Positions 1-64,000 of a DNA stretch of 64,000 bases are shown here, one piece after another. The notes under the pieces are model-generated. The model ran no database searches. It was given only the letters and a program-made list of their open reading frames with translations, and was not told the origin of the DNA. Source of the stretch: Candidatus Woesearchaeota archaeon CG10_big_fil_rev_8_21_14_0_10_44_13 (GTDB lineage: Archaea > Nanobdellota > Nanobdellia > Woesearchaeales > UBA12501); contig PCXZ01000034.1 in the NCBI GenBank assembly GCA_002762985.1, forward strand, positions 8,431 through 72,430. The letters are read 5' to 3'. Position 1 is the first letter of the stretch; the number at the start of each line of letters is the position of its first letter. Made by a program: the position numbers and the translations under genes.

Positions 1-1
1 G

Positions 2-310
2 AATGGGACAGAATTCAAGACGCCGTCGATAACGATGGGTGCTTTTGGGACAGGCACATTGACAGGCTACCTTGATGCAACCATGCTGAAGAAAGGAAGA
101 TATGATGCAGAGATAAAGATTTACTTTGATGGAAGCGAGAAAACGCAGGCCGCCAAGATAGAAGTTTTCAAACCTAAAGGGAAAGGTGTTTACTTGCCTA
201 TGCAGCTGGGGCTGAATACCACCACTCTGCTGATAGGAGCGATATTGCTGCTGGTGATATTCAACATGATAATGCTTTTATGGATGAGAAAGAAAAGGAC
301 AGGCCCTTAG
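2..310 (+). CDS. C-terminal fragment of a surface (S-layer/CARDB-like) protein with a C-terminal transmembrane anchor; the 5' end lies outside the window
   Basis: The frame is open from the window edge. It ends ...TTTLLIGAILLLVIFNMIMLLWMRKKR, a hydrophobic helix followed by a basic stop-transfer. The same C-terminal architecture is seen at 946..2919 and 57805..59178. Confidence 0.45.
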   Translation, partial: NGTEFKTPSITMGAFGTGTLTGYLDATMLKKGRYDAEIKIYFDGSEKTQAAKIEVFKPKGKGVYLPMQLGLNTTTLLIGAILLLVIFNMIMLLWMRKKRTGP

Positions 311-801
311 GCTGGCTGCCACATTGGCCGTTAATCTATGCAATATCAGATGGGGTGATGGGGTGCGTCTTGAAAAAAAAAGATCTTATTTTGAAAATGG
401 TCATTGTCATTCTTGTTGTATCGCTGCTTACAATCTTTTTTTATGAAGCATTCGCAGGAAAAACAGAGTTCAGCGGAGCTGAGAGCATCCAGACAATAGA
501 TGCGAGATTCATAGTGGGGGACAGGGTAGGGCTGAATGCAGATAAGGATGTGCTGGACTTCGGGATAATCATGCCTGGCAGCAGCGCAATTAGGAGCATA
601 AATGTGACCAATACCCACCCTTACAATATAACAGTAAGATTGTACAGTTCAGGGAACATATCAAAGTTCATAAGGTTCGATGGGGCAATGCTTGTTGCCA
701 TAAATGAGACAAAGGAGATCTTTTTGGGTGCTTACGTACCTTCAAACGCCACTTTTGAGAGCTACTCAGGGGACATAAAGGTTGCATTCTTCCCTTCCTG
801 A
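280..801 (+). CDS. hypothetical secreted/membrane protein with an N-terminal hydrophobic signal-anchor
   Basis: 173-aa ORF with N-terminal LILKMVIVILVVSLLTIFFYEAF. The rest is N-x-S/T-rich, like an extracellular protein. I recognise no family. Confidence 0.35.
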   Translation: MDEKEKDRPLGWLPHWPLIYAISDGVMGCVLKKKDLILKMVIVILVVSLLTIFFYEAFAGKTEFSGAESIQTIDARFIVGDRVGLNADKDVLDFGIIMPGSSAIRSINVTNTHPYNITVRLYSSGNISKFIRFDGAMLVAINETKEIFLGAYVPSNATFESYSGDIKVAFFPS

Positions 802-945
802 GGACCTGGCATCATTTGGCTGCGTTTTCATCAGGAATCCATTAACAGGGTTTTAATCTGTTTTCAGGCCTAAACTCCGAAAAATACCAAAAAGATTTAT
901 AAATAAACAACCACCCTATTCTCAAATCCAAAAAAGAGTGATTAG

Positions 946-2919
946 ATGCCCGGAATAAGCGAAAGATTAGGTATATCAAACAACATGCTGGCTTTTCTTG
1001 TAGTGATTTTTTTATTGATATCATCATGGGGCAATTGGCATATCATAAATATGCAGGATGTGACAGGATGGACCAGCGAAGGCTCAGGGACAATAGGCGC
1101 TTGCGTCAACAAGCCTCCGACAATAAGCCATTCCTGCACATTGACGGCTTATATCAGCCAGGAGTATGAATGCGATATAGATGCTGTGAAGGACGCAGGA
1201 GAAAACCTGACCTTCTATGATTATACGAGCCTATTCGACATAAATGCCACAGACGGCATGATAAGGTTCACGCCCACGTCCTCGCAGGCAGGCTCATATC
1301 TCATCAATATCACAGTTAAGGACAACAGCTCATGCTCTAATGATGCCAATTCCACAATAATCGGGCTCACGATAATGGAGGCATACTGCGGCGACGGGAC
1401 ATGCGGGACCGGGGAAGACTGCAGCAGCTGCTCAACAGACTGCGGCTCATGCCCCACAGTGGAAAAGCCTGCTGCAGTGGCTTCCGGAGGAGGGGGGGGA
1501 TCAGGAGTGAATATGTTTGACATAGATTTTTCCAAATTAGATGAGAAGATATTCACAAGATATGCAGGAGAGAAGATAGTTTTCACGTTCAATGGGGTAA
1601 CGCCGCATAATATCTATTTAAAAAATGTAGAAGAGGGGTATATTGTCGTCTCATTAGACAAAGGGGCCGATAACACAGTGAATATCAAAGAGACAAAAAA
1701 GATAGACATCAATGGTGACGGTGTCGGGGATATAATCATATTCTATATGAGCATGGACCAGGACAAAAAAGCCCAGATAAAGGCGAGTGTCGGGGAGGGG
1801 GCAGAAGCTGTGGCAAAGGATGATGCCCTGCCGATAAAGATAGACCCTGAATCCATAAAAATCCTTCTCAGGGTCGGGACGACATTCGAGCAGAAACTAA
1901 GCATAAGGGATATAGGAAGCTATGATTTCAATGTTGCTCTCGATGTAAAAAACCTTGGGGATTTCCTGGAGCTGTCCGAGACTGAGTTTGTGGTCTACTC
2001 AATGGGAAAAAAAGAGCTGACATTGGTGTTCAAGGCGTCTCCGGGCCAGCAGCCCGGCGTCTATACAGGGAAGATATTTGTTGAAGCCGCTCCGAGCCCG
2101 GGCAAAGGCGAGAAGATATACAAGAACATCCCTGTCATAATAGAAGTTGAATCTGCTGATGTGTTCTTTGACGCGACCATAGACATCCCTTCGGATTACA
2201 GGGAGGTAATGCCTGGCCTGCAATTAAAGGCCCTTGTCACATTATTCAACCTGAAGAAGGTCAGGCCTGTCGATGTTGATGTGGATTATATCATAAAGGA
2301 CATGTATGGGAACGAGATTGCCAGGGAGAAGGACACACTGTCGATAGAGGAGCAGGTATCATTTGAAAAGACGATAAAGATCCCGGAAGGCGTTAAGGAA
2401 GGGGAATATGTCCTCATAGTCCAGACAAGATATGGGAGCTCATTCTCCACGACGAGCCAGAAGTTCTATGTCGGCAAGAGCGAGATCAGCAGGATCGAGG
2501 AGACAAAGGCTGTTGTCAAAGAGGTCCAGAGCAAGTACAACATGGCATTGTTCGCGGGTGTTGTCCTGCTGTTCGGAGCGACAGCATTCATGTTCATGCA
2601 TTACAGGAAGAGGATAGGGACGATAGAAAAAGAGAGCAAAGAGAAGATAGTCAGGAGATTGGAGGAGCTTGAGCAGAGATATAGGAAAGAGTATGAGAAG
2701 ACAGAGGAATTCATGAAGGATGAAGAGGAAAAGCTCGGCCTTGACAGGCTTGCTGATTTCATAAAGGAACATCTTGAAAAGGGATTCGATAAAGAGCGCA
2801 TAAGGGAACATTTGAAAGATCACGGCTGGAAAGACCATCACATAGACCATGCTATGCGCAAGGCATCGAAGAAAAAGCTTGAGGAAGAGATAGAGAACCT
2901 CAGGAGGATGATCAGATGA
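946..2919 (+). CDS. large type-I surface protein: signal peptide, Cys-rich CGDGTCGTGEDCSSCSTDCGSC module, Gly linker, CARDB/S-layer-like beta domains, C-terminal TM helix and a charged coiled-coil cytoplasmic tail
   Basis: 657-aa ORF. The N-terminal hydrophobic LAFLVVIFLLISSW is followed by the Cys cluster and a GGGGGSG linker. The TM helix ALFAGVVLLFGATAFMFMHY is followed by an EEL/EK-rich tail. The 3' end overlaps the next gene by 4 nt (ATGA). Confidence 0.6.
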   Translation: MPGISERLGISNNMLAFLVVIFLLISSWGNWHIINMQDVTGWTSEGSGTIGACVNKPPTISHSCTLTAYISQEYECDIDAVKDAGENLTFYDYTSLFDINATDGMIRFTPTSSQAGSYLINITVKDNSSCSNDANSTIIGLTIMEAYCGDGTCGTGEDCSSCSTDCGSCPTVEKPAAVASGGGGGSGVNMFDIDFSKLDEKIFTRYAGEKIVFTFNGVTPHNIYLKNVEEGYIVVSLDKGADNTVNIKETKKIDINGDGVGDIIIFYMSMDQDKKAQIKASVGEGAEAVAKDDALPIKIDPESIKILLRVGTTFEQKLSIRDIGSYDFNVALDVKNLGDFLELSETEFVVYSMGKKELTLVFKASPGQQPGVYTGKIFVEAAPSPGKGEKIYKNIPVIIEVESADVFFDATIDIPSDYREVMPGLQLKALVTLFNLKKVRPVDVDVDYIIKDMYGNEIAREKDTLSIEEQVSFEKTIKIPEGVKEGEYVLIVQTRYGSSFSTTSQKFYVGKSEISRIEETKAVVKEVQSKYNMALFAGVVLLFGATAFMFMHYRKRIGTIEKESKEKIVRRLEELEQRYRKEYEKTEEFMKDEEEKLGLDRLADFIKEHLEKGFDKERIREHLKDHGWKDHHIDHAMRKASKKKLEEEIENLRRMIR

Positions 2920-3494
2920 TCTTTTCGCTGCAGGAGATTTTCGACATAGCTGTGATGAGCGGGGCGATCGGGTATATGTTCAATGATTCCTTCGGCAGCA
3001 TAGCCCATAGGACAGAGGATTACGACCCTTTGACGCATTACAGGAAAAGGTTTGATTTTGACAGCCTGATGTTCGCTGTCATTGTGGCTGCTCCTGCGAT
3101 AATACTGCATGAATTGGGCCACAAGTTCGTGGCCATGAGTTTCGGCTTTACTGCGGTCTTCCATGCGGCTTACACATGGCTTTTCATAGGCGTGATATTG
3201 AAACTGCTGAACTTCGGCTTCATATTCTTCGTGCCTGCATATGTCTCTTACAGCGGCTTGACTTCCCCATTGCAGAGCTCAATGATAGCTTTTGCAGGGC
3301 CATTCGTCAATCTACTGCTGTGGATTGTGCCTTTCATCATCCTGAAGAAGGATATCAAGATGAAAAGGAAGGTGAGGGCGTTCCTCTTCCTGACAAGCAG
3401 GATAAACATGTTCCTGTTCATATTCAACATGCTGCCCATACCTATGTTCGACGGGTATCATGTCTTCCAGGGCCTGATAAGCGCATTCATGTGA
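2916..3494 (+). CDS. site-2-protease-like zinc metalloprotease, peptidase family M50
   Basis: The HExxH motif (ILHELGHKF) lies inside a TM helix. The second M50 motif NMLPIPMFDGYH (N-x-x-P-x-x-x-[LF]DG) is present. The protein is multi-pass hydrophobic and translationally coupled to the upstream surface protein. Confidence 0.7.
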   Translation: MIFSLQEIFDIAVMSGAIGYMFNDSFGSIAHRTEDYDPLTHYRKRFDFDSLMFAVIVAAPAIILHELGHKFVAMSFGFTAVFHAAYTWLFIGVILKLLNFGFIFFVPAYVSYSGLTSPLQSSMIAFAGPFVNLLLWIVPFIILKKDIKMKRKVRAFLFLTSRINMFLFIFNMLPIPMFDGYHVFQGLISAFM

Positions 3495-3518
3495 TTTAAT
3501 ATATTCTCGCCCATACAA

Positions 3519-3531
3519 ATATTTAAATAAG
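3519..3531 (+). promoter_or_regulatory. TATA-box-like element (atatttaaataag) ~25 nt upstream of the pyrG ATG
   Basis: A/T-rich TATA-like box at archaeal spacing from the start codon, implying a leaderless or short-leader mRNA. Confidence 0.35.
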
Positions 3532-3550
3532 AAATAGAGTTAGTTGGATA

Positions 3551-5167
3551 ATGCACACAAAATTCATTGTTGTAACAGGGGGGGTTCTTTCAGGCGTCGG
3601 GAAAGGCACGATAACCGCTTCTATAGGAAAATTGCTTTCGCTGCAGGGCTATAAGGTCGCTTCTATCAAGATAGACCCTTACATAAACATAGATGCAGGC
3701 ACTATGAGGCCCACTGAGCACGGCGAGGTGTTCGTGACAGAGGACGGAGGCGAGACTGACCAGGACCTTGGGATATATGAGAGGTTCATAGGGAATTACT
3801 GCCTTAAAGAGCAGAATATGACGACTGGCCAGGTCTATGAGACCGTGATCCACAAAGAGAGGAACCTTGAATATGGCGGCAGATGCGTTGAGGTCATACC
3901 CCACATACCCGAAGAGGTGAAAAGAAGGATCAAGGCAGTTGCCGAGAAAAACAATGCTGATTTCTGCCTTATTGAAGTTGGGGGGACTGTAGGGGATTAC
4001 CAGAATGTGCTTTTCCTGGAAGCGCTCAGGGAGATGAGGCTTCAGGGAGAAAAGATAGTCTTTGTGCATGTCGCTTATCTTCCTGTGCCCGGGAATCTTG
4101 GTGAGATGAAGACTAAGCCTGCGCAGAGATCCGTAAGGGACCTGAATTCAATAGGGATACAGCCAGATTTCATAGTCACAAGATCTGCGATGCCGCTTGA
4201 TGATGTAAGGAAAGAGAAGCTCTCATTGTTCTGCAATGTAGTCAAGGATGATGTGATCTCATCCCCTGATGTCAGGAACATCTATGAAGTGCCGCTTGTA
4301 TTGGAAAGCCAGGATTTCACCTCAAAGGTGCTCTCTAAATTCAACATGGTCTTCAAGACTGGGAAGATGAAGGAGTGGGAGGCATTTGTTGAAAGTACAA
4401 AAAAACTGGAAAAAGAGGCCAGGATAGGCATCATAGGGAAGTATTTTGACACTGGCGATTTCACGCTTGAGGATTCCTATATCTCTGTCATTGAGGCAGT
4501 GAAGCATGCGTGCTGGAACAACGGCTTCAGGCCCAAGATTGAATGGATAAACTCAAAGGATTATGAGAAGGACGATAAATTGCTGCAGGGATTGAAGAGT
4601 TATGATGCCATCATTGTGCCCGGCGGTTTCGGGAAATCGGGCGTTGAAGGGAAGATCAAGGCAATAAGGTTTGCCCGCGAGAACAAGATCCCTTATCTTG
4701 GATTGTGCTACGGCATGCAGCTTGCTGTGATCGAGTTCGCAAGGAATGTCTGCGGGATGAAGGATGCGAATACGACTGAGAACGACCCGAAGACAAGATT
4801 CCCTGTCATTGACATAATGCCCGAGCAGAAGAAGATAATCGCAGAATCGAAGTATGGGGCGACGATGAGGCTCGGGGCTTATAAGGCCGTGCTTAAGAAA
4901 GGGAGCATAGTGCATAAGCTTTATGGCAAGGATGAGGTTTCTGAACGTCATAGGCACAGGTATGAGGTGAATCCTGAGTTCATTTCTAAATTAGAGGCAA
5001 AAGGCCTTGTGTTCTCCGGGAAAAGCCCTGATGGGAAGCTGATGGAGTTCATTGAAATCCAAAATCATATTTTTATGGTGGGAACACAAGGGCATCCAGA
5101 GTTCAAGTCTTATCCGATGAAGCCTTCGCCATTGTTCGACGGGCTTGTGAAGGCGATCAAGAAGTAG
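3551..5167 (+). CDS. pyrG: CTP synthase
   Basis: 538 aa. The N-terminal synthetase domain has VTGGVLSGVGKG. The C-terminal class-I glutamine amidotransferase has GLCYGMQ and the HPEF His region. Confidence 0.95.
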   Translation: MHTKFIVVTGGVLSGVGKGTITASIGKLLSLQGYKVASIKIDPYINIDAGTMRPTEHGEVFVTEDGGETDQDLGIYERFIGNYCLKEQNMTTGQVYETVIHKERNLEYGGRCVEVIPHIPEEVKRRIKAVAEKNNADFCLIEVGGTVGDYQNVLFLEALREMRLQGEKIVFVHVAYLPVPGNLGEMKTKPAQRSVRDLNSIGIQPDFIVTRSAMPLDDVRKEKLSLFCNVVKDDVISSPDVRNIYEVPLVLESQDFTSKVLSKFNMVFKTGKMKEWEAFVESTKKLEKEARIGIIGKYFDTGDFTLEDSYISVIEAVKHACWNNGFRPKIEWINSKDYEKDDKLLQGLKSYDAIIVPGGFGKSGVEGKIKAIRFARENKIPYLGLCYGMQLAVIEFARNVCGMKDANTTENDPKTRFPVIDIMPEQKKIIAESKYGATMRLGAYKAVLKKGSIVHKLYGKDEVSERHRHRYEVNPEFISKLEAKGLVFSGKSPDGKLMEFIEIQNHIFMVGTQGHPEFKSYPMKPSPLFDGLVKAIKK

Positions 5168-5168
5168 A

Positions 5169-5519
5169 TTATTTCTTTTTGTAGCTGAATTTTTTGTCAT
5201 AAGTTTTATGATCGATTATATCTAGAATAAATACGATTAACTCATTTTCATCTTTTCCAGAAGTCAATGTATAAAGCATTCTCCAAAAGTCCGGAAGTTC
5301 TATCCTAAACAGGTTATTTATGTTATAGTTTAGCTTATATTCTACAGGGGTTAGGGGCTTAGAGATAGGATCCCCATAATGTATATCTATTTTCACTAAT
5401 CTTATTTTTTGATTTATAGCGTCAAGAAGCATCCGGTCTAGTTTTGTTGTTTTTGTATTTAATAGATTATAGACTAGTTCTGCTTCTGGTGAAAATATGA
5501 CCTTGACTAGTTTTTTCAT
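5169..5519 (-). CDS. RelE/ParE-family type II toxin
   Basis: The C-terminal FWRMLYTLTSGKDENELIVFILDIIDHKTYDKKF matches the RelE/ParE signature (yRiiY...viLrighRk.vY). It lies immediately downstream of a small ORF on the same strand, the canonical antitoxin-toxin order. Confidence 0.55.
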   Translation of the reverse strand: MKKLVKVIFSPEAELVYNLLNTKTTKLDRMLLDAINQKIRLVKIDIHYGDPISKPLTPVEYKLNYNINNLFRIELPDFWRMLYTLTSGKDENELIVFILDIIDHKTYDKKFSYKKK

Positions 5520-5578
5520 GCAATATGTACAGAATTTAGTTTTTATAAGCCTTGCTCAAAAAATCCGAAAATCTTCCG

Positions 5579-5848
5579 CTATAACCGTAAACCTTCCGAA
5601 ATCGCTTTCTTTAATGATGGGTTTGTGTTGTGCACCCAGGTGATCCCTTTTAGACCAAAAGTTATCTTGTTGCTTTCCTCAAGATATCCCAGGATTGCCT
5701 TCAGTGTGTTGTGGTTCACCTGCTTCGGGAGCCTTCTTTTGAGCTCTGCTATTGTTATTACGCTATCGTCCATAGTTTTGAGAGCTTTCTCTACCATGAG
5801 GATGGTGTTCAATGTGGGGTAATGCTCTAGTTTTTGTTCGTGTAACAT
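5579..5848 (-). CDS. small DNA-binding-like protein, putative antitoxin of the RelE/ParE pair
   Basis: 89 aa, directly upstream of and co-oriented with the toxin. Its start codon lies inside the repeated motif ATGTTACAC, which recurs twice at 7389-7443. Confidence 0.45.
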   Translation of the reverse strand: MLHEQKLEHYPTLNTILMVEKALKTMDDSVITIAELKRRLPKQVNHNTLKAILGYLEESNKITFGLKGITWVHNTNPSLKKAISEGLRL

Positions 5849-6100
5849 TTTAATAACAAATATTTATCAATTAATACCTAATATATATTAACTTATATAT
5901 AAATGTTTTGGTTTGGTATGAGATAATATTAAGAAAATTTATATAAGCTCCGTTTTTCCTATGCTCAATGGCTATCCCCTACTTCCCGAACGACAACTGG
6001 TGGTCTTTGCCTTTCATGGCTTCTGTAATGACGATTGTTGCCATAGTTGTGGCATTCTATATCGCCTACAAGGAGGCGAAGAGGAAGGAGTTGAACTTAG
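5836..6100. repeat. direct repeat copy A (~250 bp): ATGTTACAC motif + A/T-rich promoter + first ~45 codons of an lgt-like gene
   Basis: About 90% nucleotide identity to 7499-7630 over the coding part (MAIPYFPNDNWWSLPFMASVMTIVAIVVAFYIAYKEAKRKEL vs MPIPYFPNDNWWSLPFMASVMTFVAIVVAFYIAYKEAKRKDL). The upstream aatttatataagc / ccgtttttcct blocks are also shared. Confidence 0.7.
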
Positions 6101-6291
6101 AAGAAAATTATATGATTAACCATTTCCACAAGGGGATGAAATCGATGCCATTTTCCTTTTTTTCCGTGTCTTTTGTCAAAATGACCAGTTCATTGACCTT
6201 GCTTAATTCCTGTTTGCACTCCATGAGAGCTTTTATTTCCCTTTCATCAATCTCATCAGTATATGAAACATTCATTGCCGTCAGGCTTTGA
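5968..6291 (+). pseudogene. truncated 5' fragment of an lgt-family gene (first ~45 codons intact, then reads into the antisense of the ATPase gene)
   Basis: The N-terminus is near-identical to the intact paralog at 7499..8320. Homology ends at ~6100, where the convergent ATPase gene's 3' end begins. Confidence 0.6.
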
Positions 6292-7388
6292 TCTTCATTT
6301 TTGATCATGAAATCCACTTCGCCTTTGTTTTTCCAGTAATAGACATCTTTTTCCCTTCTTTTTAATTCAATAAAAACCAGATTCTCAGCCAGCTTCCCTT
6401 CATCCCTTGAAAATTTAAAGCTGACGGAATTCCTCAATCCGTTGTCTATGCAGTAAATCTTCGATGGCAGCGTCTTCTGTTCCTTGAATGAGTAGGCGAA
6501 ATGGTCCAGTGTGAAAAATAAGAAAGCCTCTTTAAAATAAGATAGATAATCCCTTATGGTGTCATAGGATATTTTCAGAGAGTTTCTCAGACTTCTCAGG
6601 GAGATTATGCCTGTAGAGTTTGTTGTGAGAAATAATGCGAGATCCTTTGTCTTCTGTGTATTAAGATTATATCTGTCAATTATATCTTTATACAATATAT
6701 CATCAAAATACTGCTCCAGGATCCTAATCTTATATTCTTTCACCTTAAAGAAGATTTCAGGAAAACCGCCAAGAGCCATATACTCTTTCAAATGCTTCAG
6801 GATGAGCAGTTTTGTTTTTTCCAGGACTACCCCCCTCTTCAAATTATCCTTGCTGATTGAAATTTCTTTGAATAACAGGAATTCCTCAAAACCAAGCGGA
6901 AAAACCTCAAATGTGATGTTCCTGCCTGTCAAAAGAGTGGAATATTCTTTTCTCAACAGATGGGAACATGATCCTGAAATAACGAACTTGTCGTCAGTTT
7001 TTAGGTCATATTTTTTCCTTATCCATGATTCCCATCCCTCTTTTCTATGGATCTCGTCCAGGAAGATATATGCCTTCTTGTCCGGGTTTATGTCCCCCCT
7101 GTAGCCCGAGTAGATATCATCTAACGAATCATCCACAAGCTTTTTGTCCTCGAGATTCACAAACAAAATCTGCTCCGGCGATGCTCCCTTTTCCAGCAAT
7201 TTGGCTATCATCTGGTACATCAATGTGCTCTTCCCGGACCTCCTTACGCCCGTTATCACTGTTATCTCCCTTATCCTGACAGAATCGACCAGATGGCTGT
7301 ATTTCGGCCTGTTCTTGCCCTTCAATTCGTCTGGCAGGGACTTTTTCTCCCACCACTGGTTCCATTCGCTTAATTTGCTTATTTCCAT
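6108..7388 (-). CDS. AAA+ superfamily ATPase with a C-terminal DUF4143 (COG1373-type) domain
   Basis: Walker A GVRRSGKSTLMYQ and Walker B FLDEIH. The C-terminal ...GEVDFMIKNE... region is typical of the DUF4143 restriction-endonuclease-like fold. It is the only gene between the two ~250-bp direct repeats. Confidence 0.8.
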   Translation of the reverse strand: MEISKLSEWNQWWEKKSLPDELKGKNRPKYSHLVDSVRIREITVITGVRRSGKSTLMYQMIAKLLEKGASPEQILFVNLEDKKLVDDSLDDIYSGYRGDINPDKKAYIFLDEIHRKEGWESWIRKKYDLKTDDKFVISGSCSHLLRKEYSTLLTGRNITFEVFPLGFEEFLLFKEISISKDNLKRGVVLEKTKLLILKHLKEYMALGGFPEIFFKVKEYKIRILEQYFDDILYKDIIDRYNLNTQKTKDLALFLTTNSTGIISLRSLRNSLKISYDTIRDYLSYFKEAFLFFTLDHFAYSFKEQKTLPSKIYCIDNGLRNSVSFKFSRDEGKLAENLVFIELKRREKDVYYWKNKGEVDFMIKNEDQSLTAMNVSYTDEIDEREIKALMECKQELSKVNELVILTKDTEKKENGIDFIPLWKWLII

Positions 7389-7443
7389 ATGTTACGTTTA
7401 GGTGTAACATTAACTATATAAATGTTACGTTTTTGTGTAACAT
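7389..7443. promoter_or_regulatory. two copies of the palindrome ATGTTAC-N8-GTAACAT flanking a TATA box (ctatataaa), abutting the ATPase start codon
   Basis: Half-sites lie at 7389-7395/7404-7410 and 7422-7428/7437-7443. On the minus strand each copy reads ATGTTACAC..., the same 9-mer that starts the putative antitoxin gene at 5848. Confidence 0.5.
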
Positions 7444-7630
7444 TTTAGGCATTTATGCGGCTGACAACATTTATATAAAGCCCCGATTTCTTTGTTTCAT
7501 GCCGATCCCCTACTTCCCGAACGACAACTGGTGGTCTTTGCCTTTCATGGCTTCTGTGATGACCTTTGTTGCGATAGTCGTTGCGTTCTATATTGCCTAT
7601 AAAGAGGCGAAGAGGAAGGATCTGAATGTT
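7389..7630. repeat. direct repeat copy B (partner of 5836-6100)
   Basis: See copy A. Together the two copies bracket the 1.3-kb ATPase gene. Confidence 0.7.
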
Positions 7631-8320
7631 GATATGTTCTTCATGTCTGCACTTTGGATGGGTGCTGGTGCGTTGATCGGAGGATGGCTTGCTTTCTTTT
7701 TGACGCCTGGGCCGGGGTTCCTTAATATCTACCATCCTGGGGCGCATAGTGTGGGGGTGATTGTTGGAGGGGGGTTGGGAATAGCTGCTTATTGTTTGTA
7801 TAAAAAAGAGAATATAAAAAAAAAGTGTGGGAATCTAACAATATTCTTTACGAACCTTGCTGAAATATGGGGTTTAGGTGCCATGATAGGTACTTTTTTT
7901 TATAGGATTGGAGATTTCTTGAGCCATTGCATCGAGATTGGGACTCCGACTAACTTGCCTTGGGCAGTCATTGATAATGGAATAGCAAGGCATCCGATTA
8001 ATTTGTATTATTCACTTGCAGGGATAGTGATTTTTGTTATTTTAATTGAAATAAATAAAATTAAAATATCAAAAGAGGTTAAAGGATATACTCTAACCTG
8101 GTTTTTGATGATATATCCACTTTCAAGATTGTTTGTGGATTTATATAGGGTCCAATATTCAAAATTTTTTGGTTTAAGTGTTGATCAATTGATATTCTTA
8201 TTATTGACTATCCAATCTATAATTGCAATAATGGCTATCCACATATTATACAGATTTGAAAAAAGAAGACAGTTTGTTTATCCCCCATTAGATTTGATAA
8301 GATATTTGCTTAAAAAATAG
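7499..8320 (+). CDS. prolipoprotein diacylglyceryl transferase (Lgt) family membrane protein, paralog 1 (divergent)
   Basis: Multi-TM. Contains YRIGDFLSHCIEIG...WAVIDNGIARHPINLYYSLAG, which is collinear with the Lgt signature region (G-R-x-G-x-F...HP-x-QLY) seen in the three paralogs at 19.7-24.3 kb. The start is taken at the ATG matching the duplicated copy (7499), not the upstream ORF-track start. Confidence 0.55.
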   Translation: MPIPYFPNDNWWSLPFMASVMTFVAIVVAFYIAYKEAKRKDLNVDMFFMSALWMGAGALIGGWLAFFLTPGPGFLNIYHPGAHSVGVIVGGGLGIAAYCLYKKENIKKKCGNLTIFFTNLAEIWGLGAMIGTFFYRIGDFLSHCIEIGTPTNLPWAVIDNGIARHPINLYYSLAGIVIFVILIEINKIKISKEVKGYTLTWFLMIYPLSRLFVDLYRVQYSKFFGLSVDQLIFLLLTIQSIIAIMAIHILYRFEKRRQFVYPPLDLIRYLLKK

Positions 8321-8328
8321 TATAATTT

Positions 8329-9057
8329 TTATTTTAAACACACAAAATAATTATACAAACCGCTAGTATTTTCTTTTTTTAATATAACTTTAGGAGATTT
8401 AAATAAAATTAAAACAGAAGTAATGTAGGTGAGTAAACTCTGAGAGGTTATCGCAGTTCCTTGGGTGTAAACATCTACATTTTTAAAACCTTTATTTTTT
8501 ATAATATTAAGAAGTTCTTCCGTTTTAAATTCTTTTTTATGACTATTACAAAAAGGTTTTTTTGTGTTAAATAAGGCATCATTGAATTTTTTATTGGGCG
8601 TTGAAAGGATCATCACTCCTCCTTTTTTTAAAAGTTTGTAGACTTCTTTTAAGAATAGGCCATAATTATTTATATGTTCTATGGTTTCTAGAGAGACTAT
8701 CACATCAAATGACCCTTTAGCTAATTTTGTCTGCGTAGCTTCTGAACAGATAAAATGAAGATTTTTTGAGCGATATAGCTTTTTATTTCTTTTTATAGTG
8801 TCATGGTCCATATCAACTGCATAAACTTGGAATGCTTTTTTTGAGAGAATATTCGAACCATAGCCACACCCGCATGCAATATCCAAAACAATATCACATT
8901 TAGTTATATAATCTGAAGCAAAATTGTATCCCTGGGTATGAAAATTTTTCATTGTATTGAAAATGATATTTCTCCTTCCGTCCATATCAAATCGTTCTGT
9001 GCTCATCATCGGAGAGAATAATCGCCTTAATCCTTTATTGATTAGAGTAGCGCCCAT
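8329..9057 (-). CDS. class I SAM-dependent methyltransferase
   Basis: Motif I VLDIACGCGYGS, an acidic post-I residue and the motif-II-like FDVIVSLETIEHI. It is the last gene of the minus-strand radical-SAM cluster. Confidence 0.75.
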   Translation of the reverse strand: MGATLINKGLRRLFSPMMSTERFDMDGRRNIIFNTMKNFHTQGYNFASDYITKCDIVLDIACGCGYGSNILSKKAFQVYAVDMDHDTIKRNKKLYRSKNLHFICSEATQTKLAKGSFDVIVSLETIEHINNYGLFLKEVYKLLKKGGVMILSTPNKKFNDALFNTKKPFCNSHKKEFKTEELLNIIKNKGFKNVDVYTQGTAITSQSLLTYITSVLILFKSPKVILKKENTSGLYNYFVCLK

Positions 9058-9066
9058 ATCAAGACC

Positions 9067-10077
9067 TCATGAGCTCAAAAAAAATCTTAGTTTATGGCTG
9101 CTGTAATAACTCTCGCAAAGGGCATAGTTCTCTACGCAGGATTTATTGCATTCAACCAATCTTTTTTCGAACATGCCCTTATAGGTTTGGTAGTAATTTT
9201 TATCAATGCCCTTAATGTTGACGCCTAAAGACTTCGTTTCAGGGCATAAGGATATCTCACCACCCAAACCTACAGAGAAGAAATGCCTGCCTGCCCCGCA
9301 TCTCCAATTATATCTACCGCGTATAAACTCTTTCATATGTTCATAACAGTGTATAGGTTCGAATATGGGATAACCTTCTTTTTTCTTTTTTATTAAAGTA
9401 TCAAAAAGTAAATCTAATTCTTTTAATTGTTTTTTATTGAATACTGTATTTTTGCTATAAGATATGAATTTAGATGGGGGCTGTGTCACCAAACAGGTGG
9501 TTATTATTATGCCTTTACCAGTTATACGCTCAAGGAGAGGGATTACCTCGCGGGTGTTTAATCCAGTAAGAACAATATTTACTGCGATGAACAGGCCTTT
9601 TTTCATGGAAGCATATTCTAAGTCCTCAATAAGGCAAGGATTATCAGATAGCGTTTTCTTGGACTGTCTTGCTCTGTTTATGCCGTCTAAGGAGACCACC
9701 ATTGAATTCATGCCTGCATCTGCAAGCTTATCGATCAGCTCTTTTGATAATAAGGTGCCGTTTGTGTCCATTACTACAAACATATTTTGTTTATTGCAAT
9801 ATCTGGTCAATTCTACAATGTCCTTCCTTAAGGTAGGCTCTCCACCCATAAAATAAACCATATTGCAGCCTATCTCCTTTATCTTATCAATCCTCTCTTT
9901 TAAATCATTTAATGGGGGGTCCTTACTATTCTTTTTTATGAAACAATAAGAGCAGTCCAAGTTGCAGTTTCTTGTGACAAACAGACCTACGAACATTGGG
10001 GAAGGTCGGTTGAATAAGAATCTATTCAATGCAGGGATAATATTCGATTTGATAAATAATAATTTTTGTTTTTTCAT
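9067..10077 (-). CDS. radical SAM enzyme with a C-terminal SPASM/twitch Cys-rich domain (peptide/cofactor-maturase type)
   Basis: CxxxCxxC (CNLDCSYC) near the N-terminus and a GGEP motif. C-terminal cysteines (CGAGRH..., SLCPE, CNKSCVENYALC) are as expected for SPASM. Confidence 0.75.
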   Translation of the reverse strand: MKKQKLLFIKSNIIPALNRFLFNRPSPMFVGLFVTRNCNLDCSYCFIKKNSKDPPLNDLKERIDKIKEIGCNMVYFMGGEPTLRKDIVELTRYCNKQNMFVVMDTNGTLLSKELIDKLADAGMNSMVVSLDGINRARQSKKTLSDNPCLIEDLEYASMKKGLFIAVNIVLTGLNTREVIPLLERITGKGIIITTCLVTQPPSKFISYSKNTVFNKKQLKELDLLFDTLIKKKKEGYPIFEPIHCYEHMKEFIRGRYNWRCGAGRHFFSVGLGGEISLCPETKSLGVNIKGIDKNYYQTYKGMFEKRLVECNKSCVENYALCESYYSSHKLRFFLSS

Positions 10078-10088
10078 TTTATATGCCC

Positions 10089-11162
10089 TTAAAATGGTTT
10101 TCTGATCAGATCATAAATCTTGTTTGGAAGAATCATATTCAAAAAGAAATGAAAACCGTTAAACTCTTCAAAGGTTTTATTTTTTAAGCAATTTGAACAT
10201 ACTAAATCAGAAGTGATATCTTTTCGTTTGAATATCATCCTTCTTGCAGTTAAGTAGTTTGGACCGTTCCAAACACTAAAAAAACTTTGGTTAGAGATAT
10301 TACCGAAAGTGTGGTTATCCCCATATATCAAACAACAAGGGAATACGCCCCCATCAAAATTAATTGCCGATGAGACGTTCAGGTATTTACAGTTTTTTGG
10401 ATTTTTCAAATAAAGTTTGTATTCCTTATTAGAAGGGAACCAATCGCGATACTTCTTTAATTTAGTAGTATTATCTTCAAAAACCCCCTTACCCAGATCA
10501 GATCTTACTCTGGATAATAATAGCTTATCAAAACCTAGGCGAATATATTGTTTTTTGATGGTGTCAACTTCGTGCTCATTATATTTATTCACTATAAACT
10601 GGCAGATTATCTTAGGTCGTTTAATGCCATACCTAGTTTTGTAATAGTTTATTAAGCGTACATTCTTTAATACTTTGTTTAAATCGCCACCAATCCTATA
10701 TTTTTGATAAGTCTCCTGAGTCAAACCATCTAACGAAACTATGAGGTACCATAATCCGGATCTTACTAATTGTTTGCATGAGTTTCTGTCTAAAGTAGTC
10801 AGATTAGAGCTCGTTATAGGTATAACTAATTTTTTTCTGCTTAATTTGATAAATCTGAATAAATCCTTATTCAAGAAAGGTTCACCCCAGTTGTATAAGA
10901 ATAAGAATAAAGAATAATCCCCTATTTCACCCATTACCCTTTTGAATAAACTATATTTCAGGAATCCGCGTTTCATCCCCCTATCGCCCTGTCCGGTGGG
11001 GCATAAAGGGCACTTTAAATTACAAACATTCCCTGGGTCCATAAAAATATATAACGGATAAGCATTGACATATTCTTTATTAAATGAATGATAATAGGCT
11101 ATATTAATAGCATTCCAGAGTTTCTTATAAAAAACTTTTTTGAAGATAATTGTTGGTTTCAT
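10089..11162 (-). CDS. radical SAM enzyme with a C-terminal SPASM-like domain (second copy)
   Basis: CNLKCPLC (CxxxCxxC) and a GEP motif. C-terminal CCLIYGD...CSNC cysteines. Confidence 0.7.
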   Translation of the reverse strand: MKPTIIFKKVFYKKLWNAINIAYYHSFNKEYVNAYPLYIFMDPGNVCNLKCPLCPTGQGDRGMKRGFLKYSLFKRVMGEIGDYSLFLFLYNWGEPFLNKDLFRFIKLSRKKLVIPITSSNLTTLDRNSCKQLVRSGLWYLIVSLDGLTQETYQKYRIGGDLNKVLKNVRLINYYKTRYGIKRPKIICQFIVNKYNEHEVDTIKKQYIRLGFDKLLLSRVRSDLGKGVFEDNTTKLKKYRDWFPSNKEYKLYLKNPKNCKYLNVSSAINFDGGVFPCCLIYGDNHTFGNISNQSFFSVWNGPNYLTARRMIFKRKDITSDLVCSNCLKNKTFEEFNGFHFFLNMILPNKIYDLIRKPF

Positions 11163-11166
11163 TCGA

Positions 11167-12105
11167 TCAGCCTGAAAAGTTCAATTTTTGTCCTAACCCC
11201 TTAGACCCAATTGATTTTAATAGATAAAAAAATGATTTGAATCTCGAATTATTATTTTCTTGACTATTTATCATCTTAAATGATGCTGATATAATTAAAT
11301 AAAAAAATAAAATAATTAACCATACAAAGTATAATAACAATAAGAATAGGAATTTAAAAGATAAATGTTTCTTTAAGAAAATGTATAGGCTATTATTAAA
11401 ATTATATATGACGAATGGGGAAAGGGAATGTTTTATTGTTCCCCCCCATTTATGCAATATCTTTACATTATCAGCCCTCTTTGTTTTAAAGCCTTTGAGC
11501 CTCGCTCTTTTCCCATAATCAAAATCGTCAAAATAAAAGAGTCTTTCATCAAAATAACCAATTTCTTTTGCTTTATTATTATCAATCATCATTGCACACC
11601 CATCAACCATAGAATTCCATTTCGCCAGTTTTAAGGAATTTATGATTTTTAATAACCAAAAGCTCTCAAAGATTTTTTTATCTTGGTTATCCAGTAAATA
11701 TGAAGTTGGAAAGACTATTGCTGTGCTTTTATCATTATTAAAATAGTTTAAAATAAGGTGTAACATATTTCTATCAGTTATTATGGTATCCACATTCAAG
11801 AAAAAGGTATAATCAAACCCTTTGTTTATTGAATATTTCAACCCGTTATTATTTGCTTTTTGTAACCCTCTATTTTTTTTATTTTTCATAACTATCAGGC
11901 CATATCCCTTTGCGTAATCTAAAGTTTTATCCGAAGAAGCATTATCAATCAATAAAACTTTATAATTATTATACTCTAATTTAAATAAAGAAGATAAACA
12001 ACTTTTTATATACTTTTCACTATCCCAGCTTACAATTACAAATAAGATTTTTGGGTCATAACTATGTTTTTTTATTTTAAATGTCATTTTAGCCATCAAT
12101 ACCAC
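11167..12105 (-). CDS. family 2 glycosyltransferase
   Basis: N-terminal GT-A fold signatures (VIVSWDSEKY, LLIDNASSD, DxD-like NVDTI) and a C-terminal TM helix. It overlaps the upstream B12-rSAM gene by 10 nt. Confidence 0.7.
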   Translation of the reverse strand: MVLMAKMTFKIKKHSYDPKILFVIVSWDSEKYIKSCLSSLFKLEYNNYKVLLIDNASSDKTLDYAKGYGLIVMKNKKNRGLQKANNNGLKYSINKGFDYTFFLNVDTIITDRNMLHLILNYFNNDKSTAIVFPTSYLLDNQDKKIFESFWLLKIINSLKLAKWNSMVDGCAMMIDNNKAKEIGYFDERLFYFDDFDYGKRARLKGFKTKRADNVKILHKWGGTIKHSLSPFVIYNFNNSLYIFLKKHLSFKFLFLLLLYFVWLIILFFYLIISASFKMINSQENNNSRFKSFFYLLKSIGSKGLGQKLNFSG

Positions 12106-13616
12106 CCCGGCTTCGTGTTGTAATTGACCTTCCTTCCAAGCAAAGATTCGCTCAGCATCCCCCTGATGAACCTGAAAGACATCTTGGCCTTGTGCCCTGA
12201 CATCGAGCTGACGGCATTCTTCCTCCTTGAAGAACCGAGATTCAACCCTGCAAACTGCTCTTTCCTTGTCCTTATCCTAAGCTCATTGAGCATCATGTAA
12301 AACATCAATTGATTCCTTGACAGGTATTTCGACCTTGCGACAGGATTTATGAAATTATAGTACTTGAAATCCTTTATCTCTATAAGGTTTTTCTTCTCAA
12401 GCTCATCAAAATACCTTGTGCCTGGGTTCGGCGTCAAAGGCAATGGAACGCCGGTGTCAAAAGGTATCCCATTCAGCAGATCATAGAACCTTTTCAATGA
12501 CTGCCTTGTCTCATTAGGCAGCCCGTAAAGATATGTCGCTACAGAATAGACCTCAGGATATCTCCTGACTATCTCGAAAGCCTTTTTTATCGTGTCATAT
12601 GAATAGCCTTCCTTGTCAAGATACCTCAGGTCATCATTGTCTGTCCTCTCCACACCTATCATCACCTGCTTCAATCCGGCTTTGACCTGTTTCCCAAAAA
12701 TGCCTTTCTGCTCATCCCTGACTATGAAATCAGCCCTGAGCCATACTGAATGATCAATGTCCAGGCCGGTCTTTATCATCTCTTCAGCGAATTCCCTGTT
12801 CCATCTCGGATTCACGTTCCATGTGGGGTCAACCCAGCAGAAGGTCTTCCTGTTGAATTTCTCATGTAAATATGCAACCTCCTCAACTGTCCTTTTTACG
12901 GATTTGGTCCTGTAATGGGGCCTAACTTTCCCTGTTTTCATATCGAGCTGGCCCATCTGCTTCCATAGTATGCAGAAGTTACAGCTGCATGTGCAGCCCC
13001 TGCTGTGTTCAACAGCTACAAAATTCCTATGGTTCCTGCTCTTGCCGCCATAAGCGCCCATATCCAAAAGATCATATGCTGGCATAGGCAGGCTGTCAAG
13101 ATTTTTTATCAGGGGCCTTAACGATGTTTCAATCACTTTCCCTTTATCCTTGTATGCGATGCCATTTATCCTGCTCAAATCCTGCTTCGACCTGTCTTTT
13201 TTCAGTTCCCTGACAAGCTCAAGAAGTGTCTCTTCGCCCTCAAACCTCACAACAAAATCTATCTGGTGGTTATTGAGGGAATCGTTGGCCATGTATGTGA
13301 AATAAGTCCCTCCGGCGATCACAATAAGCTCTGGAAACATTGATCTGGCGATATTGACAAGCTTAAAAGCCTCGTTCACAGAGACAGTCTCTTCGCCAAT
13401 ACAAAGTACATCCGGCTTCTCCCTTTTCAATGCTTCTGGGACGCTTTTCCAGCCGATCTTCAGGGCAGGAAAGTCTATTATGCCAATTTTTATATCATCA
13501 ATATTCTCCCTGAGAACCGCGGCCATTGATGCGAAAGCCAGGGGCTGCCAAAAAGAGCTGTTTTCAGAATGGAACGGCCACATATACCTGGGCGGCCTGA
13601 CAAATAGTATCTTCAT
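12096..13616 (-). CDS. B12-binding (class B) radical SAM enzyme
   Basis: The N-terminal Rossmann-like cobalamin-binding domain (KILFVRPP...VLCIGEETVS...IAGG) is followed by the radical SAM core with CxxxCxxC (CTCSCNFC). 506 aa. Confidence 0.8.
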   Translation of the reverse strand: MKILFVRPPRYMWPFHSENSSFWQPLAFASMAAVLRENIDDIKIGIIDFPALKIGWKSVPEALKREKPDVLCIGEETVSVNEAFKLVNIARSMFPELIVIAGGTYFTYMANDSLNNHQIDFVVRFEGEETLLELVRELKKDRSKQDLSRINGIAYKDKGKVIETSLRPLIKNLDSLPMPAYDLLDMGAYGGKSRNHRNFVAVEHSRGCTCSCNFCILWKQMGQLDMKTGKVRPHYRTKSVKRTVEEVAYLHEKFNRKTFCWVDPTWNVNPRWNREFAEEMIKTGLDIDHSVWLRADFIVRDEQKGIFGKQVKAGLKQVMIGVERTDNDDLRYLDKEGYSYDTIKKAFEIVRRYPEVYSVATYLYGLPNETRQSLKRFYDLLNGIPFDTGVPLPLTPNPGTRYFDELEKKNLIEIKDFKYYNFINPVARSKYLSRNQLMFYMMLNELRIRTRKEQFAGLNLGSSRRKNAVSSMSGHKAKMSFRFIRGMLSESLLGRKVNYNTKPGWY

Positions 13617-13672
13617 TGCGCTATAACCCCCATTATCCTTTTTTTAGTATGATATTATCCTGAATTTAAAAT

Positions 13673-14152
13673 TCATTTCCTCAATACCTTATTTATATTC
13701 TTAAAAAACGTGTATGCATTATCGAGCGATTCTTTTGCGGGTTCTTTGTTGGCTTGGGGCAGTTTCTGATAAGTAAACTCTCCCCTTTTCCCTTTCTCTC
13801 TTGAAAAAATACCTAAAAGCTCTTCTGCCCTTATTATCATTTTTTTGTAGATTTTCAACAATTCAACATCAAGTTTGCCTGTCTTGACCAGATACATCTC
13901 AAAAGCACCAATAGTCTTCCTGTGGACTTCAGGAGACCCCGTTTTTATATCCCCCTCCATCAATATCGCCTTGGCAGAGTTAAATATGCAATAATAAGAA
14001 TTGCTTATCACCAAGCTGTAAAAAGTAAAGTTTTTCTCCAGCTTAAACTGCTCTTTCTGCAGTTTTGGATTATTTGAGATGTCAAAAAGTATCTGGGCTG
14101 CTGCAAGCTCATTTTCTGCCCTTTGTAGATATAACTCCGCTTCATCTTTCAT
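13673..14152 (-). CDS. HEPN-domain protein (toxin-like partner of the upstream nucleotidyltransferase)
   Basis: The N-terminus YLQRAENELAAAQILFDIS is HEPN-like. The gene lies 1 nt downstream of an MNT-type nucleotidyltransferase gene on the same strand. Confidence 0.55.
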   Translation of the reverse strand: MKDEAELYLQRAENELAAAQILFDISNNPKLQKEQFKLEKNFTFYSLVISNSYYCIFNSAKAILMEGDIKTGSPEVHRKTIGAFEMYLVKTGKLDVELLKIYKKMIIRAEELLGIFSREKGKRGEFTYQKLPQANKEPAKESLDNAYTFFKNINKVLRK

Positions 14153-14153
14153 T

Positions 14154-14759
14154 CTATTTTCCTCTTATCAGATTAAGATATTCAATAAATCCATAATAGA
14201 CGATATTGTTTTTGTATATCTGTTTTCCCAGATTTTCATAATCAACTTTCAGCATTTCCAAGAATTCATCTCTTGTCATGATATGATAGTCTATACGCAG
14301 AATCTCTCTTCTTTTTATTGTCTCCAGATAAGGGGATACTTCTTTTTTTGTCTTTTCTGATTCGACAATGATTGCTATATCCAGATCTGATTTCTCTTTT
14401 GCCTTGCCCTTGACATGGCTGCCGAATACGATTAAAATGAAAAATTCAGTATACCCCGATACCTTTGCCTGTATGCGCTTTAGCACATCCACCGGCATCT
14501 TGTTTTTGCTTATCTCCAGCTCATTTACAAGGTTTAAGTAGGATAATGTCAGGTTATTGTCCAAATTCAAAAAATAGGTCGTCACATCCCCTGTCTCTTT
14601 TGTCTTTATCAGGCCCTGCTTTTTGAATTCCTTTAACGCAATCTGGATCAGGTTGTTTGATTTCTGCCTAAGCTGCTCTTTTATCTGCCTGAAGGTGAGC
14701 CCTATAGATATGTCTCTTTTAAAACAGCCTATGATTTTTATCTGCTCTTTTGTCAGCAT
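14154..14759 (-). CDS. minimal nucleotidyltransferase (MNT) protein with an N-terminal winged-helix region; HEPN/MNT pair
   Basis: FILIVFGSHVKGKAKEKSDLDIAIIV is the GS-x(n)-D-x-D polymerase-beta-type NTase motif. It is adjacent to the HEPN gene. Confidence 0.65.
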   Translation of the reverse strand: MLTKEQIKIIGCFKRDISIGLTFRQIKEQLRQKSNNLIQIALKEFKKQGLIKTKETGDVTTYFLNLDNNLTLSYLNLVNELEISKNKMPVDVLKRIQAKVSGYTEFFILIVFGSHVKGKAKEKSDLDIAIIVESEKTKKEVSPYLETIKRREILRIDYHIMTRDEFLEMLKVDYENLGKQIYKNNIVYYGFIEYLNLIRGK

Positions 14760-14766
14760 TTTAGTT

Positions 14767-14804
14767 TACCTATTTTTTGGTAATTCACTACCTATTTTTT
14801 GGTA
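14767..14804. promoter_or_regulatory. perfect 16-nt direct repeat tacctattttttggta x2 (6-nt spacer) in the promoter region of the MNT/HEPN operon
   Basis: Repeats at 14767-14782 and 14789-14804. Each unit has palindromic ends (TACC...GGTA) around an A/T core and lies 8-45 nt upstream of the minus-strand ATG at 14759. Confidence 0.4.
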
Positions 14805-14829
14805 TTATAAAAAGTTTATGGTTTTTAAC

Positions 14830-15678
14830 TCAATTCCTCCTATCAACGACAAACCTCGCGATCTCCCCCAATATCTCGGCTTTCCCTTCAAAGACAGACA
14901 AGGCTTTGATAGCATCCCACATATAATTCTTCATCATCTCCCTTGATTTCTCAGCTCCGTAATGCGTGACAAAGGTATTCTTCTTCTCATCCTTCTGCGT
15001 GTCCTTGCCCAATTCCTCAGGAGTGCTCTCGATATCCAGCAGATCGTCCTTTATCTGGAATACCAATCCGAGATTCTCTGCGTACCTGAGCAAGGCCTTG
15101 GCCTCCTTTTCAGGGGCTTTCGCCTTTATGCACGCTGCCTTAACGGCTCCGATGAACAAAGCGCCTGTCTTATGCTCGTGGATGTATTTCAGGGTCTCAA
15201 AATCGATCTTCTTGTTCATGGTCTCAAGGTCCACTGTCTGGCCGCCGGCAACTCCCTGCGAACCCAGGCAGGACGAGATCTCATGCGCCACATCGATATC
15301 ATCAACGATCTCTATCGCCCTCAGGATGAGGCTTATCGCGGCAAGATCAGCGATATCCTCCCCAAAGACCTTATGGCAGCACGGCTTTCCCCTTCTTATC
15401 GTCGCATCATCCATGCATGGCAGGTCATCAAGTATCAATAAAGCAGTGTGTGTCATCTCCAAAGCGCAGGCAGTGGCCATCATATCTTCCTTATCGACAC
15501 CGAAAAGCTCTGCGACTGCCAATGCTATTATGGGCCTTATCCTCTTGCCGCCTGCAAATATAGAATGCCTCATCGCCTTATGCAATGACTGGGGGTAAGC
15601 GCTTTCAGGAGGCAGGAACCTATTCAATGACTTCTCTACCAATTCCTTCCTCTCTTTGAGATAGCTCTGCAATTCCAT
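14830..15678 (-). CDS. trans-polyprenyl diphosphate synthase (GGPP synthase-type)
   Basis: First Asp-rich motif LILDDLPCMDDATIRRGKP and second Asp-rich motif FQIKDDLLD; 282 aa. Confidence 0.85.
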   Translation of the reverse strand: MELQSYLKERKELVEKSLNRFLPPESAYPQSLHKAMRHSIFAGGKRIRPIIALAVAELFGVDKEDMMATACALEMTHTALLILDDLPCMDDATIRRGKPCCHKVFGEDIADLAAISLILRAIEIVDDIDVAHEISSCLGSQGVAGGQTVDLETMNKKIDFETLKYIHEHKTGALFIGAVKAACIKAKAPEKEAKALLRYAENLGLVFQIKDDLLDIESTPEELGKDTQKDEKKNTFVTHYGAEKSREMMKNYMWDAIKALSVFEGKAEILGEIARFVVDRRN

Positions 15679-15754
15679 TCTAACCCCCTGGAAGCTGTAA
15701 AATATGTTTTGTTTTTAAATATTGCTGTGGTTGGGCAAAGGCTATCCGCAAGAT

Positions 15755-15799
15755 TTATATATATCATAAATTATGATAATAATATCACAAAAAGTGATA
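15755..15799. promoter_or_regulatory. TATA box (tttatatatat) followed by two inverted repeats (atcataa-a-ttatgat; tatcac-aaaaa-gtgata) upstream of the gene at 15838
   Basis: Palindromes at 15763-15777 and 15783-15799 sit where the transcription start is expected, ~25 nt after the TATA box. Confidence 0.4.
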
Positions 15800-15837
15800 A
15801 TTTTCATATAAGAATAATTGAAAAAGAGAAAGCAAAA

Positions 15838-16398
15838 ATGCCTCTAAAAGAAGCCACATACAGGGAGAAGATACTTCTTTACCTAGCTAAGAACCCAGGC
15901 AATAATATAACGGGCAATAAGATATCGAATGACCTTGACCTGTTCTATTCCCTTGTCCATAAGACGATAAAAGACCTTGAGAAAGACGGCCTGCTGAAGA
16001 TAGAGAAAGTAGGCAATTACAAGCTCCTGAAGCTGAGCCTTGACAGGCACAGGACACTGCTCGAACTTGCTCTCCTGTCCCACAGGCTGAAAGAAGAGCG
16101 TGAGAAAGAAGGGAAGATTGACAGCAGGATAAACATGTTCTTGGGCAGGATAACAGGCGAGAAGGATGTCCTCTCGATAATACTTTCTGATAAGGATGTT
16201 TTCATCATCTCAAACAATGTGACGATGCACCTTGAGATAATGTCGAAGACAGCAGATATAGGCAAGGAGATCTCCATAATAAAACATGATGAGTTCGGCA
16301 GGATGCTTTCTGACGAGCAATTCGCAGGCAGGATGCTTGACGGAATCGTGCTTCACGGCTATGAAAACTTTTGGAGGATGATAGCTGAAATAAAGTAA
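15838..16398 (+). CDS. hypothetical protein with an N-terminal winged-helix-like region (putative transcriptional regulator)
   Basis: Start taken at MPLKEATYREKILLYLAKNPGNN...KISNDL, a wH-like region. The upstream ORF-track extension crosses the TATA box and is unlikely to be coding. Confidence 0.4.
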   Translation: MPLKEATYREKILLYLAKNPGNNITGNKISNDLDLFYSLVHKTIKDLEKDGLLKIEKVGNYKLLKLSLDRHRTLLELALLSHRLKEEREKEGKIDSRINMFLGRITGEKDVLSIILSDKDVFIISNNVTMHLEIMSKTADIGKEISIIKHDEFGRMLSDEQFAGRMLDGIVLHGYENFWRMIAEIK

Positions 16399-16435
16399 AT
16401 CATAGCCGAATATCAAAAAAAAGAGGTGTAAAGAG

Positions 16436-19400
16436 GTGGATTTAGATATAAGGGGCTTTTGCCCTGGGAAGAGCAAGAAAGCTCAGCTTGCAGCTTTCAT
16501 CATAATAGGGATTCTCGTGCTGGCCATGGCCGGTGCCATACTCTATTTAGTCACTTCTGCGAAAAAGACAGAGGCAGAGCTGATTGTCGAGAAAGGCATG
16601 GAGGTGAGCCTTGACGAGACGAAGATAAGGGAATACATTACCGCGTGCATACAGAAAGAAGGCAGGGGCCTGGTCGACAAGATAGGGCTGCAGGGCGGAA
16701 CACTGAACTTGGACCAGTTCAGGTATTATTTCAATATGAAATATAATTATCATTGTTATGCCCAAGATGGTTTCGTCTGTGTTAACAGGCTTGTGACAAG
16801 GAATTCCATGGCCCAGGAGCTAAATGCAGCATTGAAGAACAGCCTCAAGAAATGCGTGAATTTCGAGAATTTCAGGAAACAGGGATATGATGTGAAAGAG
16901 CAGGACATGGATGTCAAGACAATTGTAGGGGTGGATGATGTTGATTTTGAGGTGATATATCCCATAACAATCTCCAAGGACAACAATGAGGTCATCCTGA
17001 AAGATTTCAGCGAAAAAGTGGATTCAAGGCTCGGCTTGATGTATGACCTGGCTGTAAAAATAGTCTACCATCACTCTATGGGCGGGGAATTTGACGAGGA
17101 CAGATGGATGCTTGAACATGGCCAGATAAGCATCTCCAAACACAAGCCCTATCCTGACATCATCTATTCGCTGAGCATCAGGGATGCTGCAACCAAAAAA
17201 GAGGAATCCTTCAATTTCGCAATCAAGGGCAGATACTCAATCTATGAGATAGGGCAGCCCACAAAAACCCTTGTAAGCAAAGGATATTGCAGGACAAAGG
17301 ACAATAACTGCTATGTCAATGTAGATCAGGGAGACTGCGCAAAATCATTAGGAGAATGGAGCAATGCCCCTTTCCAGGACGCCCAATGCAGAGGCATGGG
17401 CACCATGCCAGAGCCGGAATGCAAAGGCGATGAATGCAAGAATTGCGGGAAAAGGGAGAACGGCGAATCATGGTGCGAATATGAAGGCATTGTGAGCCCC
17501 GGCTTCTCATTGGTCGGGTCGAGGCATTACAAGGGAAGCTGCATAAACGGCAAGATCTATTACACAGAATGCAGGGATTACCGTGAGGAGATATGCCTGG
17601 AGAACACAGACATAGATGTGCCTAAGGCAGTATGCAGGCCTAACAGATGGCAGGACTGCGCAGAGCAGGGGAATGAGGAGGATTGCATGGACAATTCTGC
17701 AAGGGACTGCTGGTGGTCTGGCTGGCTTGAACTCAACAGGCAGGGCAAGTGCCTGCCTTACATCCCCCCTGGATTTGCGCATTGGCAGCAGAACGGCCAG
17801 GAAGTTTGCGCCATGGCGAATGAGCAGTATGACTGCGGCTATTATACCTGCGGCAAATCATGGGTCGATTCGAGCGCAATATACTGCTACAATATGGGTG
17901 ACTGCGGGAATTACAGGAACACAGAAGATGAGATAACAAAACAGGGATTCTTCAATTTCGACAGCACGCCTTCAGATTATGTCTACCTGACAGATGATCA
18001 GCTGAAAACAGAGATGAAGCCAAAGCTTAAGATGGAAGCGGCGTATGCCCCTGTGCTTGACGGAAAAGAGTATGAAAACCCCCATGGAACAATAAACGAA
18101 TTGATCAATAATGAAGTGAGGTATTTTGATGAGGTTTCAAACTGGAGATTCGAGGATTTCAGGACTAATTACCTGCTTACTGGAAAGATTTACATCCATG
18201 TCCTGCAGACAGCATTGTGCATGCCGTGGCAGGCGCCATACAAAGGCGATGACTGCAAGGAATGCGGCAGCCTGAACAGGCCCTGCACAGAATACAAATG
18301 CAGGAGTTTGGGGCAGACATGCACTTATGAGGAAGTCAATGGAATAGGCTTCTGCTATGATTATTCTGAGAAGGATGATATCCCTCCTAAGATTTTCTTT
18401 GATGGTGTTGTGTTCGGTGATGTGAAGATAGAGAGGGATGTTTTCGGAAAAACAGTTGGTTACAAGTTCAGCAAGCCGCTTGAGCCGAACACAATTGTGG
18501 TATTCTCGATAAATGCGACAGAACCTGTGAAATGCAAAGTAACGTCATTGCCGCAGCCTGAATTCGACCAGATACCCCTTCCAGCGCCCGGCACATTCCA
18601 GGATTATTACACTTTTGTTGATATTGTGCCTAAGGCCCCTGATTTCAGGATAGGCCTGATGAAGTCTTTAGGGGTGAATAACTTCCTTGAGCTCGGCACA
18701 TTTGAAACATACGACGATAAGTTCAAAAAGATAATCTATGATGCCAGGAAATTCGTCAAGGAATTCAAAGGGGGCATGAACAAGGAATTTGCAGAGCAGA
18801 ACATACAGAGGCTTGAGAATATGTGGAATGATGACATCGCACCCAACATAAAGAAAGCCTTTGAAAACCTGGGCGATACACTGAGGGATGTGGCAGTGCA
18901 GACAGAGCAGGGCAACAAGCTTGTTTTCTTCAAATGCATAGACAAGGCAGGGAATGAGAACACTGAAGACCTGTTCATAAAATACAGGATAGGGAAGGAT
19001 GAAAGCGCCCCTGTACTGATGGCTGCATTGCCTGTCAACAACACGAACATAAGCAGTTTTGGAAATCTTTCGCTCTATACGAATGAGCCTGCGAACTGCA
19101 GGTTTGCAGGAAGCGACATGCCTTATGACTCCATGCCCTTGAAGACAGAGACAGAATGCACTCTGCCTCTGATGATTGGAGCATTTAAGCTCTATGAATG
19201 CACACCAAGGGATATCAATGCTTCAAGCGACATAAGAACAAACATATATGTCAGGTGCAAGGATAATCCATTAAAAGTCGAAAGGTACATATTCAATCTC
19301 ACGAAAGGCGATGCCCTCATTCATCTTTTCCCTGAAAATGCCATGACAATAGACCTCAGGGAGAATGACAGGATAATAAACCTCACAATGGAGTTCGAAC

Positions 19401-19702
19401 AATACTTCACATTCCCCAAGGTGAAAGATATAATGGTGAATGCGGATGAGTATGAGATGATAATACAGTCCATAAGGGATGATATTGACTGCGGGTTCTC
19501 GGAAACGCCGGGATTGAGCGTCAGCCAGATGGTACCCATGGCCTGTGAAAAAGGCGGCCTTGAAGGCACATACCAGTGCAGGCATAAGGTCAATGTCCAG
19601 AATAACATGCTCTTTGAGATAGCATGCAGAGGCAGATTCCAGGAAGAGAAAAGGAACACAGCAAAAGAGAGCGCAGTATTGAGCTATCTAAACCTTCCTT
19701 GA
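16436..19702 (+). CDS. giant Cys-rich secreted protein, paralog A (1088 aa), with a class-III/type-IV-pilin-like signal peptide
   Basis: N-terminal ...KSKKAQLAAFIIIGILVLAMAG. Paralogous to 26540..30277 through shared blocks (RHYKGSCINGKIYYTECRDYREEICLE, VCRPNRWQDC, CTEYKCRSLGQTCTYEEVNGIGFCY, CIDKAGNENTEDL). It has more than 60 cysteines. Confidence 0.7.
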   Translation: MDLDIRGFCPGKSKKAQLAAFIIIGILVLAMAGAILYLVTSAKKTEAELIVEKGMEVSLDETKIREYITACIQKEGRGLVDKIGLQGGTLNLDQFRYYFNMKYNYHCYAQDGFVCVNRLVTRNSMAQELNAALKNSLKKCVNFENFRKQGYDVKEQDMDVKTIVGVDDVDFEVIYPITISKDNNEVILKDFSEKVDSRLGLMYDLAVKIVYHHSMGGEFDEDRWMLEHGQISISKHKPYPDIIYSLSIRDAATKKEESFNFAIKGRYSIYEIGQPTKTLVSKGYCRTKDNNCYVNVDQGDCAKSLGEWSNAPFQDAQCRGMGTMPEPECKGDECKNCGKRENGESWCEYEGIVSPGFSLVGSRHYKGSCINGKIYYTECRDYREEICLENTDIDVPKAVCRPNRWQDCAEQGNEEDCMDNSARDCWWSGWLELNRQGKCLPYIPPGFAHWQQNGQEVCAMANEQYDCGYYTCGKSWVDSSAIYCYNMGDCGNYRNTEDEITKQGFFNFDSTPSDYVYLTDDQLKTEMKPKLKMEAAYAPVLDGKEYENPHGTINELINNEVRYFDEVSNWRFEDFRTNYLLTGKIYIHVLQTALCMPWQAPYKGDDCKECGSLNRPCTEYKCRSLGQTCTYEEVNGIGFCYDYSEKDDIPPKIFFDGVVFGDVKIERDVFGKTVGYKFSKPLEPNTIVVFSINATEPVKCKVTSLPQPEFDQIPLPAPGTFQDYYTFVDIVPKAPDFRIGLMKSLGVNNFLELGTFETYDDKFKKIIYDARKFVKEFKGGMNKEFAEQNIQRLENMWNDDIAPNIKKAFENLGDTLRDVAVQTEQGNKLVFFKCIDKAGNENTEDLFIKYRIGKDESAPVLMAALPVNNTNISSFGNLSLYTNEPANCRFAGSDMPYDSMPLKTETECTLPLMIGAFKLYECTPRDINASSDIRTNIYVRCKDNPLKVERYIFNLTKGDALIHLFPENAMTIDLRENDRIINLTMEFEQYFTFPKVKDIMVNADEYEMIIQSIRDDIDCGFSETPGLSVSQMVPMACEKGGLEGTYQCRHKVNVQNNMLFEIACRGRFQEEKRNTAKESAVLSYLNLP

Positions 19703-20422
19703 TTTCACAAGATAGATTGCCGATGAAACTGCAAATACCACTATGCTTACCCACTGTGAAAATGTAAGGCCCAGATAGTTGAATGGGTATTCCCTCAAGA
19801 ACTCTATCATGAATCTCCCTGCTGAGTAGACCATAAGGTATTTCAGGAATATCTGGCCGAAGAATCTCCTATTGTGCCATCCGGAATAAAGATGGGCGAA
19901 CAGAACGATGTTGAAAAATGAGAGGTAAAGGCCGACAGGATGTCTTGCAGTGCCGTCAGGAAGCTTGACTGCCCACCATACGCCTGTTATCCTGCCCAAT
20001 GCGTCATTCACAAAGAAGCACCCTATCCTGGCGAAGAAGATCTCCAATGGGATCGCCATGCCCCAGAAATCCAGATGCTTCCAGAAATTATAACGGTTTA
20101 TTCTTGTGTAGACATACCCCAATAAGATTCCGCCGAACAACCCCCCATAAAAGACAAAGCCCCTGTTGAATATGCCTAAGATGCCGGCGCTGCTGCATGC
20201 TTCGTAAGGCCCGATATAGAACAGCAGTTTAGAGCCCAGCCATGCCCCTGCAAAGACCCACAATGATTCAATTATCATTATCTTCGGATGGATCTTCTGC
20301 CTGCGGCCCATGCGGATCAGGAACAGCACACCTACCGCCATGCCTATGAAAGCGAAAAGAGAATGGGGGGGCGTCTTTATCAGCCAGAATTCCCACATCT
20401 CCTTCGGGATTAAAGGGATCAT
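19688..20422 (-). CDS. prolipoprotein diacylglyceryl transferase (Lgt) family protein, paralog 2
   Basis: FARIGCFFVNDALG...RHPVGLY aligns with the Lgt G-R-x-G-N-F-x-N and HPxQLY regions. The start is taken at the ATG (MIPLIPKEMW), which matches the paralogs' MIPYEI/MIEYEM starts. Confidence 0.75.
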   Translation of the reverse strand: MIPLIPKEMWEFWLIKTPPHSLFAFIGMAVGVLFLIRMGRRQKIHPKIMIIESLWVFAGAWLGSKLLFYIGPYEACSSAGILGIFNRGFVFYGGLFGGILLGYVYTRINRYNFWKHLDFWGMAIPLEIFFARIGCFFVNDALGRITGVWWAVKLPDGTARHPVGLYLSFFNIVLFAHLYSGWHNRRFFGQIFLKYLMVYSAGRFMIEFLREYPFNYLGLTFSQWVSIVVFAVSSAIYLVKSRKV

Positions 20423-20577
20423 TTTAGCCTCCAAAAACCAATAGTGAACATGATGGCGCCTATGGCTGCAATTGACAGGGAGAATGACTTGATTGAGCTT
20501 ATGTGCAGGAAGCCGAAATCGATCAAAAAACCTCCTGCTATGACAAGAGCGAGATTAAGCGTGTTTTTCCCCATCAT
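20419..20577 (-). CDS. 52-aa two-helix membrane peptide (MMGKNTLNLALVIAGGFLIDFGFLHISSIKSFSLSIAAIGAIMFTIGFWRLK), translationally coupled to lgt paralog 2
   Basis: Not in the ORF track because it is under 60 aa. I translated the reverse strand by hand. The TGA stop overlaps the Lgt ATG (ATGA), and the sequence is hydrophobic with Gly-zipper-like GxxxG/AxxxG. Confidence 0.3.
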   Translation of the reverse strand: MMGKNTLNLALVIAGGFLIDFGFLHISSIKSFSLSIAAIGAIMFTIGFWRLK

Positions 20578-20626
20578 CCAAAGAAGTTGCCCGATTTATA
20601 TAAAATAATCGTTTTTCAGGAAGCGG

Positions 20627-21199
20627 TCAGGATGGGTTTACGGTTGTTGCAACGCCATCTTGGATCGGTTGCGTGTTGCTGGAGCTGCCAGAGGTCTGCT
20701 GTACGTTCTCTTTCGCACCCCCCCCAGCGCAAGACGAGCAGCTGTCGCAGTTGATGACGCCCAGCATGTATAGGAGAAGCAGGACAAGGATGATTATTAT
20801 GACGGCGATTATGACCCAGAATAACAATGATCCTACAAAACCTGCTGTTGACGCTACAGCAGCAGCATCTAATGAGCCTTTGACTGCTACTCCTGTTGAT
20901 CCTAAAGTACCGCTCGAAGTTGATGAAACTGCGGAAAGAGATGAGGTAATTGAAGTGATTGATTGGCCAGCAGTCAAAGTTGTAAGGGTAGCAGTTTCAA
21001 CAAACGCTCTCACTCCTCTAGCCAATAGGGGGATTATAATAGCAGCGCATATTATCGCCAGCATTGTCATTTTCCTGACATTAAACTTTCTTTTCGGAGG
21101 CTCTTTCTTCAGCTTCCTTTCAGAGCTCTTGTGCCTGAAGACAGTCTTCTTTGAGAATAAACCAGGCTTAACGTCTCTTTTGAAGGATATTACGTGCAT
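20627..21199 (-). CDS. S/T-rich two-pass membrane protein ending in a C-terminal Cys motif (NCDSCSSCAGGG)
   Basis: Codon usage (AGG/AGA/AAG) matches the known genes better than the overlapping + strand ORF. A signal-anchor (alternative start MTMLAIICAAIIIPLL at 21070) is followed by a Ser/Thr low-complexity segment and a second TM, then the CDSCSSC tail. It is the middle gene of the rSAM - this protein - peptide - lgt minus-strand string. Confidence 0.35.
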   Translation of the reverse strand: MHVISFKRDVKPGLFSKKTVFRHKSSERKLKKEPPKRKFNVRKMTMLAIICAAIIIPLLARGVRAFVETATLTTLTAGQSITSITSSLSAVSSTSSGTLGSTGVAVKGSLDAAAVASTAGFVGSLLFWVIIAVIIIILVLLLLYMLGVINCDSCSSCAGGGAKENVQQTSGSSSNTQPIQDGVATTVNPS

Positions 21200-21229
21200 G
21201 AGATTGTTATAGCAAGGGAGTATTTAAAT

Positions 21230-22204
21230 TTATTGTATAATCTTCTCCTTCTTCAGGTCAGAGACGCAGTCATGGCAGAACGAAACGCCGTACTTCCTTA
21301 TGCTCTTCTGCCTGCCGTCATAAGTGGCTTTGTCTATCCTCTCGCTCAACTTTGTCCTGTAGTCTGTCTCTAAAAAATGCTTCAGGTCGCCATGCTTCTT
21401 GTATCTGTAATAGCTTAGCTGAGGGATATTGCAGCAGACCCCGAAGCTTCCGTCAGGGAAAACTATGACCCCTCTGTCCAGGACAGAGCATACTTCCTCG
21501 CTGTGGCTGCCTAACCCTAAGAAAATCTGCTTCCCCTGCTCCCTGTACAGCTGAGAGATCCTGTAGGCCATATTGAAATAAAAGTTCATGTCTTCCTCTT
21601 TTGACAGGGTTTCCCTTTCTGTGGCTCCTCCCTGGGGGATTGCCCTGTACAAGGTCAATTTATCTGCGCCTAATTTAGTGAAGATGAAATCTGCTGTCCT
21701 CGGGATATCAGCAAGATTCTCTTTTGTCACGAGAGTTATGAAGCTGGCTCGTGAGGGTCTTGTCATTGCCCATGACCTTAATGCCCCCTCATAGGAGCCT
21801 TTGCCCCTCAATCTGTCATTCTTTTCCTGATCATAAGAATCGAGCGATATGGTGAGAGCCAGCTTCCTTATCCTGGCTAATCTTAGGAAATCGTTTGTTT
21901 TGAGATTGACGCCATTGGTCACAATGTCCATCTCAAATCCCAATGCAGCAGCATATTCGATTATGTCAAAGAATTTGGGATGGGTTGTAGGCTCGCCTCC
22001 TGAAAAGCTGACTGACTTGTACCTGAGCTCTTTCGCCTCTTTCAGCATCTCTTTGGCTGTCTCAAGATCCATTGAGCCTTTCTTCCCCTTGTACAGGCAA
22101 TGCTTGCAGTCCAGGTTGCAGTCGTATGTAAGGAAGATAGAGAGCCACCTGTCAAATCTTGCCCTGGATATTATATCCTCAAGAATCCCCTTCGAAAAAA
22201 GCAT
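21230..22204 (-). CDS. radical SAM enzyme with a SPASM/twitch C-terminal domain
   Basis: CNLDCKHC (CxxxCxxC), SFSGGEP, and C-terminal ...GVCCNIP...FCHDCVSD cysteines. Confidence 0.75.
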   Translation of the reverse strand: MLFSKGILEDIISRARFDRWLSIFLTYDCNLDCKHCLYKGKKGSMDLETAKEMLKEAKELRYKSVSFSGGEPTTHPKFFDIIEYAAALGFEMDIVTNGVNLKTNDFLRLARIRKLALTISLDSYDQEKNDRLRGKGSYEGALRSWAMTRPSRASFITLVTKENLADIPRTADFIFTKLGADKLTLYRAIPQGGATERETLSKEEDMNFYFNMAYRISQLYREQGKQIFLGLGSHSEEVCSVLDRGVIVFPDGSFGVCCNIPQLSYYRYKKHGDLKHFLETDYRTKLSERIDKATYDGRQKSIRKYGVSFCHDCVSDLKKEKIIQ

Positions 22205-22287
22205 TCAGGGCATTAAACGAACATTGTTTATATATTTTTTTGTTGAAAATTGATAATATTAATAAAACAGGGAGGATATCCCAGGAT

Positions 22288-23244
22288 ATGATCCCTTACG
22301 AAATCCACAAGATACTCTTCAAGATAGGGGACAGATTCGCGATCTTCACATGGGGTGTGATGTTCGCAATCGCCTGGATCTTCGCAGGCTATTTCATATA
22401 TATGAATGCGAAGAGCAATAAGGATGTGGATATTAACAAGGCGATGCAGTTCCTGCTTGCAACTTTTGTCGGCGTCCTCTTCGGCTCAAGGCTTTTCCAT
22501 TACTTCGGCCCATGGGGCTATGGAAGCTTCTATGAACGGATAAAACTCATGTTCTCGCCGAAAGGGGGCTGGGTCGCTTACGGAGGGATAATCTTCGGGT
22601 TGGTCTTTTCATATGCGTACTCAAAGATGAAGAAGATAAATTTCCTGAGATACTGCGATATCCTTGCACCGGCGATACCTTTGGGCCTTTTCATGGGCAG
22701 ATTCGGCTGTTTCCTTGCGGGCTGCTGTTTCGGCGCAGAAACCAATGTCCTGTGGGCGATCGAAAGATTCGGGACAACCATCCATCCATCGCAGCTTTAT
22801 GCTGCATTTGCAGAGCTCATCGTCTTCGTTATTATGCTGGAATTGGCCAGGAGGCACAAGGCAGAGAGGAGATATGACGGATATCTGGTCTTCTCGGCGA
22901 TATTGCTCTACTCCATAGCAAGATTCATGACTGAATTCTTCAGGGGGGATTATGGGATTAATGTCTATCATTTCGGATTCACGTTCTCCCAGCTCATATC
23001 GATCATATTGGTCATCTTTTTCGGGACGATGATGCTGCTGAATCAGGGGAAGAGCAGAGGGGCTGTCCCGAAGATAGACAAAGACATGAAATTGAGCTAT
23101 CTGCTCGTCTCCGGCGGAGGCATGCTGAGCATAATCTCGCTGCTGTTCGTCAACATGGACATCGAGATCATGATTGCGCCTTTCGCCTTCGGATTATTGA
23201 TCCTGTTCAGGGGGCTGATGGCCTACACAAGCAGCCATAATTGA
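22288..23244 (+). CDS. prolipoprotein diacylglyceryl transferase (Lgt) family protein, paralog 3
   Basis: Collinear with E. coli Lgt. [13 protein letters not shown] matches [37 protein letters not shown] matches [42 protein letters not shown] matches [24 protein letters not shown] matches IIVEFFRQPD. The start is taken at ATG 22288; the track's TTG start at 22159 reads across a TATA box. Confidence 0.85.
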   Translation: [318 protein letters not shown]

Positions 23245-23313
23245 ACCGGAACCAAAAATCATAAGATTAATATATCCGCTCAAAAAATCCATTGGGATTG
23301 AAAAGGGCTGAAA

Positions 23314-24303
23314 ATGATAGAATATGAGATGCTGAAATATGTCACAATAGGCGGATTAAAGATAGGCTTCTGGTTCACAACACATTATCTCATCGCATGG
23401 CCATTCGCAGCATATTATATCATAAAAGAAACATTAAGGAAAAGAAATTTCGACAAGGGCCTTGATCTTAACAGGATGCTGCAGATGTTCCTCTTGGCTT
23501 TTGTAGGTTCTTTCGTTGGATCAAGGATCTTTGCATTCTATGGTCCCTGGGGCGGAAGTTGTGCAAGCGGGGGGTTTGTAGAAAGGTTCATGCAGATGAT
23601 AAGCCTTGAACAGAAAGGCTGGGTTGCGATAGGGGGGATCATAGGTGGGATCGTCTTCACGTTTGTCTACTCAAAGATCACCAAGTTGAAGTATATGAGA
23701 TATGCGGATATCCTTGCGCCTGCAATAGCTCTCGGATTTTTCATCGCAAGACTGGGATGTTATATCGCCGGCTGCTGTTTCGGCTCCCAGACAGATGTCC
23801 CTTGGGCGATAATAAAAGACAATGTGCCAATACATCCAACACAGCTCTATAACTCCCTGGTAGACCTTGCAATTTTTGTTGTTCTGGTCTGCCTTAGCGA
23901 AAGGAAAGAAAAGAAGAACAGGCAGGATGGCTATGTCTTATCATCGTTCGTGTTCATGTATGCGGTGGGCAGGTTCACGACAGAATTTTTCAGGGGGGAT
24001 TATGACCCTTCAAATTATTTCTTCGGCCTTACGACAACGCAGATAATATGCATTGTATTCTTCCTGATTTCAGCCACATTGATCATAATAAACTCATTGA
24101 AAGAATCCCCGAAAAAGAGGGTAAAGACAGGCTTCCGCATAAGGCCGAAGACCTATGCATTATTGGTTTCAGGAGGCATAATCGCAAACATAGGCGCTTA
24201 TATCATAACCCCTCTGCCTTATCTTGCATTGATAGTCATACCATCGGGCCTTGGAATCTTCTTTTTCGGCCTTACGACAATCTTCTCAAAACCAAAAAAT
24301 TAA
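23314..24303 (+). CDS. prolipoprotein diacylglyceryl transferase (Lgt) family protein, paralog 4
   Basis: [54 protein letters not shown] and [11 protein letters not shown] are the same signature blocks as in paralog 3. Confidence 0.85.
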   Translation: [329 protein letters not shown]

Positions 24304-24321
24304 TAAAGAAGTAATGCCTTT

Positions 24322-25377
24322 TTGCAGATGCAGATGGCAAAAAAGAAGGCTGAAAAAGAAGCGAAAGCGAATAGGATAAGCAAGACAACGATAATTCTTT
24401 ATGCTGCTGTCATATTGATATCAGTCATTTTTCTCAGCGTGATGAGCGCAGGCCAGTCAAGCGGGGGCGGAGGTGGATGCTGTGACTGCAGCGAATGCAG
24501 GTGCATATGCTGCGAGAGCTGCCTGAATTGCGACAAGGGATGCAGGAAAGATTGCGGTTGTATGTCTGAACAATATGCAGGTGTGGTTGTAGTTGATCCT
24601 TATACAAATGCTGCAATGAATGGCAATGATTATTACTGCAAACGCGGAGGACCGCCGCCAGTGCCTCCTGAGCCGCAATGCGATTGTTATGAAACGCAGC
24701 CATGCCCTCTCATAGAAGGGGTATGCAAGCTTGCAAAGGACAAATGCGTGTATGGGACTGCCGGCGTTGCATACACTTGCGAATGGGAAGGATGCGATGC
24801 TGAAGTTTACGGCCCTCTCTACCAGTTCGACGAGGACAAGTGCGACGGAAATGACAATGACTGCGACGGAGACAAGGACGAAGGATGCGATGAGGACAAG
24901 GATGGTTTCTGCAACAATGATCTCGAGTGCAGCTCTGGAAAATACAACTGCGGAGATTCGGAACCGGGAGTCTCTGTAGGGACAGATGAATGCACAGACT
25001 GCGATGACAGCAATCCTTTGGTTCATCCAAGGGCATCCGAAGTCTGCGACGGAATTGATAATGACTGCGATTATGAGGTTGATGAGGGATGCGAATGCAG
25101 CCCGCTAGGAGCAGAGAAATTATGCGAGAACCAGAAAGGGGTCTGCGCAGGCATGAAAAGGATATGCAAATCATGCACAGACATAGAATGTGATGCTGGC
25201 CAGCACAGCAAATGGATAGGGTGCTCTTACAGCTCATCAAAAGTGGAAGGCTATAAGAAGCCTGAAGGCGATTCATGGTACTGTGCAGACAATCTTGACA
25301 ATGATTGCGACGGAAAGACAGACTGCGAAGACTCCGGATGCTTCCCTTACTGCCAGACGCCTATACCAACTTCTTAA
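24322..25377 (+). CDS. membrane-anchored Cys-rich protein with three 'DNDCDG'-type putative metal-binding repeats
   Basis: A TM helix is followed by GGGGGCCDCSECRCICCESCLNCDKGC. The repeats are KCDGNDNDCDGDKDEGCDEDKDGFC, VCDGIDNDCDYEVDEGCEC and YCADNLDNDCDGKTDCEDSGC. Confidence 0.6.
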   Translation: MQMQMAKKKAEKEAKANRISKTTIILYAAVILISVIFLSVMSAGQSSGGGGGCCDCSECRCICCESCLNCDKGCRKDCGCMSEQYAGVVVVDPYTNAAMNGNDYYCKRGGPPPVPPEPQCDCYETQPCPLIEGVCKLAKDKCVYGTAGVAYTCEWEGCDAEVYGPLYQFDEDKCDGNDNDCDGDKDEGCDEDKDGFCNNDLECSSGKYNCGDSEPGVSVGTDECTDCDDSNPLVHPRASEVCDGIDNDCDYEVDEGCECSPLGAEKLCENQKGVCAGMKRICKSCTDIECDAGQHSKWIGCSYSSSKVEGYKKPEGDSWYCADNLDNDCDGKTDCEDSGCFPYCQTPIPTS

Positions 25378-25526
25378 GAGTATTTTTCATTATTTTTCCC
25401 AAAAAAACAATAATGTGCAGATATTGCCCTTCACCCCTCTAAAATGACTAAAAACATTTAAATGGGTATTTAAATATACCCCCTAAAATGCTACAAGAAA
25501 CGTTGCTTTCTTGTGATAAGTAGAAG

Positions 25527-26462
25527 GTGCAGTACATGAACCAGCAGCTTGTGAGTTACATACAGCAGCAGCTAAGAAGCGGCTATGACTTAAACTCAAT
25601 CAAAAGCTTTCTCATCCAACAGGGCTATAATGTGAAGGATGTTGAAGAATCTGTGTCCTTTGTGAACCAGCAGAGGCTTTCTTCCCTTGTCGATTATATA
25701 AGGTCCTCATTGGGCAGAGGCATTGATCCTGACACATTAAGGGCTCAATTATCCTCCTCAGGGTATCCTATGCCTGACATAAATGAAGCATTGTCGAAGG
25801 CGACGAAAAGAGGCTCGAAATTCCCCTCATCAGCAGTTCTCATAATTCTTGTAGCATTGGTTATATTTGGGCCAGGGTTGTTCTATTTCTGGCCTTCCAG
25901 CAAGGCTGGAGGAACAACCGGCCCGGATATAACCGAAACAGGGACTGGCGCAGAAGACCAAGGCATAGCATTCGAAAAAAATCCGACAGTGAGCGCTGAA
26001 ACACCCCCTCCTCAGGAAGAGATAGGACAAGAGGCAGTGCGGGATACAGGAACGGCAGAAGAAGAGGATTTCCAGATTCCTCCTGCAGCAGAGCAGCCCT
26101 CCGCAGAACAGGTTGATTTCGCCTCTGAAACCTCTGATTTCGAAAGCCTAATGGACCGGGCATCGAAAGAGACAGATGCTGAAAGGGCGATGGACATCTG
26201 CAGCAAGGCCGAGAATTCCATGTACAAGGATGCATGCTATGACCAATTGTCAAAATCATTCGATAATTCAGCGATATGCGCAAAGATAGAGGATGAGGAG
26301 ATAAGGGACCAGTGCTATCTCAGGGTTGTGCTCAAGAACAAGGATTACAGCCTATGCGAGAACATCGTCGATTCAAACCTTTACAACTCATGCCTGTCAA
26401 TGCAGAAAACCCCTCCTGCAGAGAACATGACCCTTGATGACCTTGGTGAGATGGGCGTTTAG
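25527..26462 (+). CDS. hypothetical membrane protein: two ~35-aa N-terminal repeats, one TM, an acidic low-complexity linker, and a C-terminal Cys-containing domain
   Basis: The internal repeat is QQQLRSGYDLNSIKSFLIQQGY / IRSSLGRGIDPDTLRAQLSSSGYPM. The TM is AVLIILVALVIFGPGLFYFW. A E/T/G-rich segment follows, then a C-terminal 6-Cys region. Confidence 0.4.
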   Translation: MQYMNQQLVSYIQQQLRSGYDLNSIKSFLIQQGYNVKDVEESVSFVNQQRLSSLVDYIRSSLGRGIDPDTLRAQLSSSGYPMPDINEALSKATKRGSKFPSSAVLIILVALVIFGPGLFYFWPSSKAGGTTGPDITETGTGAEDQGIAFEKNPTVSAETPPPQEEIGQEAVRDTGTAEEEDFQIPPAAEQPSAEQVDFASETSDFESLMDRASKETDAERAMDICSKAENSMYKDACYDQLSKSFDNSAICAKIEDEEIRDQCYLRVVLKNKDYSLCENIVDSNLYNSCLSMQKTPPAENMTLDDLGEMGV

Positions 26463-26539
26463 ACAGGTACATGATTATAGATAATCATATCGCAACCGGA
26501 ATATCACGATCAAAACACAATCAAAAAAGAGCAGATAAG

Positions 26540-29500
26540 ATGAACGGAAAAAAGAGGTGCAAGAAAGGCCAGATGGCTGCATTTGTCCTTATAGGGCTTA
26601 TCCTGCTGATAGGCTCTGCTGCGCTCACTTATGTTCTTTATGTTGCAAAAAAAGCCCCAAGCGATCAGTATTTCCTCGAGCAGCTGCCGGAATCCCTTGA
26701 CAAGACTTCCCTTGATACATTGATGAGATCGTGCATAAAAAAAGTCTCTGATCCTGAGCTTATCAGGATCGCCAAGTACGGCGGGACCATAAGTCCGAAA
26801 GTTAATGAATACCGGACCTATAACAAGACAAGATACAGGTATCTTTGCGACCAGAAGCCTGGCTATACTGAATGCGTGAACAAGATACTCACAAGGGAAA
26901 GCATGCAGGAAGAGCTTCAGGACAAGATAACTGTCGAGGTCGCAGCATGCATGAGTCCGGCGCTGAAATTCTATGAGGACAGGGGATATGAGATAAAATC
27001 AAGCCAGCCTAGCACAAAGGTGATAATAGCCCCTGATGATGTCAACGTCATAGTCAATTATCCTCTTGTCGTCTCAAAAGATGCCACAAAGATAAACACG
27101 ATGGATTATTCTGTGCAGTTCGATTATCCTCTCGGCAAATTGTATGACCTTGCCATGGAGATACTGAACAGCGAGAACAGCGCGGGATATTTCAACCAGG
27201 AAGGATGGATGTTCAACCACAGCATAGAGGTGTTGATACAGAAGCACAGGCCTTATCCTGATGTGACCTATAAGCTGAGCAAGTATGACTGGGAGAAGAA
27301 AGAGCATTATGTCTTCAATTTCGCGCTGCAGGGATATGACAGGCTGCCTGAGCTTGCTGGCCTCGGGTCTTTAGGGTCCAGCGGGCAGATGATAGCATCT
27401 CCTGCTGCTGCCAGATCAAATGCTTATGACCAGAACATGGGATGCTGCAACAACAAGAAAGACGGGAATTGTTTTGAGAATGCAGACAAGAGCTCATGCA
27501 TGAACAACGGCCTTGAATTCAGGACAGGGACATGCGCGCAGAGCGGATTCACGTGCAAGCCCATATCAGAGGATAAGTTCGACAACAGGACAGGGCTCTG
27601 CTATGGCAGGAGATGCAATGCGTGCATGAACGGCACATATGAGTATGGGGACAATGTGAACGATCCTTCCACTTACAGCGGCCCTGCAAAGATGAACGGC
27701 GAGTCCTGGTGCTCGTATGAAGGGCCGAGCGGCCAGGGCCTTGATGCAGTGGGCTCAAGGCATTACAAGCAGATCTGCGTAGACGGGTCAATGCTCGTAG
27801 AGGAATGCGGCGATTACAGGACAGACATCTGTGTTGAACAGGCAGAGACCATAAACGGAAGGCAGATGACAAGGGCTGTCTGCAGGCCGAACAGGTGGCA
27901 GGACTGCCATCTCTTCGGGAGCAACCAGGCAGAATGCACAGACACAGGCAAGAGAGACTGCTATTGGAATGTATTCCAGGATAATTTCCTATTGGGGAAA
28001 CCTCGCGATCAGAGCGAACCAGGCACAGTCACTTCATATGAGGAGAGGCATTGCGCGCCTCAAGTCCCGCCCGGATTGAGATTCTGGAATACTTTGGAAG
28101 GGATGCAGGTCTGCGGATGGGCGAACAATTATTATGAATGCGCTGCTCCGGGATGCTTCCAGGAATGGACCGAGTTCGATGCCATCTACTGCGCAATGCA
28201 GGGAGACTGCGGCATCTACAGGAATTACCTCGGAAAGCTGCCTGAGCTCTCATTGAACAACCTATTCCCTGGAGCAGGGCAATTGCCCGGCGTAGGCACA
28301 AGCTCTATGGGCGGAGGATTCGTGAGCGCGCCGAACCTCATCAATAACCAGATATACGAGCTAGTCCTCCCCAATGCGCAGAATTTCGCGCTTAAGACGT
28401 ACCAAAAGGCGGGAAAGCTGCCATCATATCCTAAAGAGTGGTACCCGAAAACAGTCACTCCTGACATGTTCATACATAACTCCCCGAATGATTATTCCAT
28501 GCTTGGCATCATGAGCTTCTTCCAGAGGTTCGTCGATTGGGGCATGGACAAGCTCAACAATATCGAGGATGACATATGGGACCTCATAGTCCATGGTGAA
28601 TCCATGGAATGGACGGCTCTTGGCGTGAGCATGTGCAATGTCTGGACTCCGAGCACTTCAGCGATCGACTGCGAGAAATGCAACGGCAATCCTTACAGGC
28701 CATGCACGGAATACAAATGCAGGAGCCTTGGCATGTACTGCAATTATGAGGAGATAGACGGAGTGGGCAAATGCTCTTCATATGAGACGTCCACTATAGG
28801 AAAGCCTGTTGTGCAGTTCGACGGCCAGATAACGCCTGGCTACACTACCAAAGGATCGACATTGGCTTCTTCAGATACTGCTTATGTGGGAAAAGAGATA
28901 ATCGAAGCATTGAAGACAGATTATACATTCCAGATAAAGACGAACAGGGAAACCCAATGCATGCTCACTGTAGTGCCCGGAGCATCGTTCGGAATGAACC
29001 CTCCTTTCCCAGGGACAGCGACAGACTACAGCTTCAGGACAAAGCATAATCTCACAATACCTTATACGACTGCTGACGGGCTCTCTGTGATGCTATTGCC
29101 TCTCCAGCTGATGAGCATGATCAGTTTCAATCCTGACCAGATCTGGGCGATATTCAATAACATGGCGAACAGGATAATAACTTATATGGAAGACCTGACT
29201 GATGACTGCAATGACTGCAATGACTGGGATCCGAGCACTGGTTGCGGTAACATCGGCCTTATGGCCCTGAGCAATGATGACTGCGATGAGATGGAAGACA
29301 AGACTGACCAGATCAAGAGCATGTTCTCGCAGATAACTGATTTCTGGCAGAATACAGTAAAGCCGGAAGTGGAGAAGTGGCTGAACACGGCGCAGAAGAA
29401 TGCCATCGATGAGGTATTGAATTATGCCGTTGCCCAGCACAAATACCATGCGTTCGTGAAATGCAGGGACAGGGGGGGGAATGAGAATGAAGTAGACCTT

Positions 29501-30277
29501 GATTTCATAAGGTTCAAGATCAGCCCCAATCCATTGGCTGCTGCACAGGTCCCGGACGGGCCTCCTATTGTAAGGGCGATCGAGCCTCAGAACTGGACAG
29601 AGCAGAGCCCTGATGAAGCAGGCAGGAAAGAGGTCTATGTTTACCTTAATCAACTGTCTGAATGCGCTTATGGCACATCAGACCAGGAATTCATTTACAT
29701 GAATAACAAGTTCCAGTGCCCGAAATCAACATATTACGGCGGCCTTGCAGGAGGATATGTCTGCAATTCAAGCAGACCTTTCGATGAATTGAAGAACCCT
29801 GGCGCGCCGATATACATCAAATGCATAGACCATCCTGAACATTATGAGACATTCAGCTTCAGGCTTGAGCAGGGGACAGAATACGCAGGACCGCAGAGAT
29901 CCGAATGGATAAAGCCAATCACAGAAGGCGAACCAGGCACAGTCATAATAAAGGACCCTAAAACGATAAACCAGAGCATGGAGAAGATAACCGTACCGAG
30001 CATGAGCGTGAAATTCTTCATTGAATTCAAGAGGCAGGAGAACGACAATGAGAAGGCTCTTGAATGCAGATATGCGCCTACGCAGGCAGGGGCCTCTTCA
30101 GGCACGACATTCGTCGATCCCAAGAGCGGAGGCACGCAATGCGACAACTGCACAGCTCTGCTGACTGCGACAGGCACGGACTATTATGTATGGTGCCATT
30201 TCAAGACAGAGCAGAGGAACGCAGGCCAGGCATACCAGTATGTGCTGCAGGAAGCCGCTGCTGAAGCCACGACATGA
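26540..30277 (+). CDS. giant Cys-rich secreted protein, paralog B (~1245 aa from ATG 26540), with a class-III/type-IV-pilin-like signal peptide
   Basis: N-terminal MNGKKRCKKGQMAAFVLIGLILLIGSAALTY. It shares the same conserved blocks as paralog A (RHYKQICVDG...CGDYRTDICVEQ, VCRPNRWQDC, CTEYKCRSLGMYCNYEEIDGVGKCS, CRDRGGNENEVDL). Confidence 0.7.
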   Translation: MNGKKRCKKGQMAAFVLIGLILLIGSAALTYVLYVAKKAPSDQYFLEQLPESLDKTSLDTLMRSCIKKVSDPELIRIAKYGGTISPKVNEYRTYNKTRYRYLCDQKPGYTECVNKILTRESMQEELQDKITVEVAACMSPALKFYEDRGYEIKSSQPSTKVIIAPDDVNVIVNYPLVVSKDATKINTMDYSVQFDYPLGKLYDLAMEILNSENSAGYFNQEGWMFNHSIEVLIQKHRPYPDVTYKLSKYDWEKKEHYVFNFALQGYDRLPELAGLGSLGSSGQMIASPAAARSNAYDQNMGCCNNKKDGNCFENADKSSCMNNGLEFRTGTCAQSGFTCKPISEDKFDNRTGLCYGRRCNACMNGTYEYGDNVNDPSTYSGPAKMNGESWCSYEGPSGQGLDAVGSRHYKQICVDGSMLVEECGDYRTDICVEQAETINGRQMTRAVCRPNRWQDCHLFGSNQAECTDTGKRDCYWNVFQDNFLLGKPRDQSEPGTVTSYEERHCAPQVPPGLRFWNTLEGMQVCGWANNYYECAAPGCFQEWTEFDAIYCAMQGDCGIYRNYLGKLPELSLNNLFPGAGQLPGVGTSSMGGGFVSAPNLINNQIYELVLPNAQNFALKTYQKAGKLPSYPKEWYPKTVTPDMFIHNSPNDYSMLGIMSFFQRFVDWGMDKLNNIEDDIWDLIVHGESMEWTALGVSMCNVWTPSTSAIDCEKCNGNPYRPCTEYKCRSLGMYCNYEEIDGVGKCSSYETSTIGKPVVQFDGQITPGYTTKGSTLASSDTAYVGKEIIEALKTDYTFQIKTNRETQCMLTVVPGASFGMNPPFPGTATDYSFRTKHNLTIPYTTADGLSVMLLPLQLMSMISFNPDQIWAIFNNMANRIITYMEDLTDDCNDCNDWDPSTGCGNIGLMALSNDDCDEMEDKTDQIKSMFSQITDFWQNTVKPEVEKWLNTAQKNAIDEVLNYAVAQHKYHAFVKCRDRGGNENEVDLDFIRFKISPNPLAAAQVPDGPPIVRAIEPQNWTEQSPDEAGRKEVYVYLNQLSECAYGTSDQEFIYMNNKFQCPKSTYYGGLAGGYVCNSSRPFDELKNPGAPIYIKCIDHPEHYETFSFRLEQGTEYAGPQRSEWIKPITEGEPGTVIIKDPKTINQSMEKITVPSMSVKFFIEFKRQENDNEKALECRYAPTQAGASSGTTFVDPKSGGTQCDNCTALLTATGTDYYVWCHFKTEQRNAGQAYQYVLQEAAAEATT

Positions 30278-30427
30278 ATAATCTGATAGTCGCTTCAATT
30301 ATATTCCGAGAGATGAGAGATTAAACCCGGCAATTTTCAATAAAAAAACTTGATAAGATTAATATCTTGATCGGACATCTTGAGATATTCCATAAAATAT
30401 TTAAACAATATGAGGTTTTTTTGCAAT

Positions 30428-31174
30428 ATGGCTTACATATCAAAAGGAGTGTGGACTATATTTCTTGATGAGTTCATAGAGTCGTTAAAGACAAGGAAAG
30501 CGCTGGCGATAATAATATCCTACCTTTTCCTAATGTTCATAGGCATAAAAGTTGGGTCTGTCTTTGAGATATTCGCATGGGCGCTTGCAGGCAGCAGGCA
30601 GTCATTCTCCATACTTCTCCCGTATTACATCTCAGTGGGGCTTCTGCCGCTGTTCTCTATAATAATAAGCTATAATCTCATCTCAGAGGAGATAAGCGGG
30701 GGCTCAATCAAGTTCATGGCGTATAGGACGGACAGGCTCTCGATATTGGGCGGCAAGATACTCTCATCATTCGTGCTGTCTGCAATGATGATATTCATAG
30801 CGTATGCAACAGCGCTTTTCTATGTGCACTCTAAAAACGGGCTTTGGTTCTTCATACCTTACCTGGTATCATGGATCTACCTGAGCATATATGCATTCTG
30901 CTTCATATGCCTTACAGTCGCTGTCTCGATGGTGGCAAGGACGCCTTCAGCATCCATAATATGGTCATTGCTCGTGTCCATATTGTTCCTTGTCGCCATG
31001 AATTTCAATTATATAAGTTTCTTCTCCCCGTTTTACTTCTCAACAAAGGCCCTTGACTATCTCATCAAAGGCATCTCTTTGAACATGATACTGGGCCTGA
31101 ATGTGCTTTTGCTGCATACACTGCTGTATTTTTTGATAAGTTTTGCTGTGCTGAAAAAATCTGATCTTGACTGA
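30428..31174 (+). CDS. ABC-2 family transporter permease
   Basis: Six predicted TM helices. The gene overlaps the downstream ABC ATPase gene. The start is taken at MAYISKG, downstream of the TATA-like aaaatatttaaac; the ORF-track start at 30380 would sit on the promoter. Confidence 0.55.
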   Translation: MAYISKGVWTIFLDEFIESLKTRKALAIIISYLFLMFIGIKVGSVFEIFAWALAGSRQSFSILLPYYISVGLLPLFSIIISYNLISEEISGGSIKFMAYRTDRLSILGGKILSSFVLSAMMIFIAYATALFYVHSKNGLWFFIPYLVSWIYLSIYAFCFICLTVAVSMVARTPSASIIWSLLVSILFLVAMNFNYISFFSPFYFSTKALDYLIKGISLNMILGLNVLLLHTLLYFLISFAVLKKSDLD

Positions 31175-31229
31175 GGTTCCATTAAATCATCTGGATCAAT
31201 CATCTGAATCGACAAGAGGGAAAAGAAGA

Positions 31230-31973
31230 ATGGCGGATAAGGGGAAGGATAAGGAAGGGAATATTGTCGTCAAGACAGAAGGATTGGTGAAGTTTTACGG
31301 CAAGAATAAGGCCCTTAATGGCCTCAGCATGAATGTCCCTGAGAGGGCGATATACGGCCTTGTAGGGCCGAATGGCGCCGGAAAAACAACTACATTGGGG
31401 ATATTATCAACGTTCATAAGGCCTAACTCCGGCAGCGTGGAGATCTATGGCAATGATATAATAAAAGAGCCGGAAAAGATAAGGGGATTGATAGGAATAC
31501 TGCCGCAGAGGGCAGAGTTCTATGCCAATAGGACTGCGCTTGACATAATGACCTTCTATTCCAAGCTTGCTGGTCTCAATGGAAAAGAGGCCTTTGAAAA
31601 TGCTGACAGGCTGCTTGACAAGGTGGGGATGACTGAGCATAAGGACAAGAAGATGAAGGAGATGTCCCACGGCATGTTCAAGCTCATGGGGATAGCCCAG
31701 ACGCTGATTGGCAATCCTAAGATAATAATGCTTGATGAAGCAACATCAGGCCTTGACCCTAAAGTCGCCTATAACATAAGGAAGCTTGTTAGGGAGCTGA
31801 AAAAAGACACTACGATAATATTCAGCTCGCATAACCTTTACGAAGTTGAGGATCTCTGCGATTATGTTGGGATAATCCATAATGGGAAGATAATCGCTGA
31901 AGGCAGGACAAAAAGCATAGTGAAAAAAGGGAAATCCCTTGAAAAGGTTTTCATGGAGAAGATGGAGGAGTAG
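31230..31973 (+). CDS. ABC transporter ATP-binding protein
   Basis: Walker A GPNGAGKTT, Q-loop, signature-like SHGMFKLMGIAQ, Walker B IIMLDEATSGLD and an H-loop. Confidence 0.85.
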   Translation: MADKGKDKEGNIVVKTEGLVKFYGKNKALNGLSMNVPERAIYGLVGPNGAGKTTTLGILSTFIRPNSGSVEIYGNDIIKEPEKIRGLIGILPQRAEFYANRTALDIMTFYSKLAGLNGKEAFENADRLLDKVGMTEHKDKKMKEMSHGMFKLMGIAQTLIGNPKIIMLDEATSGLDPKVAYNIRKLVRELKKDTTIIFSSHNLYEVEDLCDYVGIIHNGKIIAEGRTKSIVKKGKSLEKVFMEKMEE

Positions 31974-32111
31974 AAATCTTCTGCTGTTTGTTTTCATAGG
32001 TTATTTTTAGTAGGTTATGATTGTCTATTATAATCAGCCTGAATATCCGCCGATAGTATTAGCCCACCATAACGGCCCATATGTGATATGTATATTCAGT
32101 AGGTATTTCAT

Positions 32112-32129
32112 TACAAAATATTTATAAAT
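32112..32129 (+). promoter_or_regulatory. promoter element tacaaaatatttataaat (BRE/TATA-like) upstream of secF
   Basis: An identical 18-mer occurs at 39674-39691 upstream of nop5. The TATA-like core tttataaat lies ~30 nt from the ATG. Confidence 0.45.
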
Positions 32130-32161
32130 AAACCTTTTTTCTGCTAGAGGGGGCAAGGATA

Positions 32162-33229
32162 ATGGAAGAATGGTCTAAAAAGCGTTTAAGAAGGGAAAAA
32201 GCAAGGCTTAAGCTCCTTAAGAAAGAAGGCCTGATAAAGGAAGAGGCAGGCGATGCTGCGCATGCTTCCAATGATGATTCTAAGCCTGAACACCATGCCC
32301 ATGCAAGGCCAAAAACGCAGGGTTTTGTTGGCAAGATAAGGCACCTGTATGAGCATGATTACAAGAAACTGCTTTTCCTCACATTAACGGTGCTGCTGCT
32401 GGCAATAGCCCAGATAGGCTATCAGATGGCGACTACAGGCGATTTCATAAATAAAGGCGTCTCCCTGAAAGGAGGGATAACAGTTACTGTGCCAAGTTCT
32501 GATTATGATTTTTTAGCATTTGAGAAGCAGCTTAGGGATAATTTCAAGGGAAGTGATATAGGTGTAAGGAAGTTCTCTGCTGCAGGCACACAGAGCGGCC
32601 TTCTTATCGAGGCAGACATAACAGACAAGGAAGATATAGACAATTTCGAGAATATGATTGAAACGACCTTAGGCATAACAAAAAGCGATTACAGCATTGA
32701 GATGGTAGGCTCATCATTGGGGGCAAGCTTCTTCAAGGAGATATTGATGGCGATATTCTTCGCATTCGTGTTCATGGCGATAACAGTCTTCCTTTATTTC
32801 AGGGTCCCTATACCTTCATTGCTTGTCAGCTTGGCAGCATTCTCGACAATAACATCTACCATAGCCGTTGTCAATCTCATAGGGATGAAGATATCCACTG
32901 CAGGTATAGCGGCTTACCTAATGCTCATAGGCTATTCAGTGGACACAGACATACTCCTGACGACAAGGGTATTGAGGAGGAGAGAGGGCACGATAATGGA
33001 CGGCGTCTATTCTGCATTGAAAACCGGCCTCACTATGACCCTCACAACAGTCGCAGCTGTCGGTGTTGCATTGATATTCTCGAAATCAGAGGTATTGAGG
33101 CAGATAATGATAATAATAATGATAGGCCTTGTATTCGATATCTTCTATACCTGGATACAGAACGTAACCACATTGAGGATGTACCTGGAGAAGAGGCCCG
33201 AGAAAGGGGAGATAAAGCAAGATGTATAA
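32162..33229 (+). CDS. secF: protein-export membrane protein SecF
   Basis: The C-terminal six-TM region carries the SecD/F signature LMLIGYSVDTDILLTTRV. The protein is 355 aa, and its 3' end overlaps secD. Confidence 0.6.
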   Translation: MEEWSKKRLRREKARLKLLKKEGLIKEEAGDAAHASNDDSKPEHHAHARPKTQGFVGKIRHLYEHDYKKLLFLTLTVLLLAIAQIGYQMATTGDFINKGVSLKGGITVTVPSSDYDFLAFEKQLRDNFKGSDIGVRKFSAAGTQSGLLIEADITDKEDIDNFENMIETTLGITKSDYSIEMVGSSLGASFFKEILMAIFFAFVFMAITVFLYFRVPIPSLLVSLAAFSTITSTIAVVNLIGMKISTAGIAAYLMLIGYSVDTDILLTTRVLRRREGTIMDGVYSALKTGLTMTLTTVAAVGVALIFSKSEVLRQIMIIIMIGLVFDIFYTWIQNVTTLRMYLEKRPEKGEIKQDV

Positions 33230-34946
33230 GATAAAGAAGATGTTCAAGAATTTCAGGATCGTTCTGGCTTTCATATTCATAGTGCTGGCCATAGTAGCGA
33301 TAAATCCTGCCCCATGGGCGGATGGCGTTGCGATAAGGAATGTAGTCAAGAACAGCTCTGCATCGATAGGAGGGATTGAAAATCCGAAACCTAATGCCCC
33401 TCCGAGAAGCAGGGAGATACTGACTTCCATCAACAACAGGAAGATAAGCGATGTAGAGGAATATTACGAATTCGTCAAGACGCTTGAGGTCAACAGGACA
33501 ATACAGGTGAAGACAAACAAAGGGACTTACAAGCTGATCACGAAGCCCGAGTATGATATGATATACCTGAACGGGACAGAAATAAAGATGGTAGATGAGC
33601 TTCAGGAATATAATGAGACTGTCAATGGCACTTTGGTGCTGGTCAATAAGACAGTGAAAAAACAGGTGACGGTGCAGAAAACAGAGCTCAAGTTCAAAGG
33701 CGTAGAAGACATTGGATTAAGGGTGTATGATGCTCCTACAAACAATATAAGGAAAGGCCTTGATCTCCAGGGAGGCACAAGAGTGCTGCTTAAACCAGAG
33801 GAAGAGATTGAGAGGAGCGAGATGGAGATCCTTCTCTCTAACATGAAAGAGAGGCTGAATGTATACGGCCTAAGCGATGTCACTGTCAGGGAGACTTCTG
33901 ACCTCAGCGGCAACCAGTATGTCCTTGTCGAGATAGCAGGAGCCAATGAAGAGGACGTGAGGGAACTCCTCTCAAAGCAGGGGAAATTTGAGGCAAAAGT
34001 CGCAAATACTACTGTCTTCAAGGGAGGAGGAGATATAACATATGTATGCAGGAGCGCTGAATGCTCCGGAATAGACCCCCAGCAGGGCTGCGGGATTTCT
34101 TCAGATGGAAGCTGGGTATGCAGGTTCAGGTTCTCGATATCACTAACGCCAGAAGCAGCGCAGAGGCAGGCAGCCACTACTGTAAATCTTGATATAATAA
34201 CAGAGGATGGCGAGCAATACCTGAGCGAAAAGATCTACCTCTTCCTGGATAATTCATTGGTTGATTCCCTGAACATAGGCGCTGAGCTAAAAGGAAGGCC
34301 AGTGACAGACATCTCGATAGCAGGAGCAGGAGCAGGCAGGACAAGGGAAGAGGCGACATATGATGCATTGAACAATATGAAAAGGCTCCAGACTATACTG
34401 ATAACAGGATCGTTGCCTGTCAAGATGGAGATAATAGAGACAAACAATATCTCCCCTACATTGGGCGACGAATTCACTAAGAACGCCATATTCATGGGGA
34501 CCATTGCCATACTTGCAGTTGCTGTTGTTGTGTTCTTCAGGTACAGGAAACTGCAGATAGCCTTGCCAATGGTCGTCACTATGAGCTTTGAGGTTATACT
34601 GCTTTTGGGCCTTGCTGCACTAGTCGGCTGGAATCTTGACCTTGCGGCAATCGCTGGCATAATAGTCGCAGCAGGAACTGGGGTGGATGACCAGATAGTG
34701 ATCGCTGACGAAATCCTGAAGGGAGAGGCTGATGTAAGCTCTGGATGGAAGCAGAAGATGAAAAGGGCTTTCTTCATAATAATGGGCTCCTATCTCACTG
34801 TTGTTGTGGCCATGATACCTCTGCTTTTCGCGGGCGCGGGCATGCTGAAAGGATTTGCGTTCACGACCATAGCGGGAGTGAGCTTCGGCGTTTTCATAAC
34901 AAGGCCGGCTTATGCTGCAATGGCAGAGATACTGCTAAAGAAGTGA
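33222..34946 (+). CDS. secD: protein-export membrane protein SecD
   Basis: 574 aa. An N-terminal TM and a large extracytoplasmic domain are followed by the C-terminal SecD/F TM bundle (...AAGTGVDDQIVIADEIL...). Confidence 0.65.
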   Translation: MYKIKKMFKNFRIVLAFIFIVLAIVAINPAPWADGVAIRNVVKNSSASIGGIENPKPNAPPRSREILTSINNRKISDVEEYYEFVKTLEVNRTIQVKTNKGTYKLITKPEYDMIYLNGTEIKMVDELQEYNETVNGTLVLVNKTVKKQVTVQKTELKFKGVEDIGLRVYDAPTNNIRKGLDLQGGTRVLLKPEEEIERSEMEILLSNMKERLNVYGLSDVTVRETSDLSGNQYVLVEIAGANEEDVRELLSKQGKFEAKVANTTVFKGGGDITYVCRSAECSGIDPQQGCGISSDGSWVCRFRFSISLTPEAAQRQAATTVNLDIITEDGEQYLSEKIYLFLDNSLVDSLNIGAELKGRPVTDISIAGAGAGRTREEATYDALNNMKRLQTILITGSLPVKMEIIETNNISPTLGDEFTKNAIFMGTIAILAVAVVVFFRYRKLQIALPMVVTMSFEVILLLGLAALVGWNLDLAAIAGIIVAAGTGVDDQIVIADEILKGEADVSSGWKQKMKRAFFIIMGSYLTVVVAMIPLLFAGAGMLKGFAFTTIAGVSFGVFITRPAYAAMAEILLKK

Positions 34947-34976
34947 ATTTAGGTTGTGAAGATATAAAAAAGAGAA

Positions 34977-35444
34977 ATGGCAAAAGACAAGTTATTGACT
35001 GCTGTAACAAGCATTGCACTGCTGACACTGTTGATTATCATAGCGGTTTCTTTTTCTGCAAACCAGAAATTCATTATAGGCCCCCTTCTTATTTTCCTTG
35101 GTATTGTCTCGTTCGTGTCTGCACTGATATTCAAAATCCCGCTGCACTCTTTAAGGCCCGACATAATCTTCGGACTTATTGACAACGGCATCCTCGCAGT
35201 ATTCGCATTGATAGGCGCAGAGCTTTTCGGCGTCTGGGGTGCTATAGTCGGGGGGGCTGTAGGCAATGCCATAACAGACGGATTTGCAGGGATATTTGAA
35301 GGGCATGAAGCGCAAAGGATGAGGAAGCTGAAGATTGATGACAAAAGGACTGCATTGATATCTGCAACAGGGAAACTTGCGGGCTGCCTGTTCGGGGCAG
35401 GCGTTGTTTTGACAATAGTATGGACAATACTGGGGATTGGGTGA
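34977..35444 (+). CDS. small Gly-zipper-rich integral membrane protein
   Basis: 155 aa with 4 predicted TM helices (e.g. AVFALIGAELFGVWGAIVGGAVGNAITDG). The overlapping minus-strand ORFs look like frame artefacts. Confidence 0.4.
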   Translation: MAKDKLLTAVTSIALLTLLIIIAVSFSANQKFIIGPLLIFLGIVSFVSALIFKIPLHSLRPDIIFGLIDNGILAVFALIGAELFGVWGAIVGGAVGNAITDGFAGIFEGHEAQRMRKLKIDDKRTALISATGKLAGCLFGAGVVLTIVWTILGIG

Positions 35445-35450
35445 AACTGA

Positions 35451-36134
35451 ATGAAAACATATGTCATATCTCTTGGCGGTTCTTTGATCTTTCCTGATGA
35501 TATTGATGTTTTTTTCCTGAAGAGATTTCGGAAATTTATCCTCGACCAGATAAAAGGCAAAAAAGCGAAGAGGTTTGTGATTATCTGCGGCGGCGGCAAC
35601 ATAAACAAGCAGTACAACAATGCGATAATGTCCATAACGGATCCCGGCGATGAAGCCCTCGACTGGGTGGGAATAAATGCGACGAAGATGAACGCGTTCT
35701 TTGTGAAAACATTGTTTGGAAGCCATGCTTATGAAGATGTGGTGGATAATCCGACGAAAAAAGTGAAGACAGGGAAGAAGATAATCGTCGGCTCAGGCTG
35801 GAAGCCGGGCTGGAGCACTGACCTTGATTCTGTCCTGGCCGCAAAGACATACAAGGCGGACATGATAATAAACCTGACTAATGTCGATTATGTCTATACA
35901 AAAGACCCGAAGGAATCCAGGGATGCAGAAGCGATAAAAGAGATCTCATGGAAGGGATTCAGGAAATTAGTCGGGGATAGATGGTCTCCGAGACTGAATA
36001 TGCCATTCGATCCTATTGCTGCGAAGATGGCTGAGAAAAACAAGGCCAAGGTGATAATCGCAAATGGAAGGAATATCAATAATCTTAAGGAAATTCTTGA
36101 CGGGAAAAGATTCATAGGCACGATCATAAGATAG
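35451..36134 (+). CDS. pyrH: archaeal-type uridylate (UMP) kinase
   Basis: Collinear with archaeal PyrH: LGGSLI, VIICGGGNINKQY, VGINATKMNAF, VGSGWKPGWSTDLDSVLAA, INLTNVDYVYTKDPK and DPIAAKMAEKNKAKVIIANG. Confidence 0.8.
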   Translation: MKTYVISLGGSLIFPDDIDVFFLKRFRKFILDQIKGKKAKRFVIICGGGNINKQYNNAIMSITDPGDEALDWVGINATKMNAFFVKTLFGSHAYEDVVDNPTKKVKTGKKIIVGSGWKPGWSTDLDSVLAAKTYKADMIINLTNVDYVYTKDPKESRDAEAIKEISWKGFRKLVGDRWSPRLNMPFDPIAAKMAEKNKAKVIIANGRNINNLKEILDGKRFIGTIIR

Positions 36135-36195
36135 GATGCGGGAATACATGATAGGATATAAGAGGATGCAATGAAAAGATAATAAAAACCATAAT

Positions 36196-37095
36196 CTAGA
36201 CTATCCTTGTCTTATTCTCGTCCCAATGCAGCAATTTCTCCCAATTCTTGTCTATGTTCTTCTGTATCTCCTCTATCTCTTTGGGCTGCAGATGGGAGAA
36301 TCTTGACTGCGTCTTCAGGTAATCCTCAACGGGGATCTCCTTTGATGGCTTGTTCGTCAGTGTCATTATGCCATCCTCTATCTCGAACAGAGGCGTAACT
36401 TTTGCCTTGAAGGCCAGCTTTGCCATCTCGATGCTGAGGTTGCTGGCATAACCCCATCCAGGGACGCAGGGGGAGAATATCTGGATATATGAGACTCCTT
36501 CATGCTCAAAGCTTTTCTTGACCTTCTTGATTATGTCGTGCGGGAAAGCGACTGATGCTGTCGCAACATAGCAGCCATGGGCCGCCATTATCAGCGGCAT
36601 GTCCTTCCTGAACTCCGTCTTGCCATGGATCTTCTTCCCTGCAGGGCTTGTTGTCGTAGAGGCATATTTTGGCGTGGCGCCGCTGCGCTGTATGCCCGTG
36701 TTCATATAGGCCTCATTGTCAAAGCAGACATAGGTGAACTTGTGCCCCCTTTCAGCGGCTCCGCTCAGCGCCTGGAAACCTATATCGAATGTGCCTCCAT
36801 CGCCTGCCAATGCCAATAAATTGATTTTTTTCCTTTTCTTCAGCTTGATCAATCCTTTGTCGATGCCCGAAGCAAGGCTTGCAGCAGTCTCGAAAGCCGC
36901 GTGTGCCCATGGCAATCTCCATGATGTCTGCGGAAAAGGTGTTGAGAACACCTCAAGGCAGCCTGTCGCATTCGATACCACTGTGTTCCTTCCTGCCCCC
37001 TTGAGAACATATCTCACTGCCAAGGCCTGGCCGCAGCCTGCGCATGCCCTGTGGCCTTGCGCAAAATACTCCTCAGTCGTTATGTTGTTTATCAT
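36196..37095 (-). CDS. porB: pyruvate/2-oxoacid:ferredoxin oxidoreductase beta subunit (TPP-binding)
   Basis: GDGG-x(n)-N TPP motif (LALAGDGGTFDIGFQAL...FDNEAYMNTG) and N-terminal Cys ligands CAGCG. Confidence 0.85.
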   Translation of the reverse strand: MINNITTEEYFAQGHRACAGCGQALAVRYVLKGAGRNTVVSNATGCLEVFSTPFPQTSWRLPWAHAAFETAASLASGIDKGLIKLKKRKKINLLALAGDGGTFDIGFQALSGAAERGHKFTYVCFDNEAYMNTGIQRSGATPKYASTTTSPAGKKIHGKTEFRKDMPLIMAAHGCYVATASVAFPHDIIKKVKKSFEHEGVSYIQIFSPCVPGWGYASNLSIEMAKLAFKAKVTPLFEIEDGIMTLTNKPSKEIPVEDYLKTQSRFSHLQPKEIEEIQKNIDKNWEKLLHWDENKTRIV

Positions 37096-37179
37096 TTTAT
37101 TGCCTTTTTCCGCTCATCATCTTATCGCCTGCATCCGATAATAAATAATAGCATACATAATTATTGCATCATCATCTCA

Positions 37180-38331
37180 TCATAATATCCATTCTTCCCT
37201 TATCTCTTTTCCCTTCATTGAATGATTGAGCATGTATTCGACGTTATCTGCAGTTATATCCCTTCCGCCAAGGCCTGCGATGAATCCTGATATCTTTGTC
37301 TTTGATCCCCGCAATGCTGCCATCATCTCAGAATACAATGCCCCTTCATAGCCTATCGAGATGTCCCTGTCTATTATCGCTATGCCTTCAAGGCCTTTAG
37401 TCGCGCTTATTAGGTCTTCAACAGGGAATGGCCTGAATGACCTGACTTTGATAAGGCCCACTCTCTTGCCCTCCTTCCTCATCTTGTCTACAACGTGCCT
37501 TGCTGTGCCGCATACAGTGCCCATAGCCACTATCGCATATTTGGCTCCTGCCAACTTATAGGTGTCTACCAGCCCATTGCCATAGCTTCTCCTGAATTTC
37601 CTCTTGAATTCTGAATTCACCTTCTTGATGACTTCAAGGGATTTCTTTGCTGCATCCTGCTGCATCTTCCTGAAATTGATGTATGTGTCAGGGAATGAGA
37701 CAGGCCCCAGTGTGACTGGCTTCCTTGTGTCAAGGGTAGGGTTCACTGGCTTGTACCTCGGCAGGAATTGGTTGACCTTGGCCTTTGTGGGCATATCCAC
37801 CTGCTCCCATACATGGCTCAATGCAAAACCATCCAAACATACCATCACTGGAAGCAGGACTTCCTTGTTCTCAGCTATCTTATAAGCATGGATTATCGTG
37901 TCAAGAGCTTCCTGGGAGCTTTCGACATACAGCTGCAGCCATCCTGAATCCCTCTCTGAAATCGCATCCTGGTGGTCGTTCCAGATGTTCAATGGAGCAG
38001 ACAAAGACCTGTTGGCTATTGCCATGACTATGGGAAGCCTCATGCCTGAGGCTATGAAAAGCATCTCGTGCATCAATGCCAGCCCCTGGGAAGCCGATGC
38101 TGTGAATGTCCTAACCCCCGTCATCTGGGCGCCTATCGCAGCAGCCATCGCACTGTGCTCTGACTCCACATCTATCAGCTCAGCGTCCATGGCCCCATCA
38201 TTGATGAATTCCGCGATATTCTCCACTATATGGGTCTGCGGAGTGATGGGATACATAGGGACTACTCCCGGCCTGCAGAGCTTCACTGCCTCTGCAACTG
38301 CCTGGCTTGCTTCCATTACCTGTTTTGCCAT
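37180..38331 (-). CDS. porA: pyruvate/2-oxoacid:ferredoxin oxidoreductase alpha subunit
   Basis: 383 aa with typical POR-alpha domains I/II and the GYPITP-like region (VPMYPITPQT). Confidence 0.85.
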   Translation of the reverse strand: MAKQVMEASQAVAEAVKLCRPGVVPMYPITPQTHIVENIAEFINDGAMDAELIDVESEHSAMAAAIGAQMTGVRTFTASASQGLALMHEMLFIASGMRLPIVMAIANRSLSAPLNIWNDHQDAISERDSGWLQLYVESSQEALDTIIHAYKIAENKEVLLPVMVCLDGFALSHVWEQVDMPTKAKVNQFLPRYKPVNPTLDTRKPVTLGPVSFPDTYINFRKMQQDAAKKSLEVIKKVNSEFKRKFRRSYGNGLVDTYKLAGAKYAIVAMGTVCGTARHVVDKMRKEGKRVGLIKVRSFRPFPVEDLISATKGLEGIAIIDRDISIGYEGALYSEMMAALRGSKTKISGFIAGLGGRDITADNVEYMLNHSMKGKEIREEWIL

Positions 38332-38332
38332 T

Positions 38333-38638
38333 TTATCTCCTTACCTCGTGACTGACCCAGTTTTCATATTCCCTGTCTGCATCGGCCTTCATCTTGATTA
38401 TGCACGGAATCTCATAACTGTGGATCTTCCTGACCTCTTTCCTGACATTGTCGTACATCCTGTCATTGGTCTTTGCGAGCAAGACGGCCTCGTCTGCCCT
38501 GCACAATCTTCCTTTCCAGTTGTAAAGGCTTTTTACCGGGAAGATGTTTGCGCATGCTATCAGCCTTTTCTTCAGCATGTGCTTTGATATCTTTTCGGCC
38601 TCTCTCTTGTCTTTGCAGGTGATATATATCAGGATCAT
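38333..38638 (-). CDS. cutA: divalent-cation tolerance protein CutA (PII-like fold)
   Basis: 101 aa with the characteristic CutA1 pattern ...CANIFPVKSLYNWKG...EAVLLAKT...YEIPCII.... It lies between porD and porA on the same strand. Confidence 0.75.
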   Translation of the reverse strand: MILIYITCKDKREAEKISKHMLKKRLIACANIFPVKSLYNWKGRLCRADEAVLLAKTNDRMYDNVRKEVRKIHSYEIPCIIKMKADADREYENWVSHEVRR

Positions 38639-38663
38639 TTTATCGGGATCGTTTTGTTTCTCT

Positions 38664-38963
38664 TTACTTCTCTTCCTTGACCATGGCTATGCATTTCACA
38701 GGGCACTCGTTTGCGCATATCCCGCAACCCTTGCAGTAGTCCAGATCAGCCTCGAACTTCTCATTTATGGCATTGTCTGGGCAGAACATCCAGCAGAAAC
38801 CGCAGCGTATGCATTTCTTCTCGTCTCTGACCGGCCTGAATTCCTTCCAGCTGCCTGTCTTGTTCTTTACCGAAGAGCCGGGCCTTGTTATGACTGCCCC
38901 GATAGGCAATTGCTCATTCTCCTTTGAGTTTTTTGAGTTTCTTGATTTTTTTGATTTTGGCAT
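38664..38963 (-). CDS. porD: pyruvate:ferredoxin oxidoreductase delta subunit (2x[4Fe-4S] ferredoxin)
   Basis: Two CxxCxxCxxxCP motifs (CIRCGFCWMFCP; CKGCGICANECP). Confidence 0.8.
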   Translation of the reverse strand: MPKSKKSRNSKNSKENEQLPIGAVITRPGSSVKNKTGSWKEFRPVRDEKKCIRCGFCWMFCPDNAINEKFEADLDYCKGCGICANECPVKCIAMVKEEK

Positions 38964-39018
38964 CTGGTTACCTTGATATAGATATTATCCTGTTCGTGTA
39001 TTATCCAGCTTATCTATG

Positions 39019-39567
39019 TTATCTCACCATGTCATAGACGTCCTTCACTGCTTTCTTGTTCATCTCTGCCATCGCTTTGCCCTTGCTTGCTGCAAATTTC
39101 TCGTCTATCGCTTTCATCATCGACTTAAGGCTCACTAATTTCGTGACAGCTGAGAAAGCTCCGAGTATCGGCGTGTTCACTATCGGCCTTTTGAATATAT
39201 TCAGTGCGATTGCGCTTGCGTCTATTGTGTGGATATTGTAATCCCCCTTTATCTTGAGGTCTTTCGGCTTCTTTGATGTGTTGATTATTATCGTGCCCTT
39301 ATCTTTCAGGCCTTTCGTGACATCTGTTGAATATACCAATGTCGGATCAAGGACCATGACAACATCAGGGTTATATACCTGGCTTCTAAGGTTGATAGGA
39401 GAACTGTCTATCCTTACGAATGCCTCTACTGGAGCGCCTCGCCTCTCGACACCGAACAAAGGGAATGTCTGGGCATACTTGTTGTCATATAATGAGGCGA
39501 TAGCTATTATCTGGCCTGTCGTAACGGCTCCCTGGCCACCCCTCCCATGGATTCTTATCTCTATCAT
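39019..39567 (-). CDS. porG: pyruvate:ferredoxin oxidoreductase gamma subunit
   Basis: 182 aa. The N-terminal IRIHGRGGQGAVT is typical of the POR gamma family. It is the first gene of the por cluster. Confidence 0.8.
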   Translation of the reverse strand: MIEIRIHGRGGQGAVTTGQIIAIASLYDNKYAQTFPLFGVERRGAPVEAFVRIDSSPINLRSQVYNPDVVMVLDPTLVYSTDVTKGLKDKGTIIINTSKKPKDLKIKGDYNIHTIDASAIALNIFKRPIVNTPILGAFSAVTKLVSLKSMMKAIDEKFAASKGKAMAEMNKKAVKDVYDMVR

Positions 39568-39673
39568 ATATATCCGATATATGGCTTGGGGGCCCTTATT
39601 TATATATCTTTGTAGTGACTATACAGTGTCTATACTGGCTTAATAGCCCGTTTAAGGCTTTTAAAAGGGTTTT

Positions 39674-39691
39674 TACAAAATATTTATAAAT
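39674..39691 (+). promoter_or_regulatory. promoter element tacaaaatatttataaat upstream of nop5
   Basis: Identical to the 18-mer at 32112-32129. It lies ~25 nt upstream of the nop5 ATG. Confidence 0.45.
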
Positions 39692-39711
39692 TAATGGCTT
39701 ATTGATAAAAT

Positions 39712-40776
39712 ATGCCTCAATTTTACCTATACACCAACATTATCGGAAGCTATGTATTCGACCAGAAGTTCTTCATGATAGACAAGGTCATCTTCAAAGA
39801 CAATGAAATCCTTGCCAATTCCAACCTGATCGAGCAGGGCAGGTTCATCCCTGCAGAAAAAAGCCTTATCACAAAGCACAGGAAAGGCAATTTCATTGTC
39901 ATCGGGCCCAGGACAGAATCTTTTGAGGGAATCAAATCAAGCCTTGACGACAAGACCTATGAGAAGATAACATTGGAGCTGAAAAAGGACAGGTCTGTCT
40001 TTGAGAGGCTTAGGCATCACAACACGATCCTGACAAAGGACAAGATAAGGCATGCTGTCAATGAGGATACAGTGATAATGCAGACCATAAGCAGCGTGAT
40101 GGAGCTTGAGAAGATAATAAATACCATCGCAAAAAGGCTCAGGGAATGGTACAGCTATTACCTGCCTGAATTCTCGAAGAGCATACAGGACCATGAGAAA
40201 TTTGCAGAGCTGATCGCAAGGAAAAGCCGTGAAGACCTGATGAGGGAGCTGAACCTCAGGAAAGATGAGAGCATGGGCGGCGAGTTCAGGAAGGAGGACA
40301 TAGAGATCGTGGTCACATTGGCAAAGAACCTTTCAGGACTTTACAGGCTGAAAGAGCAGGAAACGATGTATCTTGAAAGGATGATGAAGGATTACTGCCC
40401 GAACATGCAGGCTGTCGCAGGAACGCTGATTGCTGCTAAACTGTTAGGGAAGGCAGGATCATTGAAACGGCTTGTGGAATTCCCTTCATCGACCATCCAG
40501 GTCCTCGGTGCAGAGGAGGCTTTCTTCAGGCATATGACGACAGGAAGCAGGATGCCAAAACACGGCTACATCTCCCAACACGAATTCATGAGCAAGGCCC
40601 CGATGAAGGATCATGGCAGGATAGCAAGGGCTCTTGCTGACAAGATAAGCATAGCAGTCAAGGTGGACTATTTCAAGGGGAAGTTCGTAGGGGACATGCT
40701 GAGGAAGAAGGTTGAGGAGAAGCTCAAACCCAAGAATGAAAGCAAAAAAGACAAAAAAGAATTTGGAAGAAGGTAA
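39712..40776 (+). CDS. nop5: C/D box sRNP core protein Nop5 (Nop56/58 homolog)
   Basis: The Nop domain ...VLGAEEAFFRHMTTGSRMPKHGYISQHEFMSKAP...GRIARALADKISIAVKVDYF is present. A KKD/E tail follows, and fibrillarin is immediately downstream. Confidence 0.85.
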   Translation: MPQFYLYTNIIGSYVFDQKFFMIDKVIFKDNEILANSNLIEQGRFIPAEKSLITKHRKGNFIVIGPRTESFEGIKSSLDDKTYEKITLELKKDRSVFERLRHHNTILTKDKIRHAVNEDTVIMQTISSVMELEKIINTIAKRLREWYSYYLPEFSKSIQDHEKFAELIARKSREDLMRELNLRKDESMGGEFRKEDIEIVVTLAKNLSGLYRLKEQETMYLERMMKDYCPNMQAVAGTLIAAKLLGKAGSLKRLVEFPSSTIQVLGAEEAFFRHMTTGSRMPKHGYISQHEFMSKAPMKDHGRIARALADKISIAVKVDYFKGKFVGDMLRKKVEEKLKPKNESKKDKKEFGRR

Positions 40777-40788
40777 GGACAAAAGAAA

Positions 40789-41469
40789 ATGATAACCCCT
40801 CACAGGCTCAAAGGATTGTACACAGACGGAAAACGTCTTTTCACAAGAAGCATAGCCCCTGGCAGGAGGCCTTTCGAGGAGAGGGTCTTCAAGGACCAGG
40901 GAACAGAGTACAGGCAGATAGACCCTAAGAAATCGAAATTGGCTGCAGCAATCGCCAAGGGCGTTTCGCAGATCGGAGTGATGCCCGGGGACACTGTCCT
41001 TTATCTAGGAGCTTCCCACGGCTATACCCCCAGCTTCATGAGCGATATCGTCGGAGATGGCGCTGAAGGCAGAGGATTCATCTTTGCTCTTGACTTCGCG
41101 CCAAGGGTCGTCAGGGATCTTGTCTTCGTAAGCCAGGACAGGAAGAACATAGCGCCCATAATGGCAGATGCGAACCATCCTGAGCAGTATTTCCATAAGG
41201 TCATGCAGGTGGATTATGTCTACCAGGATATCGCGCAGAAAAACCAGGCCGAGATATTCCTGAAGAACTGCAGGATGTTCCTCAAGAAAGAAGGCTTCGC
41301 TTTCCTTGCGGTCAAATCAAGAAGCGTTGATATAGCAAAGAAGCCGAAAGCCGTATTCAATGAGATAAGGGACATGCTTGAGAGATCGAAGGATTTTGTC
41401 ATTGTCGATTACAGGGAGCTTGATCCTCTTGAGAAGGACCATTGCATATTCATGTGCAAGAAGAAGTGA
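40789..41469 (+). CDS. flpA: fibrillarin-like rRNA/tRNA 2'-O-methyltransferase
   Basis: VLYLGASHGYTPSFMSDIVG (SAM motif) and FALDFAPRVVRDL; 226 aa; canonical nop5-flpA pairing. Confidence 0.9.
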   Translation: MITPHRLKGLYTDGKRLFTRSIAPGRRPFEERVFKDQGTEYRQIDPKKSKLAAAIAKGVSQIGVMPGDTVLYLGASHGYTPSFMSDIVGDGAEGRGFIFALDFAPRVVRDLVFVSQDRKNIAPIMADANHPEQYFHKVMQVDYVYQDIAQKNQAEIFLKNCRMFLKKEGFAFLAVKSRSVDIAKKPKAVFNEIRDMLERSKDFVIVDYRELDPLEKDHCIFMCKKK

Positions 41470-41503
41470 CGGAAAAATAGACGAGGAATCATCGCGATAA
41501 AAA

Positions 41504-42364
41504 ATGCCAAACAGATACGCTGATCCGTGGAAAGGCTTTGCAAAGAGATGGGATGAGTATTACACTGCACCTGGCAGGCCGACAAGGGATGAGGTACGGA
41601 TTTTTCTGAATTACATAAAAAAGAGCGGCAAACTCGCAAAAGGTAAAAAATCGAAAATAAAAGTATTGGTCCTTGGGGCGACCCCTGAGCTCAGGGACAT
41701 GCTTGCAAGGATAAAGGCAGATGTCTCCCTGATCGATGTGAGCAAGTACATGATAAGGGAGATGACCAAATTAAGGAAGACAAGGTCAAAGGAGCATAGA
41801 TTCACGGGAAACTGGCTGAAGATGCCTTTTTCTGGAGGATATTTTGATATTGTTGTCGGGGATTTGGCGCAGGGCAATATACCAAAGAATAAAAAAGATA
41901 TATTTTTGGCAGAGATATCTAGGGTTCTGAAAAAAGAAGGATATTTCATACACAGGATTTTCCACATGCCTGAACATCAGAGATATGTAAATCCCGAGAG
42001 GATATTTGGCAGATATTCCAGATACAAATATTCAAAACAGCTGCATATGGGGATGTTCATGGATCTTCTCTATAATACATACAACAAAAAAACGAATATA
42101 ACTGACACTGCAATAATGAAGGGATGGATCAGCAAGTATATGTATTCTCCTGGAAAATTCAGGCATCCCGACAGGCAGATAAGCAAACTGCTTGAGAGGG
42201 CTTATGTGATGTGGCAGCCATTTAAGAAGAAATGGTGCACTTTCCCTGAGAAGGATATCGCAAAGATGATGGAGAGACATTTCATAATAATGGATAACAG
42301 CATAAGGACAGGCTCCCACAGGATGGCAGAGACATTCAGGATATGGAGTCTGAAGAAAAGATGA
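41504..42364 (+). CDS. hypothetical protein, possibly a divergent class I methyltransferase-like fold
   Basis: KVLVLGATPELRDML...FDIVVGDLA...LKKEGYFI resembles MTase motifs I/post-I/II, but the glycine-rich loop is degenerate. The assignment is weak. Confidence 0.35.
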   Translation: MPNRYADPWKGFAKRWDEYYTAPGRPTRDEVRIFLNYIKKSGKLAKGKKSKIKVLVLGATPELRDMLARIKADVSLIDVSKYMIREMTKLRKTRSKEHRFTGNWLKMPFSGGYFDIVVGDLAQGNIPKNKKDIFLAEISRVLKKEGYFIHRIFHMPEHQRYVNPERIFGRYSRYKYSKQLHMGMFMDLLYNTYNKKTNITDTAIMKGWISKYMYSPGKFRHPDRQISKLLERAYVMWQPFKKKWCTFPEKDIAKMMERHFIIMDNSIRTGSHRMAETFRIWSLKKR

Positions 42365-42550
42365 GGGAGTCATTGAATGATCGGTTTTTCTGATTTGTTT
42401 GTTTTTGAATGTTTTGTTCCATACTTTTGTGCGCCACCTTCCCTCAACAGAAAATCTGTGGATTTTCTTGGTTGATTTTGGAACAAAATCAACATTCCGC
42501 TCGCGATGATAACATCAACCCGGAGATATCGCTCGCTGAGGCTTCTTTTT

Positions 42551-42722
42551 CCCGCCCCAATGCGCACGATTAGATTCCTCTGCTTCCAGTTTGTGAATCA
42601 GGCACATCGGGGTTGCAGGGTGCTTGCTGAACGAAGTGAAGCAAGTCTGATAATTTCGACTTTAGTCGGAATTATCTTTAGGACATCTGTCAGTTTATCC
42701 GATTGGGGCGGGCCGGTTTTTG
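42551..42722 (+). ncRNA. candidate structured non-coding RNA (~170 nt) in a 410-nt ORF-free gap
   Basis: The 5' CCCGCCCC (42551-58) is perfectly complementary to the 3' GGGGCGGG (42705-12), which is followed by GCCGG and a T5 tract. Internal hairpins occur (gcttgct...agcaagt; tcgact...agtcgga). I could not assign a family by eye. Confidence 0.2.
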
Positions 42723-42777
42723 ATTAAACAAAACGTACAATCTTAATCCGCAAACTAAGAAATTTAAACCATAAAAA

Positions 42778-43065
42778 TCAAAGTTTAAGCGCTTTTTTCA
42801 ATGCATCCTTATCAAACCCTACTATAAATTTCCCATTTATCTCCAGCACCGGGACGCCCATCTGCCCTGATTTCTTGACCATCTCGTCCCTTGCTGCCGC
42901 ATCATCCGCGACATTGAATTCCTGGAAATGTATGTTGTTCTCTTTCAGGAAATTCTTTGCCATTACGCAGTATGGGCATGTGGGCGTTGAGTATACCTTC
43001 ACTATGTTCGCTCCTGTGCTTACTTTCTTCCCGTCCTTGCCTGGATTTCCGCCTGCTTTTGCCAT
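42778..43065 (-). CDS. glutaredoxin/NrdH-like thiol-disulfide oxidoreductase
   Basis: VKVYSTPTCPYCVMAKNFL (CPYC active site) and ...GVPVLEINGKFIVGFD.... The start is taken at MAKAGG (43065); the upstream ORF extension is unlikely. Confidence 0.8.
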   Translation of the reverse strand: MAKAGGNPGKDGKKVSTGANIVKVYSTPTCPYCVMAKNFLKENNIHFQEFNVADDAAARDEMVKKSGQMGVPVLEINGKFIVGFDKDALKKALKL

Positions 43066-43102
43066 ATTATCACCTGCCCAAATTGCTTTGATTTGTATCT
43101 GC

Positions 43103-43930
43103 CTATTTTCCTGCTTTTGAGTGCGCCTGCACGACAAGGATTGAATATATCCTTGCCCAGCTTATCGCCGGCATGAGCATGAATACGCCTATCATGAGGA
43201 ACAGTATGTTGCTTATCCCAATGGAATAATACATTATTAGGTTTATCACGAGGAATATCACTGCGATGATGATGAATGCAGGCAATACATGCATTATATC
43301 CCTTATGCCGATGGAAAATGCCTTTTTTATGTTCGCAAACCCGTATATCCCCGGCAGCATTGAATACGAGATTGCTGCAAGATACAGGAATATGAAGAAC
43401 GCCAATGTCATGAACGTGCTTTGCGCCTGTTCCTGCCCTGAGAGGAAATCCCCTGCAAATGCAATTATATTGTAGATTATCGCAAGAGAGTACCAGTAGA
43501 AGTTCGTCTTATAGAACACATTGAGGTAATCCGAAAATTCGGCCTGTTCCCTTGTTGATGCGATCTTGCATGAATACCACCAGCTGAAGCCCTCGAAAAG
43601 GCAGTACAGGATGTAGATGAGGATTATCATCAATATGACAAGAAGAGCGACTTTGATCAGCATGGGCCTTGCGCTCTCCTGGAATATTATCTCGGAAAGC
43701 GTTGCAGACTGGCTTTCTGTCTTTGTGAGCTCAATGCCCAGATTGAACATCTGGTTGGATACCAATGGGCCTATTAGGCCGATTACGATGAACCCGTACA
43801 GGACGAGGAAGAGTATGTCTGACAGGATAGGGATAGGCAGCTCTATGTATCTCTCTTTGATGCGCCTGAATGATGGTATAAAAGAGTTGAGAGAATAATT
43901 TTGCCTGATTATCTTTTTTATGAATTGCAT
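43103..43930 (-). CDS. hypothetical polytopic membrane protein
   Basis: 275 aa with about 7 predicted TM helices. I recognise no family. Confidence 0.45.
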   Translation of the reverse strand: MQFIKKIIRQNYSLNSFIPSFRRIKERYIELPIPILSDILFLVLYGFIVIGLIGPLVSNQMFNLGIELTKTESQSATLSEIIFQESARPMLIKVALLVILMIILIYILYCLFEGFSWWYSCKIASTREQAEFSDYLNVFYKTNFYWYSLAIIYNIIAFAGDFLSGQEQAQSTFMTLAFFIFLYLAAISYSMLPGIYGFANIKKAFSIGIRDIMHVLPAFIIIAVIFLVINLIMYYSIGISNILFLMIGVFMLMPAISWARIYSILVVQAHSKAGK

Positions 43931-43997
43931 TTATTGCCTCTTTTGAAAACGTCAAAATCTTAAGATATCAAAAAAAGAAAGGTAAAAAAATAAAAAT

Positions 43998-45026
43998 TTA
44001 GCCGCAGTTTCCTGCAGCCTGTGCGCCTTCTGTGCTCAACTGCTGTCCGCAGCTTGCCGGCGCTTTGCTGAAAGCAGAGCATATGCTTGTCTTGTAAGCA
44101 TCTGGTGTCCTTCCGCCGCTGTATTCTGCCCCGTTTATGATGAGCATTGGCGAGCCCTGGACGCTGTATTTTGCGTTCAGCTCAACTTCTTTTGCCAATA
44201 ATGCAAGTGCCTCGTCCTTCTGGCATGCGCTTATCTTGGCTGTGTCTATGCCTCTTGCCTTTGCGACAGCTTCCCAGCACTTGTCTACATTCGCTGAGGT
44301 GCATTTTGAGTTCACATCAGAGATGTAATCCCAGAACTTTGCCTTGTCATATTTGTACAGGCATAGTTCCCTGACGCCCTCATTAAGCTCCTGTATGCCG
44401 TGCATTGAGCAATATTTGTTATCTTGGTCCAGGCAATAATCAGCTCCTCCTCCCCTGTAATTTGAATATATCACATAATGCGGCTGTATTTCTACATCAG
44501 ATCCCATCGCCTTGACCACAGGTATGATCCCCTCTTCTGCCTGGTTGCCGTATGGGCAATATGCCATTGTGAAAAGCATCACTTCAGGCTTGTCTGCCTT
44601 TGGTATGTCTGTTGCAGGCTGCTGCTGATCTGCTGTTGATGCTGTTGCAGGCGCTTTCATATTTATCGCCTGCGGGAAAAGTATCGATGCGTCTTTTGTG
44701 ACATAAGACTCAAAGGTCTTTCCCTGTATGTTCAGCGTTATGTTGTATAGGCAGCTCTGTCCCTTGAGATCGCTTATCGAGTCGATCGTCGCGACTGTCT
44801 GGCCCTGCAGGACTGCCTTGTTTATGAAGTCCAGAGTCATATCTGAGACTTTTTTCTTCGGCAGCTCTTTTGCTGATGAGATTGAGAATCCATTGGTTAT
44901 CACGGAAACCACCAGCAGGATCGCCAGAACCACTGCTGCTATCTTCCATGTTTTGTCGCTGCAGCAAACTTTTTGAGATTTGATCTCATGCACTTTTTTT
45001 TCGTGCGTCATGTGTTGTTTAACCAT
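43998..45026 (-). CDS. membrane-anchored DsbA-like thioredoxin-fold protein
   Basis: N-terminal TM (IAAVVLAILLVVSVI). The C-terminal ~200 aa have a DsbA-like pattern (MAYCPYG...; ...GSPMLIINGAEYSGGRT...). The protein is Cys-rich. Confidence 0.5.
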   Translation of the reverse strand: MVKQHMTHEKKVHEIKSQKVCCSDKTWKIAAVVLAILLVVSVITNGFSISSAKELPKKKVSDMTLDFINKAVLQGQTVATIDSISDLKGQSCLYNITLNIQGKTFESYVTKDASILFPQAINMKAPATASTADQQQPATDIPKADKPEVMLFTMAYCPYGNQAEEGIIPVVKAMGSDVEIQPHYVIYSNYRGGGADYCLDQDNKYCSMHGIQELNEGVRELCLYKYDKAKFWDYISDVNSKCTSANVDKCWEAVAKARGIDTAKISACQKDEALALLAKEVELNAKYSVQGSPMLIINGAEYSGGRTPDAYKTSICSAFSKAPASCGQQLSTEGAQAAGNCG

Positions 45027-45445
45027 ATTTATGCACCCCTTATTGCTGTTTTTTATCGTATCTCTTTTTATATTTTATGGATTTTTGGCATGTTTTAGGC
45101 CATTACTTTCCCTTTGCCTCATTATTATTTTATCCCCTTGAGCCCGGGAACATCGAACCTGTCATTGGCTATGAGGTATAAGGAGAAGAAAAGAAGCAAT
45201 CCTCCGAAAACTATGAGCATTACGCTTAATGCCCTTCTTTCTGAGTTTATTATCAGGACGCCTATGTCGGCTATTACGCCCCCCATGAGGATCAGCATAT
45301 ATACAAAATACCTGTTCTTAAGGGAGAAGAATGATTTCGGCTCTTTTGGCTCCTTCTGGTCTTTTTTAACCTTTTTACTGATTTTAACACCCTTTATAAG
45401 TTTATTTGGGAAATATATATAAAGCTTTTTGTTTTTAGGCTGTTT

Positions 45446-46078
45446 ATGGCTGGATCAAGGAAAAAAGCGCTTGCATTGATAAGCTCAGGGATTGACAGCC
45501 CTGTCGCTGCAAAACTGATGATCGACAAGGGCGTTGAAGTTGTAGGCGTCCATTTCGACAACAGGCCGTTCACAGATGCAAGGCAGATAACAAAGACAGC
45601 AAGGATATGCAAAGTCATAGGGATAAAGAGGCTGTATGTCGTGAAACACGGCCTCAGCATGGGCGACATCATAGGGAAGATAGACCGGAGGTTCACCTGC
45701 CTGATGTGCAGGAGGATGATGTTCAGGATAGCTGAGAGCATCGCCAAGAAAGAGGGCTGTGATTTCCTGATAACGGGAGAGAACATGGGCCAGGTGGCTT
45801 CCCAGACATTGGATAATCTGACTGTATGCTCGAAGGCCGTGAAGGTCCCTATCCTAAGGCCCATATTGTGCAATGACAAGCAGGAGACTGTTGCAATCGC
45901 AAAGGAGATAGGCACTTATGAGATCTCTATAGAGCCTCCCGGATGCTGCAGGCTCGTCCCCCAGTTCCCTGCCACAAGGTCCAATCTGAGACTGATAGAG
46001 GATGAAGAGAAGAAGTTTGACATTGCAGAGACTGTTTCAAAGAGGATGGAAGATATTGAGGTTATGGATTTCTCCTGA
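45446..46078 (+). CDS. ThiI-like PP-loop ATP pyrophosphatase domain protein (lacks THUMP/rhodanese domains)
   Basis: PP-loop SSGIDSPVA (SGGxDS) plus the ThiI-type CLMCRRMMFRIAE...ITGENMGQVASQTLDNL. Only 210 aa. Confidence 0.65.
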   Translation: MAGSRKKALALISSGIDSPVAAKLMIDKGVEVVGVHFDNRPFTDARQITKTARICKVIGIKRLYVVKHGLSMGDIIGKIDRRFTCLMCRRMMFRIAESIAKKEGCDFLITGENMGQVASQTLDNLTVCSKAVKVPILRPILCNDKQETVAIAKEIGTYEISIEPPGCCRLVPQFPATRSNLRLIEDEEKKFDIAETVSKRMEDIEVMDFS

Positions 46079-46138
46079 TGATAGGATGATGGATAGACAG
46101 TAAAATTTAAATATGAAAGAGGGTTAAAAGCCATTATA

Positions 46139-47155
46139 ATGCAAAAAAGAGCCCAGCTGAGCGTATTCATAGTGGTTGGATTGATAATCCTTGCCGCAAT
46201 AGGTTTTCTTGTCTATATCAAACAGCCTAAAGCAGAGGAAGTGCCCGCGTCGATGGCTCATGTGAAGATTTTTGTCGACCAATGCGTCAAGAAGGTCGGC
46301 GAGGATGCCTTGGTGAATCTCGGATTAGGCGGTGGATATCTTTATTTTGATAATGTGGAGGCATTGCCGGCCTATTATGGGGATACTGCTTACTGGTACA
46401 TCGCAGGATACAATTTCGCCCCGAAGGATGAGATAGTCAAGGGGCAGATTGACAGGTATATGAAAGAGAACCTCAACTCCTGCCTGAACAATTTTGATGA
46501 TCTGCATGAGAACATAACATTCGGTGAAGTGGAGAGCAGTGCAGACATATTGCCTGACAAGGTCATATTCAATATAGATTTTCCTGTCACATTGAACGAC
46601 AGAGACATACAAAAGACAATATCATCTTTCTCGGGTGACGTGAACATAAGATTAGGCAGGATACTGAGCGCAGGAAGGAAAGTGATTGCCAAGGAGATGG
46701 AAGATCCTCTCAGCATAGACCTTACTTATCTCTCCCAGCTTGATCTGCCTGTGACTGCTTTCCATTATGACGACAGGATACTCATCTATATGATAAGGGA
46801 TTTTGATTATTCTGCAGAGAACCCTTACAGGTTCTTATTCGCGAGCAGGCTTGGCAAGGACAAGGAATTGGGCAACAGGCCTCCTTACTTCACAAACCTG
46901 GAGTTCATACTTGCTGCTGTCGGAGAGGATGTAAGCGCCAGGATAGAAGCGGTCGATCCTGAAGGCGACAAGATTATCTATAATGCAATAACACCCTTGT
47001 TTTTAATCGGGAATGACGGTTCGATAAGGTTTACGCCAATGGAAGATGATGTCGGAGTCTATGATGTTGTTGTAGAGGCAGAAGACAGCAAAGGGGCTGT
47101 GACTGCTGAAACACTGCATGTGGAAATATATCCTGAAGGGACTGCGCTGGAGTGA
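46139..47155 (+). CDS. 338-aa secreted protein with a class-III/pilin-like signal peptide; stand-alone version of the N-terminal domain of the giant Cys-rich proteins
   Basis: N-terminal MQKRAQLSVFIVVGLIILAAIG. The next ~250 aa align with the N-domains of 16436 and 26540 (C[IV]KK...GLGGGYL; D.P..LNDRD...). Confidence 0.6.
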   Translation: MQKRAQLSVFIVVGLIILAAIGFLVYIKQPKAEEVPASMAHVKIFVDQCVKKVGEDALVNLGLGGGYLYFDNVEALPAYYGDTAYWYIAGYNFAPKDEIVKGQIDRYMKENLNSCLNNFDDLHENITFGEVESSADILPDKVIFNIDFPVTLNDRDIQKTISSFSGDVNIRLGRILSAGRKVIAKEMEDPLSIDLTYLSQLDLPVTAFHYDDRILIYMIRDFDYSAENPYRFLFASRLGKDKELGNRPPYFTNLEFILAAVGEDVSARIEAVDPEGDKIIYNAITPLFLIGNDGSIRFTPMEDDVGVYDVVVEAEDSKGAVTAETLHVEIYPEGTALE

Positions 47156-47159
47156 GAAG

Positions 47160-50100
47160 ATGAAAAGACTGATTGTTTTGATGCTGGTCGGGATGATGCT
47201 TGCAGGAGCTGTTATTGCTGCAGAAGAGACAGCACAAGTCGGTTATGAAAAATGCCTTGATGACAAACAGACAAAACCATCAGAGATGGCTAAATGCCTG
47301 GAAGGATTCAAAGACTGGGACAAGGTAAAGCCTGACGACCTTGCTCAGATACTGGCAACTTGCAATGAATGCATCCAGAAGATAGACTGGTCGAAAATAA
47401 AGATCCCGGGCAGTGTTGACCCAAGTACTGCAATAAAAATACTCGGCTATGCCGGTGCGAATGGAAAATTGAACGATCTCGGCCAAGAAAACTTGAAAAT
47501 CGCTTTGGGAAAAATATGCAGGGTATCTGTTGAAAGCATAAACATCCTGGGTAATGTCGGACAGAACATAAGATTCGAGGATCTGCCTCCTACGCTGACA
47601 GTAGGCGACAGATACAATTACCCTCTTCAGGGCGTACAGAGCATAAAGATAGAGGGGGACATTGTTTCTGTTTCTTACAGCGACACGGCAATATTGCCTC
47701 TTAATTTGAAGATAAACGGCCAGGATGTTACATGCGACAAAAGCGCAAAAGACGGCTGCAAAGGCCTTAATGTTTATTGTAAAGGCAACGAATGCAAAAT
47801 CATTGTGGCAAATGGCCCATTGAAGATCGGGGACCTTCCATTGATAGCCAGCGGAGAGATAACCTATAAGCAGGGTGAGGGCGGGAAGATAGAACTCACG
47901 AAAATAAACGCTAAAATAGCTCCTAGAGACTGTAAATACCCAAGTATTTTTAACATGGACGGGAAAAAGATAATCATACCTTATGTAGCACTACCAACAG
48001 AAGCGGAAATCAATCTTGAGCTGACAAAGTGCGGGACAGCAAATAATATCCCCTGCTTAAAGATAAATAAGGCGACAGAAGGAGTTATATTCTTCACCCC
48101 CCAACCCCCTGACCATCTAGGCAGGCTTGTTGCTGGGAAAGGAGGGATAACAAATGGGTTTATTGCATCAGACAGCAGCATCGTTTCAGTCAGCCAGGGA
48201 GACGCAACATATTATGATTACACCATATGCAGTAAAAACCCCGATGAAAAATGTGATTTAAGCAAGGTATTCCCCATCTTCTCAGGCAGATTCACAGTAG
48301 GCTATTCAAACAATAAGCTGAGCAGCGCATTATTGAATGAAGGCAGCACAGCGGTATTCGGGAATGGGTACACAAGAAGCCTTAAAGGCACAAGCTATGT
48401 TGGCTTTGAGGTCCCACAGGGCGTGAATGTGGATACATCTGATGGGATGATGCCGTCTGAATATTCGCAGGCATTCCTTGCGATGAAAAACAAGCTTGAT
48501 CTGCGCCAGAATGCGGTCATACTTCTGCCGACAGGCGCTGTAGGTTTTGCTGCTGATGGAGGCAGCATAGAGGTCGCTGCAAGGATAGGGAAGAAAGATG
48601 AACCCTGGAGACAGGTGGCAATCAATCCAGGTGCCTATGCAGGCACTTTTGACATAGACACAGAGGTCATAGGCATTGAGAGGGTGGATGTCGGCATAGG
48701 TGCATGGAAGCCCGATCTTGCAAGGAAACAGGAAGGAGGAAGATTAGGCTCATTATACCAGTCAAACAGCGCAGAACCGAATATAGGAAAACTCACTTTC
48801 AGCCTGAATCAGGATGGGGGCATAAGCGTAGCTGAGGACAGGAATTCCAACCAGGCAGGCACTTATACAAGAGTAGATGGGATAAAAGGCATCCCGCCCG
48901 GCAAAGGGGATAATGTGGCAAGAGTGGACGGCACTGTCCTGATGATGCCAGGAGGGGTTGTGTTCGGCATGGGCAATCTGGGCAGCGGAGAGGCGAGTGC
49001 CGCATTAAAAAATAAGATAGTTGATTACATGAAACAGAACAAGCTCCCGGATATCGCAAAAACCGCCCTGATATTCGCTCCGATAGACCCGACAATAACT
49101 TCGCAAAAAACATTCGAATGGGTTAGTGCTTTCTCAGGCTGCAAACCTGAAGATAAGTCAGATGCGTGCAATAAGTTCAATGAAGAGATAGGTAAGATTG
49201 TCGCTGATCCGAATGTGTACAGCCTCCCAATACCTTCGCCCGTAAATCCTACAAGAATTTTAGGCACAGGACAGCCTGGTGAAATCGAACCAGGGGCATC
49301 TGGTGTTCCTTTAGGGGATATCCCTCTTAAATTGCAGGAAGCATGCAATTCCCCTAAGACGGCTGCAGAGTGGAAAGTCTGCAGGGAAGCGTGGAATAAA
49401 GGATGGCAGGAGCTTGGGCCAAATGTCATGATGGAATACTGCGCTTATGTCCCCCGCCAGGGAATGAACAGGAATTCTGAGATACAGCAGAACCTATGCC
49501 TGATGGGGATAAACACGGGGACGATCGACGGCTGGTATGGAAGGATGACAAGAACTGGAGTTAGGGAATTCCAGCAGACATTCAATGCTCTGCCTGCTGA
49601 CACAAGGGCAGGCTGCAACTGCGTATTCGGCCAGAGTAGATTGAGAGTTGACGGTGTTTTCGGCGATAATACCCTTTGCGCTTATAATTGCGTAGTGAGC
49701 AGCGGATATTCCGGCAAAGTGCAGAATGCAGTCATAGTCGCAAAGCAGGCGAACAGGCCTGTGGCAACAGAGGACTTCCAGGCTGAGCCGAAGAATACAG
49801 GTGCAGGAGAACCGGCTGGTGTAGCAGCGTCCGTAAAGCCGGCAGAACCTGTTACTCCTGCTACTGCTCCTAAACCTATATGTCCTGCTGCTTGTCCTAG
49901 AAAGGATGAAGTTTGTAATGAAGCAACAGGAATTTGCGGACCCAAATCAGCTGCAATAGTAAGTCCAGTTGCGCCTGTTGCTGCAAAAACACCATCTTTA
50001 CCTGCTCCTCCAACTAATCTCCCAAAAACTGCAGTCCAATATGTATCTGGAGAGGGGAATACCCAGGTTGTGGGGGTTGATATCACTAAATTACCGGATA

Positions 50101-50336
50101 ACCCTAATGTTAAAGGATCGCAAACGCCTGGAAAGGTAACTACGGCTAAAAGCGGCATGCAAGCGATGGTAGCAGCAGCATTATATGGTGATCCAAGAGG
50201 TAAAACCGTGCAATTGCAGGTTATAACTGAAGGAAACAAAGTAAGAGTAGATTGTAACAGATTTGTTAGGCCTGCAGGAGTAACTGATGCAAACTGGTGC
50301 AATTTCCAAAAGACTTATTGTGGAAAATCCTGTTAG
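47160..50336 (+). CDS. 1059-aa secreted protein with a C-terminal peptidoglycan-binding-like (PG_binding_1-type) module and a Pro/Ala linker
   Basis: Signal peptide MKRLIVLMLVGMMLAGAVIAAEE. The module IDGWYGRMTRTGVREFQQTFNALPADT...VDGVFGDNTL fits the [DN]G.[FY]G..T..A[LV]..FQ ... DG..G..T pattern. A PAEPVTPATAPKP linker follows, then a C-terminal domain. Confidence 0.6.
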   Translation: MKRLIVLMLVGMMLAGAVIAAEETAQVGYEKCLDDKQTKPSEMAKCLEGFKDWDKVKPDDLAQILATCNECIQKIDWSKIKIPGSVDPSTAIKILGYAGANGKLNDLGQENLKIALGKICRVSVESINILGNVGQNIRFEDLPPTLTVGDRYNYPLQGVQSIKIEGDIVSVSYSDTAILPLNLKINGQDVTCDKSAKDGCKGLNVYCKGNECKIIVANGPLKIGDLPLIASGEITYKQGEGGKIELTKINAKIAPRDCKYPSIFNMDGKKIIIPYVALPTEAEINLELTKCGTANNIPCLKINKATEGVIFFTPQPPDHLGRLVAGKGGITNGFIASDSSIVSVSQGDATYYDYTICSKNPDEKCDLSKVFPIFSGRFTVGYSNNKLSSALLNEGSTAVFGNGYTRSLKGTSYVGFEVPQGVNVDTSDGMMPSEYSQAFLAMKNKLDLRQNAVILLPTGAVGFAADGGSIEVAARIGKKDEPWRQVAINPGAYAGTFDIDTEVIGIERVDVGIGAWKPDLARKQEGGRLGSLYQSNSAEPNIGKLTFSLNQDGGISVAEDRNSNQAGTYTRVDGIKGIPPGKGDNVARVDGTVLMMPGGVVFGMGNLGSGEASAALKNKIVDYMKQNKLPDIAKTALIFAPIDPTITSQKTFEWVSAFSGCKPEDKSDACNKFNEEIGKIVADPNVYSLPIPSPVNPTRILGTGQPGEIEPGASGVPLGDIPLKLQEACNSPKTAAEWKVCREAWNKGWQELGPNVMMEYCAYVPRQGMNRNSEIQQNLCLMGINTGTIDGWYGRMTRTGVREFQQTFNALPADTRAGCNCVFGQSRLRVDGVFGDNTLCAYNCVVSSGYSGKVQNAVIVAKQANRPVATEDFQAEPKNTGAGEPAGVAASVKPAEPVTPATAPKPICPAACPRKDEVCNEATGICGPKSAAIVSPVAPVAAKTPSLPAPPTNLPKTAVQYVSGEGNTQVVGVDITKLPDNPNVKGSQTPGKVTTAKSGMQAMVAAALYGDPRGKTVQLQVITEGNKVRVDCNRFVRPAGVTDANWCNFQKTYCGKSC

Positions 50337-50386
50337 GCCTGATTCGTTTCGAAACATTTAAAATATCCCTTCTTCTTTGATTATTT

Positions 50387-51784
50387 ATGCCGCTGAAACT
50401 CTTCAATACATTAACCCGCAAGACCGAGCTCTTCAAGCCCATAAAGGCCGGAGAAGTAAAGATTTACAGTTGCGGCCCTACAGTCTATGATTTCGCCCAT
50501 ATAGGCAATTTCAGGGCATATGTATGCTCAGACATATTAGTCAGGTATCTCGAATACAAGGGCTTTAAGGTCACCCAGGTCATGAACCTTACAGATGTGG
50601 ATGACAAGACAATAAAAGGATCGATGAAGGAGAAGATCAGCCTTGATGAGTACACAAAAAGGTACAAAAAAGCGTTCTTTGATGACATAGGATCCCTGAA
50701 CATCAGGAAAGCGGACTTCTATCCTGAGGCCACGAAGACCATAAAAGAGATGGTTGAACTTGTGAAGACGCTGATGGATAAGGGCTTCGCATACAAGGGG
50801 GATGACGGCTCGATATATTTCTCAGTGAAAAAATTCAAGGATTACGGCAGATTGGCCCACATAGACACAAAAGGCCTTAAGTCAGGAGCAAGGGTCAAGC
50901 AGGATGAATACGACAAGGAACAGGTCAATGATTTCGCATTATGGAAAGCCTGGGACAAGAATGATGGGGATGTCTTCTGGGAGACAGAACTCGGAAAAGG
51001 AAGGCCAGGATGGCATATTGAATGCAGCGCAATGTCCATGAAATACCTTGGGAAGAGCTTTGACATCCACACTGGAGGCATAGACCTAATCTTCCCGCAC
51101 CACCAGAACGAGATAGCGCAGTCTGAAGCTGCAACAGGCAAGAGATTCGTCAATTATTGGGTGCATAATGAATACCTCATGGTAGACGGCAAGAAGATGT
51201 CCAAGAGCCTCGGCAATTTCTACACATTGAAGGATCTCCTAGACAAGGGCTATAAGCCGAAGGCCATACGCTACCTTCTGCTGTCAGCGCATTACCGCAC
51301 TCATCTGAATTTCACAGAGGAAAGCGTCAGTGCTGCAGAGCATTCTGTGCAGAGGCTGCTGGATTTCATGGAAAAGCTTGGGACGCTGAAAGGAGATAAG
51401 GAGAACAAAGAGATAAAAACGCTCCTAGGGGATATCAAGAAGAAGTTTGAAGAAGCCATGGATAATGACCTGAATGTAAGCTCTGCGCTCGCATCGGTAT
51501 TCGAGCTCGTCAATAAGGTCAATAAGCTCATCGCAGAGGACAGGATAGGCAGGAAAGACGCCCAAACTATAATGGGGCAGATGGATGATTTCGACAAAGT
51601 CCTGGGAATCCTGGAAATAGAGAAAGAAGATGTCCCGAAGGATATAATACAGCTCGCAAAAGACAGGGAGGAGGCCAGGAAAAACAAGGATTTCAAGAAG
51701 GCAGACCGATTAAGGGATAGGATAAAAGAAAAAGGTTATGTCCTTGAGGACACGCCTCAAGGAACAAAGGTAAAAAAAGTTTAA
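50387..51784 (+). CDS. cysS: cysteinyl-tRNA synthetase
   Basis: HIGN (HIGH variant) ...HIGNFRAYV; Zn-binding CGPTVYD...; KMSKS motif; CysRS-specific WHIECSAM; 465 aa. Confidence 0.9.
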   Translation: MPLKLFNTLTRKTELFKPIKAGEVKIYSCGPTVYDFAHIGNFRAYVCSDILVRYLEYKGFKVTQVMNLTDVDDKTIKGSMKEKISLDEYTKRYKKAFFDDIGSLNIRKADFYPEATKTIKEMVELVKTLMDKGFAYKGDDGSIYFSVKKFKDYGRLAHIDTKGLKSGARVKQDEYDKEQVNDFALWKAWDKNDGDVFWETELGKGRPGWHIECSAMSMKYLGKSFDIHTGGIDLIFPHHQNEIAQSEAATGKRFVNYWVHNEYLMVDGKKMSKSLGNFYTLKDLLDKGYKPKAIRYLLLSAHYRTHLNFTEESVSAAEHSVQRLLDFMEKLGTLKGDKENKEIKTLLGDIKKKFEEAMDNDLNVSSALASVFELVNKVNKLIAEDRIGRKDAQTIMGQMDDFDKVLGILEIEKEDVPKDIIQLAKDREEARKNKDFKKADRLRDRIKEKGYVLEDTPQGTKVKKV

Positions 51785-52554
51785 TTTCCTCGTTCTGATT
51801 GTCTTCCTGCATGTCCTCCAGAATATGCGCCTGCCATCGGACCATCCTTGCATGAATCACGCATAGTGTTTTCAGCACGCTCTTCTAAAGATGTACTTTT
51901 AAGGGCTGCCACAACAATTCTTCCGCCGAACAGTTCATATCTCTTCACATTAGGGTGATCGAATAATGTGTGTGTGCCTTGATTTCCATTTAGGTTGAAC
52001 CCTTCTTTGGGCCTATCCTGCATTATATGGTCAATTACCCTATAATTTATGAATAGTGTTTGATGCAAAGCCGGATCAGGTACTGCAAAATATTCTGTCG
52101 GTCCCTCGGAATACTCAACCACAATATGTTGCCCTTTCGCACCTTCCCTCCAGAGATAGTTAAGGAACTCTTTTATATCAGCTTTAGGTATGCCTGATTC
52201 TTCGATTCTCGCCTTCATATCTAACATATCTTTTCTTTTGACTTTCAGATCAAATAATTCGCATGCTTCCCCTACAAGATTGGTTATTGTCAGATTCTCT
52301 CCAGAAGTATTGGGATTAAGAAACACGCCCCATAATCCATCTAAAGGAGGACAATAATTTTTCTGGGGGTGTGAATGTAAATCAGCATCTCCACCTGTAT
52401 CCCCGCAATAAAGGCTTCTTTTTGGTGGGTTTGGGCTAACAACTTCACAAGGGGCCATTACACCACCTGCCTTCTCCTCATGATAAAACTCCAACCCTTC
52501 ATTTATGTGATCTCTTTCGTCTATTATAGGTCTTCTTTTCATTATCATTCTCAA
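51781..52554 (-). CDS. hypothetical protein; contains an HSHP-containing motif reminiscent of JAMM/MPN (the conserved Ser is replaced)
   Basis: 257 aa and convergent with cysS (4-nt overlap). ...EGLEFYHEEK...GDTGGDADLHSHPQKNYCPPLDG.... I make no confident family call. Confidence 0.4.
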   Translation of the reverse strand: MRMIMKRRPIIDERDHINEGLEFYHEEKAGGVMAPCEVVSPNPPKRSLYCGDTGGDADLHSHPQKNYCPPLDGLWGVFLNPNTSGENLTITNLVGEACELFDLKVKRKDMLDMKARIEESGIPKADIKEFLNYLWREGAKGQHIVVEYSEGPTEYFAVPDPALHQTLFINYRVIDHIMQDRPKEGFNLNGNQGTHTLFDHPNVKRYELFGGRIVVAALKSTSLEERAENTMRDSCKDGPMAGAYSGGHAGRQSERGN

Positions 52555-52680
52555 TCCCTCCTATTCACTACTACCCATAAAAAACTTCAGATATTTATTT
52601 AGGTATATAAAATTAACGGAGATTCTGCAGGAATCACGGCCTTTTTTCGCCAAGAAACTGGGACGAAAGCCTGTTTTGGA

Positions 52681-55143
52681 TTATCCATTCTTCGCTTCTT
52701 TTATTATCTCGACATCCACATTGACATAAGAATTGGCGCATTTCATGCTGGCCTTCCCGAAGGTTATCTCCTGGGCATTCGAGGCTGCCTTCAGGTCATC
52801 CAGGACGATCTCAAGCAGTTTCCTGTCTTCGGCCTTGATATCTATTGTCAGCTTCACAGGCGTCTTCAGGGAGACCTGCTTTGCGGATTTCTCCTTCCTC
52901 ACAACGGCAAGTATATCGACCAGAAGATCTCCTGCCTTCTCTGCTTTCCCGTCAATCAGTCCGGGGTCAGGCTCAGGCCATTTGCTGACATGTATGCTTT
53001 TCACACCCTCCAGCTTTGCAAAATGAAGATGGTATATTGATTCTGTTATATAAGGCATTATCGGCGCCATCAGTTTCAGCACTCCGAGCAATGAAGTATA
53101 GAGGGTGAATTTAGCAGACTCTATGTCCTCCTTGCTGTATCTTGCAGGGTTGTATATCCTGTCCTTGATTATCTCGAGATAATTGTCGCAGAGGATCTGC
53201 CAGAAGAACTTCTCTGCCTCTGCTTTTGTCTTCGAGTATTCATACCCGTCAAAGTATTCTGTGCATTCCTTAACTATGTTGTTGAACTTCGTGAGCACCC
53301 ATAGATCAATGGGCCTTATGCTCTTCAGGTCCATCTTCCTGCATCTGTAATCAGCGATATGCATCATTGCGAATTTTGAGGCATTCCACAGCTTTGTGAT
53401 CATCTTCTTTCCCGTGACAAGGTCCTTCTCCTGATAAGGCAGGTCCTCTCCGAGCTTCGAGCCAGAGGCCCAGAATCTCAGGCAGTCTGCCCCGTACTTT
53501 GCTATGACGGCCTGCGGCTCTACTACATTGCCTTTTGATTTTGACATCTTCTTGCCGTGCGGATCAAGCGCCCAGCCCGAAATCATGACATCTTTCCATG
53601 GGTTTATATTGTTCTGCATCTGGCTCTTGACCAATGTATTGAAAAGCCAGAAAGTGATTATGTCGTGCGCCTGCGGCCTTAGGTCCATGGGGTAGAGCTT
53701 GTCATACATGTCAGGGAAAAGCGATGCTGCAATCTGGGGGGATAAGGAACTTGTCGCCCATGTGTCAAGGACGTCTGATTCAGGCTCGAATTCAGAAGAT
53801 CCGCACTTGCACTTTTTCTTTGGCTTGTCCTTGACTGGGTCAACTGGCAATTGGGACTCGTCAGGCAATATCACCTCGCCGCACTTACTGCAGTACCACA
53901 CCGGTATTGGTATCCCGAAATGCCTCTGCCTTGATATGCACCAATCCCACTGCAGGCCCTTTATCCAGTTGTCATACCTGTTCTTCATATGGTCAGGATA
54001 CCAGTTAAGCCTGTTGCCTGCTTCCATGAATTTATCCCTGAGATCAAGATATCTTATGAACCATTGGTTTGTCTGCAGTATCTCAACTGGCGTCCCGCAT
54101 CTCTCATGGACATTCACCGCATGTTTTATCGGTGTCTGGGAAAGAAGCAGTTTGTGGTTCTTAAGGTCCTCGATTATCGCTTTCCTTGCCTCTTTTATGG
54201 TCTTCTCCTCATAGCCAGGAGCCAACTCATTCATCCTGCCATCTTTTGTTATGGCTACCTTAAGGGGCAGCTTGTGCTTGTAATACCATTCCATGTCTGT
54301 CTGATCGCCGAAGGTGCAGCACATCACTGCTCCTGTGCCTTTCTCAGGATCCGCTTTCTCGTCAGGAAGTATAGGGACTTCGTGGTTGAACAGCGGAACT
54401 TTTGCCTTCTTTCCGAAAAGTTTCCTGTACCTCTTGTCATCAGGATGCGCGAATATCGCTACGCATGCAGGCAACAGCTCAGGCCTTGTAGTGGCTATGA
54501 TGAGGTCAGAGCCGTCCTCAAGCTTGAACACTATGTCATTGAAGAAGCTTTCAAATTCCCTGTCCTCCATCTCTACTTGGGCTATGGCTGTCTGGCATTC
54601 AGGGCACCATAATGTCGGCGCTTCTTTCCTGTACTCCCTGCCTGCCTTGTATATGTCGATGAATGATTTCTGGGATATCTTCCTGCAGTGATTGTCTATC
54701 GTCGTGTAATATATGCTGAAATCGGCGCTCGTCCCTATCCTCTTCCAATCGGATATGTATTTCGGTCTGACTTCAGAAAGCACTTCGAGGGTCAGGTTTA
54801 TGAACTCATCCCTGCCCATCATGGTCCCCTTGACCTTCTTCATCGACTCGACAAGCCTTATCGTCGCAAGGCCGTTGTCGTCTGTGCCGAAGGGATAGAA
54901 GACATTAAAGCCCCTCATCCTCTTGTAACGGGCTATGAAATCCTGCTGGGAATATGAGAAAGCATGACCTATATGCATCTTCCCTGAAACGGTCGGCGGA
55001 GGGGTGTCTATGCTGAAGATCTTCTTCTTCGACAGAGGATCAAACTTGTATATCTTCTCTTTCTCCCAGAATGACTCTATCTTAAGCTCTTCTTTAAGAG
55101 GATCATAGTTCTGGTTTTCCTGTTTCTGCTGAGCTTCTGCCAT
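52681..55143 (-). CDS. valS: valyl-tRNA synthetase (archaeal type)
   Basis: Class I aaRS with TPPPTVSGKMHIGHAFSYSQQDFIARYKRMRGFNVFYPFGTDDNG, a Val-type P-P-P-x-x-S-G HIGH region. It also has KMSKSKGN and a CP1 editing insertion. 820 aa. Confidence 0.7.
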   Translation of the reverse strand: MAEAQQKQENQNYDPLKEELKIESFWEKEKIYKFDPLSKKKIFSIDTPPPTVSGKMHIGHAFSYSQQDFIARYKRMRGFNVFYPFGTDDNGLATIRLVESMKKVKGTMMGRDEFINLTLEVLSEVRPKYISDWKRIGTSADFSIYYTTIDNHCRKISQKSFIDIYKAGREYRKEAPTLWCPECQTAIAQVEMEDREFESFFNDIVFKLEDGSDLIIATTRPELLPACVAIFAHPDDKRYRKLFGKKAKVPLFNHEVPILPDEKADPEKGTGAVMCCTFGDQTDMEWYYKHKLPLKVAITKDGRMNELAPGYEEKTIKEARKAIIEDLKNHKLLLSQTPIKHAVNVHERCGTPVEILQTNQWFIRYLDLRDKFMEAGNRLNWYPDHMKNRYDNWIKGLQWDWCISRQRHFGIPIPVWYCSKCGEVILPDESQLPVDPVKDKPKKKCKCGSSEFEPESDVLDTWATSSLSPQIAASLFPDMYDKLYPMDLRPQAHDIITFWLFNTLVKSQMQNNINPWKDVMISGWALDPHGKKMSKSKGNVVEPQAVIAKYGADCLRFWASGSKLGEDLPYQEKDLVTGKKMITKLWNASKFAMMHIADYRCRKMDLKSIRPIDLWVLTKFNNIVKECTEYFDGYEYSKTKAEAEKFFWQILCDNYLEIIKDRIYNPARYSKEDIESAKFTLYTSLLGVLKLMAPIMPYITESIYHLHFAKLEGVKSIHVSKWPEPDPGLIDGKAEKAGDLLVDILAVVRKEKSAKQVSLKTPVKLTIDIKAEDRKLLEIVLDDLKAASNAQEITFGKASMKCANSYVNVDVEIIKEAKNG

Positions 55144-55242
55144 ATTATGTTACACCTGCAATAGGTTATATCCGGAGATATTATATCCCGTCAAGATTGC
55201 GTCCTATATCATAAGGCAAACACCGTATATCACGCTATCGTA

Positions 55243-56028
55243 TCACATTATGCCCATCCATGTGTAGATAAGCTTGTCTACTGCCCTTGCAAGCTCGAAG
55301 CCATTGCCCTGTATCCTTATGCAATTGCCATCCTGGACGATCTTTGTCAGTGTTGCCTCTTCCATATAGATTATGGGGTTCTGGTTGTTGTTCTCGCAGT
55401 TCACAATCTCCCTCTTGCTGCATACCTCTGTCTCGTTCTTTGTGCATGCTGCTACAACAAGCTTGTTGAAGAAAGTGGAAGATGCTATGCTTAATTCTCC
55501 TGCTGCCATGCCGACATGGCTAAGGTCGGCCCCCACAGGATCGAATGTGATATAAGTCCCGTTAAAGGCCGCAAACTGATTTATATCGCCGTCCACAGTT
55601 ATGTTCTCGGCCTGCCTTGGCCCGTAATGCAGCTGAAGGCTGTACATCCTATTCTCATTGGAATTGACTGCCTTTGTGAACCACATCCCATTCGCATAAA
55701 CAAAGCTGAATCCCTTGTACATATAGCCTTGGTCAGGATCAAGTTCGCCCTTGATGTTCTGCGTGTGAAGCTCGTCTATTGTGACGATCTTGGGCTTGTC
55801 CAGGACTTTTATGCCGAAGAATATGACTGCAAAAATGCCAAGGACGAAGAGTGTCAGCAGGATGAAATTCACTTCTGTCTTTTTATCTTCCCTGCCATCT
55901 GCAGACTTGTTTTTTCCAGAATTCTTTCCAGAAATTTCCGGGCTGCCTGCGCCACTGCCCGCATTCTTTCCCTGAGACATTTGGCTTCCTGCCTTGCTGC
56001 CCTTATTGTTCTTGCCTGTTTTTTTCAT
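55243..56028 (-). CDS. hypothetical secreted protein with a K/G/S-rich N-terminus and a signal-anchor
   Basis: The low-complexity basic N-terminus is followed by a TM (FILLTLFVLGIFAVIFFGI) and a ~180-aa extracellular domain. It lies upstream of valS on the same strand. Confidence 0.5.
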   Translation of the reverse strand: MKKTGKNNKGSKAGSQMSQGKNAGSGAGSPEISGKNSGKNKSADGREDKKTEVNFILLTLFVLGIFAVIFFGIKVLDKPKIVTIDELHTQNIKGELDPDQGYMYKGFSFVYANGMWFTKAVNSNENRMYSLQLHYGPRQAENITVDGDINQFAAFNGTYITFDPVGADLSHVGMAAGELSIASSTFFNKLVVAACTKNETEVCSKREIVNCENNNQNPIIYMEEATLTKIVQDGNCIRIQGNGFELARAVDKLIYTWMGIM

Positions 56029-56106
56029 TGCGATTCCTCTCTAAAACCTTACTCAATTTATTTATATAAGTCTGATTATGGATCTTATAATGAGTCTGAT
56101 CCGCAC

Positions 56107-56730
56107 TCATCCGATGATCCCATAAAAACCGTACATCAGCCTGTCTTTCAGGGCTGTAAACGCAAAATCTGATTCTGCTGACATGATGATGCACCCATCA
56201 TCATATGTTATCCTGGTTTCTGTTGAATTCATGAAATAGATTACCGGCACATTCAGGGTTGCATTCCTGCATGTAACCTGCGTGATGTTGAATTCATTCG
56301 CATCAGTGAATGCGTAGACAGAATATATCCCCTCCTGAGCGAGGCTTTTCTGCAGCTCAAACTCTGCGCTTGCTATGCCTTTCTTGAACAGGCTGTCAGG
56401 TTCAGATGTCATATACACCATCTTCGTGTTCTTTATGACCCAGAATGCCTCCTTGCTCGCGTTTATCATCTCTGCATTTTCAGGCAATGTTGAGAAATCT
56501 ATCCTCTTGCCGTCAATCTTGGTGTATATCCTGTCTCCTGCCTCATTGAACTTGAATTCATTGTATATTATGGCATTGCCCCCCTCCCACATATAGCCTA
56601 TCCCGCTTGCCACCATTATCACTATTATGATTATGGCGAATATTGTGGGGGTAGAGATCAGCTTTTTCCGCTCTGGCTCAGCTTCCACAGATTCCTTCAT
56701 CATCCTTCCCGTTTTCTTGAATTTCTTCAT
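56107..56730 (-). CDS. hypothetical signal-anchored secreted protein
   Basis: N-terminal TM (IFAIIIIVIMVASGIGYMW) followed by a ~150-aa domain. It is co-oriented with the previous gene. Confidence 0.5.
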   Translation of the reverse strand: MKKFKKTGRMMKESVEAEPERKKLISTPTIFAIIIIVIMVASGIGYMWEGGNAIIYNEFKFNEAGDRIYTKIDGKRIDFSTLPENAEMINASKEAFWVIKNTKMVYMTSEPDSLFKKGIASAEFELQKSLAQEGIYSVYAFTDANEFNITQVTCRNATLNVPVIYFMNSTETRITYDDGCIIMSAESDFAFTALKDRLMYGFYGIIG

Positions 56731-56941
56731 TATAAGGCCCTAAAAAGGGGTCTTTTTAAATTTTTTATGATTATTGCCAAGGTTTTTCTTGATGGAATCG
56801 GGTTGGTTTATCTTCTGCAAACAAAATATTTATATATAGGTTATCATATTTAATAAGTAGAAGTAATATTTAGTAATAATTAGTATGTATTGGTATGAAA
56901 ATGCCCTAAAATCAATAATGTATACAAGTGCATGAGACAAA

Positions 56942-57100
56942 ATGAAGGCTAAAGGAAAGGAAAGGATCACGATAACAATCGAGAAGGACCTGCTTGACTG
57001 GCTTGACAAAAGGGTAGAAGAGAAGATATTCGCCAACAGGAGCCATGGCTTCGAGTTCATGATAAAAAGGAAGATTGATGAGGAAAATGAAAGAAAGTAA
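56942..57100 (+). CDS. 52-aa ribbon-helix-helix (CopG/Arc-like) mini-protein overlapping the start of the ABC ATPase gene
   Basis: MKAKGKERITITIEKDLLDWLDKRVEEKIFANRSHGFEFMIKRKIDEENERK. The ITITI beta-strand + helix pattern is typical of RHH DNA binders. I translated it by hand; it is below the ORF-track size cutoff. Confidence 0.3.
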   Translation: MKAKGKERITITIEKDLLDWLDKRVEEKIFANRSHGFEFMIKRKIDEENERK

Positions 57101-57812
57101 AACGAAAAAGACCATCATAAAGCTTGAGAACGTGTGGAAGATCTACACCATGGGGCATGTGGAAGTCCCTGCACTCAGGGGCCTTGATATCGAGATAAAG
57201 GAGGGTGAATTCGTCGCATTGATGGGGCCTTCAGGCTCTGGAAAAAGCACATCGATGAACATGGTTGGCTGCCTTGATATCCCCACCAAAGGCAGGATTT
57301 TTCTTGCCGGCAAGAACATCTCCCACATGACTGAATCAGAGCTAGCCCAGATAAGGGGGAGAAAAATAGGGTTTATTTTCCAGCAGTTCAACCTCATACC
57401 TACACTTACTGCATTGGAGAATGTAGCATTGCCCATGATATTCCAGAATACCACAAAAGAGCAGAGGATGGAGAGGGCAGAAGAGCTTCTCAACCTCGTC
57501 GGATTGGGCGACAGGATTAATCACAAGCCTTCTGAGATGAGCGGAGGCCAGCAGCAGAGGGTTGCTATTGCAAGATCGCTTGCGAATGATCCTGATGTCA
57601 TACTCGCAGATGAGCCCACTGGAAACCTTGACAGCAAGACTGGCGATTCTGTCATAGATTTCCTGACCAATCTTCATATAACAAAAGGAAAGACCATAAT
57701 CATGGTCACGCATGACGCTCATGTCGCTGAGAGTGCTGAAAGGATAGAGCTGCTTAAGGACGGCAGGATAGTAAGCACGAAAAAAGGCAAACATCATAAA
57801 AAACATGAATGA
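57075..57812 (+). CDS. ABC transporter ATP-binding protein (MacB/LolD/FtsE-like)
   Basis: Walker A GPSGSGKST, Q-loop, LSGGQQQRVAIARSL signature, Walker B ILADEPTGNLD and an H-loop. Confidence 0.9.
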   Translation: MMRKMKESKTKKTIIKLENVWKIYTMGHVEVPALRGLDIEIKEGEFVALMGPSGSGKSTSMNMVGCLDIPTKGRIFLAGKNISHMTESELAQIRGRKIGFIFQQFNLIPTLTALENVALPMIFQNTTKEQRMERAEELLNLVGLGDRINHKPSEMSGGQQQRVAIARSLANDPDVILADEPTGNLDSKTGDSVIDFLTNLHITKGKTIIMVTHDAHVAESAERIELLKDGRIVSTKKGKHHKKHE

Positions 57813-59178
57813 GGTAGGGGATATGAAAGATAAAATCGTAAAATGGATTGTTAGGGGCTTTGCACTGATGGTCATGATGCTCATGGTTATGCCTATGGCA
57901 TTCGCAGCCTATTCTGACACTAAGAGTGTCGCATTGAAAAGGCAGACCGGCACGCCTAACCTGCAGATAGTCACGCTCAAATATGAGCCCTTCCCTGTCT
58001 CGCCGGGGGAATACATGGATCTCTGGCTGAAGATAGGCAATGAGGGGGATGGGGACATAACTGACCTCACTTTCGAGATCGTGCCTGAATTCCCATTCAG
58101 CATAGACACGAATGAGCAGGCTGGAAGGGATTATGGGCTTGTGCTTGCAAACTCGTTGGTCCTTGCGCATTACAAGGTGAGGGTCAGCGAGGCTGCTGTT
58201 GAAGGGGATACTTACCTCAAATACAGGTACAGGTATGTGAACAGTGATATGGAATGGGAGGAAGGCCTTGTCAAGATAAGGATACAGGCGCGCGAAGCGG
58301 TCCTTGATATCCAGTCAGTGCTCTCGGAGCCTGAGATGATCGCTCCTGGCAGAGAGGCTTATGTCACTATAAGGATCAAGAATCTCGCAAGCTCAGTGAT
58401 AAGGGATGTATTGTTCAAGCTGGACCTGTCGATGTCTACAATAGCTAAAAACCCCTCATCATTGGTGCCTACGGCAGTGCTGGTCGATTCATATTATAAT
58501 GCGATACCTCTCGTGCCGATCAACTCCTCAACAGAAAAGAGGATAGGATACATAAAACCTGGGGAGGAGAAAGAGATAACCTATAGGCTTAGGGCATTCG
58601 CTGACGCAGAATCAAAGACATATAAAGTGCCGATAAGGGTGACATACCAGGATGAAGTGGGCGGCAATTTCACGAAAGATGATGTGATAGGGCTGATGAT
58701 AGGCGCTGTGCCTGATCTGGATGTGTTCGTATCCGAGGACACAGTATACTCTGCAAAATCGAACGGCGACATCACCGTGAAGCTTGTGAACAAGGGCATC
58801 ACGGACATAAAATTCCTCAATGTAATACTGAAGCCGTCTGAAAAATACGACTTCATATCGGCCAACATGGTCTATGTCGGTGATCTTGACTCTGATGACT
58901 ATGAGACTGCCGATTTCAAGCTTTATGTGAACAAGCTCGATAAAGGGGACAAGCTGAATCTGCCATTGCACATAGAATATCAGGATTCGAACGGGGTAGA
59001 TTATGCCAAGGACCTTTCTATTGAGCTGAATGCATACAGCATGAAGCACAGGGGCCTTAATGGGGGGAGCAAAGCAGGTCTTGTGGTCTTCATAATCATC
59101 CTTATGGCTGCAGGATGGTACGGCTACAAGAGATGGGAGAAAGGCAAGAAGAAAAAGAAACCCCAGGAATCCAAGTAG
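57805..59178 (+). CDS. large extracellular CARDB/S-layer-like protein with a C-terminal TM anchor, encoded inside the ABC-FtsX operon
   Basis: Signal peptide, then beta-rich repeats (…YEPFPVSPGEYMDLWLKIGNEGDGDITDL…) and a C-terminal TM (GLVVFIIILMAAGWYGY) with a KKKKK tail. Confidence 0.7.
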   Translation: MNEVGDMKDKIVKWIVRGFALMVMMLMVMPMAFAAYSDTKSVALKRQTGTPNLQIVTLKYEPFPVSPGEYMDLWLKIGNEGDGDITDLTFEIVPEFPFSIDTNEQAGRDYGLVLANSLVLAHYKVRVSEAAVEGDTYLKYRYRYVNSDMEWEEGLVKIRIQAREAVLDIQSVLSEPEMIAPGREAYVTIRIKNLASSVIRDVLFKLDLSMSTIAKNPSSLVPTAVLVDSYYNAIPLVPINSSTEKRIGYIKPGEEKEITYRLRAFADAESKTYKVPIRVTYQDEVGGNFTKDDVIGLMIGAVPDLDVFVSEDTVYSAKSNGDITVKLVNKGITDIKFLNVILKPSEKYDFISANMVYVGDLDSDDYETADFKLYVNKLDKGDKLNLPLHIEYQDSNGVDYAKDLSIELNAYSMKHRGLNGGSKAGLVVFIIILMAAGWYGYKRWEKGKKKKKPQESK

Positions 59179-59183
59179 CAATA

Positions 59184-59230
59184 TGTTTTTTGCTTTTTAT
59201 TGAAAATCTCGCCAAGTGCGAGATTTTCAA
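59184..59230 (+). terminator. T-tract (tgttttttgctttttatt) followed by a perfect 11-bp hairpin (gaaaatctcgc-caagt-gcgagattttc)
   Basis: The T-tract lies directly after the stop codon at 59178. The hairpin is at 59204-59230. Further short hairpins follow, and a second T-tract lies at ~59352-59375. Confidence 0.4.
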
Positions 59231-59419
59231 GACTAAAAACTCGCTCATCAAAGCGAGGAGCACAATGCCCATAAATTTTAGGAAGGGATAACCAAAACCG
59301 AAGGTTTTTGATTATGAAAATAAAAATTTCCAGTGGCTCCGAACTGCGAGTTTTTATTATTTATTTTATGATTATTGCAGTTTTTGTGATTGTCATAGTC
59401 TGCAGAATGAAGTGATAAT

Positions 59420-60643
59420 ATGCTGATTGACTACCTGAAGCTGGCCGTGAACAACCTACTGAAAAGGAGGATGAGGTCCTGGCTGACCTTGATAGGCATA
59501 TTCATAGGCATAGCTGCAGTCGTTTCTTTGATTGGTCTTGGAGAAGGGTTGAGGATTGCAATCTCCTCACAGTTCAACATGCTTGGGACTGATACAATAA
59601 CAATCCAGGCAAGCGGAGTCCAGTACGGGCCGCCGGGAACCGGTGTCGTGACGCCTTTGAAGCAGGATTATGTCGACAAGATAGCCAATGTCGATGGCGT
59701 TGATTTTGCCATAGGAAGGCTCCTGAAGACATCCAAGGTTGAGTTCAATGACAGGGCCACATTCACTGTAGCAGGCAGCATGCCCTCAGGGCAGCATAGG
59801 GGGGATATTGAGGAAAGGATCAACCTGAAGGCGGATCAAGGAAGGCTTCTAAGGGATGGAGACAAGTATAAAGTATTGATGGGAAGCAAGTATGATGAGG
59901 ATGACAAGGTTTTTGGGAAGCTCGTGAAAGTCGGAGATACCGTCCTGATACAAGGGAAGGCTTTCGAAGTTGTCGGGATAGCGAAGAATCTCGGGAATTT
60001 TCTAATGGATTATGCTGTGATAGTCAATGAAGATGATATGAGGGATATATTCAATGACAAGGACACCACCAGCATCATAATGGTCATGGTGAAGAAAGGT
60101 GCTGACATGAACAATGTCAAGGAGGATATAGAGAAACTGCTGAGGAAAGAGAGGGACGTCAAGGAGGGCGAGGAGGATTTCACTGTCGAGCTTTCAATAA
60201 ATGCCATAAAGACGCTTGAATCCACATTGTTCGCTGTCCAGCTTTTCGTCTACATAATCGCGGGCATATCGATAGTAGTGGGGGGCATAGGCATAATGAA
60301 CACGATGTACACTGCAGTTGTTGAAAGGACGAAGGAGATAGGCATCCTGAAGTCCATAGGCGCAAGGAACGAGGACATATTCCTCCTGTTCTTCATCGAG
60401 TCCGGATTATTGGGGTTCAGCGGAGGTCTTGCAGGGGCCATAATCGGCGTGATACTGGCAAAAACCCTTGCTTTCATAGGAGCTATGCAGCTCGGCACAG
60501 ATCTCATACATGCGGATATAGCATGGTGGCTGATAACAGGCGCTTTGTCGTTCTCGTTCTTAATCGGATGTGTAGCAGGGATAACACCTGCATGGAGGGC
60601 ATCAAGGCTGCATCCTGTTGATGCACTGAGGTATGCGAAATGA
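59420..60643 (+). CDS. ABC transporter permease, FtsX/MacB-like, with a large extracytoplasmic loop
   Basis: 407 aa. The N-terminal TM is followed by a ~230-aa loop and a C-terminal 3-TM bundle (...GILKSIGARNEDIFLLFFIESG...). Confidence 0.8.
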   Translation: MLIDYLKLAVNNLLKRRMRSWLTLIGIFIGIAAVVSLIGLGEGLRIAISSQFNMLGTDTITIQASGVQYGPPGTGVVTPLKQDYVDKIANVDGVDFAIGRLLKTSKVEFNDRATFTVAGSMPSGQHRGDIEERINLKADQGRLLRDGDKYKVLMGSKYDEDDKVFGKLVKVGDTVLIQGKAFEVVGIAKNLGNFLMDYAVIVNEDDMRDIFNDKDTTSIIMVMVKKGADMNNVKEDIEKLLRKERDVKEGEEDFTVELSINAIKTLESTLFAVQLFVYIIAGISIVVGGIGIMNTMYTAVVERTKEIGILKSIGARNEDIFLLFFIESGLLGFSGGLAGAIIGVILAKTLAFIGAMQLGTDLIHADIAWWLITGALSFSFLIGCVAGITPAWRASRLHPVDALRYAK

Positions 60644-61854
60644 AGCTCGATTATCTGTTATATGCATTTGAGAACGTGAAGCACAAGAAGATGAGGAGCA
60701 TGCTGACTGTGCTTTCGATACTCATAGGTATAATGGCTATCTTTGCCTTAGTGAGCTTCGGCCAGGGCCTCTCAAGCTATATCAATGACCTTTCCACTCA
60801 GATGGGGACTGACAAGATTATGATTTATGCAAAAGGTGTCGGCGCTCCAGGCACTGATGATACATTCAAGATACTCAAGAGCGAGATTGATTTTGTCGGC
60901 AAGGTCAGAGGCATAAGCGAGATAACAGGCATGTATGCTTCTGTTGTTGAGGTTGAATTCAACAAGCAGAAAAAATATGCCTACTCTGTAGGCCTGTCGC
61001 AGGGCAAGGAGAAGGCAATGATAGAGGAGATGATAAATATCAAGGTAGATGAAGGCAGGGACCTGAAGGAAGGCGACAAGATGAAGGTTGTCTTAGGGGA
61101 CAATTACAGGATTCCTGAAAAGATATTCAAGAAGCCCGTTAAGGTGGGGGATATAATCAAGGTCAATGGTGTTGATGTCCAGGTTGTAGGATTCTATGAA
61201 CCCATAGGCAATCCGCAGGATGATGCCCAGGTGTATTTCACGATTGAAGGGATGGAAACGCTACTCCCTGCAAAAAAAGACAGGTATGATTATGCTATCG
61301 CAAGGGTCAATCCTGACATGAACCCTCAGGAGGTAGCGAAGAGGGCTGCTGAAAAGCTTAGGAAATACAAGGGCCAGAAAGAGGGTCAGGAGGATTTCTA
61401 CATACAGACATTCGAACAGATGATTGAGACTTTTACTACAATATTCAATGTTTTGAACGGTGTCCTTGTGCTCATTGCCCTGATCTCGCTTATTGTCGCC
61501 GCAGTCAATATTGCCAATACTATGTACACTGCTGTCCTGGAGAGGACAAGGGAAATCGGAATAATGAAGGCTGTCGGTGCAAAGAATTTTGATATTGCAA
61601 TGATGTTCCTTTTCGAAGCCGGATTGTTAGGGGCAGTAGGGGGGGCATTGGGTATTTTCATGGGCTATCTGATAGCCAGATTAGGCGGATTCATAGCGGC
61701 AAATGCGGGATATTCTCTTCTGTATCCGATATTCCCGGCCTGGCTGATCATCGGCTGCCTGCTGTTCTCGTTCTTTGTAGGGGCATTGTCGGGTCTTTTC
61801 CCTGCGATACAGGCATCGAAGCTGAAGCCTGTGGATGCTTTGAGATACGAGTAA
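60640..61854 (+). CDS. ABC transporter permease, FtsX/MacB-like (second copy)
   Basis: 404 aa with the same topology (GIMKAVGAKNFDIAMMFLFEAG). It overlaps the previous gene (ATGA). Confidence 0.8.
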   Translation: MKLDYLLYAFENVKHKKMRSMLTVLSILIGIMAIFALVSFGQGLSSYINDLSTQMGTDKIMIYAKGVGAPGTDDTFKILKSEIDFVGKVRGISEITGMYASVVEVEFNKQKKYAYSVGLSQGKEKAMIEEMINIKVDEGRDLKEGDKMKVVLGDNYRIPEKIFKKPVKVGDIIKVNGVDVQVVGFYEPIGNPQDDAQVYFTIEGMETLLPAKKDRYDYAIARVNPDMNPQEVAKRAAEKLRKYKGQKEGQEDFYIQTFEQMIETFTTIFNVLNGVLVLIALISLIVAAVNIANTMYTAVLERTREIGIMKAVGAKNFDIAMMFLFEAGLLGAVGGALGIFMGYLIARLGGFIAANAGYSLLYPIFPAWLIIGCLLFSFFVGALSGLFPAIQASKLKPVDALRYE

Positions 61855-61962
61855 AACGAGTATCTCAAAGTCAAGGAACGAATGGAGTGAGTGACGGACT
61901 TTACGTTACGAATGAGATGAGCAATAGCTGGATTGATGATATGGGGGATAGAAATAAGGAGA

Positions 61963-62913
61963 TTATCTCTGCATCATCCTGATATACCCTTCAAGCTTGA
62001 CCTTTATCATTCCCTTCAGTTCATCGTCAAACTTCAACTTTTTGATTTCCTTATCAACATCAATGCTCGGCATCTTTGTCAATGTTCCCATGAACTTCCT
62101 GCCTGCTTTCTTCGCCTCTGTCTCAATCATCTTTGCCTCTTTCGATCCGAACCTCTTCAGCGCAGGGAACTTTGAGATTGAATCAGCGCCTGCCTTCAGC
62201 AGTACAGAGACATACCCCGGCCTGTCAAGCCATATGCCGCATTGGATGTCCATCTTCGGGAATTCCTTTCTTGTTTTCCTTATCCATTCTGCCTGGTATC
62301 CTGCTGTAGGCGGCTTTGATCCCTCAAATATCGTGCCTTTCTGGGGATTCAGGCCATAGAAATGTATCTTTGTTATGCTGTGCTTCCTTATGAACTTTGA
62401 CAGTATGCCATAATCATCTAATGTTTCGCCCAATCCGAGGATTATTGTCATCGCCCTTTTCAGCCCTAGCTTTTTTGCCTCAACAAACATCTTCTCGAAT
62501 GGCGCCACTGGCTTTGATGGGCAGACAAAATCATGGATTTCCGGATTGATCGTCTCTATCGATCCGACAACACCTTCTGTGTAAGGCTTGAACTCCAGAA
62601 GCTCTGTCCTTGTCAATGGACCTATGTTCACCCAGAACTTCTCTCCAGAGATAGCCTTCATCTTCTTCAGCAGCTCCCTGAAGTCCTCTGTCTTATAGGC
62701 GTTATGGCCCCCGGAAACAAAGCCTATCTTCCAGCCGAGCTTTTTGCATAAGATAAGCTCTGCAAGCAGGGATTCTGTTGTCCTTCTGGCTATCTTTCCA
62801 TTGTTTCCATTGCCCGGCTTCTGCTGCGTTGACATATAGCAGTATTTGCAATCGCCGATAGAGCAGTACCAGCTGAAGAATATTGCGCGTTCGAAGCATG
62901 TTTTCTTTGCCAT
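61963..62913 (-). CDS. radical SAM protein of the BioB/ThiH/HydE-like subgroup
   Basis: CSIGDCKYCYMS resembles the biotin-synthase-type CxxxCxxC region (here Cx4Cx2C). I infer a TIM-barrel-type rSAM; the specific function is not assignable. Confidence 0.5.
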   Translation of the reverse strand: MAKKTCFERAIFFSWYCSIGDCKYCYMSTQQKPGNGNNGKIARRTTESLLAELILCKKLGWKIGFVSGGHNAYKTEDFRELLKKMKAISGEKFWVNIGPLTRTELLEFKPYTEGVVGSIETINPEIHDFVCPSKPVAPFEKMFVEAKKLGLKRAMTIILGLGETLDDYGILSKFIRKHSITKIHFYGLNPQKGTIFEGSKPPTAGYQAEWIRKTRKEFPKMDIQCGIWLDRPGYVSVLLKAGADSISKFPALKRFGSKEAKMIETEAKKAGRKFMGTLTKMPSIDVDKEIKKLKFDDELKGMIKVKLEGYIRMMQR

Positions 62914-63046
62914 GGCCTTGCAATCAGGCCGGGCTTTAAAAATGTTTTTTAAGGGCTCAGGGGTTTAAAGGGCAAGGGTTTTTATAATTACTTAAAAGTA
63001 GTTAAAAATAGAAAGATTTATATTCAACAATATCTTCCATATACGA

Positions 63047-63850
63047 ATGAGAGTAGGATTATATGCTATAAGGACGTTCGGGAAAAGAGAGACAGAAGCA
63101 GCTCTGGGCATAAGGGCGATTCTTGACGAAATCTGTCTGGACCTTCTTGTCGCTCCGGAATACACCAACATTCCGTTTGAGGAAGCTGTTGAGCTAAGCA
63201 AAACCGATCCGGATGTTCTCCTGATCCCCGGCACGACAATAATTAGGGGGGGATTTGAGAACGCAGATGAGATTGAGGATGGAATTAAGGGGGAAAAGAA
63301 CCATCAGCTGTATAACCAGGCATTTATACTTAAGGGAGGGAGAGGAATAAGACAAGATGAAGACATAATGGGGATAGATGGTAAGGTCATTACAAAGGAT
63401 AAGAAATTGATCAGTGGATATAACAAGATGTCAATATTCGCAAGAAGAGGTTATTCTGATATGGACCATCTTCCTGAACACATGATGGGGAAGAACCAAT
63501 TTACGCCCGGCACATACCCTTGCGTATTCAGTTATGGCGGGAAGATCATTGGAATAGAGATATGCTCCGATCATTTCAGGGGCATAGGCAGTGATGATAA
63601 TAAGATCCCTGTCCTGAAAAAGTATATGGGCAATAATATCCTTGATATCCAGGTCATCATATCATGCGGAGCAAAGGGTTTCTCGCCTAATGCTGTAAAG
63701 CCGGAAGGATATGCCCTGCTTGTAGACGGAGATGAAACCCCGTCAGCATTTGCCGTTGGTCCAAAAGGGAATCTAAACCCCTCAAAAGTCATTCCAATAA
63801 AAGCAGATTGCAGGGGGGATGACAAGCCCTATATATTTAACCTAAGATAG
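63047..63850 (+). CDS. hypothetical protein, possibly a carbon-nitrogen hydrolase (nitrilase superfamily)-like fold
   Basis: LLVAPEY (Glu-containing), and GIEICSDHF resembles the catalytic Cys segment of CN hydrolases. The match is weak. Confidence 0.35.
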   Translation: MRVGLYAIRTFGKRETEAALGIRAILDEICLDLLVAPEYTNIPFEEAVELSKTDPDVLLIPGTTIIRGGFENADEIEDGIKGEKNHQLYNQAFILKGGRGIRQDEDIMGIDGKVITKDKKLISGYNKMSIFARRGYSDMDHLPEHMMGKNQFTPGTYPCVFSYGGKIIGIEICSDHFRGIGSDDNKIPVLKKYMGNNILDIQVIISCGAKGFSPNAVKPEGYALLVDGDETPSAFAVGPKGNLNPSKVIPIKADCRGDDKPYIFNLR

Positions 63851-64000
63851 GGCTGTTGTTTTCATGACTGCTGAATGCTAAAAATAGCAAAATTTATATC
63901 GGAATAATGAGGATTTGATTTTATGGTTGAGGATAAATCGAGATCAAATAAGAAAAACTGCGCATCAGTGGATGAGTTTTGTTTTGTGGCGGTTGACAGC

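Follow-up and report, generated by a model that had tools for sequence, protein, structure and literature searches.

A single gene encoding an AAA+ ATPase of the PADLOC PDC-S01 family lies between two direct repeats in the archaeal DNA that we analyzed (64,000 nt, hereafter the window), and each repeat holds the promoter and the first 43 codons of an lgt-like gene. Our preferred reading, which we hold with modest confidence, is that the ~1.37 kb between the repeats (6096-7468) is a mobile single-gene PDC-S01 cassette that recombined reciprocally into the start of lgt, next to a surrogate lgt 5' end. The coordinates of all the features are given in Table 1.

Table 1. Features of the pyrG-lgt region, in window coordinates
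Feature	Position	Strand	Basis
pyrG (CTP synthase), conserved left border of the hot spot	3551..5167	+	NCBIfam CTP synthase, E=4.6e-215
Toxin-antitoxin-like pair: 89-aa ORF (5579-5848), then 116-aa ORF (5169-5519)	5169..5848	-	ORF list
Ancestral lgt upstream region, with a distal BRE/TATA (~5894-5910) facing the minus-strand cassette	5849..5936		colinear with L002, L003 and L004
Repeat copy A: truncated stub made up of the lgt TATA box and codons 1-43, start codon intact	5937..6095	+	alignment
Chimeric 107-aa ORF: Lgt residues 1-43, then read-through antisense to the ATPase 3' end	5968..6291	+	ORF list
Exact core, in common with 7505-7557	5974..6026	+	alignment; ends of Logan contig L001 fall inside
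Joint of 12 nt, from the lgt stub to the ATPase stop codon	6096..6107		sequence
Cassette gene: AAA+ ATPase, HTH, PD-(D/E)XK nuclease (AAA_14 and DUF4143; PADLOC PDC-S01)	6108..7388	-	profile matches
Cassette promoter: palindrome 2 (7389-7410), TATA box (7411-7421), palindrome 1 (7422-7443)	7389..7443	-	conserved in 73 aligned loci
Spacer of 25 nt, from the cassette promoter to repeat copy B	7444..7468		sequence
Repeat copy B: start of the intact gene, from the lgt TATA box to codon 43	7469..7626	+	alignment
Lgt-like gene in its intact form (273 aa), bounding the hot spot on the right	7499..8320	+	PF01790, E=2e-21

Using gapped blastn, repeat copies A and B align over 160 nt with 85.6% identity (E=3.5e-44) and differ at 23 of the 160 positions. 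An ungapped direct match of 140 nt, at 86%, joins 5956-6095 to 7487-7626, and 114 of the 129 nucleotides of lgt codons 1-43 are equal between both copies. Inside the repeat there is an exact core of 53 nt with diverged sequence on either side, which is likely an exchange or gene-conversion tract. Both copies include the lgt TATA box (ATTTATATAA), located 22-31 nt 5' of each ATG. In copy A, the similarity to Lgt stops past codon 43 and the sequence continues antisense to the 3' end of the ATPase gene, the sole gene between the copies, while copy B is the start of the intact lgt-like gene. An earlier, sequence-only reading of this DNA had described a truncated copy A, a copy B heading an intact gene (here confirmed by its PF01790 match) and a lone ATPase on the opposite strand between them, and all three descriptions agree with our results. 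It had also given the repeat ~90% identity over the first ~45 lgt codons; the repeat is there and the figures hold in substance, with measured values of 85.6-86% and 43 codons. The proposed length of ~250 bp, reaching into upstream blocks, has to be corrected to ~160 bp, since the upstream matches of TATATAAATGTT and ATGTTACAC are not colinear (128 versus 64 nt from the ATG) and amount to generic BRE/TATA sequence and an ATPase operator. On the copy B side, they fall in the TATA box and operator that belong to the ATPase and recur in ~70 unrelated loci; on the copy A side, in the start codon of the 89-aa ORF and in a conserved distal BRE/TATA upstream of lgt, which is also found in the related loci L002, L003 and L004. 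The chimeric ORF that begins in copy A gave no Lgt match in Pfam. Given that it retains the promoter, convergent transcription into the ATPase gene may occur.

Regarding the cassette gene, its product matched AAA_14 (PF13173, E=6.6e-35, residues 40-171) and DUF4143 (PF13635, E=1.2e-20, residues 235-376). It has the domain order of the PDC-S01 family, whose PADLOC model PDLC04787 it matches over nearly its full length (E=2.6e-106). The Walker A motif, GVRRSGKST, is invariant across alignment A2 of the ATPase homologues. In the AF2 model, residues 330-426 form an alpha-beta nuclease-like fold (pLDDT ~90) that overlaps the C-terminal part of the PF13635 region and extends past it; outside these residues the model is poor (mean pLDDT of 60), too weak to support a search by fold. 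A PDB profile search matched only designed PPR proteins, and we discarded these matches as spurious. DUF4143 has been placed in the PD-(D/E)XK superfamily (PMC3424549), and arCOG03166, described with an AAA+ ATPase-HTH-PD-(D/E)XK nuclease architecture, has been noted in archaeal ‘dark matter islands’ as a likely defence or plasmid gene (PMC4158269). Judging by the matching architecture, the cassette ATPase would be an arCOG03166 member. PDC-S01 is reported to rank fourth by frequency among the defence candidates of prokaryotes, its occurrences falling disproportionately in Archaea; multiple PDCs are reported to be enriched in DPANN, and antiviral protection has not been validated experimentally for most PDCs (PMC12988326). 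We treat the gene as a candidate antiviral gene, with a predicted role.

The ATPase has more than 2,800 homologues, of which the best 120 are 70-79% identical. Nearly all the named homologues among these 120 come from DPANN archaeal metagenome-assembled genomes (MAGs), many of them on contigs of ~1.5 kb. The host of the window is itself a Woesearchaeota MAG. Only distant homologues (30-37% identity) are present on plasmid and phage records, and 175 Acinetobacter plasmid records carry distant homologues. A scan of viral contigs for the ATPase gave no match, nor did a search for plasmid DNA similar to window positions 5100-8400.

The cassette carries a promoter of its own, in which a TATA box is placed between two GTTAC-N8-GTAAC palindromes. 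These 55 nt are kept in the 73 aligned loci, with palindromes as strongly conserved as the ATPase gene, while the sequence outside them is unrelated among the loci; beyond this promoter and the stop codon, the ATPase unit has no conserved flanks. Since the ATG abuts palindrome 2, the ATPase mRNA is probably leaderless. The twin palindromes are candidate operators, probably bound by the HTH of the ATPase itself, which would give autoregulation. We also considered a hairpin or attC-like reading of the palindromes and rejected it, as there is no base-pair covariation (3 cells versus 3.2 in shuffles).

Across the family, direct repeats of 30-230 nt bracket the ATPase in 22 of 63 unique loci and are absent in 41, compared to a single case among 40 non-ATPase control ORFs (Fisher p=6e-5). 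Flanking inverted repeats were found in none of the 63. In ~18 of the 22 bracketed loci the repeat duplicates the end of a neighbouring gene or a tRNA: the duplicated piece is the 5' or the 3' end of a gene or, in L018, the 3' half of a tRNA-Leu, and one copy is always left intact. Arrays also occur, in which copies of one repeat are separated by toxin-antitoxin cassettes, as in L084, L027 and L059, where MNT-HEPN or ParE cassettes lie between three repeat copies. With around a third of its archaeal relatives bracketed in a similar manner, the family behaves as a movable cassette, and the presence of toxin-antitoxin cassettes bounded by the same type of repeat indicates that the process extends beyond the ATPase. 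The other embedded cassette of the window, HEPN-MNT at 13673-14759, has no flanking direct repeats.

In most loci, the repeats lie 51-257 nt upstream of the ATPase ATG and from -59 to +108 nt around its stop codon (much further in a few), so that the element has no defined termini. Between L031 and L034, identity is 94% over the cassette block (-73 to +43) and 87% in the upstream flank, and the downstream sequence is unrelated. Near-identical cassettes at two different sites were not found: pairs above 94% identity share their upstream locus, and those of at least 99% identity have identical flanks wherever these can be compared. Such pairs had been considered as a sign of recent transposition, and all of them turned out to be the same locus resampled. 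Movement is therefore rare or old. The literature that we found on DUF4143, COG1373, PDC-S01, or Woesearchaeota/DPANN together with direct repeats holds nothing on mobility or repeats. Neither the twin-operator promoter of PDC-S01 nor its direct-repeat bracket is mentioned there; the family appears only as a candidate defence gene embedded in other systems, and the embedding of single genes such as PDC-S01 among others is not explained (PMC12988326; bioRxiv 10.1101/2024.01.29.577857).

The cassette sits between pyrG and lgt, in a region that varies among relatives. The intact Lgt-like gene, matched by PF01790 over 19-245, heads a radical-SAM/polyprenyl-synthase cluster. Its NCBIfam score of 47 bits against a cut-off of 334 marks it as a divergent paralogue, and it has only 5 close homologues in a database of 5.8 billion proteins; its homologues include P0002-P0005. 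The exact 273-aa protein is not on record because gene callers took an internal start. On the other border, the 3' end of pyrG also limits the variable region in L002 and L003. The order in L002 is pyrG, lgt fragment, AbiE cassette and lgt, and in L003 it is pyrG, NTase plus ATPase_2, and lgt. The two relatives with this neighbourhood thus hold different cassettes, of defence or toxin-antitoxin type, which makes it a hot spot. Next to pyrG, the window has a toxin-antitoxin-like pair whose two ORFs gave no Pfam match, so that a RelE/ParE-like nature of the 116-aa ORF is suggested by motif inspection. A homologous pair (37% and 41% identity) is present in L036, 1.2 kb from an ATPase cassette. 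A tRNA scan and an Rfam gathering scan of the window found nothing. The sequence-only reading had proposed to look in related genomes for an empty site. Among the close relatives (Lgt and pyrG homologues and their contigs) we found no unoccupied pyrG-lgt junction, the closest pyrG relatives having other arrangements, and the comparison yielded instead the different cassettes of the two relatives. It had also named what would count against it, a full second lgt in relatives at the position of copy A (5968); this was not seen, with one lgt each in L002, L003 and L004. Its central claim, the insertion or recombination of an ATPase cassette between duplicated stretches of the lgt 5' end, is supported by this lack of a second lgt, by the hot spot, by the frequency of the bracket compared to the controls and by the lack of conserved flanks.

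Comparing the codons of the two lgt copies gave a dS of 0.72 and a dN of 0.03 (dN/dS of 0.04). There are 3 nonsynonymous differences, while neutral decay of copy A would give ~30 (P ~7e-10). Both copies have diverged as functional genes under strong purifying selection. The repeat is consequently not a simple local duplication that aged, and one copy was imported with a cassette or beside it. Such divergence is better explained by recombination with a surrogate lgt start carried on the cassette than by a duplication in situ that aged. We tried to polarize the changes using L002 as outgroup and abandoned the attempt because synonymous sites are saturated among relatives. In the other loci, the pooled repeat differences (12 synonymous to 13 nonsynonymous) are a better match to duplication in situ followed by decay than to a surrogate gene end, so that at least one further process may act.

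According to our preferred reading, the cassette would be a self-contained, horizontally mobile unit with its own leaderless promoter. It would arrive by reciprocal (Campbell-type) recombination within the first ~20 codons of lgt, and the partner DNA would carry it beside a second, diverged but functional lgt 5' end, consisting of the promoter and 43 codons. After the exchange, copy A would remain on the far side as a promoter-bearing stub of 43 codons and copy B would head an intact lgt, with which the target gene would keep working, as happens with prophages that bring a surrogate gene end. The intermediate may be circular, and recombination may be carried out by the homologous recombination of the host or by an enzyme acting in trans. 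We identified no recombinase for the cassette: it has a single gene between the repeats, and in two batches of neighbouring ORFs (239 in total) neither set of the 25 commonest Pfam families includes an integrase family, though single occurrences may lie below these ranks. The 53-nt core could also be a later gene-conversion tract and not the original point of exchange. The Logan contig L001, which equals window positions 5997-7534, would fit either the integrated form or a circle of 1,531 bp; no circular junction was seen. Several observations count against the preferred reading: besides the missing circular junction and recombinase, there is no empty site, no near-identical cassette at two sites and no fixed distance from repeat to cassette, the pooled differences of the other loci suit decay in situ, and 41 of the 63 loci have no repeat.

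One could argue that the ATPase was the resident and that the toxin-antitoxin cassette and the stub are the newcomers, brought by a one-sided, homology-facilitated illegitimate recombination that fused two versions of the hot spot. The resident version would be pyrG-ATPase-lgt. The incoming fragment of a diverged relative (pyrG, toxin-antitoxin cassette, lgt promoter and codons 1-43) would have pyrG as its anchor, and the end broken within lgt would be joined illegitimately just past pyrG. We consider this unlikely, and it is the alternative that survives best. Both lgt copies resemble parts of functional genes, copy A lies in the canonical lgt upstream context of L002, L003 and L004, and the lgt fragment of L002 adjoins a cassette other than the ATPase; besides, this kind of recombination has been put forward to explain additive cassette arrays in other systems (PMC5361080). 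At the joint, 6099-6111 is alike in 11 of 13 positions to the end of pyrG with its convergent stop codon (5160-5172). The position is suggestive of a pyrG relic, but this 13-mer is not significant genome-wide (5 matches versus 2.7 expected), and we rejected it as such. The fusion also predicts differences along the entire repeat rather than an exact core, and on its own it leaves unexplained that ATPase genes in particular are bracketed in 22 of 63 loci.

A second alternative is that the ATPase-nuclease recognizes its own twin palindromes, cuts and inserts the cassette, with wide staggered cuts giving rise to long and variable target-site duplications. The protein has ATPase, HTH and nuclease domains (the arCOG03166 architecture, PMC4158269), the palindromes are as conserved as the gene, the repeats are direct only and variable in length, their pooled differences in other loci suit duplication and decay, and no integrase is common nearby. 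Against it, the cassette ends are not conserved, variable and unrelated DNA separates repeat and cassette, and the palindromes are on one side only. Moreover, toxin-antitoxin cassettes lacking the ATPase are bounded by the same repeats, no identical copies occupy different sites, and the repeat of the window did not begin as an identical duplication. As an account of the window, we find it very doubtful. The broader proposal that DPANN PDC-S01 cassettes are a new, minimal, integrase-less mobile element, in which the protein binds its own promoter sites, drives excision and integration and perhaps mobilizes toxin-antitoxin neighbours in trans, is hardly less doubtful; if true, self-driven movement would generate the 30-230-bp duplications of a target gene end or tRNA and account for the ‘embedded’ state of PDC-S01.

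That the repeat is a remnant of a tandem lgt duplication with the ATPase between its copies by chance is largely refuted, and we judge it highly improbable. The two tandem Lgt genes of L100 indicate that such duplications occur in the group, but only one lgt is present in each of L002, L003 and L004, a distance of 12 nt separates the end of copy A from the ATPase stop codon, the repeats around homologous ATPase cassettes come from many unrelated genes and a tRNA, and the dS of 0.72 with such a low dN/dS is unlike a decaying remnant. Finally, an assembly artefact in which strain variants or an episome were threaded through the shared core is scarcely credible: the source is a metagenome-assembled genome and both ends of L001 fall inside the core, but the ATPase is also on two contigs of 50-200 kb (possibly derived from the same data) and on an identical unitig of an independent Logan assembly, longer k-mers and read pairs can resolve the 23 differences in 160 positions, and this architecture recurs in more than 20 loci of various studies.

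We compared the cassette with known systems. Integron cassettes consist of a promoterless ORF followed by a folded attC, with an intI integrase and attI nearby. Together with the pdif modules of Acinetobacter plasmids, they are units of 1-2 genes, often toxin-antitoxin or defence, that are arrayed and moved by an enzyme encoded elsewhere. PDC-S01 cassettes are likewise small units, arrayed in some loci, with no recombinase identified in them. Unlike them, they have no conserved attC- or pdif-like site at their borders, they carry their own TATA promoter, and their repeats derive from the target; their palindromes belong to the promoter, at the 5' side of the gene alone, and lack hairpin covariation. 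Transposons and insertion sequences are defined by a transposase gene, terminal inverted repeats and a target-site duplication of fixed length. In our case, Pfam found no transposase domain in the cassette gene, inverted repeats flanked none of the 63 loci, the direct repeats range from 30 to 230 nt and the ends are not conserved.

There are also parallels with integrative elements that bring a surrogate target-gene end, such as e14 and phage 21 in the icd gene of E. coli and the tRNA-targeting elements of archaea and bacteria (see PMC6563490). As in these, the cassette is flanked by direct repeats, one truncated and one intact, with an identical core and diverged arms, and the imported gene end was kept functional, as its low dN/dS reveals; in both, gene ends or tRNA genes serve as targets, and a single site can gather tandem arrays. 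While surrogate-end elements have multiple genes, an encoded integrase and a fixed att site, the window unit has one gene in 1.4 kb and no recombinase, targets and repeat lengths vary by locus, and the piece used is a gene 5' end together with its promoter. Additive ‘displacement’ arrays, such as T6SS effector-immunity arrays and Rhs/CDI orphan modules, arise by homology-facilitated illegitimate recombination (PMC5361080). There too, small conflict cassettes pile up beside a conserved gene, fragments of which remain between them, and no dedicated integrase is involved. In displacement arrays, the genes retained are orphan immunity genes that lie downstream of a conserved toxin core, whereas the window keeps the 5' end of an unrelated housekeeping-type gene, and its exact core suggests a reciprocal exchange.

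Taken with the ~90 related loci, the window points to DPANN PDC-S01 as a plug-and-play unit that would travel with its operator-TATA-operator promoter, land at gene ends and tRNA genes with the target preserved, and stack with toxin-antitoxin cassettes in small arrays. To our knowledge, CRISPR is largely absent from symbiotic archaea with tiny genomes. Our results suggest that these archaea renew their defences via very small recombining cassettes.

The sequence-only reading had described direct repeats of about 250 bp that duplicate the start of an lgt-like gene on both sides of an ATPase gene. A repeat search recovered a direct repeat at this position, with 86% ungapped identity, and gapped blastn widened it to 160 nt (85.6%, E=3.5e-44), so the repeat stands but the proposed length was too long. 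Both copies, A and B, agree at 114 of the 129 nt of lgt-like codons 1–43, share a 53-nt exact core and carry an ATTTATATAA box 22–31 nt 5' of the ATG. As proposed, copy A is truncated: its similarity to Lgt stops after codon 43, and the reading frame then runs antisense to the 3' end of the ATPase gene, giving a chimeric ORF of 107 aa. Copy B is the start of an intact 273-aa gene (PF01790, E=2e-21), and the sole gene between the copies encodes a 426-aa ATPase. The upstream 'TATATAAATGTT' and 'ATGTTACAC' matches, previously taken as a continuation of the repeat, are not colinear with it. On the copy B side they belong to the ATPase gene, as its TATA box and operator, and on the copy A side they are the distal BRE/TATA and the start codon of an 89-aa ORF; this distal BRE/TATA is kept upstream of lgt in relatives.

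Coordinates of features in the window and in fetched loci (L numbers)
Feature	Locus	Position	Remark
pyrG end and stop codon of convergent toxin gene	window	5160-5172	AGAAGTAGATTAT
89-aa/116-aa toxin-antitoxin-like pair	window	5169-5848	
Interval from pyrG to SecF/SecD	window	~5200-31100	~26 kb
GTGTAACAT, three of the copies	window	5840-5848, 11758-11766, 55147-55155	
Repeat, ungapped (A / B)	window	5956-6095 / 7487-7626	
Repeat, gapped (A / B)	window	5937-6095 / 7469-7626	
Exact core (A = B)	window	5974-6026 = 7505-7557	
Extent equal to Logan contig L001	window	5997-7534	
Stub/ATPase-stop joint	window	6099-6111	AGAAGAAAATTAT
ATPase	window	6108-7388	minus strand
Lgt-headed cluster	window	7499-15678	
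HEPN	window	13673-14152	toxin-antitoxin cassette inside lgt cluster
Nucleotidyltransferase	window	14154-14759	toxin-antitoxin cassette inside lgt cluster
HEPN-MNT promoter palindromes	window	14767-14782, 14789-14804	TACCTATTTTTTGGTA, exact
Class-I aminoacyl-tRNA synthetase	window	52681-55143	
ATPase cassette and Lgt-family gene	L044	3027-5293	
Homologues of 89-aa/116-aa pair	L036	6500-7113	37%, 41% identity
LAGLIDADG_3 + HTH protein and ATPase	L010	4738-7343	
~21-nt units	L055	3760-3900	TTGTAATCTTCGGCACCT

The repeat bracket is a property of the ATPase family. Once resampled loci were removed, 63 unique loci had 300 nt or more on each side; direct repeats (E<1e-6) of 30–230 nt (median 72) flank the ATPase in 22 of them, and inverted repeats in none (0/63). 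Control ORFs from the same loci were positive in 4 of 43 cases, three being divergent ATPase paralogues and the fourth a low-complexity protein; after exclusion, 1 of 40 non-ATPase controls remained positive (Fisher p=6e-5). The repeat sequence differs from locus to locus. In the window, L028 and L051 it duplicates the 5' end of a divergently oriented neighbour, and in L023 that of a gene downstream. In L027, L084 and L094 it comes from the 3' end of the gene upstream, in L018 from the 3' half of a tRNA-Leu and in L061 from what by eye is a whole tRNA, not called by the tRNA scan. An intact copy is present in every case. At L007, L024, L065 and L091 the repeats concern the 3' ends of ATPase genes or ATPase cassettes in tandem. 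Three copies of one repeat are present in each of L084, L027 and L059, where toxin-antitoxin genes (MNT-HEPN, MNT-HepT or ParE) occupy the second interval, and in 12 loci two to four divergent ATPase paralogues are adjacent to one another. The commonest neighbouring ORFs are nucleotidyltransferase/HEPN modules and further ATPases, and integrases are missing from the 25 commonest Pfam families of each of the two batches of neighbouring ORFs (239 together). Besides, the L010 segment, with a 383-aa LAGLIDADG_3 plus HTH protein and the ATPase, is bounded by a 47-nt direct repeat (96%), and in L055 the motif of several units upstream of the cassette recurs inside the repeat downstream of it.

Fetched loci comprised 15 from species-representative genomes and 80 from metagenomes, with ATPases 60–77% identical. 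In nearly every locus, the 55-nt stretch 5' of the ATG consists of GTTAC-N8-GTAAC, ATTTATATA, N5-6, GTTAC-N8-GTAAC and AT(AT)G. The TATA box lies ~26 nt before the start codon, which abuts the second palindrome, as in a leaderless archaeal promoter. The palindromes lack compensatory base changes (3 cells vs 3.2 in shuffles) and hence act like conserved half-sites for a protein that binds double-stranded DNA rather than like a hairpin; the HTH domain encoded by the cassette itself may bind them, in autoregulation. Outside the promoter block and past the stop codon, sequences are unrelated among loci. L031 and L034 share 94% identity across positions -73 to +43 and 87% in the upstream flank; their downstream flanks are unrelated. 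The cassette is an autonomous unit. The outer half of its operator, GTGTAACAT, occurs five times in the window vs 0.16 expected. One of these coincides with ATGTTACAC, where the 89-aa antitoxin-like ORF starts, another lies 3 nt upstream of the aminoacyl-tRNA synthetase gene and a further one within a glycosyltransferase gene; they may be additional binding sites or relics.

Only five close Lgt homologues were found in a database of 5.8 billion proteins, and two of them share the pyrG-lgt neighbourhood, with different gap contents in each. In L002 a 60-nt piece of lgt (codons 38–60) comes before an AbiEi/AbiEii-like pair, in L003 the gap holds a nucleotidyltransferase and an ATPase_2 protein, and in the window it holds the lgt stub, the PDC-S01 cassette and the toxin-antitoxin-like pair. 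The site in the window is a hot spot. A true empty site was not found, because closer pyrG relatives show other gene orders. The interval between pyrG and SecF/SecD is lineage-specific; L103 and L104 have pyrG, one gene, then SecF and SecD. In L044, a Woesearchaeota-type contig, the cassette likewise lies divergently beside the start of a gene of the Lgt family, which has 30% identity to the one in the window, and no repeat is present. The L036 pair lies 1.2 kb downstream of an ATPase cassette, so this module and the ATPase co-occur in more than one genome.

Over codons 1–43, copies A and B show 12 synonymous and 3 nonsynonymous differences (dS 0.72, dN 0.03), contradicting an identical local duplication followed by ageing; neutral stub decay would give ~30 nonsynonymous differences (P about 7e-10). 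The differences are mosaic: the promoter part is ~70% identical, codons 3–19 are identical and synonymous sites in codons 20–43 are nearly saturated. Nucleotide-level constraint is ruled out as the cause of the core, since L002 differs at synonymous sites within it. Two diverged functional lgt starts with an exact exchange or conversion tract would be the signature of reciprocal recombination. At other loci, the pooled differences (12 synonymous to 13 nonsynonymous) are closer to what decay after an in situ duplication would give, and the repeats may therefore have arisen by more than one route.

Prophages integrate into icd or tRNA genes with a surrogate gene end. By analogy, we favour a Campbell-type integration in which a cassette bearing an lgt 5' fragment would have undergone reciprocal exchange with the chromosome through this surrogate end, by host homologous recombination or a recombinase in trans. 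Archaeal integrative elements have a comparable surrogate gene end (PMC6563490). The independent contig L001 (1,538 bp) has both ends within the core; a de Bruijn graph would yield it from the integrated form and from a circle of 1,531 bp alike, and hence it does not discriminate. The main rival to Campbell-type integration is homology-facilitated illegitimate recombination, proposed for T6SS and Rhs arrays (PMC5361080), between two hot-spot versions, the newcomer being the toxin-antitoxin cassette plus stub. The stub/ATPase-stop joint resembles the pyrG end at 11 of 13 positions in the same register, which hints at such an event and may be a relic of an older pyrG-ATPase junction, but this 13-mer is not significant genome-wide. 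Another reading, in which the ATPase-nuclease transposes its own cassette, loses weight because the cassette ends are not conserved, different sites have no identical copies, and toxin-antitoxin cassettes are bounded by the same repeats. A second full lgt, whose presence in relatives would, according to the earlier reading, have pointed to a tandem-duplication remnant unrelated to the ATPase, is absent in the window, L002 and L003; such a remnant is unlikely, as is an assembly artefact.

The ATPase contains AAA_14 (E=6.6e-35) and DUF4143 (E=1.2e-20) domains, the latter placed in the PD-(D/E)XK superfamily (PMC3424549), and matches the PADLOC candidate defence family PDC-S01 (E=2.6e-106). PDC-S01, an ATPase fused to a PD-(D/E)XK domain, reportedly ranks fourth by frequency among prokaryotic defence candidates and occurs disproportionately often in Archaea; DPANN are reported to be enriched in multiple PDCs, and experimental validation is lacking for most of the core PDCs (PMC12988326). 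The window gene's architecture (AAA+ ATPase, HTH, PD-(D/E)XK) matches that of arCOG03166, reported from archaeal 'dark matter islands' as a likely defence or plasmid gene (PMC4158269), and suggests membership of this arCOG. Its AlphaFold model is poor overall (pLDDT 60), with a confident alpha-beta nuclease-like fold in the C-terminal domain (330–426), and the modelled helices 244–297 are compatible with an HTH. Many close homologues lie on contigs of ~1.35–1.7 kb, near cassette size (e.g. L001, L029 and L041), which suggests that assemblies often break at cassette borders, from repeats or strain variation.

The Lgt-like gene, far under NCBIfam equivalog cut-offs, opens a cluster conserved in L003, L004 and L100, with a SAM methyltransferase, radical SAM/SPASM enzymes, a GT2 glycosyltransferase, a B12-binding radical SAM enzyme and a polyprenyl synthase. 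Such a gene set would fit lipid or prenyl modification in a DPANN archaeon. The HEPN-nucleotidyltransferase cassette is missing from syntenic L003, and no flanking direct repeat was found around it (window 13673-14804). Its promoter palindromes (TACC-N8-GGTA), 22 nt apart, are analogous to the ATPase cassette's pair.

We found no description of the PDC-S01 family promoter or repeat bracket in the searchable literature. Insertion or recombination of the cassette beside a duplicated lgt start, as originally suggested, is supported and generalises to family loci. Judging from sequence, the window element would be a minimal, integrase-less, single-gene candidate defence cassette of a DPANN archaeon, with its own conserved twin-operator promoter; it apparently integrated where a gene begins, and the end of this target is present as a surrogate or a duplicate.

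Follow-up and report, generated by a model that had tools for sequence, protein, structure and literature searches.

The two palindromic dyads at the promoter of the AAA_14-DUF4143 ATPase gene probably constitute the conserved promoter switch of a mobile single-gene cassette, by which the ATPase would repress its own leaderless promoter. The dyads are independent of the neighboring toxin-antitoxin (TA)-like gene pair p89/p116, to which the original prediction had linked them through the 9-mer ATGTTACAC at the start of the p89 gene. The window, i.e., the whole stretch of 64,000 nucleotides that was analyzed, originates from an archaeon of the Woesearchaeota (DPANN), and the ATPase and its promoter comprise the following features:

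7422..7443, minus strand: IR2, the distal operator-like dyad ATGTTAC-N8-GTAACAT, a perfect 7-N8-7 repeat, with a consensus from 31 unique orthologous promoters
7415..7422, minus strand: the archaeal TATA box TTTATATA of the ATPase promoter
7389..7410, minus strand: IR1, the proximal operator-like dyad between TATA box and ATG, a perfect 7-N8-7 repeat
6108..7388, minus strand: gene of the AAA_14 + DUF4143 ATPase (426 aa; PADLOC candidate defense family PDC-S01)

On the minus strand, the order reads ATGTTACACAAAAACGTAACAT, TTATATA GTTA, ATGTTACACCTAAACGTAACAT, and ATG GAA. The dyads comprise 22 bases each and are spaced by 33 nt. IR1 abuts the ATG of the ATPase, which starts at position 7388, and the promoter-proximal half of IR2 (CGTAACAT) abuts the TATA box and sits at the position of the BRE. 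The sequence is as originally described, with ATGTTAC-N8-GTAACAT present twice, on either side of a TATA box and directly adjoining the ATPase start. Because the center of the TATA box is located ~29 to 31 nt from the ATG, as in all orthologues, the ATPase mRNA is probably leaderless or nearly so, and IR1 is predicted to cover the transcription start. With up to two mismatches, IR1 and IR2 are the only matches to the 22-nt pattern in the 64 kb, and the core GTTAC-N8-GTAAC with up to one mismatch has one further, unrelated site in the window. A promoter HMM built from the 31 orthologous promoters returned one significant match (7389-7443, E 1.6e-14), and the sites at 5842, 11752, and 55145 scored E>5. 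The sequence AACATTTATATA is a generic promoter word of this region that is also found at the promoters of p89 and of the LGT-family gene lgt.

Conservation was assessed for 39 orthologous ATPase loci with 31 unique promoter sequences, whose ATPases are 64 to 79% identical. The dyad-TATA-dyad-ATG layout is invariant in these 39 loci, with the consensus atGTTACa.tAAAACGTAACAT-TTATATA-cta.a-TGTTACa.t.tA.tGTAAC-ATG. Among the 31 unique promoters, IR2 conforms to atGTTACa.tAAAACGTAACAT with an invariant proximal half; IR1 conforms to aTGTTACa.t.tA.tGTAACATg, and the ATG overlaps the IR1 dyad (GTAACATG) in about two-thirds of the orthologues. The distance between the GTAACATTTATA anchor and the ATG amounts to 38 to 41 nt in 38 of the 39 loci and to 57 nt in L028. 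A strong BRE/TATA element may account for part of the invariance of CGTAACAT-TTTATATA. Homology among the orthologues extends from IR2, the outer dyad, to the stop codon and no further, and the flanking genes differ from locus to locus. One copy, with 70 to 76% identity, was found in bins labeled Methanosarcinales or Heimdallarchaeaceae, possibly as a result of binning errors. The half-sites of the 31 unique promoters depart from the consensus on one side, i.e., GCTAC (six times), GATAC, GGTAC, ATTAC, and GCTCC in distal and GTAGC and GTAAT in proximal halves, and none of the ~12 one-sided substitutions is accompanied by a compensatory change in the opposite half. Because these departures are never compensated, the dyads exhibit the pattern of a protein-binding site and not that of a hairpin. 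Their designation as operator-like is borne out: they straddle the TATA box, lie over the BRE/TATA and TATA-to-start regions at a fixed register, cover the expected start, and are conserved, with regard to both placement and sequence, at all orthologous ATPase loci that were examined.

The ATPase matches the Pfam domains AAA_14 (6.6e-35) and DUF4143 (1.2e-20) as well as PADLOC family PDC-S01 (PDLC04787; 2.6e-106, residues 23 to 425), an uncharacterized, very common candidate defense family that is reported to rank among the most frequent ones of prokaryotes, is enriched in Archaea, and is experimentally unvalidated (PMC12988326). The family HMM and both Pfam domains thus place it in PDC-S01 (AAA_14-DUF4143; COG1373), but its subfamily lacks the canonical (D/E)xK nuclease motif. 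Residues E335 and D359 of the PD-(D/E)XK motif are present, and motif III reads N373-V-S instead of (D/E)xK, so that the catalytic motif is not intact. This N-V-S is invariant in 36 orthologues, other subfamilies have IQV or VQS, and IEVK occurs only in the L029 paralogue. A putative winged-helix segment is located at about residues 245 to 300. MCM_WH_arc is the sole recurrent non-P-loop Pfam match (21 of 36 members, sub-threshold scores), and the HTH-like pattern ISLRSLRNSLKISYDTIRDYLSYFKEAFLFF is nearly invariant in orthologues of the GTTAC type and different in subfamilies whose dyads are of another type. The structure model of the ATPase has low confidence in the putative winged-helix region (pLDDT <50, residues 259 to 330). 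Because this middle domain is poorly modeled, the fold search gave only generic AAA+ matches, with DnaA, ORC, and RFC as the best for the AAA+ core. A profile search of PDB yielded spurious matches to designed PPR proteins, a search of viral contigs detected no relatives of the ATPase, and a literature search found nothing on a PDC-S01 promoter, its autoregulation, or flanking repeats.

In the loci compared, the dyad type tracks the ATPase subfamily. Copies with at least 64% identity carry GTTAC-N8-GTAAC dyads, and three more distant ones (L016, L041, and L047; 47 to 53%) carry two TGAAC-N8-GTTCA dyads at a spacing of 32 nt. Two dyads of the form GTTC-N8-GAAC, likewise spaced by 32 nt, are found in the L029 paralogue (23%), and GAAAC-type dyads directly adjoin the TATA box in the L009 paralogue and in L046. 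Two dyad types accordingly occur on one contig in L009 and L029, and the presence of paralogues with different dyads on the same contig argues against one shared trans-acting regulator. The covariation is not one-to-one, because the first ATPase of L020, which is 45% identical to that of the window and differs from it in the putative recognition helix (residues 272 to 285 of the window ATPase), keeps GTTAC dyads. Upstream dyads were also seen for four plasmid-borne homologues and are taken here as a hint only.

Since distant ATPase subfamilies have different dyads, some of them on the same contig, we infer that the ATPase represses itself. It would bind both dyads through the winged-helix segment at about residues 245 to 300, probably as one dimer per dyad, and the 33 bp between the dyads correspond to about three helical turns, so that both would lie on approximately the same side of the double helix. 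As IR2 overlaps the BRE beside the TATA box and IR1 takes up the interval from this box to the start of the presumed leaderless mRNA, occupancy of the dyads should block the assembly of TBP, TFB, and RNA polymerase. Such self-repression would keep the product low and steady, including the time just after arrival in a new host. Instead of the ATPase, a host transcription factor encoded elsewhere, distinct from both the ATPase and p89, might bind the dyads and control the cassette, e.g., by coupling it to infection or stress. The arrangement of dyads and TATA box is one typically seen at operators of archaeal repressors, the DNA-binding domain of the ATPase is itself a prediction, and the GTTAC dyads of the first L020 cassette persist despite only 45% protein identity. 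However, the cassette keeps its dyads while moving between unrelated genomic contexts, the paralogous cassettes with different dyads on one contig would call for several dedicated host factors, and a Woesearchaeota-specific factor would be absent from the bins labeled Methanosarcinales and Heimdallarchaeaceae, unless these labels are binning errors. We therefore regard a host factor as rather unlikely.

The mobility of the ATPase unit is suggested by its surroundings. The unit is flanked by two copies of the 5' end of lgt:

6097..7465, minus strand: cassette, the unique segment of 1369 nt between the repeats, delimited by the repeat boundaries
5934..6096, plus strand: DR-L, a truncated duplicate of the lgt promoter and codons 1 to 43
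7466..7627, plus strand: DR-R, the lgt promoter with codons 1 to 43, leading directly into the intact gene; TATA at 7466-7477
7499..8320, plus strand: lgt, the intact gene of an LGT-family membrane protein (Pfam LGT 2e-21), divergent from the ATPase gene

The cassette consists of 22 nt, IR2, the TATA box, IR1, the ATPase ORF, and 11 nt past the stop codon. DR-L and DR-R are ~86% identical and share a 53-nt exact core (5974-6026 = 7505-7557); their codons differ by 11 synonymous and 3 nonsynonymous changes, and an ORF that begins in DR-L (5968-6291) runs into the ATPase gene in antisense. Direct repeats within a 400-nt flank bracket 8 of 24 cassettes, compared to 0 of 53 control ORFs (Fisher p = 3.5e-5), and target-sequence repeats hence surround the inserts more often than ordinary genes. 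The repeats, including one that was found later and is outside the tally, are as follows:

Window cassette: ~160 nt, 5' end of lgt
L015: 54 nt, 3' half of tRNA-Leu
L018: 30 nt
L028: 30 nt
L031: 50 nt
L009 paralogue: 209 nt, extends over the 3' end of the cassette itself
L029 paralogue: 214 nt
L007: 47 nt, encloses one additional gene
L059: at least 32 nt, not in the tally

The repeats differ in sequence and length among the cassettes, their period is 1.45 to 1.6 kb, and cassettes are arranged in tandem or adjacent to each other in L020, L009, and L029. The cassette comprises one gene; an element-encoded or adjacent recombinase or transposase, an att site, or a target-site duplication of fixed length was not found, nor was an integrase or recombinase seen in the flanks of the archaeal cassettes. 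L007 carries a LAGLIDADG+HTH gene, and the plasmid homologues L063 and L064 adjoin integrase or recombinase genes. Searches for an empty site returned L056 and L057, which are identical to the window, and via p89 only the filled arrangement; L058 is a contig of 1.2x coverage that diverges 19 nt upstream of p89. An exact look-up of the lgt protein retrieved no record, and the short contigs L001 and L059 to L061 have no terminal overlap beyond that of repeat breaks in a de Bruijn graph. Several candidates were discarded. The 1538-nt Logan contig L001, which contains exactly the ATPase and had been considered a circular element, equals window positions 5997-7534, and its 7-nt end overlap is the k=31 graph expectation for the 53-nt exact repeat. 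A MAFFT alignment and the repeats D2 and D9 had suggested that the left repeat extends to 5840 and contains a decayed IR2 as well as IR1's left half, in which case the p89 start would be a relic of the cassette; this was ruled out by the alignment of 5849-5907 with the native upstream regions of cassette-free p89 orthologues. The supposed direct repeats of L013 and L033 are C-terminal motifs of a paralogous family of neighboring genes and were not counted, and a 54-nt repeat of L020, taken for a target duplication, is the promoter of the second, tandem cassette.

On balance, the flanking repeats point to the ATPase unit as a mobile single-gene cassette. Gene-end direct repeats that bracket an insert are a feature of integrative elements (attL/attR at the ends of tRNA or protein genes) and of Campbell-type integration, with which the cassette also shares the preservation of an intact copy of the target gene; the repeat copies are diverged, as if they stemmed from related genomes. 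In contrast to integrative elements, the archaeal cassettes have no integrase within or adjoining them, targets and repeat lengths (30 to 214 nt) differ between closely related cassettes, and the L009 repeat includes the 3' end of the cassette. A speculative extension, which we consider unlikely, is that PDC-S01 genes are unrecognized minimal mobile elements of ~1.4 kb with one gene and a dyad-TATA-dyad promoter, whose ATPase-bound dyads would both throttle expression and serve as cis site for excision, replication, or insertion. A circular copy with a short donor flank would spread and enter by recombination with homologous host sequence, and A-cassette-A partial duplications that leave the target gene intact would be the outcome.

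The dyads might also be primarily DNA-transaction sites of a mobile element, e.g., a recombination core or an origin-like target of the AAA+ protein, with a secondary effect on transcription. Their 7-8-7 structure resembles tyrosine recombinase sites, and the partial duplications around the window cassette and 7 others of the 24, the tandem and adjacent cassettes, the period of the repeats, and the fold matches to DnaA, ORC, and RFC, generic as they are, would all be compatible with such a role. Nevertheless, both dyads are confined to the same end of the cassette, the junctions of the repeats lie outside the dyads, no circular contig was found, and no recombinase adjoins the archaeal cassettes. 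The fixed TATA/ATG register in all orthologues is moreover what a promoter operator needs, which makes a primary role in DNA transactions quite improbable.

The third element of the region is the TA-like pair, which is listed here together with the copies of ATGTTACAC outside the dyads:

5579..5848, minus strand: p89, an 89-aa winged-helix protein and putative antitoxin or regulator, upstream gene of a two-gene module
5849..5907, minus strand: p89's own promoter (AACATTTATATA at 5896-5907) with a conserved ~45-nt leader
5169..5519, minus strand: p116, 116 aa, a distant candidate toxin of the RelE/ParE superfamily, downstream of p89
5840..5848, minus strand: ATGTTACAC, encoding Met-Leu-His at the p89 start, a lone half-site look-alike
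11758-11766: ATGTTACAC, in frame inside an ORF
55147-55155: ATGTTACAC

More than 2300 homologues of p89 were found, the top 120 of which, from Woesearchaeota and Nanoarchaeota, are 69 to 86% identical and thus unusually well conserved in comparison with antitoxins. Its AF2 model (H-H-H-strand-strand, pLDDT 75) has weak wHTH fold matches. p116 has 112 homologues; within a family of 25 members, weak matches were obtained to ParE_toxin (12 of 25, best 1.7e-4), ParE_like (7), and YoeB (2), and one homologue is named Txe/YoeB by JGI. p116 itself has no match in Pfam, NCBIfam, or PDB, sequence searches of PDB, NCBIfam, and PADLOC with p89 and p116 found nothing, and the p116 family profile retrieved only spurious matches to designed repeat proteins from PDB. 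The label RelE-antitoxin for the gene at 5579-5848 is reasonable, but it was deduced, because the gene has no sequence match in Pfam, NCBIfam, or PDB. p116 follows p89 in L048, L049, and L051 to L053, with a 4-nt overlap in L048; a second, divergent pair is present in L051, and the pair is absent in L050. A small upstream partner with a modeled DNA-binding fold (winged helix) in a conserved two-gene operon, preceding a RelE/ParE-like protein, corresponds to the layout of type II TA systems (RelBE, ParDE, and YefM-YoeB), as do the gene overlap in orthologues and the paralogous pairs in one locus. Positions 5849-5907 align base for base with the upstream regions of the p89 orthologues L048, L050, and L051, and because both the TATA box and the ~45-nt leader align, this segment is p89's own promoter. 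By these comparisons, p89 and p116 make up a distinct module of two genes under a conserved promoter of their own. Unlike in type II TA autoregulation, the ATGTTAC dyads are neither located at the p89/p116 promoter nor conserved with the pair, and p89's own operator would likely be the AT-rich conserved leader, e.g., ATTAGTTATTAACTAAT in L048.

A shared operator had been proposed originally, through which the p89 antitoxin would bind both the start of its own gene and the ATPase promoter and cross-regulate the two. Such a role would be in keeping with the modeled winged helix of p89 and its position ahead of a RelE/ParE-like gene, and the 16-mer TAAAATGTTACACGAA at the p89 start matches IR2 and its flank at 15 of 16 positions. 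The 9-mer, which indeed forms the start of the 89-aa gene, is over-represented, with 5 copies in the window versus 0.19 expected from shuffles. The excess persists outside the dyads (3 copies versus ~0.15 expected under Markov models of order 3 to 5) and has to be counted against our preferred explanation. However, a palindrome is missing from both the TA promoter and the start of the gene: ATGTTACAC at 5840-5848 constitutes a single half-site, whose expected partner positions match in 2 of 7 bases. The p89 orthologues start with ATGTCA(GAA/AAA)... (MSETIQEQ..., MSKQIL...) and lack ATGTTACAC, their N termini are variable (L048 to L053), and TAAAATGT and the GAA of the 16-mer are ancestral p89 sequence that is also found in the ATGTCA orthologues. 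Leu-His is within the normal variation of the family (P0095, ...SLHKD; P0035, ...VIHKD) and adjoins the ATG solely owing to the absence of three codons. The suggested comparison with other copies consequently had a split outcome, as the dyads are kept at orthologous ATPase loci and the 9-mer is absent from p89 orthologues. None of the 39 loci with a dyad pair has a p89 or p116 homologue within 3 to 4 kb, and a search for lgt, p89, p116, and pyrG near the 48 fetched ATPase loci found none of them. These results support neither a motif that accompanies the TA genes nor a capture of the ATPase gene together with a TA promoter. p89, as a conserved winged-helix protein, may be available in trans in all these genomes, but the dyad type follows the ATPase subfamily, and cross-regulation by p89 is highly improbable. 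The 9-mer at the p89 start is, as judged from the alignments, a coincidence of coding sequence outside the putative operator system.

The idea that the palindromes act as RNA or DNA hairpins (attenuator, terminator, or cruciform) is practically negligible, since the 7- to 9-bp stem that each dyad can form and the folding energy of the 71-nt dyad region (-14.4 kcal/mol, z = -3.1 versus shuffles) are opposed by the uncompensated half-site substitutions, a predicted transcription start downstream of the dyads, the lack of a T-tract after the stems, and an Rfam search of the region without a match.

Autorepression by the ATPase would resemble known regulatory systems in several respects. Archaeal repressors that occlude promoters via palindromic operators include LrpA, MDR1, and Phr of Pyrococcus and Archaeoglobus as well as NrpR with paired operators, and autoregulation is common among them. 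The ATPase promoter has a comparable arrangement, with paired in-phase dyads over the BRE/TATA and TATA-to-start regions, but the presumed binder is a 426-aa AAA+ ATPase with a PD-(D/E)XK-like domain instead of a small dedicated regulator, and the operator moves together with its gene, both being part of the mobile cassette. In bacteria, restriction-modification systems use controller (C) proteins, separate HTH proteins of small size that act at sigma-70 promoters. These systems share with the cassette two adjacent palindromic operators in the promoter of a mobile, potentially toxic defense gene and, as proposed here, autoregulated expression after transfer. In contrast to C-protein systems, the cassette has no separate regulator gene, and its promoter is of the archaeal BRE/TATA type.

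For annotation, the current study exemplifies that a 9-mer over a start codon is a poor ground for linking neighboring genes. The subfamily-specific operator pair over the PDC-S01 promoter suggests that the protein reads specific DNA by its winged helix and offers a route to the prediction of regulator/operator pairs in DPANN archaea, for which, to our knowledge, almost no transcription factor sites are known. In addition, the homeologous flanking repeats suggest how cassettes of a single gene can move and leave their target genes intact. Should the ATPase participate in this movement, the term "defense candidate" may mislabel part of PDC-S01.

The two palindromes upstream of the ATPase gene are, as judged by sequence comparison, a genuine pair of operators that is conserved with a mobile PDC-S01 ATPase cassette and for which we infer the binding protein; they add a new case to an operator design already familiar from archaea. 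Positions 7443-7386 of the window read ATGTTACACAAAAACGTAACAT-TTATATAGTTA-ATGTTACACCTAAACGTAACAT-ATG on the minus strand, and two palindromes on either side of a TATA box before the ATPase start codon, as described in the original prediction, are indeed present:

7422-7443, minus strand: distal palindrome (IR2), perfect 7-N8-7 dyad
7415-7422, minus strand: archaeal TATA box TTTATATA between the two dyads
7389-7410, minus strand: proximal palindrome (IR1), perfect 7-N8-7 dyad
6108-7388, minus strand: ATPase ORF (426 aa), start codon abutting the end of IR1
6097-7465, minus strand: ATPase cassette, located between the two copies of the lgt repeat
7499-8320, plus strand: intact lgt (Pfam LGT), continuing the right repeat copy

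IR1 and IR2 are 33 nt apart, and a search for the 22-nt pattern with up to two mismatches detected no further site in the 64-kb window. According to homologues that match exactly, the window belongs to a Candidatus Woesearchaeota archaeon of the DPANN group. Loci of ATPase relatives were obtained from genome and metagenome collections (46 loci) and from short contigs (3 loci). Among these, the upstream region could be read in 39 loci (31 unique promoters; protein identity of 64-79%) that all have the same dyad-TATA-dyad-ATG layout in a fixed register, and the consensus of the unique promoters is atGTTACa.tAAAACGTAACAT-TTATATA-cta.a-TGTTACa.t.tA.tGTAAC-ATG. Conservation among the loci vanishes directly upstream of IR2 and directly past the stop codon. 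The divergent membrane protein gene lgt, the genes of the 89-aa putative antitoxin p89 and its 116-aa downstream partner p116, pyrG, and other neighbors from the window were found in the flanks of none of them. Half-site changes in the 31 unique promoters are one-sided (distal, GCTAC, GATAC, GGTAC, ATTAC, and GCTCC; proximal, GTAGC and GTAAT) and never compensated in the partner half, and the dyad region has no match in Rfam. Both results suggest that the dyads behave as protein-binding sites and not as hairpins, although their stems could fold according to a folding computation.

The dyad type tracks the ATPase subfamily. In three loci (L016, L041, and L047; 47-53% identical), TGAAC-N8-GTTCA is present twice, 32 nt apart, and a paralogue on contig L029 is preceded by two GTTC-N8-GAAC dyads with the same distance, while GAAAC-type dyads abut the TATA box of the L009 paralogue and of the L046 protein. 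L009 and L029 each carry two dyad types on one contig, each before its own ATPase. As a weak point of this correlation, the first cassette of L020 has retained GTTAC dyads at an identity of only 45%. A helix-turn-helix-like stretch of the ATPase (ISLRSLRNSLKISYDTIRDYLSYFKEAFLFF) is nearly invariant in GTTAC-type orthologues and different in other subfamilies. The winged helix is the only recurrent non-P-loop Pfam match of the family (21 of 36 members, below threshold); further weak points are the structure model, which is poor over the helix-turn-helix-like region, and the fold search, which returned generic AAA+ matches only (DnaA, RFC, and ORC). The ATPase is the sole gene encoded by the cassette, and the sequence patterns are in line with the view that it most likely binds its own promoter. 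The center of the TATA box lies ~29-31 nt from the ATPase ATG. IR2 overlaps the BRE position, and IR1 takes up the stretch from the TATA box to the start of a predicted mRNA without a leader, so that binding of the ATPase to both sites would repress transcription.

The ATPase consists of the Pfam domains AAA_14 and DUF4143, the latter of which has been assigned to the PD-(D/E)XK superfamily (PMC3424549), and it matches the PADLOC candidate defense family PDC-S01 (E = 2.6e-106), which has been described as very common, enriched in Archaea, and without experimental validation (PMC12988326). Motif III of the PD-(D/E)XK domain (window positions 6268-6276, codons 371-375) reads N-V-S instead of E-x-K, is invariant in an alignment of 36 orthologues, and corresponds to IQV or VQS in other subfamilies; only the L029 paralogue has kept IEVK. 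In a large part of the ATPase clade, the "nuclease" may be catalytically dead. A long antisense ORF within the ATPase gene (6607-7104, plus strand), which recurs in orthologues (MSLY.ISSKYCSR...), most likely does not represent a gene but results from conservation of the sense frame.

The proposed link of the dyads to the neighboring toxin-antitoxin-like pair is judged to be coincidental. The designation of p89 as a RelE antitoxin was a reasonable reading: neither p89 nor p116 has a direct family match in our searches, but a toxin-antitoxin-like module, albeit unproven, is a fair reading, given the winged-helix fold predicted for p89 (>2300 homologues, the best 120 with 69-86% identity), the weak matches of the 25-member p116 family (ParE_toxin, 12; ParE_like, 7; YoeB, 2), and the conservation of the pair in L048, L049, and L051-L053 (genes overlapping by 4 nt in L048). 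Paralogues of the module exist, and it is set among defense-type genes. L051 contains a second, divergent pair (38% and 33% identical; 5795-6420) ~1.1 kb downstream of the first (4001-4673), on whose other side an AbiEii gene and its upstream partner are located (2377-3850).

As originally reported, ATGTTACAC forms the first nine bases of the p89 ORF (5579-5848, minus strand). Orthologues of p89 start with ATGTCA (MSETIQEQKLEH and similar), while the protein of the window lacks three residues relative to them and has the N-terminus MLHEQKLEH, and Leu-His is found at the same position in orthologues, too (P0095, ...SLHKD; P0035, ...VIHKD); the 9-mer is thus the start codon brought beside ordinary codons by a 9-nt loss. 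The orthologues and the window have a TATA box and a ~45-nt leader in common (TTTATATATAAGTTArTATATATTAGtTATTAA..ATAAATA..GATTAAA-ATG), which marks positions 5849-5907 as p89's own promoter. Capture of the ATPase together with a toxin-antitoxin promoter is not supported, given this native promoter and the flanks of the other ATPase loci. An operator common to both genes is argued against by the absence of the 9-mer from p89 orthologues, by the failure to find a dyad partner for it, and by its E value of 30 against an HMM of the orthologous ATPase promoters. The remaining likeness of the two upstream regions is explained by the word AACATTTATATA, the local BRE/TATA consensus, which is found in the promoters of p89 and the ATPase and in both copies of the lgt promoter.

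Outside the dyads, ATGTTACAC is present in three copies including that of p89, versus ~0.15 expected in the window, none with a dyad partner. One copy (11758-11766, minus strand) belongs to an ORF of 312 aa, where it is read in frame as Met-Leu-His, and another (55147-55155, plus strand) is located 3 nt ahead of a class I aminoacyl-tRNA synthetase gene (52681-55143, minus strand); the 11-mer AGGTGTAACAT noted with these copies is common to IR1. The conserved leader of p89 (window 5849-5895; L048 3940-4000) contains an AT-rich dyad, ATTAGTTATTAACTAAT, imperfect in the window but perfect in L048, which is a better candidate than the 9-mer for p89's own operator. The 752-nt contig L058 (1-192; 1.2x coverage) has an identical p89, but its sequence departs from that of the window 19 nt before the ATG, so that the p89 promoter is lacking, and an unrelated divergent gene there also starts with ATGTTACAT (Met-Leu-His); the contig is an assembly chimera or else a different arrangement.

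The cassette of the window is bracketed by a repeat, i.e., positions 5934-6096 recur at 7466-7627 (lgt promoter and first 43 codons) with ~86% identity and a 53-nt exact core. Codon differences between the copies are synonymous in 11 and nonsynonymous in 3 cases, versus ~38% synonymous expected for a decaying fragment (binomial p = 0.002), and owing to this excess both copies appear to have been functional genes in the course of their evolution, as if one originated in the genome of a relative. Comparable repeats bracket cassettes in other loci:

L015, 3869-3922/5318-5371: 3' half of tRNA-Leu; intact tRNA 19 nt past the stop codon
L018, 755-784/2200-2229: 30 nt, exact
L028, 2843-2872/4343-4372: 30 nt
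L031, 2166-2215/3756-3805: 50 nt
L059, 2-33/1472-1503: at least 32 nt, from a GTPase gene (codons 4-14); the two differences are synonymous
L007: 47 nt, enclosing a LAGLIDADG+HTH gene besides the ATPase
L009 paralogue, 2148-2356/3610-3818: 209 nt; the repeat contains the final 25 codons of the paralogue itself
L029 paralogue (1015-2457, reverse strand): 214 nt

Bracketing repeats were found for 8 of 24 cassettes but for 0 of 53 ORFs of other kinds (Fisher p = 3.5e-5). Controls were drawn from those ORFs of these loci that have a length of 250 aa or more; just three of them showed such repeats, and all three proved to encode AAA_14-DUF4143 proteins. The repeats have a period of 1.45-1.6 kb. Their lengths and sequences are not the same in different loci, so that they do not represent a target-site duplication of the transposase type. 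The target gene is retained in an intact copy beside the cassettes, and differences between copies are mostly synonymous; a circular copy that inserted through homologous recombination would be compatible with these repeats. Contig ends, homologous loci, and flanks of the archaeal cassettes revealed no circular form, empty site, or recombinase. The 47-nt repeat of L007 is the 5' end of the enclosed 383-aa LAGLIDADG_3 + HTH_23 gene itself (2738-3889). In L015, tRNA-Leu(CAG) is followed by a second tRNA-Leu-like gene (5451-5596; no ARAGORN call) that is interrupted by an insertion, which is probably an intron, and all three tRNA-related copies have identical 37-44 nt at the 3' end.

Different AAA_14-DUF4143 subfamilies also occur next to one another or in tandem on the same contig, and every one of them has a dyad type of its own (L009, 2148-2356/3610-3818; L029, 1015-2457, reverse strand; L020, 531-1808 and 1867-3150; L005, 7156-8418), and the second cassette of L020 starts 7 nt past the stop codon of the first. 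Many homologues are located on contigs of 1.45-1.75 kb that represent the cassette alone, e.g., L001, which corresponds to window positions 5997-7534; this fits assembly breaks at repeated flanks or multicopy elements in the samples. ATPases with 70-76% identity to that of the window are present in bins of distant archaeal phyla (L005 and L014, Methanosarcinales; P0255, Heimdallarchaeaceae), reflecting either transfer between phyla or binning errors, and the available upstream regions of L005 and L014 contain the same GTTAC dyads. Bacterial plasmid homologues (~32-38% identical; 169 of 217 plasmid matches from Acinetobacter) are located immediately beside a site-specific integrase on a Sulfuricurvum plasmid (L063, 2735-3871) or between recombinase genes on a Moraxella plasmid (L064, 289-855 and 4009-4128). 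The operator on a very common, uncharacterized "defense candidate" and the repeat-bracketed structure of its cassette are worth following up.

Follow-up and report, generated by a model that had tools for sequence, protein, structure and literature searches.

A 64-kb stretch of DNA (the window) from a groundwater DPANN archaeon carries four conserved genes resembling lgt, and so raises the question of what a prolipoprotein diacylglyceryl transferase would do in a domain from which recent literature states it to be absent (PMC6098224, 2018; PMC12462473, 2025; PMC13251419, 2026). The first-pass annotation had called Lgt homologs rare in archaea, which understates the matter, since these papers deny any archaeal homolog. 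Its description of the four-fold expansion as unexpected holds: four copies within 17 kb stand at the top of the bacterial range, where ~10% of genomes have two and the maximum is four (PMC13251419).

Family membership and archaeal host

Profile comparison confirms the four genes (W1-W4, Table 1) as genuine Lgt-family integral-membrane proteins and not a look-alike membrane family. All four open reading frames are intact at the intervals first assigned to them, although the minus strand of W2 had been left unsaid, and their start codons are supported by a common N-terminus (M-(I/P)-I-P-Y or MIPL) across paralogs and orthologs. Each scores far above the Pfam LGT gathering score (PF01790, 24.9 bits) and covers ~225-238 of the 240 profile positions; assignment to a different polytopic-membrane family had been set beforehand as the refuting outcome, and the HMM test came out for Lgt. 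In the NCBIfam equivalog model TIGR00544 all four fall under the cutoff (<=106.7 vs 118.9), so that they count as putative functional equivalents of the bacterial enzyme; the best-scoring NCBIfam model is NF000778. The groups are mutually related over their full length, with hhalign probabilities of 99.9% (E 5e-34) for group 1 against group 3/4 and 100% (E 1e-43) for group 2 against group 3/4, while W3 and W4 share 41% identity. W4, which is 100% identical to the Woesearchaeota entry COV19_07170 at NCBI, matches E. coli Lgt (5azb) in phmmer with an E value of 2.9e-11. Its AF2 model (pLDDT 83, pTM 0.85) shows the Lgt fold in prediction, 5azb being the only significant Foldseek match in the PDB (E 1e-6, TM 0.66).

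Table 1 Lgt paralogs, neighbouring genes and archaeal markers in the window
Feature	Position	Strand	Description
AAA_14/DUF4143 ATPase	6108..7388	-	Flanks W1
W1, Lgt paralog 1	7499..8320	+	273 aa; most divergent; Pfam LGT 76.9 bits, E 2e-21
Low-GC insertion	8329..12105	-	Methyltransferase, radical SAM, SPASM radical SAM and GT2 glycosyltransferase genes; between W1 and the B12-binding radical SAM gene
B12-binding radical SAM enzyme (BchE/HpnJ/HpnR-like)	12096..13616	-	Pfam B12-binding and Radical_SAM
Short-chain polyprenyl diphosphate synthase	14830..15678	-	Bacterial FPPS/CrtE type; Pfam polyprenyl_synt 172 bits
HTH-domain protein (possible regulator)	15709..16398	+	229 aa; upstream of giant A; HTH_11 weak, 23.6 bits, below cutoff
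Giant A	16436..19702	+	1088 aa; surface protein rich in Cys (43); pilin-like (class III) signal KKAQ/LAAFIIIGIL
W2, Lgt paralog 2	19688..20422	-	244 aa; compact 7-TM form; motif ARIGCFFVNDALG; Pfam LGT 128.6 bits
Radical SAM enzyme	21230..22204	-	324 aa; transcribed divergently from W3-W4; Pfam Radical_SAM 81 bits
W3, Lgt paralog 3	22288..23244	+	318 aa; 9-TM; gene 1 of conserved tandem pair; Pfam LGT 157.2 bits
W4, Lgt paralog 4	23314..24303	+	329 aa; 9-TM; gene 2 of tandem pair; Pfam LGT 157.2 bits
MopE-motif protein	24334..25377	+	Cys-rich (43 Cys); directly downstream of W4; Pfam Cu-binding_MopE 50 bits
311-aa protein	25527..26462	+	Between the MopE-motif protein and giant B
Giant B	26471..30277	+	1268 aa; paralogous to giant A and likewise rich in Cys (49); pilin-like signal KKGQ/MAAFVLIGL
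Nop5	39712-40776		Same contig
Fibrillarin	40789-41469		Same contig

The archaeal origin proposed for the window is borne out by Nop5 and fibrillarin on the contig and by its NCBI label, Candidatus Woesearchaeota CG10. Bacterial Lgt DNA placed in an archaeal genome by faulty assembly or binning would fit a family that is otherwise bacterial, a polyprenyl synthase that is likewise bacterial-type, and the KSB1 bacterium label on one W1 ortholog fragment (P0224). However, the four genes span 17 kb of the very contig that bears both markers; proteins with archaeal-style pilin signals, which we count as support for an archaeal host, are interleaved with them; the same sequence was recovered in three independent assemblies (NCBI, 101.9 kb; JGI, 71.9 kb; Logan); and orthologous clusters lie on other contigs. 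W2-W4 have a host-like codon composition, with GC3 of 0.50-0.67 against 0.61-0.63 for Nop5, fibrillarin and ValRS, and W1 lies below its neighbours at 0.39. An artefact is thus effectively refuted.

Active-site residues, subfamilies and ancestry

Residue mapping recovered equivalents of E. coli R143, R239, Y235, R246, G99, G104, G145 and G154 in all four paralogs, R143 and R239 being the essential arginines that bind phospholipid phosphate in the E. coli enzyme. Within ortholog groups of 50-70% overall identity, R143, G145 and the HP pair never vary, which argues for purifying selection on the active site, and R239 is retained in orthologs wherever that region is present. FFYRIG and HP are invariant among W1 orthologs (alignment A4), as are R132/G134/C135, RHP and Y..GRF..EF.R among the six orthologs of W2 (A5). 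The GRxGxFxxG, HP(S/T)QLY and EFFR blocks attributed to W3 and W4 are present and align with E. coli Lgt (P60955; PDB 5azb/5azc), with which the paralogs share 23-28% identity, the G-R-x-G signature and the Y..GR...EFFR block. They differ from it in their archaeal host, in N146 and E151 (each C or D), in a location away from pgsA and from any Lsp or lipobox protein, and, against our main reading, in the loss of the H103 and Y26 equivalents and a periplasmic head domain ~25 aa shorter, shrunk to a hairpin. Substitutions in W1 comprise G142->Y, N146->D, E151->C, H103->V and Y26->A, and this paralog also has an insertion after TM3.

The suggestion that the Asn-to-Cys motif GRxGCxxxGCCxG marks a distinct subfamily had to be abandoned, as ~40 top matches to W4 carry it, including bacterial-annotated Lgts of ~250 aa. 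Published examples of N146C and E151C/D already include Leptospira, MSMEG_5408 of M. smegmatis and Lgts described as 'more distantly related', and the variant occurs in working bacterial enzymes (PMC13251419); the motif is common in bacterial Lgts and no new archaeal mark. Cys-variant bacterial Lgts of the GRxGCxxxGCCYG type, comprising Leptospira interrogans Lgt, MSMEG_5408 and ~250-aa homologs assigned to Clostridia, Elusimicrobia, Thermodesulfobacteriota and Acidobacteria, have the N146C/E151C signature and the short head domain in common with W3/W4 and are their nearest relatives in sequence (31-37%), but these are usually single-copy and lack the 9-TM extension. What sets the W3/W4 subfamily apart is a conserved C-terminal extension of ~60 aa that bears two additional TM helices (residues 278-296 and 302-323 in the W4 model), also absent from E. 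coli Lgt.

Three subfamilies can be distinguished among the paralogs, with W1 and W2 each standing alone and the tandem 9-TM genes W3/W4 grouped together, and 5.8 billion proteins yield only 4-10 orthologs for each subfamily. Their closest non-ortholog relatives are bacterial at <=37% identity, as are the best GTDB-representative matches of W3/W4 (<=37%), and the nearest non-orthologs of W1 lie in bacterial FtsK-PgsA-Lgt contexts. On these comparisons the paralogs are most likely of bacterial ancestry and long established in a narrow lineage of Woesearchaeota (DPANN), where they have diversified. Bacteria with several lgt copies include Deinococcus and Marinilactibacillus (up to four), Streptomyces and M. 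smegmatis (two) and the B. cereus group with its plasmid copies; some of these paralogs have altered signature residues, and the plasmid copies are tied to dedicated lipoprotein substrates (PMC13251419). In contrast, the four genes described here lie within 17 kb in a small-genome DPANN archaeon, belong to old, separately conserved subfamilies and form part of a surface-protein and isoprenoid cluster.

Conserved gene neighbourhood

The cluster recurs as a module on the independent metagenome contigs L001, L002, L003-5, L086 and L087, in which Lgt is accompanied by polyprenyl synthase, B12-radical-SAM, radical-SAM and MopE-motif genes and by pilin-like giants rich in Cys, and extends to more distant giant-protein loci (L090, L095, L097 and L107). 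None of 80 bacterial Lgt loci had polyprenyl synthase, radical-SAM, giant or MopE neighbours. The proximity to giant surface proteins noted at first pass is real and the link is kept on other contigs, yet just 4 of 80 loci of giant relatives have an Lgt gene within 10 kb, indicating that giants generally do not need Lgt. Giant A, for which there is no Pfam match, has orthologs (61-62%) adjoining Lgt genes in L001 and L002; W2 is convergent with it in a 15-bp overlap, and this tail-to-tail arrangement is also found in L002. The tandem Lgt pair is kept in L086 and L087, and a 65%-identical fragment of the 324-aa radical SAM enzyme lies at the matching site upstream of the pair in L087. Downstream, the Lgt-MopE order is kept in L003, L004, L005 and L087. 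The 311-aa protein matches neither Pfam nor NCBIfam and has a 49% ortholog at the matching site in L003 and L004, followed in L003 by a 55% ortholog of giant B.

Among the putative lipid enzymes, the polyprenyl synthase scores 268 bits with the NCBIfam FPPsyn model (cutoff 275), 261 with CrtE and 141 with archaeal IdsA, and its 78%-identical orthologs adjoin Lgt genes in L001 and L003-L005. The B12-binding radical SAM enzyme remains under all NCBIfam cutoffs (BchE 220 bits, HpnJ 103, HpnR 87), and such genes adjoin Lgt in L001, L003, L090, L097 and L107. A Rossmann protein adjoins Lgt in L090 and L097. The HTH protein has a 54%-identical ortholog at the matching site in L001, where the ATPase site is occupied by an ATPase_2/faint AAA_14 gene that does not match the window's ATPase at E<=1e-8. 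The low-GC insertion (GC 0.26-0.36 vs 0.45-0.49 in its neighbours) is absent from L001, in which the W1-type gene abuts the B12-radical-SAM gene, and is probably accessory.

Candidate function and its alternatives

We lean towards active Cys-lipidating transferases of bacterial ancestry that were recruited to a DPANN surface-protein module. A glycerophospholipid, possibly archaetidylglycerol or phosphatidylglycerol, self-made or host-scavenged, would be bound at the outer membrane face via the Arg pair, and its lipid-glyceryl group would be moved to the Cys thiol of an exported protein, giving a thioether anchor as in bacterial Lgt. As the Lgt genes sit amid conserved Cys-rich surface proteins, the acceptors are most likely encoded within the module. 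The best candidate may be the MopE-motif protein, in which an N-terminal signal/anchor is followed by an invariant GGGxGCCDC (G48-G52, C53, C54, D55 and C56 in alignment A2), with modification predicted at the post-anchor GGGxGCC; the polyprenyl synthase, B12-radical-SAM and radical-SAM enzymes plausibly make or tailor an isoprenoid lipid. In Haloferax volcanii, the lipidation factors AliA and AliB (arCOG02177) have been put forward for this role, placing thioether-linked archaeol on the lipobox Cys, and anionic lipid is thereby proposed to be bound by two conserved arginines (PMC12462473, PMC13631571). Several observations count against our reading: none of the ~10 exported proteins in the 64-kb window has a canonical lipobox, giants A and B carry pilin-type, not lipoprotein, signals, no Lsp/SPII was found among the ORFs scanned, the TIGR00544 scores are below cutoff, and few loci of giant relatives have an Lgt gene nearby.

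Housekeeping enzymes that lipidate ordinary lipobox proteins encoded elsewhere, replacing or supplementing AliA, would make the giant and isoprenoid neighbours incidental. This we regard as unlikely, even though the catalytic residues are conserved, DPANN genomes are predicted to be lipobox-rich while AliA has gaps in DPANN (PMC12462473), and, in bacteria, the closest homologs are single Lgts of the ordinary kind beside PgsA. Synteny with polyprenyl synthase, B12-radical-SAM, giant and MopE genes is kept across several contigs and diverged lineages, the four paralogs form three old subfamilies, and neither a lipobox among those exported proteins nor an Lsp among the scanned ORFs came to light. 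The lack of lipobox and Lsp nearby would suit an Lgt fold recruited for alkyl- or glyceryl-transfer to a lipid or small molecule, for example in remodelling scavenged or isoprenoid lipids. Such an enzyme would share a pathway with the polyprenyl synthase, the B12-radical-SAM and radical-SAM enzymes and, in relatives, an NAD(P) oxidoreductase. The close link to polyprenyl synthase (window, L001, L003-5) and B12-radical-SAM suits such a role as well as protein lipidation, Lgt also repeatedly adjoins the Rossmann protein, and aberrant Lgt subgroups have been suggested to use other substrates (mBio 2026, PMC13251419). Nevertheless, no member of PF01790 is known to act on a non-protein acceptor, R143 and R239 are both retained here but missing from the subgroups in which changed chemistry is suspected, and Cys-rich exported proteins are co-conserved, making this reading rather improbable.

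It is very doubtful that one or more copies, W1 above all, have decayed into inactive scaffolds or substrate-binding partners. W1 has the lowest HMM score, and its insertion and G142, N146, H103 and Y26 substitutions fit such a loss; W3 and W4, as a tandem pair, might form a heteromer in which one subunit is inactive, and low activity is presumed for MSMEG_5408. Yet R143, R239, Y235 and R246 persist in every paralog, and the invariance of R143, G145 and HP extends through the ortholog groups.

Four Lgt-family genes on an archaeal contig

The absence of Lgt homologs from archaea is asserted in reviews and primary papers published between 2018 and 2026 (PMC6098224, PMC12462473, PMC13251419) and was the premise on which the discovery of AliA and AliB rested (PMC12462473), and an mBio study of 2026 calls Lgt 'absent from archaea' on the basis of RefSeq genomes and gives four copies as the bacterial maximum (PMC13251419). 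The four Lgt paralogs of the window, W1 to W4, contradict this repeated statement; the enzyme family is a known one, whose domain and setting here are unexpected. All four ORFs are intact, and each covers about 225-238 of the 240 positions of the Pfam LGT profile (PF01790) with a score above the gathering cutoff, in agreement with the family assignment in the first-pass annotation, which had named placement in another membrane family as the outcome that would speak against it. The four intervals also stand, although the minus strand of W2 had not been stated. AliA and AliB (arCOG02177) resemble PF01790 only marginally, AliA with an HHpred probability of 29% (PMC12462473), whereas W1-W4 match it at E-values of 1e-21 to 1e-46, and the two are therefore different families.

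In NCBIfam, TIGR00544 gives W2, W3 and W4 scores of 83.6, 106.7 and 99.7, all below the equivalog cutoff of 118.9, and does not match W1, while NF000778, the highest-scoring of the other models, gives W1-W4 scores of 47-133 and has its cutoff at 334. Judged on sequence, family membership is solid and functional equivalence to bacterial Lgt is not certified. W4 matches E. coli Lgt (5azb) directly (E 2.9e-11), and its AlphaFold (AF2) model, built with 11 input sequences (pLDDT 83, pTM 0.85), has the seven-TM Lgt fold of 5azb, the single significant PDB match returned by Foldseek (E 1.1e-6, probability 1.0, TMt 0.66). As the W1 model was of low confidence (pLDDT 57) and its Foldseek search uninformative, we turned to hhalign for this paralog and obtained a full-length link between the W1 and W3/W4 groups at 99.9%; the W2 and W3/W4 groups are linked over their full length at 100%.

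W4 and W2 are 100% identical to COV19_07170 and COV19_07150, annotated as 'hypothetical proteins' in a Candidatus Woesearchaeota MAG from Crystal Geyser. The contig that carries W1-W4 also encodes Nop5 and fibrillarin, which are archaeal/eukaryotic markers, and the exported proteins adjoining the Lgt genes bear class III (pilin-type) signals. GC3 of W2-W4 (0.50-0.67) is like that of Nop5, fibrillarin and ValRS (0.61-0.63), with W1 lower at 0.39, and the sequence turns up again in NCBI, JGI and Logan assemblies, which are independent of one another. Taken together, the woesearchaeal identity, the markers, the signals, GC3 and the independent assemblies make it very unlikely, to the point of effective exclusion, that the Lgt genes were mis-assembled or mis-binned into an archaeal MAG. 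Four conserved Lgt genes on a Nop5/fibrillarin contig thus form a clean counter-example to Lgt-free archaea, unrecognised rather than new as data, since the genes have been public since deposition of the MAG under a hypothetical annotation. No report of an Lgt from Woesearchaeota or DPANN came up in full-text literature searches. P0224, a 56%-identical ortholog of W1 on a 2991-bp contig labelled 'candidate division KSB1 bacterium, partial' at NCBI, is probably a mis-binned archaeal fragment. No tRNA or Rfam family reached the gathering threshold in the 64-kb window.

Active-site residues and relatives of the paralogs

Residues were mapped by aligning W1-W4 to the E. coli Lgt sequence, which was checked against the 5azb alignment. 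The equivalents of R143 and R239, which are essential in E. coli Lgt and hold the phosphatidylglycerol phosphate, are Arg in all four paralogs. Also kept throughout are Y235, R246, G99, G104, G145 and G154, and the E243 equivalent, in the TM6-TM7 block Y..GR...EF.R, is E in all paralogs except W1, which has D. Inside each ortholog group, at 50-70% overall identity, R143, G145 and the HP motif do not vary, and R239 is retained in orthologs wherever its region is present, which argues for W1-W4 being active enzymes under selection.

A rival reading, in which some paralogs are partly inactive, has to be weighed at the positions that do vary. In the signature G142-R143-x-G145-N146-x4-E151-x2-G154, where R143, G145 and G154 are kept, W1-W4 read, in this order, Y/A/G/A at G142, D/C/C/C at N146 (essential in E. 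coli Lgt) and C/D/C/C at E151. H103 (or Y/W/F) and Y26 are essential in E. coli Lgt as well; the H103 equivalent is V/Y/Y/I, of which Y is a known substitute and V and I, to our knowledge, are not, and the Y26 equivalent is A/L/W/F, in an N-terminal arm whose alignment is uncertain there. The periplasmic head domain, which matters for function in E. coli Lgt, has about 25 residues fewer than its E. coli counterpart and is reduced to a beta-hairpin at 166-173 in the W4 model, a reduction shared by the ~250-aa Lgt homologs that are the nearest relatives of W4. The N146C change with E151C/D is widespread among bacterial Lgts. The first-pass interpretation, largely right in other respects, had proposed Cys in place of Asn as a possible mark of a new subfamily; we rejected this, as GRxGCxxxGCCYG occurs in roughly 40 of the top W4 matches, bacterial-annotated ~250-aa Lgts among them, and N146C and E151C/D are already on record for Leptospira, for M. 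smegmatis MSMEG_5408 and for further Lgts (PMC13251419). The distinctive trait of the W3/W4 group is a conserved C-terminal extension of ~60 residues with two extra TM helices.

A search of 5.8 billion clustered proteins yielded only 4-10 orthologs per paralog, at 50-71% identity, beyond which identity falls sharply to about 35%. W3 and W4 are 41% identical to each other, W2 is about 32% identical to both, and W1 26-32% to the other three. Among the listed matches in 185,579 GTDB species representatives, the best for the W3/W4 subfamily are all bacterial (Thermodesulfobacteriota, Lachnospiraceae, Elusimicrobia, Acidobacteria) at no more than 37% identity, and the nearest non-orthologs of W1 lie in typical bacterial FtsK-PgsA-Lgt contexts. 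A neighbour-joining tree recovers the three paralog groups in 39-40 of 40 bootstraps each, but unites them, in a clade that also holds a few sequences from metagenomes and Parcubacteria, in just 1-13 of 40, so that the tree does not decide between one and several acquisitions.

The conserved neighbourhood

The layout of the window is repeated around orthologs on other metagenome contigs (see table), and neighbours of the window type were absent from all bacterial Lgt loci compared (0/80). W1-W4 are true Lgt-family genes of an archaeon, maintained by selection; they make up three subfamilies, of which one has nine TM helices, and their cluster is lineage-specific and conserved. The polyprenyl synthase is of the bacterial FPPS/CrtE type and the B12-rSAM protein is BchE/HpnJ/HpnR-like.

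Features of the window and of related loci (Pfam LGT cutoff, 24.9 bits)
Locus	Feature	Position	Strand	Description
Window	W1	7499-8320	+	Pfam LGT 76.9 bits
Window	Low-GC block	8329-12105	-	Class I methyltransferase, radical SAM, SPASM radical SAM, GT2 glycosyltransferase
Window	B12-rSAM	12096-13616	-	
Window	HEPN / minimal nucleotidyltransferase pair	13673-14759	-	Toxin-antitoxin-like
Window	Polyprenyl synthase	14830-15678	-	
Window	Giant A	16436-19702	+	1088 aa, Cys-rich
Window	W2	19688-20422	-	Pfam LGT 128.6 bits
Window	Overlapping ORFs	20627-21212	-/+	190 aa (-), 179 aa (+)
Window	rSAM	21230-22204	-	
Window	W3	22288-23244	+	Pfam LGT 157.2 bits
Window	W4	23314-24303	+	Pfam LGT 157.2 bits
Window	MopE-motif protein	24334-25377	+	
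Window	orf311	25527-26462	+	
Window	Giant B	26471-30277	+	1268 aa, paralog of giant A
Window	Nop5	39712-40776		
Window	Fibrillarin	40789-41469		
Window	DsbA-like protein	43998-45026	-	Membrane-anchored, thioredoxin fold, 13 Cys
Window	338-aa protein	46139-47155		
Window	Third giant	47118-50336	+	1072 aa, 32 Cys, secreted, Sec-type signal, PG_binding_1
L001	Gene order			ATPase - LGT1 - B12-rSAM x2 - rSAM x2 - polyprenyl synthase x2 - HTH protein - giant A
L002	Gene order			LGT2 tail-to-tail with giant A
L003-L005	Gene order			B12-rSAM - polyprenyl synthase - LGT4-like - MopE-motif protein - orf311 - giant B
L086	Gene order			LGT-LGT tandem pair
L087	Gene order			rSAM - LGT - LGT - MopE protein
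L090	Triad	18196-21526		B12-rSAM, Rossmann protein, convergent Lgt, near distant giant homolog
L097	Triad	6792-10056		As L090
L107	Triad	3358-6316		B12-rSAM, convergent Lgt, near distant giant homolog
L095	Lgt locus	7039-9594		Lgt between SMC gene and DUF6938 protein
L095	tRNA	17167-17263		97 nt, Rfam

W2 and the gene for giant A run towards each other and share their last 15 bp (19688-19702), a convergent arrangement also seen in L002. The low-GC block between W1 and the B12-rSAM gene (GC 0.26-0.36 against about 0.46) is absent from the orthologous cluster of L001 and so seems to have been inserted later, perhaps as a small cassette of glycan or RiPP-like type; a RiPP-cluster reading of the neighbourhood (SPASM rSAM, methyltransferase, GT2 and ABC) was dropped, its genes belonging to this insertion. 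The toxin-antitoxin-like pair of the window lies between the B12-rSAM and polyprenyl synthase genes, and a different TA-like pair, UPF0175/DUF3368, adjoins the Lgt of L002. For the two overlapping opposite-strand ORFs between W2 and the radical SAM gene neither a family match nor an ortholog was detected; the 190-aa product has a C-terminal TM helix followed by CDSCSSC.

Proposed lipid anchoring, candidate acceptors and giant proteins

By analogy with bacterial Lgt, W1-W4 would anchor exported proteins by joining lipid to Cys through a thioether, with archaetidylglycerol or phosphatidylglycerol, possibly host-derived, as donor, and acceptors probably encoded inside the conserved module. Lipid scavenging is thought to occur in the DPANN and CPR organisms of Crystal Geyser (PMC7242380). 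Lipobox acceptors, for which the first-pass annotation had suggested a scan, were not found in any real gene of the 64-kb window with PROSITE-style patterns (all starts, six frames), the only matches lying in spurious internal or antisense ORFs, and Pfam searches of about 50 window ORFs and the contig flanks revealed no Lsp or other lipoprotein-pathway gene. In one rival explanation W1-W4 are housekeeping Lgts serving lipobox proteins encoded elsewhere in the genome; against it stands the recurrence of the genes in a module of conserved neighbours. Another supposes that the Lgt fold was recruited for a lipid-pathway step beside the polyprenyl synthase and B12-rSAM; against it stand the retention of the R143 and R239 equivalents and the co-conservation of Cys-rich exported proteins such as the MopE-motif protein directly downstream of W3-W4. 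This protein carries GGGxGCCDC after an N-terminal signal/anchor, invariant in 3/3 orthologs, and is a candidate acceptor on its sequence, a lead and not evidence. Cys residues by the pilin-like signals of the giants were considered as acceptors and discarded, as they are not conserved in orthologs.

The proposed lipid anchoring by W1-W4 could be extended to a bolder model, which we regard as improbable: a lineage of DPANN archaea would operate a second protein-lipidation system, of bacterial descent and separate from AliA, in which diversified Lgt paralogs, the 9-TM tandem pair included, put a tailored isoprenoid or host-scavenged glycerolipid on Cys in motifs other than a lipobox, GGGxGCC for instance. 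Dedicated surface proteins, rich in Cys and used in host attachment, would be the acceptors, and the polyprenyl synthase and B12-radical-SAM protein would make or modify the lipid. Were it true, Lgt would have crossed the 'lipid divide' with both donor and acceptor specificity changed. Whether an Lgt-fold enzyme acts on archaeal lipids, with their sn-glycerol-1-phosphate backbone, ether linkages and isoprenoid chains, is now testable, the alternative question being whether some DPANN membranes contain bacterial-type phosphatidylglycerol from hosts. The genes bear on how genome-reduced symbionts anchor giant adhesin-like proteins and provide four natural variants of an antibiotic-target enzyme on which structure-function studies can draw, with changes in the head, the arm and the signature residues.

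Giants A and B contain 43-49 Cys and share with the 338-aa protein a pilin-like class III signal, K[KR][AG]Q[LM]A.F.IIG. At least 479 relatives were found in JGI metagenomes; no Pfam domain was detected in the family, and at many of its loci (L090-L169) several matches lie in tandem or the genes are multi-domain and larger still. An Lgt lies within 10 kb in 4 of the 80 best giant-relative loci, and as these Lgts fall into further subfamilies, there is an Lgt radiation in giant-bearing, apparently DPANN lineages, in which most giants have no adjacent Lgt. Three of the four loci hold a triad of B12-rSAM, Rossmann oxidoreductase and convergent Lgt of yet another subfamily, the NAD(P)-binding Rossmann protein (294-296 aa) being seen in L090 and L097.

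The third giant contains a peptidoglycan-binding PG_binding_1 domain, a hint of possible attachment of the archaeon to the walls of bacterial cells. The window is rich in Cys-rich exported proteins, whose disulfides the DsbA-like protein may oxidise. In L095, whose Lgt is 61% identical to the homologous protein P0108, the Lgt locus lies upstream of a 1353-aa giant, whose N-terminus may be glycosyltransferase-like. The same contig carries a tRNA recognised by Rfam that is probably intron-bearing, as is frequent in archaeal tRNAs, and the intron is the probable reason why ARAGORN makes no call.
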